A stretch of DNA of 38,547 nucleotides from Candidatus Sediminicultor quintus (GTDB lineage Bacteria; Atribacterota; Phoenicimicrobiia; Phoenicimicrobiales; Phoenicimicrobiaceae): positions 22,428 through 60,974 of the forward strand of contig MEYH01000090.1 of assembly GCA_001773955.1 (NCBI GenBank), given 5' to 3'. The position numbers were made by a program, and so were the translations under genes. Of the stretch, positions 1-38,547 are shown one piece after another; positions within the stretch are counted from its first letter, which is position 1, and the number at the start of each line of letters is the position of its first letter. The notes under the pieces are model-generated. The model was not told the DNA's origin. It saw nothing but the letters and a program-made list of their open reading frames with translations, and made no database searches.

Positions 1-46
1 ACAGGTTACTTATCACTTGTTACACATTACATCACTTATTGGTGAA

Positions 47-1471
47 TTACAAAATATATCTGCTTAAATCTTCGTTTTTTACGATACTTTGTAATTTTTT
101 CTTTACATATCTTTTATCAATAATAATTTGCTTATTTTTAGAACTGGGAGCATTAAAAGAAATATCTTCCAATAATTTTTCTAAAACAGTATACAATCTT
201 CTTGCTCCAATATTTTCTGTCTGTTCGTTTACCAAAAAAGAAGTTTCAGCAATCTCGTCAATAGCATTATCTGTAATTTCTATTTTCAAATCTTCGGTAG
301 CAAGTAAGGCTATATATTGTTTTATCAGTGAATTACGGGGTTCAGTTAATATTCTTTTTAAATCTCCTTTATTTAAAATATTTAATTCAACCCTAATAGG
401 GAAACGCCCTTGTAATTCAGGTATTAAATCAGAAGGCTTTGAAGTGGTAAAAGCACCGGCAGCTATAAATAAAATATGGTCGGTCTTAATTGCTCCATAT
501 TTAGTCATAACTGTTGAACCTTCAATAATAGGCAATATATCTCTTTGAACTCCTCCTCTGGATACATCTGGTCCGTATGATTTTTCTTGCGTAGCAATTT
601 TATCGATTTCATCGATAAAAACAATCCCTAAATTTTCCACTTTATCAACAGCATCTCGAATTACTTCATCCATATCTATTAACTTTTGAGTTTCAGTATA
701 GAGTAATATTTTACGAGCCTCTGCGATTGTAACTTTTTGTTTTTTCCTTTTTTGGGGGAACATTCTGCCTAGAATGTCTTTAAAATTGATTCCCATTCCT
801 TCTATCCCTGAGTTAGAAAAAATTTCTACTGTAGGCTGAATGTTTTCCTCAACTTCGATTTCAATTAATCTATTTTCCAGCTCACCTTTTTCTAATTTAT
901 CTTTAAACTTTTTTCTAGTCCTTTCAAATCTTTCTTCTCTTTCATCTTTATTTTTTAAAATATCAAAAGATTCTTTCTTTTCTTCTTCTTCTTCAATTCC
1001 AGAAGAAAATGGACCATCTAAAAAATTTGTTTTTTGTTCTTTTCTTTTGGTTGATACAGGGAATAAATAATCTACTATTTTTTCATCGACTAACTGTTTT
1101 GCTTTATCTTCAACCTTACTGGCCCATTCTTTACGAACCAATTGAACACTTACTTCTGTTATATCTCTGATTATGGAATCTACATCTCTTCCTACATAAC
1201 CTACTTCGGTAAATTTTGTTGCTTCAACTTTTACAAAAGGGGCTTTAACTAATTTTGCTAATCTCCTTGCAATTTCTGTTTTTCCAACTCCGGTAGGCCC
1301 AATCATTATGATATTTTTTGGGGTCACTTCATCTATTAATTCCGGGGGTAATTTCTGTCTTCTGATTCTATTTCGTAAAGCAATAGCAACTGCTTTTTTG
1401 GCATTTTCTTGCCCAATTATATATTGATCAAGTTCGGAAACAATTTGTGAAGGGGTTAGATCGTTAATCAA
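47..1471 (-). CDS. hslU: ATP-dependent protease ATPase subunit HslU (ClpY)
   Basis: N-terminal [31 protein letters not shown], Walker [26 protein letters not shown], Walker [10 protein letters not shown]-terminal DLSRYIL; adjacent to hslV. Confidence 0.98.
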
Positions 1472-1492
1472 TTATGGTTCCTCCATTCTTTT

Positions 1493-2023
1493 CTATTTTA
1501 ATTTTTCTACTGTTATTTTATCATTAGTATAGATACAAATTGAAGCTGCAATTTGTAATGATTCTAAAGCTATTTCGTAGGCAGAGAGATTTGAATATTT
1601 AACCAAAGCCTTTGCGGCCGCCAATGCATAAGGACCACCTGATCCGATAGCAGCGATATTATCATCCGGTTCTATTATATCACCAGTTCCGGAAACTATA
1701 AATATATGCTCTTTGTCCGCAACAATTAATATCGCCTCTAATTTTCTTAATATTTTATCAGTTCGCCACTCTTTAGCTAAAGAAATAACTGCTTTAGGTA
1801 AATTTCCATGAAGTTCTTCTATTTTATTTTCAAATTTTTCAAATAAAGTTATGGCATCTGCACTCGCTCCGGCAAATCCGGTAAGAACTTTATCATCATA
1901 AATTTTTCGAATCTTTTTAGTATTATTTTTCATAATAGTATTTCCCATACTTATCTGGCCATCACCAGAAATAGCGACTTCGCCTTTATGTTTTATCGCT
2001 AAAATTGTAGTTCCTTTAAACAT
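1493..2023 (-). CDS. hslV: ATP-dependent protease peptidase subunit HslV (ClpQ)
   Basis: TTIL N-terminal nucleophile after a short propeptide; [40 protein letters not shown]. Confidence 0.98.
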
Positions 2024-2055
2024 TTTTTATTTCCTTTCCTTTTAAATTTTTAACA

Positions 2056-2964
2056 TTAAGGCCTGGGATGAGATTTTTTATAAATTATTTTTAATCTTTC
2101 TTTGGTAATATGCGTGTATATTTGAGTAGTAGATAAACTCTCATGCCCTAAAAGTTCCTGAACAGAACGTAAGTCCGCCCCACCCCCTAAAAGATGTGTA
2201 GCGAATGAATGCCTTAAAACATGTGGACTGACCTTTTTATTTAAATCAGCTATTTTCATATATTTGATAATAATTCTACGTATACTTCTTGCTGACAGTC
2301 TTCCTCCAAAACGATTTAATAAAAAGGCATTTAGGTCAATTTTAATTATAGGTACATTTTTTATAAACAAACTTCTGCTGGTTATATATTCTTGTATTGC
2401 CCTTATACTCGGATTGCCTAAAGGAAGAATTCTTTCCTTTGAACCCTTTCCAAATACTCTAACAGTTTTTTCATACAGGTCTATATCGGGAACATCTAAA
2501 TTCACCAGTTCTCCAACCCTCATCCCGGTGCCATAAAGTATTTCAAGTATTGCCCTGTCTCTAATTCCAAGTATTGTATTCCCAGGCGGCGTTTCGATAA
2601 GTTTATTAATTTCTTGTAAGTATAAAAAACAGGGTAACTTCTTGTCTATCTTAGGTGTTATTAAATTGATAGTCGGATTAATTTTTACTATTCCTTCTCT
2701 TGATATAAATTTAAAGAAAGACCGGATTGTAGATATTTTTCGGCAAATACTTCTTGTTGAATAATCACGCTTCTTTAAATATACAATATATTTTCGCATA
2801 ATACTACGATCGATACATTGTATGTTATTTTTCTTTAATATTTTACGATCCTCTAAATAATTTAACAACTGTAATAAATCATTTTTATAGGATATAATAG
2901 TATTATTGGAGTAATTTTTTTCATTCTTTAGAAAAGAAATATAAGAATTTAGGTGTTCCTTCAA
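2056..2964 (-). CDS. xerC: Tyrosine recombinase XerC (CodV-like)
   Basis: TTG start; RDRAILEILYGTGMRVGE, GKGSKER, HVLRHSFATH, LLGH, TTQIYTH; topA-xerC-hslVU context. Confidence 0.92.
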   Translation of the reverse strand: MKEHLNSYISFLKNEKNYSNNTIISYKNDLLQLLNYLEDRKILKKNNIQCIDRSIMRKYIVYLKKRDYSTRSICRKISTIRSFFKFISREGIVKINPTINLITPKIDKKLPCFLYLQEINKLIETPPGNTILGIRDRAILEILYGTGMRVGELVNLDVPDIDLYEKTVRVFGKGSKERILPLGNPSIRAIQEYITSRSLFIKNVPIIKIDLNAFLLNRFGGRLSARSIRRIIIKYMKIADLNKKVSPHVLRHSFATHLLGGGADLRSVQELLGHESLSTTQIYTHITKERLKIIYKKSHPRP

Positions 2965-2987
2965 ATTTAAAAAACCCCTCCTTCTTT

Positions 2988-5090
2988 TTATTTTTTATCC
3001 TCTTTAATAACATCCTTATAGTTACAAGCGGAATTACTACATTTATGATAAAAACCGTTTTTTTTGTCTTTCATTATTACCAAGATATGATTACATTGGG
3101 GGCACTTTTTATCAACCGGCTTATTCCAGGTCACAAAAGAGCATTTCGGATAATTGCTACACCCGTAGAATGTCCTTCCTTTTTTAGTTTTTTTTCTAAT
3201 AATCTCTCCCGAACATCCTTCTACCGGACAAGATACGCCAATTTTATCCAAAAAAGGCTTGGTGATTTTACAATCGGGAAACTTTGAACAAGCTAAAAAT
3301 TTACCAAAACGCCCATTTTTTATCAACATCTTACTGCCACATTTAGCACATATTTCATCGCTAAATACTATTGGCATTTCAATTTTTTGCGCCTGACTCC
3401 CTTTTACCAAATCATTGGAAAATGCCTTGTAAAATTCATCTAAAACATTTTCCCATTTTTTTTTATCAGATTCGATTTCATCGAGCTGTTTTTCCATTTT
3501 TGCAGTGAAAGCAATATTTATAATATCGGAAAAATATTGAATTAAAAAAGAGTTCACGGTTATTCCCAATTCTGTAGGTCTAAAATTTTTATTTACTTTT
3601 TCCACATATGTCCGATATTGTAAGGTGCTTATAGTCGGTACATATGTACTGGGTCGTCCTATCCCTTCTTTTTCTAATCTTTTTACCAAGCTGGCTTCTG
3701 TGTATCTGGGAGGGGGTTTGGTAAAAGATTGATTTGCCTTAATTTTTAACAACTTAAGTTGATCTTTTTCTTTAAGATCAGGAATTTTATCTACATCCTG
3801 ATTGTTTTGGCCATATAGAATCATATATCCTTTAAATAATATCCGATAGCCGGAAGTTCTAAAGATATAACTTCCTGATTCTATATCTATAGTAGTTTTT
3901 TCCAGATAGGCAGCTTTCATCCTGCTCGCTATAAATCTTTGCCAGATTATATTATATAATTTATATTGATCATTAGTTAGATATTTTTTAATCGATTCCG
4001 GGTGATTTAATACATATGTAGGCCTGATGGATTCATGAGCATCCTGAATCTTTATATTTTTTATTTTATTTTTTACTTCTTTCAAATTTTGAGATAATTT
4101 AGCAAAATCTTTGCCATAATGTTCTTCAATATATTTTTTCGCTTCACATTTTGCTTCATCAGATACTCTTATCGAGTCAGTACGCATATAGGTAATCATA
4201 CCAATATTTCCTTTATTGCCCAAGGTAATACCCTCGTACAATTGTTGAGCTATGAACATAGTTTTTTTAATGGGAAAATTCAATTTATTATACGCTTCTT
4301 GCTGCAAAGTACTTGTAGTAAATGGTGGCTGCGGATTTTTCGATTCCTTCTTTTTGTTTATACTTTTAATATAGATATCCTGATTTTTTACTTCTTCACA
4401 AATTTCCGTTGCTTCTTTTTTAGTTTTAATAGTTGGTTTTTCAGAATTTATCGAGAAAAGTTTTGCCTCGAAAGGCTCCGCTTTTTCATCTTCAATTTTT
4501 TTAAACAAGGCATCTATCGTCCAATATTCTTCTATTTTAAATTTAGCTATTTCCTCTTCTCTTTCGCATATTAAATATAATGTTACAGATTGTACCCTTC
4601 CTGCACTTAATTTTTTGCCAATCTTTTTCCACAATAATGGACTAATCTTATAACCTACCAGTCTATCCAATAATCTCCTGGCCTTTTGAGAGTTTACCAT
4701 ATTAAGATCAATCTCTCTTGGTTTTTTAAAGGCCTGGGACACAGCTCTTTCGGTTATTTCATTAAAGATAACCCTGTTCTTCCCCTCTATAACCTTCAAT
4801 TTTTGAGCAATATGCCAGGCAATGGCTTCACCTTCCCTGTCCGGATCAGTAGCTAAAAATACTTTCTCTTTACCTTTAGCGCTTTCTTCTAATTCTTTCA
4901 ATACCCTTCTTTGTTTAGGAATAACCACATATTCTGGCTGAAAGTTATTTTCAATAGCTATCCCTAATTTTGTTTTGGGCAGATCAATTAAATGCCCCTT
5001 GCTCGATTTAATAATATAATCCTCACCTAATATTTTTTTTAAGGTTTTTTCTTTAGTTGGTGATTCAACTATCACTAAAAATTTAGACAT
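2988..5090 (-). CDS. topA: DNA topoisomerase I (type IA) with C-terminal zinc ribbons
   Basis: TOPRIM VIVESP, ATDPDREGEAI, SAGRVQ, catalytic ITYMRTDS, QDAHE, GIGRPSTY; three Cys-rich C-terminal ribbons. Confidence 0.98.
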   Translation of the reverse strand: MSKFLVIVESPTKEKTLKKILGEDYIIKSSKGHLIDLPKTKLGIAIENNFQPEYVVIPKQRRVLKELEESAKGKEKVFLATDPDREGEAIAWHIAQKLKVIEGKNRVIFNEITERAVSQAFKKPREIDLNMVNSQKARRLLDRLVGYKISPLLWKKIGKKLSAGRVQSVTLYLICEREEEIAKFKIEEYWTIDALFKKIEDEKAEPFEAKLFSINSEKPTIKTKKEATEICEEVKNQDIYIKSINKKKESKNPQPPFTTSTLQQEAYNKLNFPIKKTMFIAQQLYEGITLGNKGNIGMITYMRTDSIRVSDEAKCEAKKYIEEHYGKDFAKLSQNLKEVKNKIKNIKIQDAHESIRPTYVLNHPESIKKYLTNDQYKLYNIIWQRFIASRMKAAYLEKTTIDIESGSYIFRTSGYRILFKGYMILYGQNNQDVDKIPDLKEKDQLKLLKIKANQSFTKPPPRYTEASLVKRLEKEGIGRPSTYVPTISTLQYRTYVEKVNKNFRPTELGITVNSFLIQYFSDIINIAFTAKMEKQLDEIESDKKKWENVLDEFYKAFSNDLVKGSQAQKIEMPIVFSDEICAKCGSKMLIKNGRFGKFLACSKFPDCKITKPFLDKIGVSCPVEGCSGEIIRKKTKKGRTFYGCSNYPKCSFVTWNKPVDKKCPQCNHILVIMKDKKNGFYHKCSNSACNYKDVIKEDKK

Positions 5091-5122
5091 TTTTTATTCC
5101 TTGTAAATTTTTTCTTATTTTT

Positions 5123-6229
5123 CTACTTTCCTTTTAACCGATAATATAAATCCTGTGGCCAGGAAGGTAATATTATTGCACCATAAGGACAATGTTCATC
5201 ACAACAAAAGCAAGAAATACATTTCTTTCTATCCACTTCAGGAAATTTATTGGTTAAATTCATTGCCGAAACAGGACAAACTTCAATACATTTTTTACAT
5301 ATTTTACATTTATTATGATTTACTATCGGCTTAACCGAAGCAAAATTAAATACATGAGGGCCCGCTGTTCTTCTTATTCTTTGCAAAATACTATTATTTG
5401 GTGTTTTAAACCCAGAAATTACTTCTAATTCTCCATCAATAATTATATTGGAGATATCTGTCTCCCCTAAATTTCTTTCTTTGGCAACTTGTAATAACTC
5501 AATTGTATCAGGCTTAAGTCCCATCATGGCAGCCATAATTGAATCAAGAGAAATACCATTATCACTACTTATTATTTTATTTATTGCTCGTATCTTCCCA
5601 TTGGTAGGCCCAGCACCTTCCATACCGATTATAGCATCCATAATATTTAAATCCGGAATTCTTATTTGATAAATATCTAATAAAATTTCAGCAAATTTTT
5701 TAACCGACCGAGCAAAAGTGTGTAGTTTTGCTTTTTTCCCTCCCGGAATAATACCGAACATGTTTTTTATGGCACCAGTAATAGTAGTTAAACTGTGGGT
5801 TTTGAATTTTGGAACATTAATGACATAATCTGCTTCTTTAACTATCTTGGAAATAAATAATTTTTCAATAAATTCTGACTCTATCTTTACTTCTACTATT
5901 TCCCTGGCAATATTGCCATAGCAACCGTCAGAAGCATCTAATATCCCAGTAATTTTTGCTATTTTTAAGGGGTCAAAGTGAATACTCCCAGAATTATCTC
6001 CTACGATTATTTCTTTAGATTTACATTTTTTTAATTCTTGAACAATTGCCGATATTATTCTCGGATCGGTAGTCACCCCTCTCTCCGGAGGAAATGGTCC
6101 CAGGAGATTTGGTTTTACTAAAACTTTTTTATCTTTTACTTTTTCTTTTACCCCAAATATCTCAAAAACATTTTTTATTATTTCGGATATTTCATCATTT
6201 CGTACATCACTGATTATAACTCTGGACAT
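5123..6229 (-). CDS. DUF362 domain protein with C-terminal 2x[4Fe-4S] ferredoxin domain
   Basis: VLVKPN, INVPKFKTH, TGAIKNMFG, DAIIGMEGAGP motifs; CKICKKCIEVCP and CISCFCCDEHCP. Confidence 0.85.
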   Translation of the reverse strand: MSRVIISDVRNDEISEIIKNVFEIFGVKEKVKDKKVLVKPNLLGPFPPERGVTTDPRIISAIVQELKKCKSKEIIVGDNSGSIHFDPLKIAKITGILDASDGCYGNIAREIVEVKIESEFIEKLFISKIVKEADYVINVPKFKTHSLTTITGAIKNMFGIIPGGKKAKLHTFARSVKKFAEILLDIYQIRIPDLNIMDAIIGMEGAGPTNGKIRAINKIISSDNGISLDSIMAAMMGLKPDTIELLQVAKERNLGETDISNIIIDGELEVISGFKTPNNSILQRIRRTAGPHVFNFASVKPIVNHNKCKICKKCIEVCPVSAMNLTNKFPEVDRKKCISCFCCDEHCPYGAIILPSWPQDLYYRLKGK

Positions 6230-6250
6230 ATCCCCTCTGTTGACTTAGAT

Positions 6251-6455
6251 TCGTATCGAGTATCTCGTGAATCGTATCTCGTAAAGAGAATAGAAACCGA
6301 GAATCAGAATAAATTCGTATCGAGTATTTAGTAGGGGTTCGATTCATCGAACCCGTTTCGGGTCGGATAAATCCGACCCCTACATTAAAAACAAAACTTT
6401 AAACTGAAAACTGAAAACGTGTATTTAATACTAACGACTATTCACTATCGACTAT
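6251..6455. repeat. Composite intergenic repeat region (heptamer arrays, REP pair, module A)
   Basis: CGTATCG/AGTATCT units at left, REP pair in the centre, AAAACTG units then ACTAACG/ACTATTC/ACTATCG at right. Confidence 0.85.
6331..6383. repeat. Inverted pair of GTAG-type REP palindromes (REPIN-like)
   Basis: GTAG-GGGTTCGAT-TC-ATCGAACCC (6331-6354) and, on the minus strand, GTAG-GGGTCGGAT-TT-ATCCGACCC (6360-6383). Confidence 0.85.
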
Positions 6456-6457
6456 TT

Positions 6458-7063
6458 TTATTTTTCAATCTTGATCTTTTCTCCAATTTTTCTTTCTTTT
6501 TTTGATTTTAGTCTTTCAATATTTTCTTTATGTTTAAAAATACCTAAAACTAAGATTATCGCACCAAACACAATGTATTCATAAGGTTGTTTAAACAATA
6601 TTGTAAAAACAAAAATAGAAATTAGAGCGAAAATAGATGATAAAGAGGTGTATCTTGTTATTATTATAACAATCACCCAGACTGTTACTGCTAAAAGTGC
6701 TATTATCGGATTAAAAGCAAATACAACTCCAATTGTAGTAGCTATCCCTTTTCCGCCTTTAAACCCGAGGAATAAAGACCAGTCATGACCACAAATTACT
6801 GCTAACCCTGTAATAGTTAATATTAATAAATTATCAATATTGAAATGTTGTGCTAAATAGATAGAAAAAATACCTTTGCCAATATCGCCAATTACTACAA
6901 AAGAAGCTAATGAAGGTCCCAATATCCTAAGAGCATTGCTTGCACCTATATTTCCGCTTCCGTATTCTCTTATATCTACTTTCTTAAATAGTTTACCAAC
7001 AATATATCCAAAAGGTATGGAACCTAAAAGATAACAGCTTATAATTATTAGAGCAATCTTCAT
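6458..7063 (-). CDS. plsY: Acyl-phosphate:glycerol-3-phosphate acyltransferase PlsY
   Basis: YLLGSIPFG, GSGNIGASN, GHDWS..GFKGGKG, HKENI; hydrophobic membrane protein. Confidence 0.96.
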   Translation of the reverse strand: MKIALIIISCYLLGSIPFGYIVGKLFKKVDIREYGSGNIGASNALRILGPSLASFVVIGDIGKGIFSIYLAQHFNIDNLLILTITGLAVICGHDWSLFLGFKGGKGIATTIGVVFAFNPIIALLAVTVWVIVIIITRYTSLSSIFALISIFVFTILFKQPYEYIVFGAIILVLGIFKHKENIERLKSKKERKIGEKIKIEK

Positions 7064-8391
7064 ACTGTTTCCCTTTCCTCACTTTTTCTCGCTAAATCGA
7101 TAACTACAGGTGAGCCTTCAAAACCAAAGGTTTCATAAAATTTATTTTCTAAATATTTATGATAAGAAGTATACATTAATTTAGGATTGTTTACAAATAA
7201 TAGAAATGTAGGTGGTTTTATCCCTGTTTGAGTAGCGTATTTAATTTTTAGGGTATTCCCCACTACATATTTTGGAGGATTTTTAGAAATAACTTCTCTT
7301 ATAAAAACATTTATTGCCGAAGTGGGAATTTTTTTACTATATTGTAAGGCAACTTCTTTAATTTTTGAAATAATTTTATCCATATTATAACCTGTTATGG
7401 CAGAAGTCATTATAATGGGAGATTTTTTTAAAAAAGACAATTCATATCTTATCTCATCAATAAATAATTTTCTATCTATATTATCTTTAATTAAATCAAA
7501 TTTATTCAATATTATGATGCAGGCTTTTCTTTCTTTTTGAACATAATTTGCTATTTTTTTATCTTGCATACTAACTCCCTGTGTAGAGTCCAATATCAAT
7601 AACACTATATCTGAATTATGTACCGCTGTAAAAGTTCTTAATGTACTATAATATTCAACATCTTCTTTCGGTTTCGCTTTGCCTCTCAGGCCTGCGGTAT
7701 CGATAAACATTAATTTTAATGAATTATGTTTAAAAATTATTTCAATAGCATCTCTGGTAGTGCCGGGATGTTCGCTGACTATTATTCTATCTTCTCCTAA
7801 AATGCGATTTAATAAACTTGATTTTCCTACATTGGGTCTTCCAATAATTGATACTTTTATAAGGTTTTCTTCTTCTTCCGATTCTATTTTTATTTCTGAA
7901 ATATAAGATATTATTCTATCTAATAAATCATCAATATTTAAGCCGTGTTCTGCTGAAATAATATAGGGGTCTCCGAATCCTAATTCGTAAAACTCATATA
8001 ATTTTAATTCACTTCCCTTTACATCTCCCTTGTTGGCTACCAGGATACTTGATTTATTTTTTTCTCTAATCGCTTTAGCTACTTTAAAATCATCCGGATT
8101 TATTCCCTCTTTGACATCAACCAATAATATAATTAAGTCTGCCTCTTCAATAGCTAATTCAATCTGAACAGTTATTTTTTTTTGCAGTTCTTCCCTTTTT
8201 ATAAAATCCACACCTCCGGTATCTACCAGAGTAAATTGCTTTCCTTTCCATTCACATTCTGCATATATCCTATCTCTGGTAATCCCAGGTTCGTTTTCCA
8301 CAATAGCGGTTCTTTTCTTAGTGATTCTATTAAATAAGGTCGATTTCCCTACATTTATTCTTCCGATAATAGCAACAATAGGTTTTCTCAA
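7060..8391 (-). CDS. der: Ribosome biogenesis GTPase Der (EngA)
   Basis: Two G domains (GRINVGKS/DTGG/NKGD and GRPNVGKS/DTAG/NKFD). Start reassigned to TTG at 8391 behind a GGGAG RBS; the ORF-track extension to 8430 runs into a repeat. Confidence 0.96.
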   Translation of the reverse strand: MRKPIVAIIGRINVGKSTLFNRITKKRTAIVENEPGITRDRIYAECEWKGKQFTLVDTGGVDFIKREELQKKITVQIELAIEEADLIILLVDVKEGINPDDFKVAKAIREKNKSSILVANKGDVKGSELKLYEFYELGFGDPYIISAEHGLNIDDLLDRIISYISEIKIESEEEENLIKVSIIGRPNVGKSSLLNRILGEDRIIVSEHPGTTRDAIEIIFKHNSLKLMFIDTAGLRGKAKPKEDVEYYSTLRTFTAVHNSDIVLLILDSTQGVSMQDKKIANYVQKERKACIIILNKFDLIKDNIDRKLFIDEIRYELSFLKKSPIIMTSAITGYNMDKIISKIKEVALQYSKKIPTSAINVFIREVISKNPPKYVVGNTLKIKYATQTGIKPPTFLLFVNNPKLMYTSYHKYLENKFYETFGFEGSPVVIDLARKSEERETV

Positions 8392-8409
8392 GGTAAGCAC
8401 TCCCATCTT

Positions 8410-8466
8410 GTATAAAATACACAGTAACAAGTAATAAGTAATGAGTAATGAGCTTAAATTTCCTGA
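8410..8466. repeat. Dispersed module B containing AGTAA(C/T)(A/G) x4
   Basis: AGTAACA AGTAATA AGTAATG AGTAATG at 8423-8450; near-identical inverted copy at 32791-32844. Confidence 0.8.
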
Positions 8467-8479
8467 ATCGTAAAAACAG

Positions 8480-9139
8480 TTACTTATTCATAATGTTTTT
8501 TATTTTCTTTATGGTCATTTCAGGGTTTGCGCTTTTAGATATAATTTGACCAAGCACAATTATTTCTGCTCCGGCTTTAATCACCTCAGAAATATTATCT
8601 AAATTTATCCCGCCATCGACTGCTAAGCTTATTGATTTTTTTTGATTATCTATTATTTTTCTCGCCTTTTCTATTTTAGTAGTCATCTCCGGGATAAATT
8701 TCTGCCCGCCAAAACCCGGATTAACTGTCATTAATAATAACATGTCTATTTTATTAATTAAATACTCAATAACACTTAGAGTAGTTGCCGGGTTTAGAGC
8801 AATGCCGGATTTTACATCAGACTCATTAATAGTTTGGATAAGTCGGTCAAGGTGTTTAGAAGTTTCGTAATGTACAATTATAATATCTCCACCCGCATCA
8901 ACAAATGATTTAATGTGATTCTCCGGTTTTTCTACCATCAGATGAACTTCTAAGGGAAGAGAGGTTATGCTTTTAATTGATTCTACTATCCTGGGGCCAA
9001 AGGAAATATTCGGTACAAAATTTCCATCCATAATGTCTAAGTGAATTAAATCTGCTCCTCCGCTTTCTATCTTTCTTAATTCTCTTTCCAAACAGGTAAA
9101 ATCTACATCTAAGATTGAGACAGCCAATTTTTTTATCAT
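8480..9139 (-). CDS. rpe: Ribulose-phosphate 3-epimerase
   Basis: HLDIMDGNFVPNISFG, EVHLMV, MTVNPGFGGQ, VDGGIN. Confidence 0.92.
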   Translation of the reverse strand: MIKKLAVSILDVDFTCLERELRKIESGGADLIHLDIMDGNFVPNISFGPRIVESIKSITSLPLEVHLMVEKPENHIKSFVDAGGDIIIVHYETSKHLDRLIQTINESDVKSGIALNPATTLSVIEYLINKIDMLLLMTVNPGFGGQKFIPEMTTKIEKARKIIDNQKKSISLAVDGGINLDNISEVIKAGAEIIVLGQIISKSANPEMTIKKIKNIMNK

Positions 9140-9197
9140 AATTATAACACCGCCTATTTATATAAATAATTGTGTATTTTAAAAACTTTGGTAATAA

Positions 9198-10733
9198 TTA
9201 ATATAGCCATAATTTACGATCAAGGCTTCTATATTGAATAGATTCAGATAAATGAGAAACTTCAATCTTCTTTGATTGTTCTAAATCAGCTATGGTTCGG
9301 GCTACTTTTAATATACGGTCATAAGCTCGAGTACTTAAATTTAACTTTTCCATAGCCTTGTAAAGTAAATTTTTAGCATTGTCATCAATATTACAATATT
9401 CTTTAATCTGTTTTTTGGTCATTTGAGCATTACAAAAAATACTGTCTTCACAATATCTTTCTCTTTGTATTTTTCTTGCTTTTTCCACTCTTTCTCTTAT
9501 GGTAAAAGAGTTTTCTTCAAAATCTTTCTCCATGACTTCTCGACAATTTATCCGGGGGACTTCAATATGAATGTCAATTCGATCTAATAACGGGCCCGAT
9601 ATTTTTGAACGATATTTAACTATTTGAGACGAACTACAAGTGCAAACCTTAACCGGATCACCGTAAAAACCGCAAGGACAGGGATTCAGGGAAGATATCA
9701 ACATAAAAGAAGAAGTATAACTAACAGAGCTAAGAGAGCGTGAAATGGTGACTATCCCGTCTTCCAGGGGTTGACGTAGAGATTCTAAAGCACTTCGGGA
9801 AAATTCCGGTAGTTCATCTAAAAATAGTACACCATTATGGGCCAGGCTAATTTCTCCTGGTTTGGGTGTCTTGCCTCCTCCGATTAATCCAACATTACTT
9901 ATAGTATGATGCGGAGACCTAAACGGTCTCTCTGTAACCAAAGGGGTATCCGGTGGAAGTAAATTGGCAATACTATATAATTTAGTAATTTCTATAGATT
10001 CCTCCAGTGTTAAAGAAGGAAGGATGGTTGGAAGCCTGCGTGCCAGCATGGTTTTTCCGGAACCTGGCGGACCAATCATTATAACATTATGACTTCCAGC
10101 TGCTGCTACTTCCAAGGCTCTTTTAGCGTGTTCCTGTCCTTTGACATCAGAAAAATCTATTAGACTGTTTTCTCTTAGTCGAAAAATATCTTCTAAATCT
10201 ATGGATACCGGTTCAATGGATATTTTTTTATTTAAAAATTCAATTACTTCGTAAAGTGAATTAACCGGAAATACTTTTAATTCTTTAATTATCCCTGCTT
10301 CTTTTGCGTTTGCTTGAGGAATAAGCAATTTTATTTTACCCATTTTTTTTGCCATCAAAGCAATGGGAAGCACACCATTTACAGGTTTTATACTTCCATC
10401 TAAAGATAATTCACCCATAATTAGATATTCATTTAATAGATTTGGCTTAACTTGTTTACTGGCAGCTAAAATTGCCAGAGCAATAGATAGGTCAAAAATA
10501 GGACCTTCTTTTTTGATATCCGCTGGAGCAAGATTTACCGTAATTCTCTGCATAGGAAATTCGAATTCAGTATTTTTTATGGCGGCTCTAACTCTTTCTC
10601 GTGATTCCTGAACAGCCGTATCGGGCAATCCTACGATATTGAATGAAGGCAATCCCGGATGAATATCAACTTCGATCTCTACCATAAAAGCTTCTACTCC
10701 GAATATAGCCGCACTATATAATTTGGATAACAA
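9198..10733 (-). CDS. comM: YifB/ComM Mg-chelatase-like AAA+ ATPase
   Basis: [64 protein letters not shown]; TTG start. Confidence 0.92.
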
Positions 10734-10750
10734 AAAAACACCTACTTTTT

Positions 10751-10881
10751 AGTGAATAGTTATTAGTATCGCGTATCGAGTATCGCGTTAAGAAAATCAG
10801 AATTCAGAAATTCTGTTTTTGCTTCTTTATCTTTTCGTTTTTCGCTATACGTTTTTTCTTTACTATATACTCGATACTGAC
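10751..10881. repeat. Intergenic spacer bounded by inverted heptamer arrays
   Basis: Left AGTGAAT AGTTATT AGTATCG CGTATCG AGTATCG CGTTAAGAAAA; right TTTTCTTT ACTATAT ACTCGAT ACT, which is approximately its reverse complement. Confidence 0.8.
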
Positions 10882-11262
10882 TTAAAAGGCTGGATTATTA
10901 TCCAGACAAAAAGCATTCTTGATATGTTTTAAACTTTTTACATCTTTATGGTTAGAGATGCTGACCAATATTATATCGAAACAATAATTTTTCTCCCAAA
11001 GATGGTATTTAGCTAAATAACATAAAGCATTTTTAATTATTTTTCGTTGTTTATTAAAGTTTATTGCTTCTTCAGGATATCCAAACCTATTAGAACTCCT
11101 GGTTTTTACTTCCACAAAGATGATATTTCCCTTATATTCACTGATAATATCTATTTCTCCCAAGAAGGTACGATAATTTCTCTCTTTAATTTTGTAGCCC
11201 TTTTCTTCTAAATATTTAGAAGCTATATCTTCTCCAATTTTCCCTATATTATCCATCTTCAA
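10882..11262 (-). CDS. yraN: YraN family endonuclease-like protein (UPF0102)
   Basis: GKIGEDIA..YL...GY, RNYR, GEIDII, FVEVKTR; rnhB-yraN-comM context. Confidence 0.92.
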   Translation of the reverse strand: MKMDNIGKIGEDIASKYLEEKGYKIKERNYRTFLGEIDIISEYKGNIIFVEVKTRSSNRFGYPEEAINFNKQRKIIKNALCYLAKYHLWEKNYCFDIILVSISNHKDVKSLKHIKNAFCLDNNPAF

Positions 11263-11304
11263 TTATCATCTATTTTCGTATTATTATAATTGGTTATTTT
11301 CAAC

Positions 11305-12006
11305 CTATATCACCATTACTCCTTTATAGCTTTTTCTATGTATTTCTGATGGGCCGTACTTAAGTAGTGCTTCAAGATGCTCTTTTGTTCCATAACCTTT
11401 GTTTTTTTTGAAAAGGTACTGTGGATATTTTTGGTCATATTGAATCATAATATTATCTCTATAGACTTTAGCAACTATAGAGGCAGCAGCAATCGATATA
11501 CTTCTATCTTCACCTTTAATTAATGGTATCTGGAAAATATTTAGGTGAGGAATTTTAAAACCGTCCACTAATAAATAATCAGGTACTTCTTTTAAATCTA
11601 AAATAGCTTTTTTCATTGCCAAAAAAGAAGCCTGAGCGATATTTATTCTATCAATAATTTTAGCTTCTATAACACCAATTCCTACGTCTTTTGCCTTGCT
11701 TAAGATAGAATAATACAATTCTGTTCTTTTTTGTGAACTTAACTTTTTAGAATCTTTAATATAGGGAATAAACAATCGGCAGGGCAAAATTACTGCGGCA
11801 GCCACTACTGGCCCGGACAGTGAACCCCTGCCTGCTTCATCTATCCCGGCAACCAAAGAGTACCCTTCAAGTTTTAGTTGATTTTCATAGTTATAGAGAT
11901 TATAAATTCTTAATCTTTCTGCATATAATCTTTCAATTTTTCTCCGATAACTACAAATTATTGTTTTTGTTATTTTTGTTTTCCTATCTTTTGCCTCGGG
12001 CACCAT
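11305..12006 (-). CDS. rnhB: Ribonuclease HII
   Basis: AGIDEAGRG, DSKKL, LLVDG, IKGE, SIAAASIVAKVYRD, NKGYGT, HRKSY; exact start uncertain. Confidence 0.96.
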   Translation of the reverse strand: MVPEAKDRKTKITKTIICSYRRKIERLYAERLRIYNLYNYENQLKLEGYSLVAGIDEAGRGSLSGPVVAAAVILPCRLFIPYIKDSKKLSSQKRTELYYSILSKAKDVGIGVIEAKIIDRINIAQASFLAMKKAILDLKEVPDYLLVDGFKIPHLNIFQIPLIKGEDRSISIAAASIVAKVYRDNIMIQYDQKYPQYLFKKNKGYGTKEHLEALLKYGPSEIHRKSYKGVMVI

Positions 12007-12010
12007 TTAA

Positions 12011-12355
12011 TTATCTTTTTTCTTTAACTTTACTGGTTTTTCCAACCCTATCTCTTAAGTAATATAATTTTGCTCTTCTCGTTTTCCCTTTGGTTATAGT
12101 TAATATTTTTACAATATTCGGTGAATGCAATTGAAATACTTTTTCTATCCCAACACCTTTGGAAATTTTTCTTACTGTAAATGTTTCCTTACTTCCACCA
12201 TGTTTTTTAGCGATAACTACTCCCTTAAAAACTTGTACCCGCTCTCTGGTACCTTCAATAATTTTTTGATGTACTTCCACTGTATCACCAGGTGCAAATT
12301 CGCTGTTCTCTTTTTTAGACTGTTCTTCTTCTAATTGTTTTATGTAATCTACCAT
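12011..12355 (-). CDS. rplS: 50S ribosomal protein L19
   Basis: [46 protein letters not shown]; likely start ATG at 12355 (ORF track gives 12364). Confidence 0.97.
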
Positions 12356-12369
12356 AAAAATCATCCTTC

Positions 12370-13131
12370 CTAAATATTTTTTAAACTGTTTTCTAATGCT
12401 TTAAGTAAAGTTAACTCTCTTTTAAACAACCTTTTATTTACAAAAATTTCAGGCCTTCTAATCAAAGTTCTTAATAGAGACTGTTTCCTTCTCCATTCTT
12501 CGATTTCTTTATGATTACCCGAAAGCAATATATCCGGAACTTTAAGACCTTTAAAATCATCCGGTCTGGTATAATGAGGAAAATCAAGATATCCGTTATA
12601 AAATGAATCATTGACCATAGATTCTTCTTTTCCTAAAACTCCGGGAATCATTCTCGAAATTGCATCTACCATTAACATGGCTGGTAATTCTCCTCCGCTA
12701 ACTACAAAGTTACCGATTGATACTTCCTCTGCATCGAGAAGCTGAGGTATCCGTTCATCTATGCCCTCATATCGACCGCAAATGATTAATAATCTATTTT
12801 CTTTCGACAAATCTTTAGCCATCCCCTGGTTAAAAATCTTCCCCTGTGCCGAAGTGATTATAATTTTTAAAGGTAATGGAGATTTGTTTTTTTTTATCAC
12901 CTCTACCGCATCCCAAATTGGTTGAGGTTTTAAAACCATACCAGGCCCTCCGCCATAAGAATAATCATCTACAGTCTTATGTTTGTCCAGAGTAAAATCT
13001 CTAAGGTCAATTAGATTTATTTTGATCAGTCCTTTTTCTTGAGCCTTATTCAATATGCTTTCGGAAAAAGGGCTTTTAAACATATTGGTAAAAATAGTTA
13101 ATATATTAATTTCTAAACAATCATTTATCAT
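12370..13131 (-). CDS. trmD: tRNA (guanine-N1)-methyltransferase TrmD
   Basis: [46 protein letters not shown]. Confidence 0.98.
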
Positions 13132-13637
13132 ATTAATCCATCTACCATGTTTATGGTAATTCGTTTTTTTTCTAAATTAACATTCTTTACAACTTCACGA
13201 ATAGCCGGGATAAACAATTCTTTTATATTTTTTCCTTTAACTATATATACATCATTGCTTCCCGTACTTATCACATTTTCTACTTTTCCCAGAAAAACAT
13301 TATTTTCGGTATACACTTCAAGTCCAATTATCTCAAAGATAAAATAAGTGTTTTTGGGTAGTTTCACAGCATTTTTTCTTTCAACTTCAAGAAAAGACCC
13401 TACTATTGTTTTGGCTTCTTTGATATTTTCTATATCCTTTAATTTTAAAATAACCATATCTTTTTTTATTCTTATCTTCTCTATATTTAATATTGTTTGG
13501 CAATTGTTATTTCTTAAAAAAACGGAAACTATGTTTTTAAATCTGTCGATTGAATCGGTAAGGGGCAAAACTTTAACTTCACCTTTATTGCCCTGGGTAG
13601 AAACTACTTTACCAATTATAATAAATTCTTGATTCAA
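13128..13637 (-). CDS. rimM: Ribosome maturation factor RimM
   Basis: IGKVVSTQGNKGEVKV, IIGLEV, TGSNDVYIV, FIPAI; TTG start with AGGAG RBS; rpsP operon position. Confidence 0.95.
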   Translation of the reverse strand: MNQEFIIIGKVVSTQGNKGEVKVLPLTDSIDRFKNIVSVFLRNNNCQTILNIEKIRIKKDMVILKLKDIENIKEAKTIVGSFLEVERKNAVKLPKNTYFIFEIIGLEVYTENNVFLGKVENVISTGSNDVYIVKGKNIKELFIPAIREVVKNVNLEKKRITINMVDGLI

Positions 13638-13661
13638 TAAAATTTCTCCTTAATGCTAATT

Positions 13662-13904
13662 AGTATATAGTATATCGTATATAGTATATAGTAAAGAGAT
13701 AAAAAGATAGAAATAAGAAGATATAAATTAATATATCACCTATCGCATTTCGCGTGAAAATAAATATAAATTATTAAATATCATTGCGGGGCGAAGTCGT
13801 AGTAATCTAATTAAGATTGCTTCTAAAAACCGAGAACTGAAAACGTTTATTTCATACTAACGACTATTCACTATTCACTAACGACTAATACACTAACGAC
13901 TAAT
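13662..13904. repeat. Composite intergenic repeat region between khpA and rimM
   Basis: (A/C)GTATAT x4 at 13662-13689; TCATTGCG-type remnant at 13781-13823; module A and ACTAACG/ACTATTC array at 13826-13904. Confidence 0.85.
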
Positions 13905-13905
13905 T

Positions 13906-14136
13906 TTAATCGACAATTTCGATAACCGCTCGCTTATCATCCTTCTGCGCAGCAGCATTTACTATAGTTCTTATTGACTTTATATTTCTGCCTTGCTTTC
14001 CTATTACTTTACCTATGTCATTAGGATCAACCTTTATTTCAAATATCGATGCTTTTTCACCGATAATTTCATTTATCTCTACCTGGTTTGGATTGTCTAC
14101 TATCCCTTTTATAATTAATTCAATAAGTTCTCTCAA
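13906..14136 (-). CDS. khpA: KH-domain RNA-binding protein KhpA (YlqC/UPF0109)
   Basis: DIGKVIGKQGRNIKSIRT GxxG KH loop; between rpsP and rimM. Confidence 0.93.
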   Translation of the reverse strand: MRELIELIIKGIVDNPNQVEINEIIGEKASIFEIKVDPNDIGKVIGKQGRNIKSIRTIVNAAAQKDDKRAVIEIVD

Positions 14137-14157
14137 AATAATCTCCTTGGGTCTTAT

Positions 14158-14406
14158 CTATTTTTTCAATATTCCTTCTTTCTTAAATAAATCTTTTATT
14201 GTTACTGAAAGTTGAGCACCCTTTTCGATCCATTTTAAACTTGCCTCCTGGTCAATCTTAAGAACATAAGGATCAGAAAGTGGTTGATAATATCCTAATT
14301 GTTCTATAAATTTAGCATTACAAGCTCTCCTCGAATCGATTACCACTACTTTGTAAAAAGGTTTTTTCTTGCCACCTTCTCTTCTAAGTTTAATTTTCAC
14401 TGACAT
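14158..14406 (-). CDS. rpsP: 30S ribosomal protein S16
   Basis: SVKIKLRREG.KKKPFYKVVVIDSR, FIEQLGYYQP, WIEKGAQ; likely start ATG at 14406 behind GGAGG. Confidence 0.97.
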   Translation of the reverse strand: MSVKIKLRREGGKKKPFYKVVVIDSRRACNAKFIEQLGYYQPLSDPYVLKIDQEASLKWIEKGAQLSVTIKDLFKKEGILKK

Positions 14407-14490
14407 TAATTTTGCCTCCATTCTGTTATTTATATTTTTTATTTTTCTGTATCTTTATATATATCTTTTATTTTCTTTTATTCTTTGGCT

Positions 14491-14524
14491 TTTGTAGGGG
14501 CACGATGCATCGTGCCCCTACAAA
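14491..14524. repeat. Perfect 34-bp palindrome, GTAG-type REP, possibly acting as a hairpin after ffh
   Basis: TTTGTAGGGGCACGATG|CATCGTGCCCCTACAAA. Confidence 0.85.
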
Positions 14525-14551
14525 TTAACCGTTGCATTTTTAATGACTAAT

Positions 14552-15874
14552 TTAATTAAAAGAAAAGTTTTTTAGTTTTGGTCCCTTTTTAAACATTTCT
14601 TTTATCTGGTAAAATTGTTTGAGCAATCTGTTTATATCAGAAAGCTGTGTTCCACTGCCCCTGGATATTCTTTTCCTTCTGCTGCCATTTATTATAGAAG
14701 GATTTTCTTTTTCTTCAACAGTCATAGAACTTATAATAGCTTCAATTTTCTTTAGTTCACCCTCTCTATCTCCTAATTTTGCAACATCTATTCTATTTTT
14801 TAAATTATTAAATCCTGGAACCATATCCATAATCTGATCTACTGAACCAATATTTTTCATTTTTTTTAGCTGCAAATAAAAATCATTTAAATCAAAATTG
14901 TGGCCTTTCATCTTTTTGTCTAATTTTTCTAATTCATCCTTACTGTAAGCAGTTTCAACTTTTTCTATTAGTGTTAAGACATCACCCATACCCAATATCC
15001 GGGAAGCCATTCTTTCTGGATAAAAAGGTTCAAAGTTATCAACCTTTTCGCCTATACCTATAAACTTAATAGGTATTCCTAAAACCTTTTTCAAGGAGAA
15101 AGCTACTCCCCCCCGAGTGTCACCATCCAATTTGGTCAGAATAATTCCGCTTACTTTTATTTTATCACAAAACACTTTGGCGGAATTTACCGCATCCTGT
15201 CCGGCCATAGCATCTACTATCAATAATTTTTCCTGAAGAGGAATATTTTCATTAATCTCTTGTAATTCATTCATTAGTTTATCATCAATATGTAATCTTC
15301 CGGCAGTGTCGATAATTAAGATATCGTTATTTTTTTTAGATGAATATTTTATGGCAGCTTTAACAATATTTACTACACTTTCGTTTTTACCCATGGAAAA
15401 AACCGGTAAATTTGATTTTTCACCTAATACCTGAAGTTGTTCGATGGCTGCCGGTCTGTATGTATCTGTTGCTATTAAAAGCGGTAGATGCCCTTTTTTT
15501 CTAAAGTAATTAGCTAATTTTACGGCTGTTGTTGTTTTACCGGTTCCCTGCAATCCCACTAACATTATAATAGTAGGAGGGGCAGGGCTGATGCTAAGGT
15601 CATTTTGTTTGCACCCCAATACCAAAGTTATCTCTCCATTTACAATCTTTATAATTTGTTGAGTGGGTGACAGGCTTTCGGAAATCTTTTCCTGTTGTAT
15701 TTTATCATGCAAACTATCAATAAATTCTTTTACCACTTTGTAATTTACATCTGCTTCTAAAAGGGCTATGCGAATTTCATGAAGACAATTTTTTATATCA
15801 TATTCATTTAATTTTCCCTTGTTTTTTATTTTTTTAAATATTGTCTGAAATTTATCAGTAAGGCTGGCAAACAT
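14552..15874 (-). CDS. ffh: Signal recognition particle protein Ffh
   Basis: ALLEADVN, GLQGTGKTTT, DTYRPAA, DTAGR, TKLDGD, PERMASRILGMGD, M-domain SRRKRISRGSG. Confidence 0.98.
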   Translation of the reverse strand: MFASLTDKFQTIFKKIKNKGKLNEYDIKNCLHEIRIALLEADVNYKVVKEFIDSLHDKIQQEKISESLSPTQQIIKIVNGEITLVLGCKQNDLSISPAPPTIIMLVGLQGTGKTTTAVKLANYFRKKGHLPLLIATDTYRPAAIEQLQVLGEKSNLPVFSMGKNESVVNIVKAAIKYSSKKNNDILIIDTAGRLHIDDKLMNELQEINENIPLQEKLLIVDAMAGQDAVNSAKVFCDKIKVSGIILTKLDGDTRGGVAFSLKKVLGIPIKFIGIGEKVDNFEPFYPERMASRILGMGDVLTLIEKVETAYSKDELEKLDKKMKGHNFDLNDFYLQLKKMKNIGSVDQIMDMVPGFNNLKNRIDVAKLGDREGELKKIEAIISSMTVEEKENPSIINGSRRKRISRGSGTQLSDINRLLKQFYQIKEMFKKGPKLKNFSFN

Positions 15875-15965
15875 AAAAAAATAACTCCTCTTAACTTCAG
15901 TTTATCTATTAACTTTCAATTCCGAAAAAATACCTTTATAAGTATATAGAAAATTATCTTTAGTG

Positions 15966-16919
15966 TCAATCAAGAAGAGCTTCAACAAATTTATCAGCTT
16001 TAAAATCATACAAATTATTTAATTTTTCTCCACAGCTAATTAATTTAACCGGGATACTTAACTCTTTTTTTATGGCAATTACTATTCCTCCCTTGGCTGT
16101 TCCGTCCATTTTAGTAAGGGCAATTCCGGTAACTCCTAAAGATTTGTTAAAAAATTCTGCTTGAGCTATAGCATTCTGTCCCATGGTAGCATCAATAGTT
16201 TGTAATACCTCTAATGAGCAATCATTAGCCTCTTTTTGGATTACCCTTTTTATCTTTTCCAATTCATTCATTAAATTTCTCTTAGTATGAAGTCTTCCGG
16301 CAGTATCGATAATAACAATATTCTTTTTTCGGGCACGAGCTGCACTGATCCCATCATATACGACCGAAGCCGGGTCAGCACCTTCTTTGGTATTTATCAC
16401 CTCTGCTCCTACTTTACAGGCTAAAATCTTAAGCTGCTGTATTGCTGCTGCTCTAAAGGTATCGGCAGGAACCATGATTATATCATTATTTATATTTATT
16501 AAACGATAAGCAATCTTACCCGCTATTGAAGTTTTTCCTGAACCATTTACTCCTACCAGCATGATTATATTTAATCTATTTTCATTAATCTTAATATCAG
16601 TTGCAGTTGAATTTAAGATACCTATCAGGATAACCTTTAATTTCTCTTTAAAAAATATAAAGTTATTTTCCTTATATTCTCTAAAATTAATCTGCTGAAA
16701 TTCATTCATTATCTCTGCAGTGGCGGAGATTCCTAAGTCAGATAATATTAATAACTCTTCTAATTTTTCTAAAAAATCTATTTTATCTTTAGAATTACTA
16801 AATAAAAATCCTAAATTATTAGCAAACTCTTCCCTCGTTTTATATAGCCCTTCTTTAAATTGGGAAAATATATTTTTTATATTCATGATTTTTATTATCC
16901 ATTTTGACTTATTTTTCAA
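15966..16919 (-). CDS. ftsY: SRP receptor FtsY (short NG form, no acidic domain)
   Basis: GVNGSGKT, DTFRAAA, DPASV, DTAGRL, TKMDGTAKGG; exact start uncertain. Confidence 0.97.
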   Translation of the reverse strand: MKNKSKWIIKIMNIKNIFSQFKEGLYKTREEFANNLGFLFSNSKDKIDFLEKLEELLILSDLGISATAEIMNEFQQINFREYKENNFIFFKEKLKVILIGILNSTATDIKINENRLNIIMLVGVNGSGKTSIAGKIAYRLININNDIIMVPADTFRAAAIQQLKILACKVGAEVINTKEGADPASVVYDGISAARARKKNIVIIDTAGRLHTKRNLMNELEKIKRVIQKEANDCSLEVLQTIDATMGQNAIAQAEFFNKSLGVTGIALTKMDGTAKGGIVIAIKKELSIPVKLISCGEKLNNLYDFKADKFVEALLD

Positions 16920-19900
16920 ATTTTACCGAAACTAATTTTGAGATACCTGATTCTTCCATGGTTATACCATATAATGTATCTGCTGCTTCCATCGTTGTTT
17001 TTTGATGGGTAATAAGAACCAATTGCGTGTGATTTAAATCTTCCCCCTTTAATATATGGGTAAGTTTTTCAGCATTTACTTCATCTAAAGATGTATCTAT
17101 TTCATCAAAAAGACAAAAAGGGCTGGGATTTGCTTTCCACAAAGCCATTAAAAGTGCTATAGCAGTTAAGGCTTTTTCACCGGAGGATAACAATTCGATG
17201 TTTTGCGTTTTTTTCCCGGGAGGACGGGCAATTATATCTATTCCGGAGTTTAATATATCTTCTTCAGATTCGATAATTAATCTCCCTTCTCCACCGGAAA
17301 AAATTTTTTTAAATATATCATTAAAGTAGGTTTTTACCTGATTAAAGGTTTTTTTAAATCTTTCTGTAGCAATTTGATCAATTTCTAAAATCGTTATTTC
17401 CATAATTTTTTTTGCCTTACATATCTCGTCGTATTTTTCGCTAAGAGAATTATAACGCTGCAACTGATTGTGGTATCTATTTTCTGCCTCAAAGTTTATC
17501 TGTCCCACTTTTATGATGTTGTCTCTTAAAATGTCTATCTTTTGGTTAGCTTCTTTTTGTGAACCAGATATGTTTTTGTATAATTCTAATTTTTCCAGCG
17601 ATAAGTTATAATTTTTATTTACTTCCTCCCCAATGTTAACGTGTTTTTCCCGATATTGAACCTCTAATATTTCTTCTCTATGTTGGTTGTCTTTGATTGA
17701 TTCGTACGTTTTTTGTTGGTTTATCTTATCCTGTTGTAGATTTTTTAATAGATTGGATTTTCTTTGCAGAATCTCTCCTATCTCCTCTGCTTTCTTGAAA
17801 ACAGAAGGATTTTCTTTGTTCAACCTGTTTATTTGAATTTTATATTCATTTATATTTTTTGATATATCAGCGAGTTTTTCATTATATTCTTTTAAAGTAC
17901 TTCTTTTTCCTTTTAAATCGACTGAATGCTCATCTTTGTATTGAGAAATATTATCAGCCTTCTCTTTTATACTAATTAGTTTTTCTTTATTTATTATAAT
18001 AATATTTTTTAAGTTATTTATGTCTCGGGAAAGATTGTTTATACGGTTGTTCCCTCTGGTAACAATTTGATTAATTATTTTTACAGAATGACTAATATTT
18101 TTGTTATATTCAGAAAGAGTGTTGTAATATTTTTCCAAGATACGCAATTTCCCAGAAATTTTTTTTCTTTCCTCCAAAATGTTATTTTCTTCGATTAAAA
18201 GATTTTTTAAGCCATCTTTTTGTTCATTTAGCGAAACAGTTGCCTTGTTCAAATTATTTATACTGTCCGTTACCTTTTTTTCATTCTCTCGTAATAGTCT
18301 TTTTATATCCTGGTTTTCTTTCCATAGGGAATTATAAATATTGTTATTTTTTTCTATAAAATTATTATTTCTTTCAATTTTAATTTTTAGAGTTTTTATC
18401 TCTTCTTCATATTTTTCAATCTCTTTTTCTACATAATAAAAACTCTCTTGAGAATTCTCTGAATTTGTTGAGGTTGAATAAATATCTACGGAGCCATCCA
18501 TATTTATTACCATCCCATTTAGTGAAATAATTTTATATTTCCCTAAGTACTTATTAGAAATATCAAGGGCAGTCTTTATATCTTCAACTATTAATACATT
18601 GCCCAACAAAACTTTAAATAAATTCTGGTATTTTTGGGAGTAATCAATCAATTCGTGGGCAAACCCACAAATATTATTGTTTTTAATTTCACCCTGGTTA
18701 CCAGGAAGTGTTTTTATATTTTTGATTAAATCCAGGGGGATTATCTTTAGTTTTTCTAATTCGTTTTCCGATAAGAAATTAATTATATTCAAAGCATATG
18801 AAATATCGCTCACTACAATTGAGTTAAAACTTTCTCTTAAAGCAATCTTCATAATTTTCTCATATTTTGAAGGAATATTATCAATGAATTTTATGATTTT
18901 TTCACAAGGGTCATCTGGATATTTTTGGCAGTATTTGGAGTAAAATACCTCTACCTTTTGTTCGTTCTTCTTCCTGTTAGTCTCAATTGATTTTCTTAAA
19001 ATATTTTTCCTTTCTTCTTTTAAGATAATTACATGCCTATCTTTTTCCACTTCTGCCTGTAATTCTTTTAAGATATTTTCAATCTCTTTTATTTTCTCTT
19101 CGTTTGATTTGAGATTTGTCTCATCTTCGATTTTTCTGCTTTCTCTTGCGATTTTTTGATAATCACTCTCTTTTGTCACCATATTTTCTAATTGATTTTC
19201 AAGTAATACCCTTTTTTTTCTAATTTTGTCTAAATTTATATTTATGATATTGAAGGTAGTGCTATATCTTATTTTTGCTTCCTTTAAAAACAATTCCTTT
19301 TCCGAAATTATTTTTAATACCTTTCTCGAATTAATCTCTAAAACATTAAGCGACCCAGCAAGTTTAGAAATAGTATTAGTATCTTTAATTGAATAAATAA
19401 GTTTTTTATTAAAGCTTTCTATTTTTTTGTCTATCTCCAGAATATTCAAACTTACTGCTTTTTTATTTTGCTCACCAATAACTATTTTTTGAGTAATATT
19501 ATCAGCATCTTTATTTAAGTCATACAGCCTTTTTTCAACATCACTTTTCTTTTGTAACATTAAATTCAATTCGCTCTGAATTATTTTTTTTCTATTATCT
19601 AGTTCGTAATTATCATATTTATATTTCTCTTGTTCTTTGCTTAAATTATCTAACTCTATACTTAATGAGTTAATTGCTGTTTCTTCTTCTTTAATTTTTT
19701 TTATAATCTTATTTTTTTCTTTTTCGTATTCTTCTAAATTTATTTTTATTTTAGATAAATTTGTTCTGCATAAATTATATTTTTGATAGATTAAAAATAA
19801 TTCCAAATTTTTAATCTCTTCTTGACTTATTTTATAACTATTTAAATGTTCTGCTTCTTCTTCCAAAATTAGTAATTGATTTTTTATTTCAGAAATTATA

Positions 19901-20478
19901 TTTTCAATCTTATCTAAATTATTATTGGTTTCCCCTATTTTATCCAAAGTTTTTTTCTTTTCATGTCTATATTTAGAAATAGAAGCAGCTTCTTCAAATA
20001 AATAACGTCTTTCAGGTGGTTTTGCACTTAAAATAAGATCTACTTCGCCCTGAGCAATGATGGAATAGGTATTTTTACTCAATCCTGTATTCATAAATAA
20101 TTCTTGAATCTCTTTCAATTTACAAGGAATTCCATTAATAAAACTTTCGGTCTCTCCGGAACGATAAATTCTTCTTTTAATATTTATTTCTTCCCAATCT
20201 AACGGGAGAAGCTTTTCATAATTATTGACAGTTAACGAAACTTCCGCTAAGTTTAAAGGTTTTTCTTGGTGATTCCCTGAAAAAATAATATCGGTTAGCT
20301 GTTTTCCCCGTAATGACCTGATATTCTGTTCACCCAATACCCATCTGACTGCATCGGTAATATTACTCTTGCCGCAGCCATTTGGACCGACTATTGCGGT
20401 TATGCCAGAATTAAATGACAGTTTAATTTTTTTTCCAAATGATTTAAATCCATAAATTTCAAGTTCTTTTAAAAACAC
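16909..20478 (-). CDS. smc: Chromosome segregation protein SMC
   Basis: GFKSF, GPNGCGKSN, long coiled coils around a central hinge, C-terminal LSSGEKA, FDEID, ITHQ; rnc-smc-ftsY context. Confidence 0.95.
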   Translation of the reverse strand: MFLKELEIYGFKSFGKKIKLSFNSGITAIVGPNGCGKSNITDAVRWVLGEQNIRSLRGKQLTDIIFSGNHQEKPLNLAEVSLTVNNYEKLLPLDWEEINIKRRIYRSGETESFINGIPCKLKEIQELFMNTGLSKNTYSIIAQGEVDLILSAKPPERRYLFEEAASISKYRHEKKKTLDKIGETNNNLDKIENIISEIKNQLLILEEEAEHLNSYKISQEEIKNLELFLIYQKYNLCRTNLSKIKINLEEYEKEKNKIIKKIKEEETAINSLSIELDNLSKEQEKYKYDNYELDNRKKIIQSELNLMLQKKSDVEKRLYDLNKDADNITQKIVIGEQNKKAVSLNILEIDKKIESFNKKLIYSIKDTNTISKLAGSLNVLEINSRKVLKIISEKELFLKEAKIRYSTTFNIININLDKIRKKRVLLENQLENMVTKESDYQKIARESRKIEDETNLKSNEEKIKEIENILKELQAEVEKDRHVIILKEERKNILRKSIETNRKKNEQKVEVFYSKYCQKYPDDPCEKIIKFIDNIPSKYEKIMKIALRESFNSIVVSDISYALNIINFLSENELEKLKIIPLDLIKNIKTLPGNQGEIKNNNICGFAHELIDYSQKYQNLFKVLLGNVLIVEDIKTALDISNKYLGKYKIISLNGMVINMDGSVDIYSTSTNSENSQESFYYVEKEIEKYEEEIKTLKIKIERNNNFIEKNNNIYNSLWKENQDIKRLLRENEKKVTDSINNLNKATVSLNEQKDGLKNLLIEENNILEERKKISGKLRILEKYYNTLSEYNKNISHSVKIINQIVTRGNNRINNLSRDINNLKNIIIINKEKLISIKEKADNISQYKDEHSVDLKGKRSTLKEYNEKLADISKNINEYKIQINRLNKENPSVFKKAEEIGEILQRKSNLLKNLQQDKINQQKTYESIKDNQHREEILEVQYREKHVNIGEEVNKNYNLSLEKLELYKNISGSQKEANQKIDILRDNIIKVGQINFEAENRYHNQLQRYNSLSEKYDEICKAKKIMEITILEIDQIATERFKKTFNQVKTYFNDIFKKIFSGGEGRLIIESEEDILNSGIDIIARPPGKKTQNIELLSSGEKALTAIALLMALWKANPSPFCLFDEIDTSLDEVNAEKLTHILKGEDLNHTQLVLITHQKTTMEAADTLYGITMEESGISKLVSVKFEK

Positions 20479-20487
20479 TCTTTCGCC

Positions 20488-21222
20488 TCATTTTGTTATT
20501 TTTAACTTTTTTAAAGCATTCTGTGCGGCATTCTGTTCTGCCTCTTTTTTATTCTCACCAGTTCCGCTTCCATAGATGATTTTCTTTAGTCTTACCTCAA
20601 TACAAAATATTTTTTTATGATCCGGACCTTTTTCTTTAATTAGACAATATTCCGGTAAACATTTCATCTTTTTTTGAGAAATTTCCTGTAGTAAAGTTTT
20701 ATAATCTTCCCCATACTTTCCCTTCATAATTAGTTCCGTTTCTTTATTTATAAATGATGAGATAATTTTTTTAGCTTTTTGGAGGCCGCTATCCAAATAT
20801 ATTGCTCCTAATAAAGCCTCAAAACAATCTGCAAGAATAGATAATTTATTTCTCCCTCCGGTTGAATCTTCCCCTTTTCCCAAAATAATATACTTTCCCA
20901 AAGAAAGGCGATCAGCCCATTTCGCCAAAATATCCTTGCTAACCATAACAGATTTAATTTTTGTAAGCTTACCTTCCGAAAATGAGGTTAATTTACGATA
21001 AAGATGTTCAGTAACAATTAAATTTAAAACAGAATCACCTAAAAATTCTAATCTTTGATTGTTGGTTGTCTTGTCTTTTAAACTTTTTTTTTGGAAAGAA
21101 GGATGGGTTAAAGCTTCATTGAGAAGGGTTTTATTTTTAAATTTATAATCTAATTTTTTTTCTAAATAGTTTAACATTAAATACTTTTCTTTTTTCAAAA
21201 TTATCCTATTATTCACCGTCAT
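20488..21222 (-). CDS. rnc: Ribonuclease III
   Basis: ALTHPS, NQRLEFLGDSVL, ADCFEALLGAIYLD, dsRBD DYKTLLQE..GPDH; true start may be slightly downstream. Confidence 0.97.
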   Translation of the reverse strand: MTVNNRIILKKEKYLMLNYLEKKLDYKFKNKTLLNEALTHPSFQKKSLKDKTTNNQRLEFLGDSVLNLIVTEHLYRKLTSFSEGKLTKIKSVMVSKDILAKWADRLSLGKYIILGKGEDSTGGRNKLSILADCFEALLGAIYLDSGLQKAKKIISSFINKETELIMKGKYGEDYKTLLQEISQKKMKCLPEYCLIKEKGPDHKKIFCIEVRLKKIIYGSGTGENKKEAEQNAAQNALKKLKITK

Positions 21223-21251
21223 TAAATAATTATTTTTATTGAATTTGCATT

Positions 21252-21289
21252 TTAATTAAGGGTCGGATAAATCTCCGACCCTTAATTAA
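21252..21289. terminator. Hairpin after acpP, probable terminator with a REP-derived core
   Basis: 16-bp inverted repeat TTAATTAAGGGTCGGA / TCCGACCCTTAATTAA with a 6-nt loop. Confidence 0.65.
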
Positions 21290-21385
21290 TTAGACATTAA
21301 TCTTAATTCCCTGCCATTATTCTTAATACATATTTTTTAAAAAATAAATATAAAAAATACTTATGCATATTTTATATTTATATTC

Positions 21386-21610
21386 TTATTTGCTTAAGTA
21401 TTTAATCGCATCTCCAACAGTCTTAATTTTTTCTGCATCTTCATCTGGGATTTCCATATCAAATTCTTCCTCGAAAGCCATGATCAGTTCAACTATATCT
21501 AAAGAATCTGCACCCAAATCATCTACAAAAGAAGAATCTTCCGAAATTTTACTTTCATCAACTCCTAATTGATCTACGATTATCTTTTTTATTTTATCCA
21601 TTGCTTCCAT
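21386..21610 (-). CDS. acpP: Acyl carrier protein
   Basis: [21 protein letters not shown] phosphopantetheine motif. Confidence 0.98.
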
Positions 21611-21629
21611 TCTATACTTTCACCTCCTT

Positions 21630-22376
21630 TCACATTACCATACCGCCATCGACATTTATAACTTGCCCGGTAATATAATTTGCTGCATCAGAAACTAAAA
21701 AATACACCACTTTAGCAACATCTTCTACAGTACCCAATCTTTTTAAAGGGATATGTTGTTGGAGATCTTGTCTAACTTTTTCCGGTAATTTCTTAGTCAT
21801 ATCTGTCTCGATAAATCCAGGCGCAATAGCATTTACATTTATATTTCTTAAGGCAAGTTCTTTTGCCATTGATTTAGTTAATCCTATTATCCCCGCTTTT
21901 GATGCGGCATAATTAACCTGTCCGATATTTCCTATCAATCCGATAACTGAGGATACATTTACAATTTTATCAGTGCTCTTTTGCCTCATCATATATTTTG
22001 CCACAGCTTTAGAACAATTAAAAGTGCCTTTTAGATTTATTCTTATCACTGCATCCCAATCCTCTTCTTTCATCCTGATCAAAAGAGAATCTCGGGTTAT
22101 TCCAGCATTATTTACTAATATATCTATTTTCCCAAATTTATCTATAATCTCCTTCATCATTCTATTCACTTCATCAAATACAGTGATATCCGCTTTTATC
22201 CCAATTGGTATATTGCCACTTTTTTTAATTTCTTCCAAAGTTTTATCAATTTCATTTTTTGGTAAAATATCATTGACCACTATATTTGCTCCATGATTGG
22301 CCAATTCCTGGGCAATAGCTTTACCTATTCCACGAGCTGATCCGGTAATTAAAGCAACCTTCCCAGATAGTCCCAT
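21630..22376 (-). CDS. fabG: 3-oxoacyl-ACP reductase FabG
   Basis: TGSARGIG, NNAGITRD, YAASK, PGFIETDMT, VDGGM; likely start ATG at 22376 behind GGAGG. Confidence 0.96.
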   Translation of the reverse strand: MGLSGKVALITGSARGIGKAIAQELANHGANIVVNDILPKNEIDKTLEEIKKSGNIPIGIKADITVFDEVNRMMKEIIDKFGKIDILVNNAGITRDSLLIRMKEEDWDAVIRINLKGTFNCSKAVAKYMMRQKSTDKIVNVSSVIGLIGNIGQVNYAASKAGIIGLTKSMAKELALRNINVNAIAPGFIETDMTKKLPEKVRQDLQQHIPLKRLGTVEDVAKVVYFLVSDAANYITGQVINVDGGMVM

Positions 22377-22377
22377 T

Positions 22378-23328
22378 TTATAAGACCTCCTCCATTTTTT
22401 CAACTACATTTTGAAGAGAATTTGAATCAAATACATTAAAGACATTAGACTCGGGAATAATTTGCTTAATTAATCCTTTCAGCACTTTCCCGGGGCCTAC
22501 TTCTATAAAATAATTAATACCTTCGGAATATATTTTGGTTATAGAATCAACCCACTCTACAGGATGAGTCATTTGTTTGATTAGTGCTGATCTAACCTCT
22601 TCTTTATTGCACATATAATCAGCACTAACATTGCAACGTATAGGTATTTTAGGATTATCTATTTTTACTTTTTCCAAATATCTTGCTAAATTCTCTTTGG
22701 CTGTCTCCATAAAGGATGAGTGAAAAGGAGCACTTACTTTTAAAGGTATTACCATACTCGCTCCTTTCTCTTTGGCCATTATTGATAACTTTTCCAATGC
22801 TTTATTTTCACCGGAAACTACAATTTGAGTAGGAGAATTATGATTAGCAATTTTCACCAACCCAATATCCTTAATCTTTTCACACATTTTACTTATCTCA
22901 TCTTTTTCTAAGCCGATAATTGCTAACATTGAACCAGTTCCTGCTGGAGCTGCACTCTGCATGTATTCTCCTCTTTTCCTTACTAACATCACTGCATCTT
23001 CAAATTTAATAGCAGAACTAGCTACCAGTGCTGAATATTCTCCCAAACTATGTCCAGCAACTATAGAAGGTTTAATTTTATTTTTTCTTAACAATTTGTA
23101 CAAAATTGTACTGATAGTTAAAATTGCAGGTTGAGCGTTAACCGTATTTTTTAATTCTTCTTCTGGTCCTTCGAAACAGATTTTACCAATATCTACTCCT
23201 TCTTTTTTTAGAACTTTATTGGCTATGTTAAATAAAATATTTGCTTCCGGGTAATTCTCTATTAAATCTTTTCCCATTCCTATTTTTTGAGAACCTTGTC
23301 CAGGAAATACAAAAGCTATTTTGTTCAT
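22378..23328 (-). CDS. fabD: Malonyl-CoA:ACP transacylase FabD
   Basis: FPGQGSQ, AQPAI, GHSLGEY, SAPFHS, EVGPGKVL. Confidence 0.97.
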   Translation of the reverse strand: MNKIAFVFPGQGSQKIGMGKDLIENYPEANILFNIANKVLKKEGVDIGKICFEGPEEELKNTVNAQPAILTISTILYKLLRKNKIKPSIVAGHSLGEYSALVASSAIKFEDAVMLVRKRGEYMQSAAPAGTGSMLAIIGLEKDEISKMCEKIKDIGLVKIANHNSPTQIVVSGENKALEKLSIMAKEKGASMVIPLKVSAPFHSSFMETAKENLARYLEKVKIDNPKIPIRCNVSADYMCNKEEVRSALIKQMTHPVEWVDSITKIYSEGINYFIEVGPGKVLKGLIKQIIPESNVFNVFDSNSLQNVVEKMEEVL

Positions 23329-23369
23329 TATCTATTGTGTAACTCCTTTTCAAATATATATTATCGAGA

Positions 23370-24362
23370 TTATTTAATCCATTTTAAGACGATGGCTCCG
23401 CTAGTTAGACCAGCACCAAATGCGGCCAGTGCTACGATATCACCATTTTTAATCTTACCTTCTTTTACTGCTTCATCAAGAGCAATCATAACAGAAGCAG
23501 CTGAGGTATTTCCATATTTATTTAAATTTACAAAAACTTTATCTTTTTTTATTTTCAAAACTCTTGTCAGAGCAGAAATGATTCGGATGTTTGCTTGATG
23601 CGGAATAAAACAATCTACATCTTCTACCGAAAGATTACATTTACCCAAAGTTTTTACAGTTGTCCTTTTCATGTTCTTAACCGCAAGCTTAAATACTTCA
23701 TTTCCTTTCATCTTAACATAATGCATTTTCTTATCTACAGTTTCATGAGAAGCAGGGTTTTTGGAAAGCCCGGCTGGTATCATAATCAAATCATCGTACG
23801 ACCCGTCTCCTGCTAAACAACCAGAAAAGATTCCTTTCTCCTGGTCGGCTTTTAAAATAGCTGCCCCTGCTCCATCGCCAAAAAGAATACAAGTATTCCT
23901 GTCAGTCCAGTCAACGAATTTTGAGAGAGCATCTGCCCCAATTACTAAAATATTATCATAAAAACCGGCAGCAATATACTGCCAAGCAGTAATTAAGGCA
24001 TAAACCGCACCAGTACAGCCTGCTTGCAGATCAAAGGTTGCGGCATTTACAGCCTTAATTTTCTTTTGAACCAGGCAAGCGGTAGCTGGAAAAATCATAT
24101 CCGGAGAATTGGTAGCAACAATGATTAAATCAATCTCCTCAGGTTTAATATTCGAATCTTTTAGCGCTTTCAAAGCTGCCTTTGCAGCTATATCTGAGGT
24201 TGTTTCATTATCTTCAGCTATACGGCGTTCAGCAATACCGGTTCTGGTGATAATCCATTCGTGATTTGTTTCCACCATTTTTTCCAAATCTTCATTGGTT
24301 AGAACTTTTGCGGGAACATAAGAACCCGTTCCAATTATTTTAACATTTTTTATATTTTTCAC
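23370..24362 (-). CDS. fabH: 3-oxoacyl-ACP synthase III FabH
   Basis: RTGIAERR, AGCTG (Cys), FGDGAGA, PHQAN (His), GNTSAAS (Asn); GTG start. Confidence 0.97.
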   Translation of the reverse strand: MKNIKNVKIIGTGSYVPAKVLTNEDLEKMVETNHEWIITRTGIAERRIAEDNETTSDIAAKAALKALKDSNIKPEEIDLIIVATNSPDMIFPATACLVQKKIKAVNAATFDLQAGCTGAVYALITAWQYIAAGFYDNILVIGADALSKFVDWTDRNTCILFGDGAGAAILKADQEKGIFSGCLAGDGSYDDLIMIPAGLSKNPASHETVDKKMHYVKMKGNEVFKLAVKNMKRTTVKTLGKCNLSVEDVDCFIPHQANIRIISALTRVLKIKKDKVFVNLNKYGNTSAASVMIALDEAVKEGKIKNGDIVALAAFGAGLTSGAIVLKWIK

Positions 24363-24408
24363 AAATTAGTATTCTCCCCTTCTTGCTAGTGAACTATTTT
24401 CTTTGTAT

Positions 24409-25386
24409 TTATATCTCTTTAAAGTGCTCAACTATGTGAGTATCAATAAATTTAGCGGTATTGAGTATAGCATTTTTAAAAGTTTTTGCTTTAGACCGTC
24501 CATGACATATAAAGCATAATCCGTTTACACCCAATAGGGGAGATCCGCCATATTCTGTATAATCGGTCATTTTTACCAAATTCATAAATTTTTCCTTTAA
24601 TTTATCCATTTCTTGATTTTGGGGAAGTTGGCTGATTACCCTACTATTAACCTCTGTTAAAAGGAATTTTGCTAAACCTTCAGAAGATTTCAATAATATG
24701 TTGCCAGTAAATCCATCACATACTAATACATCTGCTTTTCCCTTAAAAATATCCTTACCTTCGATATTACCCACGAAATTAATATTGGTATTTTTTAAAC
24801 TTTTATAAGCATTTTGAGCGAATTTATTTCCTTTATTTTCTTCCTCGCCAATATTTAGCAATCCTATTTTTGGATTTTCTATTCCTAAAATATATTTGGC
24901 GTATTTGCTCCCTATAAAGGCAAACTGGGGTAGATGTTCCGGTTTGCAATCAACATTTGCCCCCACATCCAATACCAATACTTTCCCTTTTGCCGAGGGC
25001 AATATGGCAGCAATGGCTGGGCGGTGTATTTGAGGAATACACCCTAACTCCAATAATGCCGCAGCCATAACCGCCCCACTATTTCCGGCAGAAATAAAAG
25101 CATCAGCTTGATTATTTTTTATTAATTTCGTGCCTATCACAATAGAAGAATCCCTTTTATTCCGTATGGCATCTAAAGGAAAATCACCTGTTTCAATATA
25201 TTCTTTACAATTTATAACCGATAATTTATCTTTTTTATATTTATATTTTATTAACTCTTCTTTAACTTTCTCCATATCACCTAATAAAATGATCTCTAAG
25301 TCACTTTCTTCTAAGGCCAAAATTGTGCCTTTCACAACTTCTTCGGGGGCATAATCCCCTCCCATGGCATCAAGGGCTATTATCAT
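24409..25386 (-). CDS. plsX: Phosphate acyltransferase PlsX
   Basis: IALDAMGGDYAP, SAGNSGA, LDVGAN, NIGEEENKG, DGFTGN, HGRS. Confidence 0.97.
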   Translation of the reverse strand: MIIALDAMGGDYAPEEVVKGTILALEESDLEIILLGDMEKVKEELIKYKYKKDKLSVINCKEYIETGDFPLDAIRNKRDSSIVIGTKLIKNNQADAFISAGNSGAVMAAALLELGCIPQIHRPAIAAILPSAKGKVLVLDVGANVDCKPEHLPQFAFIGSKYAKYILGIENPKIGLLNIGEEENKGNKFAQNAYKSLKNTNINFVGNIEGKDIFKGKADVLVCDGFTGNILLKSSEGLAKFLLTEVNSRVISQLPQNQEMDKLKEKFMNLVKMTDYTEYGGSPLLGVNGLCFICHGRSKAKTFKNAILNTAKFIDTHIVEHFKEI

Positions 25387-25974
25387 TTAAGCTTTCTCCT
25401 TTTTTACTTTATCGTTAACCGAAAAAATTACTAATTTTCCCGTAAATACTTCTTTTTGATCAGACTTTACGTGTACTGATACTAAATATTTATTACCTCT
25501 ACTACGAGCAACTCTTGCCTTGGCAACCAAAGTCTCTCCGGCATATACAGGTTTTTTATAACTTAAACGGGCAATACCGGTTAAGGCAACTTCTGTGTCA
25601 ATGATGGAAATTGCCAATGAATCAGCTAAAGAAAAGATATAGTGACTTCGAATTATTCCAGTTCTTCCAAAAGCCATATCTTTTGTAGTCTTCAAGATAG
25701 CAATTCCGTTTTTTCCTAACTCTATATCTATTAATTCTCCGATTATCTCTTCTTTTTTTAGAGATTTTACCTTATCCTTGGAAGAAGTGTTTTTGGCAAC
25801 CTGCACTATTCGTTTTCTCATTTCAGGAATCCCCATTTCCAGTCGATCTAATCGAATGGTTTGCACACTAATGCTAAATAATTCAGAAAGTTTTTTATCA
25901 GATAAAAATGGGTCCTTCAAAATATATTCCTTTATTCTTTTTTGCCTTTCTAATTTACTTAAATCTCGAATCAT
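25387..25974 (-). CDS. fapR: Fatty acid biosynthesis transcriptional repressor FapR
   Basis: HTH DPFLSDKKLSELFSISVQTIRLDRLEMGIPEMRKRI plus hot-dog-type malonyl-CoA domain; first gene of the plsX-fab operon. Confidence 0.93.
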   Translation of the reverse strand: MIRDLSKLERQKRIKEYILKDPFLSDKKLSELFSISVQTIRLDRLEMGIPEMRKRIVQVAKNTSSKDKVKSLKKEEIIGELIDIELGKNGIAILKTTKDMAFGRTGIIRSHYIFSLADSLAISIIDTEVALTGIARLSYKKPVYAGETLVAKARVARSRGNKYLVSVHVKSDQKEVFTGKLVIFSVNDKVKKEKA

Positions 25975-26000
25975 TTTCTGGAGCCACCTATTTTATATTT

Positions 26001-26032
26001 ATTAATAGCACCTATTATTAGCAACTACTAAT
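26001..26032 (-). promoter_or_regulatory. Candidate FapR operator (two adjacent imperfect palindromes)
   Basis: AATAG-CAC-CTATT and ATTAG-CAACTA-CTAAT directly downstream of the promoter; resembles the TTAG...CTAA FapR box. Confidence 0.6.
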
Positions 26033-26039
26033 TGTAAGT

Positions 26040-26068
26040 ATTATACATTAAGCGTATTTAAAAATCAA
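26040..26068 (-). promoter_or_regulatory. Sigma70/SigA promoter for the fapR operon
   Basis: Minus strand TTGATT-N17-TATAAT. Confidence 0.75.
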
Positions 26069-26081
26069 ACATTTTTATATA

Positions 26082-26122
26082 ATCGAGTATATAGTATCGA
26101 GTTAAGAAAGAGAAGAAAAGAT
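26082..26122. repeat. One-sided heptamer array
   Basis: ATCG AGTATAT AGTATCG AGTTAAGA followed by a purine-rich tail, as in other spacers. Confidence 0.6.
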
Positions 26123-26191
26123 ACAAAAAAGTAATATTCTTCCTTTTATCTAACTACCCATCTAAAATTTTCGCAAACTTTTATTTGATCC

Positions 26192-26248
26192 AGAAATAAA
26201 AAAAGTGCCATATTTTAATAAATTAACTGTGGCACTTTTTTTATTTCT
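26192..26248. terminator. Intrinsic terminator downstream of rpmF (potentially bidirectional)
   Basis: 19-bp perfect inverted repeat AGAAATAAAAAAAGTGCCA / TGGCACTTTTTTTATTTCT with A/T tracts on both sides. Confidence 0.8.
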
Positions 26249-26269
26249 AATAATAACGATATTTATAAT

Positions 26270-26467
26270 CTATTTCTTTTTATCTTTTTTTTCAGAAGAT
26301 GAAATAATTTCTTTTCCATTATAATAACCACATTCAAGACATGCTCTGTGAGGCAATTTCATCTCATGACATCTAGGACATTCCTCTAAGTTTACTTCAT
26401 TCAAATTCCAATGCGTGCGTCTCTTATCTCTTCTTGATTTGGATGTTTTTCTTTTTGGCACCGGCAT
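26270..26467 (-). CDS. rpmF: 50S ribosomal protein L32 (zinc-binding form)
   Basis: PVPKRKTSKSRRDKRR, CPRC..PHRACLECGYY; AGGAGG RBS. Confidence 0.97.
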   Translation of the reverse strand: MPVPKRKTSKSRRDKRRTHWNLNEVNLEECPRCHEMKLPHRACLECGYYNGKEIISSSEKKDKKK

Positions 26468-26535
26468 AACGCATACCTCCTTATTCTATAATGTAATTTA
26501 ATTTTATCGGGATTTCCTTTCTCCCGTAAAGCCTA

Positions 26536-26849
26536 ATTAGTCGTTAGTGAATAGTCGTTAGTCGTTAGCTTCAAATACAAGTTTACAGTTATCATTATAC
26601 AGCTAAAAATTTAAAACGAAAAGCGAAAAACCATAATTCAAAATTCAAAACTTTTTCTCTCAATATTGTATTTTAGGTTCTGTTTTTACTTCTTTATCTT
26701 TTTATTTTTGCTATATAGCATGCAAGATAAGAAAGATGAAATTCAATGAGCAAAACAATATATTTAATTTTAAATTTTGAGCTATGGCTTTACGTTTTGC
26801 GCTTTTAGTTTTTCGCTTTCTTGCTAAATACTATTCACTAACGACTAAT
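26536..26849. repeat. Element with 20-bp terminal inverted repeats and nested inverted heptamer arrays
   Basis: ATTAGTCGTTAGTGAATAGT (26536-26555) / ACTATTCACTAACGACTAAT (26830-26849); inner imperfect pair 26603-26650 / 26768-26815. Confidence 0.85.
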
Positions 26850-26901
26850 ACAATATCTTAATAACTTTAAGAGTATATAATTTCTTATTGAAAAAAGCAA
26901 A

Positions 26902-28257
26902 TTATTTTTGATTTTTATTATTGTTTCTATTGGCCTTTATTTTAGATAAATCAGGCTTTTTTTTACATTCTTTTTCGAAGGATTTTTCTCTCATTAAATT
27001 TTTATAATCTTTATCTTGAAAAGTATATTTAAAGTTAGTATGAACATCATAAGTACCTTCCAGAAGGGCTGCCACATCTTCCACAAAGACTAATTCTTCG
27101 TCGGTGGGGATAATAAATATCTTTACTAAGGAATCATCGGCAGAGATATCAAGTTCAGCATTCCTGGTTCTGGCTATTTTATTCTTTTGGGGGTCATATT
27201 TAATTCCTAAAATATCCAGTCCTTCCAATACCTTAGCACGGATAATATCACTCATCTCCCCAACTCCTGCTGTAAAGACCAGTGCGTCTACTCTCCCTAA
27301 AGCGGCGGTATAGGCACCGATATATTTCTTCAATCGGTAGGCTTCCATTTCGATAGCTAACTGGGATCTTTTGTCCCCTTGTGAGGCGGCTGCTATAACA
27401 TCTCTTCTATCTACATATTTTCCAGTTATACCCAATATTCCACTCCTTTTATTTAAGATTTTATCCATCTTTTGGGGTGAATATCCTTCTTTTTGCATTA
27501 CATATAGGTCCAAGGCGGCATCATGATCTCCTGCTCTGGTTCCCATAATAGCTCCCTCCAGTGGAGTGAATCCCATACTGGTATCATAAGATAAACCATC
27601 TTTTACTGCATTCACACTTACTCCATTTCCGATATGGCAGCTAATTAGATTGCATTTAAAAGGGTCTTTTCCTAAAAGAACCGCTGCTCTTTTAGCTACA
27701 TATAATAATGAGGTTCCGTGAAAACCGTATCTTCTTATCCCGTATTTTTCGTACCATTGGTAAGATACTGCATAGGTGTAAACATAGTCAGGCATAGTCT
27801 GATGCCAGGCAGTATCCATAATAGCCATATGGGGAATATTGGGTAACAGTTCCATGGCCGCCTCAATACCCATGATATTGGGGGGATTGTGCAGGGGGGC
27901 GAGTCCGGCAAGTTCTTTAAATGTTTTTAGGACTTCCAGGTTAATGATTACCGATTTGGAAAATTTCTCACCCCCGTGAACTACCCTGTGGCCGATAGCA
28001 GAAATATCTGATAAATCCTTTATGGCACCATATTCTGAGTGAACAAGGCTATCTATAATTAATTTTATAGCTTCTTTATGGGTAGGACAATTATGCTCTA
28101 TGCTAACCTTTTCTTTATGATTGACCTCATGGACACAGAAAGAATCTCCTATGGTGACCCGCTCTACTATACCTTTGGCAATTATTTCCTGTTTTTCCCA
28201 ATTATATAGTTGATATTTTACAGAAGAACTGCCGCAATTAAAAGATAAGATGATCAT
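26902..28257 (-). CDS. ackA: Acetate kinase
   Basis: NCGSSSVKYQL, GHRVVHGG, LAPLHNP, DTAWHQT, YGFHGTS, HIGNG, TSMGFTPLEG, FTAGVGE, PTDEE. Confidence 0.96.
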   Translation of the reverse strand: MIILSFNCGSSSVKYQLYNWEKQEIIAKGIVERVTIGDSFCVHEVNHKEKVSIEHNCPTHKEAIKLIIDSLVHSEYGAIKDLSDISAIGHRVVHGGEKFSKSVIINLEVLKTFKELAGLAPLHNPPNIMGIEAAMELLPNIPHMAIMDTAWHQTMPDYVYTYAVSYQWYEKYGIRRYGFHGTSLLYVAKRAAVLLGKDPFKCNLISCHIGNGVSVNAVKDGLSYDTSMGFTPLEGAIMGTRAGDHDAALDLYVMQKEGYSPQKMDKILNKRSGILGITGKYVDRRDVIAAASQGDKRSQLAIEMEAYRLKKYIGAYTAALGRVDALVFTAGVGEMSDIIRAKVLEGLDILGIKYDPQKNKIARTRNAELDISADDSLVKIFIIPTDEELVFVEDVAALLEGTYDVHTNFKYTFQDKDYKNLMREKSFEKECKKKPDLSKIKANRNNNKNQK

Positions 28258-28317
28258 AGTTTTTTCCTCCCAATCTTTTACCTATATTTAAACTTTATAA
28301 TTTATTTCTAAATATTT

Positions 28318-29319
28318 TTATACTTCTCCTGCTTGTAATACGGTAATTGCTACTACATTAACTATGTCTTCGGCAGTACAACCGCGAGAAAGGTCATTGA
28401 CCGGTTTTCTCATCCCCTGAGAGATGGGACCTATGGCCTCAGCTTTAGCTAATCTTTCTATTAATTTATAAGCAATGTTTCCAGAATTTAGATCGGGGAA
28501 TATCAGGACATTGGCTTTTCCGGCAATTTTACTGTTTGGAGCTTTTCGCTCTCCGATTGAGGGAATCAATGCAGCATCAGCCTGAAGTTCTCCATCAATA
28601 AGTAATTCCGGCTTCTTTTCTTTGGCAATTTTTACAGCCTCGATTACTTTATCAACTAAAGGATGTTTGGCACTTCCCTTAGTGGAAAAAGATAACATGG
28701 CTACTTTTGGTTCAAAGCCAACCAGTGCTTTTCCAGTTGCAGCGCTGGCGATAGCAACATCGGCAAGCTGTTCGGCATTTGGTTCCGGATTTAAAGCACA
28801 ATCAGCAAAAACGATGATTCCCTTTTCTCCATAAGGGCAATCAGGTACCACCATAATAAAAGAACTGGAAACAATATTTATACCAGGGGCAGTTTTTATA
28901 GTCTGTAGAGCTGGTCTAAAAACATCTCCTGTGGCATTAATAGAACCGGCAACTAAACCATCTGCATCATCATGATAGACCATTAATGCACCAAAATAAA
29001 GAGGATTTTCCAATAATTGATAAGCTTCGTCTAAGCTTACTCCTTTATTTTTACGAATTTGGTAATATGATTCAGCATATTCTTTTAATTTTTCCGAATC
29101 TTTGGGGTTTATTATTTTAATCTTATTCGGTAAATCAATTCCCAATTCCCGGGCTTTAGACTTAATATTTTCTTCTCTTCCTAAAAGTATCAAACTGGCA
29201 AAACCTTCATTAATAATAGTATTCGCCGCTTTAATCATCCGCGGCTCTTCACCCTCCGGAAGCACAATAATTTTAGGATTTTTTTTAGCTTTTTCTCGAA
29301 TAAGTTGTGATAATTTCAT
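28318..29319 (-). CDS. pta: Phosphate acetyltransferase
   Basis: [54 protein letters not shown]. Confidence 0.97.
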
Positions 29320-29440
29320 TTATCTTCTCCTTTTAATTAATATTTATTAATGTAAACATTGGTGTGGTATTTGGAGAAAGAAAAGAATAGTTTTAATTAC
29401 TATCTATTCTATCTTCTTTTCCCTGGTACTTTTCTTTCTA

Positions 29441-29531
29441 TTTCTTTACGCAATACGTAATATTATCTTATATTCTAATTTTGAATTCTATTTTCATCTC
29501 GCAATAGGATATACGATATACGATATACGAT
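29441..29531. repeat. Heptamer array region upstream of pta
   Basis: TCTTTACG boundary motif at 29443-29450; GCAATAG then GATATAC x3 at 29501-29528. Confidence 0.7.
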
Positions 29532-29560
29532 TAAATTACTATCAATTTTATTGCAAATTT

Positions 29561-29575
29561 TGTATAATTATAACA
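29561..29575. promoter_or_regulatory. Candidate overlapping divergent -10 elements for tmcAL (+) and pta (-)
   Basis: TATAAT on + at 29563-29568; TGtTATAAT (extended -10) on minus at 29567-29575. Confidence 0.45.
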
Positions 29576-29603
29576 TAAAATATTTTTTAAATCGAGAAAT
29601 CTT

Positions 29604-30926
29604 ATGAAAATATTAGGAATAATTACTGAATATAATCCTTTTCATAATGGCCATCTTTACCATCTTTTTAAAGCAAAAGAAATAACCCGAGCAGATTATG
29701 TAGTAGCAGTAATGAGCGGAAATTTCCTGCAGAGAGGAGAGCCGGCAATTATAAATAAATGGGCTCGAACAAAGATGGCATTAAATGCCGGTGTTGATCT
29801 GATAATTGAACTCCCTTTTGTTTTTTCTACTCAAGATGCAAACGGTTTTGCCTTTGGCGCAGTAAAATTACTTGATTCGCTTAAGATTATAGATTATTTA
29901 TGCTTTGGCTGTGAAACTGATAACCTTGATACCCTATACTCTATAAGCAATTTTTTAGATGCTGAACCACAAAAATATAAAGAATTGATAGTATACTATA
30001 GCAAAAAGGGGTACGAATTTCCCAAGGCAAGGAGTCAGGCCTTATGTGAATATCATAGAATATTAGGGTTAGAAGGTTTAGAAAAAATATCAACTTTAGA
30101 GTTAAGTAAATTATTAAAATACCCCAATAACATTTTAGCTTTAGAATATATAAAACATCTATTAAATTTAAAGAGCAAAATCAAGCCTATAGCCATAAAA
30201 AGAATAGGGGCAAGCTATCATCAAAAAAATATTAAAGGTAAAATTTCCAGTGCCACCTCTATCAGAAATGAAATACTGAATAACTTGAGCCCCCCTAAAA
30301 CCGACCTTTTTATACTAAATGATAAAATAAAATCAACCATTCCTCCATCAGGATTTTCTGTATTAGAGAGTGAATTAAGAGAAGGCAGAGGGCCTATTAC
30401 CCTCGACTCTTACCGGCAATCTATTTTTGCTATATTAAGAAGAATGTCATCGGATGATATTTTCCGTATTCAGGGAGTAACCGAAGGATTAGAAAATAGA
30501 ATAGAGAAAGCATCTTTAAAATCTTATACTACTGAACAACTAATTAATGCAATTAAAACCAGGAGATATACCCGTACTAAAATTCAGCGCATAATTTTAC
30601 ACATTATGATGAATCTATCCAAAGGAGATATATCCATATTCAATAAGTATGGGCCTTTGTATGCAAGGGTTTTGGGATTCTCTAAAAAAGGGAAAACTTT
30701 ATTAAGAGCTATTAAAAAAAATTCTTCTACACCTTTAATCAGTAAATTATCAAATTATTTAAGGCAAATAATTTACGAGGAAAATAATCGTGTTCAAAAT
30801 AGTTTAGTGAAGATGCTTGATTATGACATTCTCGCTACTGATATATATGTTCTTGGAAATAAAAAAGCAGAAGATAGGGTGGCTCGGCTTGATTTTACCC
30901 ACAAAATAGAGATGAAAGAAGACTAA
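29604..30926 (+). CDS. tmcAL: tRNA(Met) cytidine acetate ligase TmcAL (YlbM, HIGH nucleotidyltransferase)
   Basis: EYNPFHNGH, MSGNFLQRGEPA, FGCE, PNNILALEY, SATSIR, EGLENR, KTRRYTRTKIQR. Confidence 0.9.
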   Translation: MKILGIITEYNPFHNGHLYHLFKAKEITRADYVVAVMSGNFLQRGEPAIINKWARTKMALNAGVDLIIELPFVFSTQDANGFAFGAVKLLDSLKIIDYLCFGCETDNLDTLYSISNFLDAEPQKYKELIVYYSKKGYEFPKARSQALCEYHRILGLEGLEKISTLELSKLLKYPNNILALEYIKHLLNLKSKIKPIAIKRIGASYHQKNIKGKISSATSIRNEILNNLSPPKTDLFILNDKIKSTIPPSGFSVLESELREGRGPITLDSYRQSIFAILRRMSSDDIFRIQGVTEGLENRIEKASLKSYTTEQLINAIKTRRYTRTKIQRIILHIMMNLSKGDISIFNKYGPLYARVLGFSKKGKTLLRAIKKNSSTPLISKLSNYLRQIIYEENNRVQNSLVKMLDYDILATDIYVLGNKKAEDRVARLDFTHKIEMKED

Positions 30927-30935
30927 ATTATTAGA

Positions 30936-30960
30936 AGGGCACAATGAATTGTGCCCCTAC
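30936..30960 (-). repeat. Single GTAG-type REP between convergent genes
   Basis: Minus strand GTAG-GGGCACAAT-TC-ATTGTGCCC. Confidence 0.8.
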
Positions 30961-31083
30961 AAAAGATACGAATTTATTCTAAATTCTATTTTCTGGCTCC
31001 TATCTTCTTTCTTTTATTTGTTATACAACCGCTAACCAGCTAACCAACTAACATATTTTATCATCTGTAATAATTTATCATTT

Positions 31084-32076
31084 TTATAATTTTATTAATT
31101 TCATTATTGCATCATCAAAATCATCAACCGGGATGATTCTAATACCATGACTGAATTTAAGAGCTTCTGGGTAATTTTTTTGAGGCACTAAAAATACATC
31201 GGCTTTATGTTTTTTTGCAGATATTATTTTTTGTTTAATTCCATCTACTTCGGTTATTCTCCCATCCATACTTAAATTACCGGTACCGGCGATCAACAAA
31301 CCACTGCTTAGATCGTTTTCGGTTAATTGATTCAACATTTCTAAGGCGATCATTAGACCAGCAGAAGGTCCTTTTATCTTTTCTAAATCTATTTCTATTT
31401 TTAAGGGGAATCTGCATTGAAGATCTTTAGTATCAGCATAGATACCTATCCCTATTCCTTCTGTTTCGTCATCAGTACCAGGAAGTTCAATGAGAGGAAT
31501 TGATGTTGAATAAGTACTATTATCTCTTAAAAAAGTAATTTTTACAATTTGACTTAAATTATAACTTCTGATAATTTCTGAAAATTCTTCCAGAATATAA
31601 ACCGGTTGCTCATCAATTTTTATAATCACATCACCCGGTAATAATTTATTTTTTGCCGGACTATTATCCAATATTCCGTTAATCAATATTCCCCGTCCTG
31701 ATATTTCAGTAGAATATCCTGCTTTCCTTATAGCTACAACCTGGGAAATCATCTGGCTTTCCTGCATTAATTTTTCCATTATATCAATATAATCTTTTTG
31801 TTTCATATTCAATAATATTTCATCATCCTTATTTTTTAAATCGATATTAGGGTCAAAAAACCCATAAATATATAATAATAAATTAGCTTTTATTATAGCG
31901 GTTGAAGTGAGGAGGAATTGGCCTTTAGCGTCTTTTTCGCCGTTTTCCACCGTAATATTTTTACTAAGATTGATGGCCTGCCCGGGAATTATCAGGAAAT
32001 AGGGAGTAGGCATTAGATTAAGTAAGAATAGAACTGTGATTATAATAATTAAAAAATATCTTTTAAAATAGTACAT
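31084..32076 (-). CDS. Membrane-anchored PDZ domain / Lon-like (S16) protease, YlbL-like
   Basis: N-terminal TM segment, PDZ SPAKNKLLPGDVI, GPSAG catalytic Ser, IAGTG, GIKQKI. Confidence 0.88.
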   Translation of the reverse strand: MYYFKRYFLIIIITVLFLLNLMPTPYFLIIPGQAINLSKNITVENGEKDAKGQFLLTSTAIIKANLLLYIYGFFDPNIDLKNKDDEILLNMKQKDYIDIMEKLMQESQMISQVVAIRKAGYSTEISGRGILINGILDNSPAKNKLLPGDVIIKIDEQPVYILEEFSEIIRSYNLSQIVKITFLRDNSTYSTSIPLIELPGTDDETEGIGIGIYADTKDLQCRFPLKIEIDLEKIKGPSAGLMIALEMLNQLTENDLSSGLLIAGTGNLSMDGRITEVDGIKQKIISAKKHKADVFLVPQKNYPEALKFSHGIRIIPVDDFDDAIMKLIKL

Positions 32077-32158
32077 TGTTTCTCTTTATTACCCAGATAG
32101 GTTTATATTCCGATTCAATAATAAATATTTTCACTAAAAAAATTGCTAAAGTTCTTTT

Positions 32159-32647
32159 TTAAGCTTTTCTATTAAAAAATAATGTCTTTAACTTTTTCTC
32201 TACAATTTCCGGGACCAACTGGGATATGTTACCATTTAAACTCGCTATTTCTTTAACTATACTGGAATTTAAATAAGAATACTTGGAACAAGTAACCAAA
32301 AAAATTGTTTCAATCTCCGGAGCAAGTCCTTTATTCATTAAAGCCAGTTGTGATTCATGTTCAAAATCAGAGATGGCTCTCATCCCCCTGATGATAATAT
32401 TTGCTTTATTTTTTCTCACAAAATCAGTTAATAAACCGGAAAATGACAGCACTTCAACATTCTCCAAATCCTTGATGGCCTCTTTTATCATATCTGCTCT
32501 TTCTTGGGCTGAAAACAAAGTTGATTTTTTAGAATCGACTGCCACTGCTACTATTAATTTATCAACAATTATTATAGTTCTTTTAATGATATTTAAATGG
32601 CCATTAGTAATTGGATCAAAACTACCTGGATAAACGGCAATTTTCAT
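32159..32647 (-). CDS. coaD: Pantetheine-phosphate adenylyltransferase
   Basis: AVYPGSFDPITNGH, IRGMRAISDFEHE, SSIVKEIA. Confidence 0.97.
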   Translation of the reverse strand: MKIAVYPGSFDPITNGHLNIIKRTIIIVDKLIVAVAVDSKKSTLFSAQERADMIKEAIKDLENVEVLSFSGLLTDFVRKNKANIIIRGMRAISDFEHESQLALMNKGLAPEIETIFLVTCSKYSYLNSSIVKEIASLNGNISQLVPEIVEKKLKTLFFNRKA

Positions 32648-32663
32648 TTTTCCCTCCTTTATT

Positions 32664-32859
32664 AGTGGATAGTGAATAGTCGTTAGTATATAGTATCGCG
32701 TATTGCGTATAGTGATTCAGTATCGAGTATCGAGTAAAGATTCAGACACTTTTATACTTTTATTTTTAATAAGTACTTATTTTTATAATTTCAGAAATTT
32801 AAGCTTATTACTCATTACATATTACTTGTTACTGTATTTTATACGATATACGATATACG
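32664..32859. repeat. Spacer bounded by heptamer arrays and containing module B
   Basis: About ten AGT/CGT heptamers at 32664-32740; module B at 32791-32844; GATATAC units at 32841-32859. Confidence 0.85.
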
Positions 32860-32861
32860 GA

Positions 32862-33419
32862 TTAGATATTAACATAATCGTAAAAAGATAGATAGCACTC
32901 TCCGTATCTTCTTTGATTAAACAGTCTCAAATTATTTATATTTTCCAAAACTTTTTCTTTTTTGTGATGTTGGGCAATCACCAAGCCATTATGTCTCAAT
33001 ATAGGTAATTTCGCTATTTCTAACAAAGAAATGTTTACCAGCCCTCTGCTGTAAGGAGGGTCAAGAAAGATGTAATCCAATAGATAATTTTTTTTAACTA
33101 ATAATTTTAAACCGGACAAAAAATCTATTTTGTAAACTACAACATTTTGGCTGTTTCCAGTTTTTTCTAAATTATCTTTTATAATTTTTACACATTTTGG
33201 TTCTCTCTCGATAAATATTACTTCTCTTGCTCCCCTGCTTAAGGCTTCAATTCCTACTGCACCGGTACCTGCAAATAGATCTAAAAAGCAGGTTTCCTTG
33301 ACAGATGTTCCCAAAATATCAAATAAAGCTTCCCTCACTTTTTCAGAAGTAGGACGAACAGATAAATCCTTGGGGGATTTTAATATATTACCTTTATTCT
33401 TACCAGCAACAATTCTCAT
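32862..33419 (-). CDS. rsmD: 16S rRNA m2G966 methyltransferase RsmD
   Basis: MRIVAG, RPTSEKVREALF, LDLFAGTGAVGIEALSRG, FLDPPY; start reassigned to ATG at 33419. Confidence 0.95.
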   Translation of the reverse strand: MRIVAGKNKGNILKSPKDLSVRPTSEKVREALFDILGTSVKETCFLDLFAGTGAVGIEALSRGAREVIFIEREPKCVKIIKDNLEKTGNSQNVVVYKIDFLSGLKLLVKKNYLLDYIFLDPPYSRGLVNISLLEIAKLPILRHNGLVIAQHHKKEKVLENINNLRLFNQRRYGECYLSFYDYVNI

Positions 33420-33433
33420 AATTTTACCTTTCG

Positions 33434-33647
33434 AATTAGTCGTTAGTGAATAGTGAATAGTCGTTAGTATTAAATACACGTTTTCGGTTTTTGGTTCTCG
33501 GTTTTCAGTAAATAGGGCTGTATTGCTTGTTTTATTAACCGGTAAACCGGGTAACTGAGTAAACTATACATACGAGATACGAATTAGACTTCTTTCTTCT
33601 TCTTTTCTTAACTAACTAACCAGGTAATCACTTAACCAGCTAACTAA
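33434..33647. repeat. Composite repeat region: module A (inverted), TTTTCGG-type heptamers, octamer arrays
   Basis: AGTCGTT AGTGAAT AGTGAAT AGTCGTT; TTTTCGG TTTTTGG TTCTCGG TTTTCAG; octamers at 33535-33566 and 33608-33647. Confidence 0.85.
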
Positions 33648-33680
33648 ATATTATAAACTTTAAATTATTTATATTATTAC

Positions 33681-33710
33681 TTGCCAAGACTTTATATAAT
33701 ATGATAAAAT
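33681..33710 (+). promoter_or_regulatory. Candidate rpmB promoter
   Basis: TTGCCA-N18-TAAAAT with a TG extended -10, followed by an AGGAGG RBS. Confidence 0.6.
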
Positions 33711-33755
33711 GTCTACTGTTAGATATTTTTTACAACTAACAGGAGGAAATATAAA

Positions 33756-33944
33756 ATGGCAAAATGTGATATTTGTGGTAAAGGTCCACAATTTGGCAAT
33801 AAAATAAGCCACTCTCATAGAGTTACTAAAAGAATGTGGCATCCCAATATACAAAAAATAAAAACAAATATTGATAATACCGTAAAAAGAATTAATATCT
33901 GTACTAAATGCTTAAAAGCTAGTAAGGTAAAGAAAAGTTCTTAA
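33756..33944 (+). CDS. rpmB: 50S ribosomal protein L28 (zinc-binding form)
   Basis: CDICGKGPQFGNKISHSH, TKRMWHPNIQ, CTKCLK. Confidence 0.97.
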   Translation: MAKCDICGKGPQFGNKISHSHRVTKRMWHPNIQKIKTNIDNTVKRINICTKCLKASKVKKSS

Positions 33945-34783
33945 CCATACCATTCTTTAAGTTTATCAATAATTTCATTAGTTATCCAGTCAGGAGTAGA
34001 GGTACCACTAACAATTCCAACTTTACCTTCAGGATAAAACCATTTATATTTTAGTTGGTTTTTAGTTTCAATATGATAAGTCTTTACTCCCTGATTCTTA
34101 CCTATTTCTGCTAATCGAGTTGTATTGGCGCTTTCCTTTCCTCCAATCACCAACATCACATCTACTTCTTTTGCCAACTCAAGTACGCTCTTTTGTCTTT
34201 CCGTGGTAGATTTACATATTGTATTAAATATTCTTAATTCCTCAGCTCTGTTTAACAGGGCAGATGATAATTTAAAAAAATCATAAATATTTTTGGTGGT
34301 TTGAGATATAAAACCAATTTTTTTCTTTGTGGTTATCTTCTCTACATCGGGAATTGAATTTATTACTAAAGCATTGTTTTGAATCGTATCCAATAAACTT
34401 AGTACTTCGGGATGTTTTTTGTCTCCATAGACAACTATAAAATAGTTCTTCTCGTATAAATAACGCGCTATTTTTTGTACTTTTCTAACATATGGACAGG
34501 TAGTGTCAACTACCGATAATTTTTTTTGGTAAGCTTTTTTAAGCATTGTAGGAGAAATACCGTGCGCCCTGGTTATAACCGTGCCTTCTTCCGGAACTTC
34601 ATCTAAAGTATCTGCTATCTTTACTCCCTTTTTTATAAAATATTCTATAACCTGAGGATTATTTATTATTGAACCCAGCATATACAGGTTATTTTTTCTT
34701 GCTTTTAAGGCATTTTTGGCTAATTTTACGGATTTTTTGACTCCAAAACAAAATCCCATTCTTTTAGATAATATTATTTTCAA
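33941..34783 (-). CDS. ispH: 4-hydroxy-3-methylbut-2-enyl diphosphate reductase IspH
   Basis: GFCFGV, RAHG, DTTCPYV, HPEV, SQTT, NTICKST, SAN, GTSTPDW; no S1 fusion. Confidence 0.94.
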   Translation of the reverse strand: MKIILSKRMGFCFGVKKSVKLAKNALKARKNNLYMLGSIINNPQVIEYFIKKGVKIADTLDEVPEEGTVITRAHGISPTMLKKAYQKKLSVVDTTCPYVRKVQKIARYLYEKNYFIVVYGDKKHPEVLSLLDTIQNNALVINSIPDVEKITTKKKIGFISQTTKNIYDFFKLSSALLNRAEELRIFNTICKSTTERQKSVLELAKEVDVMLVIGGKESANTTRLAEIGKNQGVKTYHIETKNQLKYKWFYPEGKVGIVSGTSTPDWITNEIIDKLKEWYG

Positions 34784-35489
34784 TTTGTTTTTCCCTGCAT
34801 TCTCTAATTTTTTTTATTATCTTTAAAATTTTATCTTTAACTTCTTCAATGTTTTTGTTTGTAGAATCTATAAGAATAGCATCTTTTGCCTTGATCAAAG
34901 GGGCATATTTTCTCTTACTATCAATTTTATCCCTCTGCATTATCTGTTTTTTAACTACTTCGTAATCTATATTATAACCTTTATTTATTAGTTCTCTATA
35001 CCTTCTTTTAGTTCTTTCCTCCTCAGAAGCAGTAAAATAGAGTTTTATATCAGCCTGCGGTAAAATTATCGAACCTATATCTCTACCTTCCATTATAATG
35101 TTCCCTTTTTCAGCTAATTTTCTCTGCAGATAAATTAATTGTTTTCTAATTTTGGGCAATCTGGCTACCTGAGAAACATTTTGATCAATCCTGGGATTGC
35201 GTATTTCCTCAGTTACATCTTCTCCGTCAACAAAGATGTGATAATAATCATTTGGACTCTTATTATTTGCTCTCTCTATAGTTATACAAATATCTGAAAC
35301 CAGGTTGGAAATCATTTCTTCATCATTTATACTAATACTATTTTTTAGAACCTTCCAGGTTATTGCCCTGTAAATTGCTCCTGTGTCAATATATAAAAAG
35401 CCTAATTCTTGTGCAATCAATTTACCCATAGTGCTTTTTCCCACAGCAGCTGGTCCATCTATAGCGATTACTAAACCATTATTTTTCAT
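34764..35489 (-). CDS. cmk: Cytidylate kinase
   Basis: IAIDGPAAVGKST, DTGAIYR, MEGRDIG, RDKIDSKR..APL. Confidence 0.97.
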   Translation of the reverse strand: MKNNGLVIAIDGPAAVGKSTMGKLIAQELGFLYIDTGAIYRAITWKVLKNSISINDEEMISNLVSDICITIERANNKSPNDYYHIFVDGEDVTEEIRNPRIDQNVSQVARLPKIRKQLIYLQRKLAEKGNIIMEGRDIGSIILPQADIKLYFTASEEERTKRRYRELINKGYNIDYEVVKKQIMQRDKIDSKRKYAPLIKAKDAILIDSTNKNIEEVKDKILKIIKKIRECREKQIENNII

Positions 35490-35501
35490 TAATTCACCCC
35501 A

Positions 35502-35769
35502 AATTAGTCGTTAGTGAATAGTGAATAGTCGTTAATTTATCCTATTGCGTATCGAGTATCGCTTAAAGAAAATTATTTTTTTCAATTATCGACTATCAGT
35601 ATATTAAATTTTCTGTTATCGCTTCGTCATTTCTTTTTGTAATGACATTTCTGTTTTTTTTATTCTTAATTCTGTCTTCTATCTTCTTAACGAGATACGA
35701 ATTTATCTCCTGAATTCTTCTCTCTTTAATTTTCTTTACGATATCCGATATACCATATACGATATACTA
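35502..35769. repeat. Spacer bounded by inverted heptamer arrays
   Basis: AATTAGTCGTTAGTGAATAGTGAATAGTCGTTA (35502-35534) is identical to 33434-33466; TAAAGAAAATTA (35564-35575) / TAATTTTCTTTA (35727-35738); GATATAC-type array to 35769. Confidence 0.85.
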
Positions 35770-35776
35770 TAAACTG

Positions 35777-36502
35777 CTATATTATTTTCTTCAGACTTTT
35801 AATTTCTTCTTTATTTAAATATCTATACTCTCCCGGTTTTACACCTTTTAAAAAAATTGGGCCTAACTGAATTCTTCTCAGTTTTAGAACAAAATGTCCA
35901 ATATATTCGCCCATTTTCCTGATCTGTCTTTTCTTTCCTTCTCTTATTTTTATTTTTAGTATGGCATTTCTATTGGAAATTTTTAGCAAATAAATACTGC
36001 AGGGTGATATCCTATAATTATTTTCTAAGATAACTCCTTTTGATAAGATTTTTAATTTTTCAGGAGTGGGAATTCCCTTCACTTCAACAATGTAAACCTT
36101 TTCTACTTCTTTTGCTGGATGAGTTAAAGCATAGGCTAATTCACCATCATTAGTAAGAATTAATATTCCTTCCGAATTAAAATCTAAACGGCCAACCGGG
36201 TATACTCTTTCTTTTACACCTTTTAATAAATCTAAAACAACCGGTCTGCCAAAAGGATCGGATAAAGAAGTTAAATATCCTTTGGGTTTATTTAATAATA
36301 CATAGGAATACTGTTTTTTTTCTTCATATTTTACTAATTTACCCTTTATTTCAACAATATCTTTTTGAGGGTCAACCTTGGTTCCCAATTTAGTAACAAC
36401 AGAATTATTTACCCTTACCTGCCCCTGAAGGATAAGTTCTTCACACTTTCTTCGGGAAGCAATCCCTGCTCCCGCCATATATTTTTGCAATCTTTCCATC
36501 AT
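35777..36502 (-). CDS. rluB: 23S rRNA pseudouridine synthase, RluB/RsuA family
   Basis: S4 domain ERLQKY..GIASRRKCEELI, NKPKG, VGRLD, EGKKRQIR; follows scpAB. Confidence 0.88.
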   Translation of the reverse strand: MMERLQKYMAGAGIASRRKCEELILQGQVRVNNSVVTKLGTKVDPQKDIVEIKGKLVKYEEKKQYSYVLLNKPKGYLTSLSDPFGRPVVLDLLKGVKERVYPVGRLDFNSEGILILTNDGELAYALTHPAKEVEKVYIVEVKGIPTPEKLKILSKGVILENNYRISPCSIYLLKISNRNAILKIKIREGKKRQIRKMGEYIGHFVLKLRRIQLGPIFLKGVKPGEYRYLNKEEIKSLKKII

Positions 36503-36503
36503 A

Positions 36504-37040
36504 TCATTTAATCCCGATTTCGCTTAGTTTAGGAAGATCGTTAATTTTTTTTAAGCCGAAATGTATTAAAAAAAAGTCTGTAACTTTGTAAAGTAAAGGA
36601 TTTCCAGGTACTTTTTTTCTACCGCTAATTTTTACAAATTTATGCTTGAGTAAATTAAATAAGACCCCTGAGCAACTTACTCCCCTTATCTTTTCAATTT
36701 CTAAACGAGTTACCGGTTGATTGTAGGCAATAATAGCCAGTGTTTCCAGGGATGCTTTGGAAATTTGATGCTTTCTTTTATTTTCTAAGATTTTTTTTAC
36801 CCAAATAGAATACTGGGGCTTGGTACCAAGTTTATACCCACCAGCAATTTCATATATTTTAAATGGTCTACTATCGTCGTCATATTTTGAGATTAATTCA
36901 TTAATAATCAATCTACTTTTTCTTTTCTCAAGATCGGTAATCTCTTTTATCTTATCAAGAGTTAATGGATTATTATATACCAGCAATAAGCATTCTATTA
37001 TATTGCTCCATCTTGTATTGTTTCTTGATTCTTCTTTAAC
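36504..37040 (-). CDS. scpB: Segregation and condensation protein ScpB
   Basis: SKASLETLAIIAYNQPVTRLEIEKIRGV, GRKKVPGNP, FLIHFGL...LP. The conserved IIECLL segment lies upstream of the ORF-track start (36986), so the start is uncertain (36998 or 37040). Confidence 0.9.
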   Translation of the reverse strand, partial: VKEESRNNTRWSNIIECLLLVYNNPLTLDKIKEITDLEKRKSRLIINELISKYDDDSRPFKIYEIAGGYKLGTKPQYSIWVKKILENKRKHQISKASLETLAIIAYNQPVTRLEIEKIRGVSCSGVLFNLLKHKFVKISGRKKVPGNPLLYKVTDFFLIHFGLKKINDLPKLSEIGIK

Positions 37041-37792
37041 TTTAAAGCATCTCCTTTCAGATTGAATATTATCCTATCAAAATTTTTATTCTGATAGCAT
37101 CTTAGCTTTCTTAAACGTATAAGTTCTAACAAGGCAAGGAAAATAACAATAATTTCTAATTTACTCTGAGCTTTTTCCATAAAATAATCGAAAGACAATC
37201 CTTCTTTACTGCCCTTCAACAGGGTAATTATTTCTTTCATTTTGGAAGCGGCAGTAAAAGTTCTTTTTTTAAAGGGTATATAGTCTTCTTCCTTTTTATT
37301 CTGTAATACTTTTTCCAAAGAAGTTAAAAGGTCTGCTAAATCAACTTTCTGAATTTCTACACTACCTTCTTCATCATTGTTTTCTAGCGCCGAAAAATAG
37401 ATATTATTTTGGGTCCCTTCTTTTTTCTTTAAATATTCGACCACTTTTTGAAATTTTTCATATTCCTGAAGATATGCTTCTTTTTCTTTTGAAATCATAA
37501 AATCATTGTATTCATCATCTTCCTCTTCACTGCTTTTAACTTCCAATTTAGGAAGAAGATTTTCTGATTTTATTTTTAATATTATCGCTATCTCGGTTAT
37601 AGTTTTACCGGCAATGCTCAAGTCAATAGTACTCTTGTTTTGAATAACATATTTTAAATACTGATCTATTATTTCAGTAAGGGGTATCTGTTCAATATCT
37701 ACGATACCCTCTTTTATATTTCTCAGTAATTCATCTACGAAACTATCTAAATCATTAGTCTTTATTTTAAAGTCTATCTGGTTATTATTCAT
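36998..37792 (-). CDS. scpA: Segregation and condensation protein ScpA (kleisin), divergent N-terminus
   Basis: IPLTEIIDQYLKY, LKIKSENLLP, IIVIFLALLELIR, QNKNFDRI; trpS-scpA-scpB-rluB context. Confidence 0.88.
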   Translation of the reverse strand: MNNNQIDFKIKTNDLDSFVDELLRNIKEGIVDIEQIPLTEIIDQYLKYVIQNKSTIDLSIAGKTITEIAIILKIKSENLLPKLEVKSSEEEDDEYNDFMISKEKEAYLQEYEKFQKVVEYLKKKEGTQNNIYFSALENNDEEGSVEIQKVDLADLLTSLEKVLQNKKEEDYIPFKKRTFTAASKMKEIITLLKGSKEGLSFDYFMEKAQSKLEIIVIFLALLELIRLRKLRCYQNKNFDRIIFNLKGDALKLKKNQETIQDGAI

Positions 37793-38547
37793 GATCCAAA
37801 TTCATGGCTTTCTTTGCTTCATCGAGGGTCTGTTTAGCTGTTTGCCTTGCCTTTTTGCTTCCCTCGGTTACAATTTCTCTAATTATTTTCGGATTTTTTT
37901 CATAATATTTTCTTTTTTCTCTGAAACCATCAAACTTATTTATCAAGGCCTGAGCCAATCTCTTTTTGCATTCTACACACCCTAATTTTCCTGATTTACA
38001 TCCGGCAGATATTTCTTCAGATTGATCCGAATTAAATATCTCTTGATAGGTAAACACAACACAAATATCCGGATGTCCCGAATCATTCAACCTTATTTTT
38101 TGGGTATCAGTTATCATTACCTTCGTTTTTTCTTCAATTTTTTCCGGCGAATCGGATATGGAAATAGTATTCCCCAAAGTTTTACTCATTCTCTTTCCGT
38201 CAGTTCCCGGTACACGAGGAATTTTAGTCAATTTTACCTGGGGCAAAGGAAAAATATTTTTATAAAGATTATTAAATCTCCGGGCTATTTCCCGAGTTAA
38301 TTCTACATGGTGTACCTGATCTTCTCCCACCGGTACAGCATTCGCTTTGTAGATTAATATATCTGAAGCCATTAGAACCGGGTATCCCAAAAGACCATAA
38401 CTAATATTGTCTTTCAATCCTAAATCTCTTACCTGTTCTTTTAATACCGGATTTCTCTCTAACCAGGGCAAAGGAGTAATCATGGATAAAAGTAGATGCA
38501 ATTCTGCATGTTCCGGGACATAAGATTGTATTAATACAGTACTTCTT
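37785..38547 (-). CDS. trpS: Tryptophanyl-tRNA synthetase (5' part outside the window)
   Basis: QSYVPEHAEL upstream of the ORF-track start, YPVLMASDIL, VPVGEDQ..H.ELTR, KMSKS-like RMSKT; frame open to the window edge. Confidence 0.96.
   Translation of the reverse strand, partial: RSTVLIQSYVPEHAELHLLLSMITPLPWLERNPVLKEQVRDLGLKDNISYGLLGYPVLMASDILIYKANAVPVGEDQVHHVELTREIARRFNNLYKNIFPLPQVKLTKIPRVPGTDGKRMSKTLGNTISISDSPEKIEEKTKVMITDTQKIRLNDSGHPDICVVFTYQEIFNSDQSEEISAGCKSGKLGCVECKKRLAQALINKFDGFREKRKYYEKNPKIIREIVTEGSKKARQTAKQTLDEAKKAMNLDHE

What the first reader, a model, noticed from the sequence alone, without database searches (positions are those of the whole stretch)
6230..35776. Polarised inverted heptamer arrays bracket the spacers of essential operons: candidate fold-out intervening-element system
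Seen: six spacers between co-directional core genes share one architecture (6230-6457, 10734-10881, 13638-13905, 26468-26901, 32648-32861, 35490-35776). One end carries a tandem array of AGT/CGT-starting heptamers (AGTCGTT, AGTGAAT, AGTATCG, AGTATAT, CGTATCG). The other end carries the reverse-complement type (ACTAACG, ACTATTC, GATATAC). In five of the six, arrays begin within about 10 nt of the upstream stop codon and end about 3-15 nt before the downstream RBS, never entering a CDS. One-sided versions occur at about 26082, 29501 and 33434. Known: tandem heptamers (STRR) occur in heterocystous cyanobacteria, but this positional rule and nesting are not explained by ordinary microsatellite slippage. 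Inference: in mRNA the two ends could pair and bring the stop codon next to the next RBS, making a 130-310 nt insertion nearly silent or an RNase III substrate. These spacers could be empty or decayed copies of a small mobile cassette whose cargo or mobiliser gene lies elsewhere.
Basis: partly seen in the sequence, partly recalled or inferred. Interest (0 to 1): 0.8.

Follow-up and report, generated by a model that had tools for sequence, protein, structure and literature searches.

The report
Inward-facing heptamer-repeat hairpins between core genes
The gaps between conserved genes in this uncultured Atribacterota genome are filled by fast-changing, hairpin-forming blocks of 7-base repeats that always point inward, a variant of the unexplained cyanobacterial "STRR" repeats that also turns up in other phyla and in viruses.

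Summary
AGT anchors recur with period 7 (301 hits against 5-12 at periods 5, 6, 8 and 9). I found 478 arrays, 400 of them fully intergenic. In 281 of 345 intergenic arrays the AGT 5' end lies nearer a gene boundary. Spacers with both orientations read "AGT...ACT" in 61 cases and the reverse in 2. All 18 arrays in the window obey this rule.

The spacers are mosaics of dispersed repeats. In congeners with identical gene order they are hypervariable. The plsY spacer is 10-16 nt in 6 of 14 congeners and 97-455 nt in 8. The khpA-rimM spacer ranges from 32 to 349 nt. One ~290-nt palindromic element sits at different loci in different species. Spacers with arrays at both ends fold far better than shuffles (median z -4.3).

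The same heptamers form compact stop-hairpin-RBS modules in Omnitrophota, Nitrospirae and viral contigs.

Best reading: small non-autonomous hairpin elements of the STRR / REP-BIME / MITE kind, tolerated between stop codon and RBS. I found no mobiliser, no cargo gene and no RNA-specific signal. The fold-out RNA function remains an inference.

The parts
6230..6457 (-). Spacer plsY -> DUF362/Fe-S gene. It holds AGT-type arrays at 6252-6286 and 6316-6336 (+ strand), ACT-type arrays at 6392-6419 and 6426-6453, and a GTAGGGG...CCCCTAC double hairpin at 6331-6383.
   Evidence: Nearly all of it is dispersed repeat. The spacer is 10-16 nt in 6 of 14 congeners. RNA fold z -2.62.
10734..10881 (-). Spacer UPF0102 -> ComM-like Mg-chelatase ATPase. 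Arrays at 10751-10792 (+) and 10858-10878 (-). The arms are 24 nt long and 83% complementary.
   Evidence: The spacer is 33 nt in 2 of 15 congeners and 75-596 nt in the others. Fold z -2.72.
13638..13905 (-). Spacer khpA -> rimM. An AGTATAT/CGTATAT array lies at 13662-13696 (+) and an AGTCGTT/AGTGAAT array at 13852-13886 (read on the - strand). The centre, 13721-13822, is unique in this genome but conserved in several congeners.
   Evidence: The spacer is 32-349 nt in 14 congeners. Fold z -0.99 with 31 end-to-end pairs.
26468..26901 (-). Spacer ackA -> rpmF, containing a ~290-315-nt palindromic MITE-like element (about 26536-26849). Its terminal arms are 26 nt long and 92% complementary. A second, inner inverted layer lies at 26601-26650 and 26768-26817.
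   Evidence: The element is multi-copy in the genus, up to 97% identical over 291 nt in G008. In G008 and G009 it sits in the plsY spacer. Fold z -3.87.
32648..32861 (-). Spacer rsmD -> coaD. Arrays at 32664-32712 and 32719-32739 (+) and at 32839-32859 (-).
   Evidence: The spacer is 67-604 nt in 11 congeners. Fold z -0.73.
35490..35776 (-). Spacer rluB -> cmk. Arrays at 35506-35533 (+) and 35755-35775 (-).
   Evidence: The spacer is 195 nt in G011 and 190 nt in G012. Fold z -2.99 with 40 end-to-end pairs.
26086..26106 (+). One-sided array (AGTATAT AGTATCG AGTTAAG) in the rpmF -> fapR gap, on the left side and pointing inward.
29509..29529 (-). One-sided CGTATAT array in the divergent gap pta <-> HIGH-NTase gene, on the right side and pointing inward.
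   Evidence: One contig of run X15 joins 29457 to 29512 and so lacks 54 nt here, which is an indel polymorphism.
33438..33472 (+). One-sided AGTCGTT/AGTGAAT array just upstream of the probable true rsmD start. The longest-ORF start at 33479 is probably overcalled.
   Evidence: The Pfam match begins at residue 21 of the 205-aa ORF.

Best explanation
The spacers are occupied by small, non-autonomous, hairpin-shaped repeat elements whose arms are tandem AGTNNNN heptamer arrays. This is an Atribacterota expansion of the STRR/heptamer-repeat phenomenon.

**Anatomy.** Each element, or each independently acquired arm, reads 5'-(AGTNNNN)n ... (NNNNACT)n-3' on either strand. Arrays therefore always face inward from the two gene boundaries.

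**Location.** Elements accumulate in the only places that tolerate them in tightly packed core operons: the few bases between a stop codon and the next ribosome-binding site. That is why the arrays abut those signals.

**Dynamics.** They turn over quickly between species through gain, loss, array length change and further elements lodged between the arms. Gene order stays fixed.

**Expression.** They are transcribed as part of the operon mRNA, where the two arms can pair and loop out the interior.

**Shown:** periodicity, polarity, mosaic repeat content, presence/absence and relocation among congeners, folding excess, restriction to one family of the phylum, and the same modules in other phyla and in viral contigs.

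**Inferred:** mobility as the cause of turnover (the enzyme is unknown), tolerance through selection, and any role of the RNA hairpin.
For: **Periodicity and location.**: 400 of 478 arrays are fully intergenic, although only 16.5% of the genome is non-coding by my ORF calls.

**Polarity.**
- 281 of 345 intergenic arrays point inward; for the AGTCGTT/AGTGAAT class, 91 of 104.
- Spacers with both orientations: '+ then -' 61, '- then +' 2, and no side-by-side pattern.
- Window: 18 of 18 arrays point inward.

**Repeat content.** Almost every base of the six spacers except the RBS region recurs elsewhere in the genome.

**Turnover.**
- All 38 window genes are syntenic in G011 and in G012, but 16 of 37 gaps differ by more than 15 nt in each. 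Some gaps that are short in this genome are expanded there, for example 42 -> 213 nt and 5 -> 116 nt.
- Empty sites: plsY spacer in 6 of 14 congeners and UPF0102 spacer in 2 of 15.

**Relocation.** The 26536-26849 element is 94% identical at the plsY site of G008. It has ten or more near-full copies in G008 and two in this genome.

**Folding.**
- 45 tandem spacers with arrays at both ends: median z -4.29, 34 of 45 below -2, and 38 of 45 with at least 10 end-to-end pairs.
- 45 of 305 no-array spacers sampled: median z -2.06; Mann-Whitney p = 0.0035.

**Distribution.**
- The 17-mer occurs in 28 of 29 genomes of the family, 1 of 22 of the sister family and 0 of 34 of the other families. A reversed control pattern gave 0.
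- The exact 21-mer occurs in at least 105 stretches of species genomes. These include the isolate Aetokthonos hydrillicola and high-GC Phycisphaerae and Eubacteriales MAGs.
- A second array type occurs in the isolate Thiohalocapsa halophila, 69% GC.

**Minimal forms.** Stop-arrays-loop-arrays-RBS modules fold with z -5.2 in a viral contig, -6.6 in Omnitrophota and -4.6 in Nitrospirae. A 106-nt version exists in this genome at C56:8691-8796.
Against: - **No mobiliser.** Six Y1 transposase genes are flanked by their own short inverted repeats, not by heptamer arrays. The family does not track the arrays across the phylum. No RVT_1 match was found.
- **No target-site duplication.** Filled-versus-empty comparisons show no clean duplication.
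- **No autonomous copy.** None was found among the loci checked.
- **Most spacers are one-sided.** 160 of 223 array-bearing spacers carry arrays of one orientation only. Orthologous comparisons suggest that the two arms of a spacer can be acquired separately. A single palindromic unit therefore does not explain all the polarity; selection at gene ends or an orientation-specific insertion step is needed as well.
- **Outer array classes match only weakly.** They match at the two ends in 31 of 61 spacers. I calculate about 23 expected from the marginals.
- **Partner swapping makes no difference.** The two ends of a spacer pair no better with each other than with swapped partners: median -16.8 against -16.8 kcal/mol, p = 0.098.
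- **Polarity is weak outside tandem gaps.** It is 10 against 6 in convergent gaps and 20 against 14 in divergent gaps.
- **Mis-binning.** Some cross-phylum MAG hits may be mis-binned Atribacterota contigs.
Confidence: 0.55

Rival explanations
1. **Functional intercistronic RNA module.** In the operon mRNA the AGU arm just after the stop codon pairs with the ACU arm just before the RBS. The hairpin loops out the insert. It then acts as an RNase III processing or mRNA-stabilising site, or preserves translational coupling: a ribosome terminating at the stop melts the base of the stem and frees the next RBS.
For: - Stems start within a few bases of the stop and of the RBS in five of the six spacers. 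In 21 of 61 two-ended spacers both outer distances are <= 25 nt.
- Folding excess is strong.
- Compact stop-hairpin-RBS versions occur in viral contigs and in other phyla.
- The elements sit inside conserved operons such as rpsP-khpA-rimM-trmD, so they must be read through.
- No terminator excess was found in 6000-14500.
- MacGregor 2015 (PMC4679880; abstract and sections 7 and 23 read) reports heptamer repeats oriented toward start codons and proposes a translational role.
Against: - Presence is not conserved. The same gene pairs work with 10-47-nt spacers in congeners.
- The two arms of a spacer show no partner-specific complementarity.
- Sense RNA is more stable than antisense in 34 of 45 spacers, but the composition-corrected z-scores do not differ: -4.29 against -4.35, p = 0.10.
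- Most array-bearing spacers are one-sided.
- No transcript ends could be read, because only contigs were available.
Confidence: 0.2
2. **Protein-binding arrays forming a regulatory network.** An RNA- or DNA-binding protein recognises a 3-nt anchor every 7 nt, as HutP does with UAG-N4 repeats (recalled). Candidates are S1, cold-shock or CsrA-like proteins. The arrays spread because they recruit that protein next to start and stop codons.
For: - An invariant AGT/ACT anchor with four variable bases holds across many unit types.
- In the sense of the nearest gene, arrays near starts read ACT in 155 cases against 25. Arrays near stops read AGT in 126 against 39.
- The same orientation toward start codons was reported for 147 of 170 TAACTGA sets in a Beggiatoaceae genome (PMC4679880, section 7).
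- A Nostoc preprint (10.1101/2022.06.06.494920; passages read) reports effects of deleting heptamer repeats on reporter expression.
Against: - No HutP family member was found in this genome.
- The arrays are dispensable at orthologous sites.
- Many different unit sequences coexist, which argues against a single specific binder.
- No candidate protein co-distributed with the arrays was identified here.
Confidence: 0.12
3. **Ordinary microsatellites.** The arrays arise in place by polymerase slippage on chance heptamer duplications. Intergenic location reflects only purifying selection in genes.
For: - Heptamer simple-sequence repeats are reported as over-represented in bacteria, with a polymerase-slippage explanation (Rehm 2015, PMC4692102; passages read, citing Mrazek 2007).
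- Unit number varies between orthologous arrays.
Against: - Slippage does not predict the inward polarity (61 against 2).
- It does not predict identical mixed-unit 21-mers in genomes from 35% to 62% GC and in viruses. I calculate about 0.3 occurrences expected by chance in 596 Gb.
- It does not predict the restriction to one family of the phylum.
- It does not predict the relocation of a 290-nt composite element.
Confidence: 0.06
4. **Integron-like cassette array.** The inverted arrays would be attC-like recombination sites separating gene cassettes.
For: - Imperfect inverted repeats lie between co-directional genes, directly after stop codons.
- By geometry, each gene is bracketed by ACT...AGT arrays.
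Against: - The genes are universal core genes in identical order in congeners (38 of 38 in G011 and G012), with empty junctions in some species.
- The heptamers do not fit the attC core GTTRRRY (recalled consensus, compared by eye).
- I ran no integrase search.
Confidence: 0.02

Closest known systems
STRR (short tandemly repeated repetitive) heptamer sequences of heterocystous cyanobacteria (Mazel et al. 1990, recalled; mentioned in PMC4692102, passages read)
   Same: Both are tandem 7-nt units, highly dispersed, mostly intergenic and of unknown origin. Many recalled cyanobacterial units also carry an AGT anchor. The exact AGTCGTT/AGTGAAT 21-mer occurs in the cyanobacterium Aetokthonos hydrillicola, next to an inverted pair of other heptamers.
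   Different: The host here is Atribacterota, and the unit repertoire differs. Here the arrays are shown to be polar, paired as inward-facing inverted arms, combined with MITE-like cores, and gained or lost between congeners. I found no report of these rules in the papers I could read.
Intergenic TAACTGA direct repeats of marine Beggiatoaceae, Cyanobacteria and Bacteroidetes (MacGregor 2015, PMC4679880; abstract and sections 7 and 23 read)
   Same: Both are heptamer arrays that read ACT-type in mRNA sense and end a few bases before start codons: 147 of 170 sets there, 155 against 25 here. Both have a patchy cross-phylum distribution that suggests horizontal spread with no known mechanism.
   Different: That genome has essentially one unit and only 1 inverted set in 170. 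Here there are many unit families, an equally strong AGT-after-stop rule, 61 spacers with inverted pairs, and an RBS kept between array and start codon.
REP / BIME / REPIN elements with RAYT transposases (E. coli, Pseudomonas; recalled)
   Same: Both are extragenic, found between co-transcribed genes, form hairpins from inverted doublets in one preferred arrangement, build mosaic composites and vary between strains. This genome also has GTAG...CTAC REP-like hairpins and six RAYT-like Y1 genes.
   Different: The arms here are tandem heptamer arrays, not single 20-40-nt palindromes. No Y1 gene is flanked by heptamer arrays. Presence of the Y1 family does not track the arrays.
MITEs (miniature inverted-repeat transposable elements)
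   Same: The 26536-26849 element has terminal inverted repeats (26 nt, 92%), no ORF, many copies, and different loci in different species.
   Different: It has no clean target-site duplication. Its outer arrays are interchangeable between copies. No autonomous parent was found among the loci checked.
Small dispersed repeats (SDR) nested in heptamer repeats of Nostoc (Elhai et al. 2008; paper not held; known to me only by recall and from a passage in PMC5861425)
   Same: Both involve very small repeats embedded in tandem heptamers, nesting, and inferred recent mobility without a known enzyme.
   Different: I could not compare in detail because I could not read the paper. The elements here are larger composites, in a different phylum.

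Membership tests
STRR-type heptamer repeats | Tandem repeats with a 7-nt unit | tested here: met
   TRF period-7 rows. The period-7 anchor count is 301 against 5-12 at other periods.
STRR-type heptamer repeats | Many dispersed copies, mainly intergenic | tested here: met
   478 arrays, 400 of them fully intergenic.
STRR-type heptamer repeats | Host is a heterocystous cyanobacterium, with the classical units (CCCCAGT and others, recalled) | tested here: not met
   The closest named relative is Candidatus Sediminicultor sextus (Atribacterota), at 95% Der identity. The classical units are not among the top 50 units.
TAACTGA-type start-codon-proximal heptamer repeats | Forward (ACT-reading) orientation directly upstream of start codons | tested here: met
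   Arrays nearest a start codon read ACT in 155 cases and AGT in 25.
TAACTGA-type start-codon-proximal heptamer repeats | The unit TAACTGA predominates | tested here: not met
   Its AGT-register form, AGTTATC, occurs only 6 times among array units.
REP/REPIN-RAYT system | Inverted doublets forming a hairpin, with one arrangement preferred | tested here: met
   61 against 2. Folding excess.
REP/REPIN-RAYT system | A Y1 (RAYT) gene flanked by the same repeats | tested here: not met
   Six Y1 genes are flanked by other short inverted repeats and none by heptamer arrays.
REP/REPIN-RAYT system | The repeat family co-occurs with its RAYT across genomes | tested here: not met
   Arrays: family f1 28/29, f2 1/22. 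PF01797: f1 28/29, f2 20/22. This was tested at Pfam-family level only; subfamilies were not resolved.
MITE | Terminal inverted repeats, no coding capacity, multi-copy | tested here: met
MITE | Target-site duplication | tested here: inconclusive
   No clean duplication appears in filled-versus-empty sites or in the copy flanks. The ends are blurred by variable arrays and AT-rich context.
MITE | An autonomous element with the same ends | tested here: not met
   Of 24 loci with genes between inward-facing arrays, 9 proteins from 7 loci were checked and all are housekeeping enzymes. The other 17 loci were not checked.
Integron attC cassette array | Mobile, shuffled cassettes with an integrase | tested here: not met
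   38 of 38 core genes are in identical order in two congeners. I did not search for an integrase.
Known structured RNA family (Rfam) | Match at the gathering score | tested here: not met
   0 matches in the whole window.

The most novel reading that the evidence does not exclude
Heptamer-array hairpins are a distinct class of self-propagating intercistronic element, carried by phages and spread across phyla. A still unknown mechanism recognises folded single strands, adds arms or nests new elements between existing arms, and sets their orientation relative to stop codons and ribosome-binding sites. The folded RNA keeps the insert translationally silent: it preserves coupling or is trimmed by RNase III. 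This would explain the origin of cyanobacterial STRRs, which has been open since 1990.
Probability: 0.15. Interest if true: 0.85.

Novelty: new variant of a known kind. Interest (0 to 1): 0.6.

Why it matters
Tandem heptamer repeats (STRR) have been known in cyanobacteria for decades, and similar repeats have been reported in Beggiatoaceae. There is no accepted origin or function for either.

This Atribacterota family offers a clean natural experiment:
- perfectly syntenic core operons;
- about 19 congeneric genomes, with each junction empty in some and filled in others;
- a simple orientation rule (61 against 2);
- the same modules in viral contigs and in distant phyla.

That makes three questions directly testable: how the repeats arise, whether they move, and whether they act in mRNA.

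There is also a practical point. These repeats break metagenome assemblies (loose ends at the arrays) and inflate ORF calls at gene ends.

Tried and rejected
- **RNA evidence.** The runs found were kept only as assembled contigs. Laying X15 and X16 (RNA) and X3 and X5 (DNA) on 16100-36000 showed contigs breaking at the arrays and very high summed depth over repeat bins. It gave no usable transcript ends, strand or cleavage. Joints with short sides are probably other copies of the repeats. I draw no conclusion on expression or processing.
- **Known RNAs.** The Rfam gathering scan of the window found nothing.
- **Promoters and terminators.** There was no excess over shuffles in 6000-14500. A promoter-like module next to some arrays has only 6 copies in the genome.
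- **Mobiliser candidates.**
  - Y1_Tnp is present, but it is not linked to the arrays in position or in distribution.
  - RVT_1 was not found.
  - HutP was not found.
  - Other transposase families were not searched.
- **Cargo.** Genes lying between inward-facing arrays are housekeeping genes: 9 proteins from 7 of 24 loci.
- **Pairing specificity.** Swapping partners gave no significant difference.
- **RNA-level strand asymmetry.** It is not significant after composition control.
- **Target-site duplication.** None is convincing.
- **Literature.**
  - A search for Atribacter + heptam + repeat gave one irrelevant paper.
  - Searches found the heptamer papers cited, and none on Atribacterota repeats.
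  - Elhai 2008 is not held.
  - Supplementary tables of MacGregor 2015 and Rehm 2015, which list repeat positions and orientations, were not opened and may bear on how general the polarity rule is.

Full report
**Setting**

The window is G000:C90:22428-60974 of a 1.95-Mb, 113-contig, 35% GC genome. Its Der protein is 95% identical to that of Candidatus Sediminicultor sextus, and all close relatives are Atribacterota MAGs.

Nearly all genes lie on the minus strand. They form a conserved housekeeping run:

scpB, rluB | cmk, ispH, rsmD | coaD, ..., pta, ackA | rpmF, fapR, plsX..., smc, ftsY, ffh, rpsP, khpA | rimM, trmD, rplS, rnhB, UPF0102 | comM-like, rpe, der, plsY | DUF362, topA.

Yes.
- TRF finds period-7 arrays at both ends of each spacer, and the sequences show them directly.
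- Using the pattern ([AC]GTNNNN)x>=3 on both strands, the window holds 18 arrays in nine gaps. Every plus-strand (AGT-reading) array lies on the left of its gap and every minus-strand array on the right.
- In five of six spacers the arrays start within about 10 nt of the upstream stop and end 4-12 nt from the RBS. In 26468-26901 they lie about 50 nt in from each end.
- The three one-sided cases are at 26086, 29509 and 33438.

It is not chance. Genome-wide, AGT recurs three times at period 7 in 301 places, against 5-12 at periods 5, 6, 8 and 9. ACT gives 358 against 3-10.

**Genome-wide rules**

Of 478 arrays, 400 are fully intergenic, although only about 16.5% of the genome is non-coding by my crude ORF calls.

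345 arrays lie wholly inside N-free gaps of at least 30 nt. The other 133 overlapped ORF calls, contig ends or N runs and were dropped. Of the 345, 281 have their AGT 5' end toward the nearer gene boundary. For the AGTCGTT/AGTGAAT class the figure is 91 of 104. The median distance is 21 nt on the outer side and 187 nt on the inner side.

Read in the sense of the nearest gene:

| Nearest boundary | Reads AGT | Reads ACT |
|---|---|---|
| Stop codon | 126 | 39 |
| Start codon | 25 | 155 |

The cleanest statistic comes from gaps that carry both orientations. The order is '+ then -' in 61 and '- then +' in 2, and no gap shows two hairpins side by side.

The rule is weaker in the few convergent gaps (10 against 6) and divergent gaps (20 against 14).

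**What the spacers are made of**

BLAST of the six spacers against the genome shows that almost every base except the RBS region, and the centre of spacer 3, recurs elsewhere, some parts 64 or more times.

A typical arm runs from the outside in as follows: an AGTCGTT/AGTGAAT array, then an (A/C)GTATCG or (A/C)GTATAT array, then GTAAAGA and a purine-rich tail. An alternative form is AGTATTAAATACA followed by AGTTTTC-type heptamers.

Other repeat families are interleaved. These include GTAGGGG...CCCCTAC hairpins and a 'TGTCATTGCGA...GAAGCAATCTC' element.

**Comparison with relatives**

All 38 window genes are in the same order in G011 and G012, at 78-98% protein identity. In each of them, 16 of the 37 gaps differ in length by more than 15 nt. 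All six spacers are among these. So are gaps that are short here and long there: 11263-11304 is 42 nt here and 213 nt in G011, and 12365-12369 is 5 nt here and 116 nt in G011.

| Junction | This genome | Congeners |
|---|---|---|
| plsY -> DUF362 | 228 nt | 10-16 nt (RBS only) in 6 of 14; 97-455 nt in 8 |
| khpA -> rimM | 268 nt | 32-349 nt in 14 |
| UPF0102 -> comM | 148 nt | 33 nt in 2 of 15; 75-596 nt in the rest |
| rsmD -> coaD | 214 nt | 67-604 nt in 11 |

The content differs between species, yet the inward polarity is kept with other unit families, for example AGCGTAT...ATACGCT.

The ~290-nt palindromic core of spacer 26468-26901 occupies the plsY junction in G008 (94% identity) and in G009. 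It has at least ten near-full copies in G008, up to 97% identical, against two in this genome. Its outer arrays differ between copies.

In several congeners the plsY reading frame runs into the array and ends at the array's TAG.

**Folding**

As mRNA-sense RNA the six spacers give z = -2.62, -2.72, -0.99, -3.87, -0.73 and -2.99 against 100 dinucleotide shuffles. They form 5 to 40 pairs between the two end thirds.

| Set of tandem gaps | n | Median z | Other |
|---|---|---|---|
| Arrays of both orientations, <= 450 nt | 45 | -4.29 | 34/45 below -2; 38/45 with >= 10 end-to-end pairs |
| No array (sample of 305) | 45 | -2.06 | Mann-Whitney p = 0.0035 against the set above |
| One-sided (sample of 88) | 45 | -2.81 | |

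Two controls go against a specifically RNA-level, partner-specific structure.
- The array regions at the two ends of a gap pair no better with each other than with ends of other gaps: median -16.8 against -16.8 kcal/mol, own better in 33 of 61, p = 0.098.
- Sense RNA is more stable than antisense in 34 of 45 gaps, but the shuffle-corrected z-scores do not differ: -4.29 against -4.35, p = 0.10.

**Distribution**

Within the phylum sample of 86 genomes, the 17-mer AGTCGTTAGTGAATAGT is found in 28 of 29 genomes of this family, at 4-115 copies. It is found in 1 of 22 genomes of the sister family and in 0 of 34 of the others. The reversed control pattern is never found.

Most are Atribacterota. Others are Omnitrophota, Planctomycetota, Nitrospirae and Syntrophorhabdaceae, a 57% GC Phycisphaerae MAG, a 62% GC Eubacteriales MAG, and the cultured cyanobacterium Aetokthonos hydrillicola.

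A second array type occurs in Omnitrophota, Dysgonomonas and Anaerolineales MAGs and in the isolate Thiohalocapsa halophila at 69% GC.

Caution is needed with the MAG hits. Atribacterota-like contigs sit in MAGs labelled Patescibacteria and Promethearchaeota. Low-GC 'other phylum' hits such as L008 may therefore be mis-binned. The isolates and the high-GC contigs are not explained that way.

Nine IMG/VR viral contigs (44-47% GC, two sequence groups) carry the motif. Six of them share an identical module: TGA stop, 11 nt, AGT arrays, a 4-nt loop, ACT arrays, then AGGGAGG and ATG.

This module and the Omnitrophota and Nitrospirae versions fold as single long hairpins, with z = -5.2, -6.6 and -4.6. 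A fourth locus, L039, does not (z -1.1).

In loci from other phyla the polarity is 9 inward to 3 outward. In the other Atribacterota loci it is 121 to 26.

**Mechanism candidates**

- Six Y1 (IS200/RAYT-like) genes of 257-320 aa exist. Each is flanked by its own short inverted repeats and none by heptamer arrays. The family is equally common in the array-poor sister family.
- No RVT_1 match and no HutP match were found.
- No known RNA family matches, and there is no promoter or terminator excess.
- Genes that lie between inward-facing arrays are ordinary metabolic genes.
- Filled-versus-empty sites show no clean target duplication.

**Interpretation**

The data fit best a population of small, non-autonomous, hairpin-shaped repeat elements whose arms are heptamer arrays. 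They are gained, lost and nested in the stop-to-RBS gaps of an otherwise frozen gene order.

An AGT...ACT palindrome reads the same on both strands. This explains why the polarity is independent of gene direction, and why only one of the two possible inverted arrangements is seen.

This model is incomplete in two respects. Most array-bearing gaps are one-sided (160 of 223). Arms also appear to be acquired separately: in the khpA-rimM comparison, G011 has only the 5' array and G017 has none. Orientation must therefore also be set at each gene boundary, either by selection or by the insertion step itself. Which one is unknown.

The RNA fold-out, coupling or RNase III idea is physically plausible, and the compact phage version makes it attractive. 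It is not shown.

**Comparison with what is known**

The phenomenon belongs with four known kinds:
- cyanobacterial STRRs;
- the TAACTGA repeats of Beggiatoaceae, which show the same start-codon-directed orientation and a patchy cross-phylum spread (PMC4679880);
- REP/BIME/REPIN elements;
- MITEs.

It differs from each. The arms are multi-family heptamer arrays. Inverted pairing is the rule. The outer arrays are interchangeable. There is no associated transposase. The host is Atribacterota.

I found no paper describing it in Atribacterota or stating the 'AGT...ACT only' rule. Elhai 2008 and the supplementary tables were not readable.

**Verdict**

This is a new variant of a known kind. Interest is moderately high, because the system makes the old STRR question testable.

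Noticed in passing
window 6331-6383; also G000 C15, C48, C110 and others: There are REP-like hairpins that begin GTAGGGG and end CCCCTAC, often as doublets. The genome also has six RAYT-like Y1 transposase genes (257-320 aa), each bracketed by its own short inverted repeats. One of these hairpins lies about 110 nt downstream of the C15 gene.
   Followed up: partly
L110, L115, L120 (khpA-rimM spacers of congeners); many G000 loci: A second dispersed element, 'TGTCATTGCGA...GAAGCAATCTCAA...GATTGCC', occupies spacers in this genus. The unique centre of window spacer 13721-13822 looks like a decayed copy of it.
   Followed up: no
window 26496-26535 (minus strand); G000 C3, C4, C18, C83, C87: A promoter-like module, 'GGCTTAC(G/A)GAAAAAGGAAATTCC-TATACAAT', sits directly outside some arrays and points toward the downstream gene. 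It has 6 copies at up to 5 mismatches.
   Followed up: partly
L263, L264: Contigs whose Der protein is 91-95% identical to this Atribacterota protein are filed in public MAGs labelled Patescibacteria and Promethearchaeota. This is probably mis-binning, and it warns against taking MAG taxonomy at face value for the cross-phylum hits.
   Followed up: no
L121 (G013) against L106 (G000): G013 shares almost the whole 244-268-nt khpA-rimM spacer with this genome, although its RimM is only 75% identical. Closer relatives (91-93%) have different or empty spacers. Either the spacer was exchanged by recombination, or it is ancestral and has been lost repeatedly.
   Followed up: no
L128, L131, L132, L133, L138: In these congeners the plsY frame ends at a TAG that belongs to the first heptamers of the array (for L133, a TAG directly before a GCGTT-type array). 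The last residues of PlsY differ accordingly, so the repeats remodel protein C-termini.
   Followed up: partly
window 8423-8452: An AGTAATA/AGTAATG array overlaps the annotated TTG start of der at the left edge of the rpe-der gap. It obeys the same polarity, was missed by my gap filter, and suggests the der start is overcalled.
   Followed up: no
window 32862-33479: The longest-ORF GTG start of rsmD includes the array at 33438-33472, but the Pfam match starts at residue 21. The true start is probably downstream, which would make the ispH-rsmD gap about 520 nt.
   Followed up: partly
L219-L227 (IMG/VR contigs): Two groups of viral contigs (44-47% GC) carry the AGTCGTT/AGTGAAT arrays. One group has a complete stop-hairpin-RBS module between two genes. 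The hosts and gene content of these viruses were not examined.
   Followed up: partly
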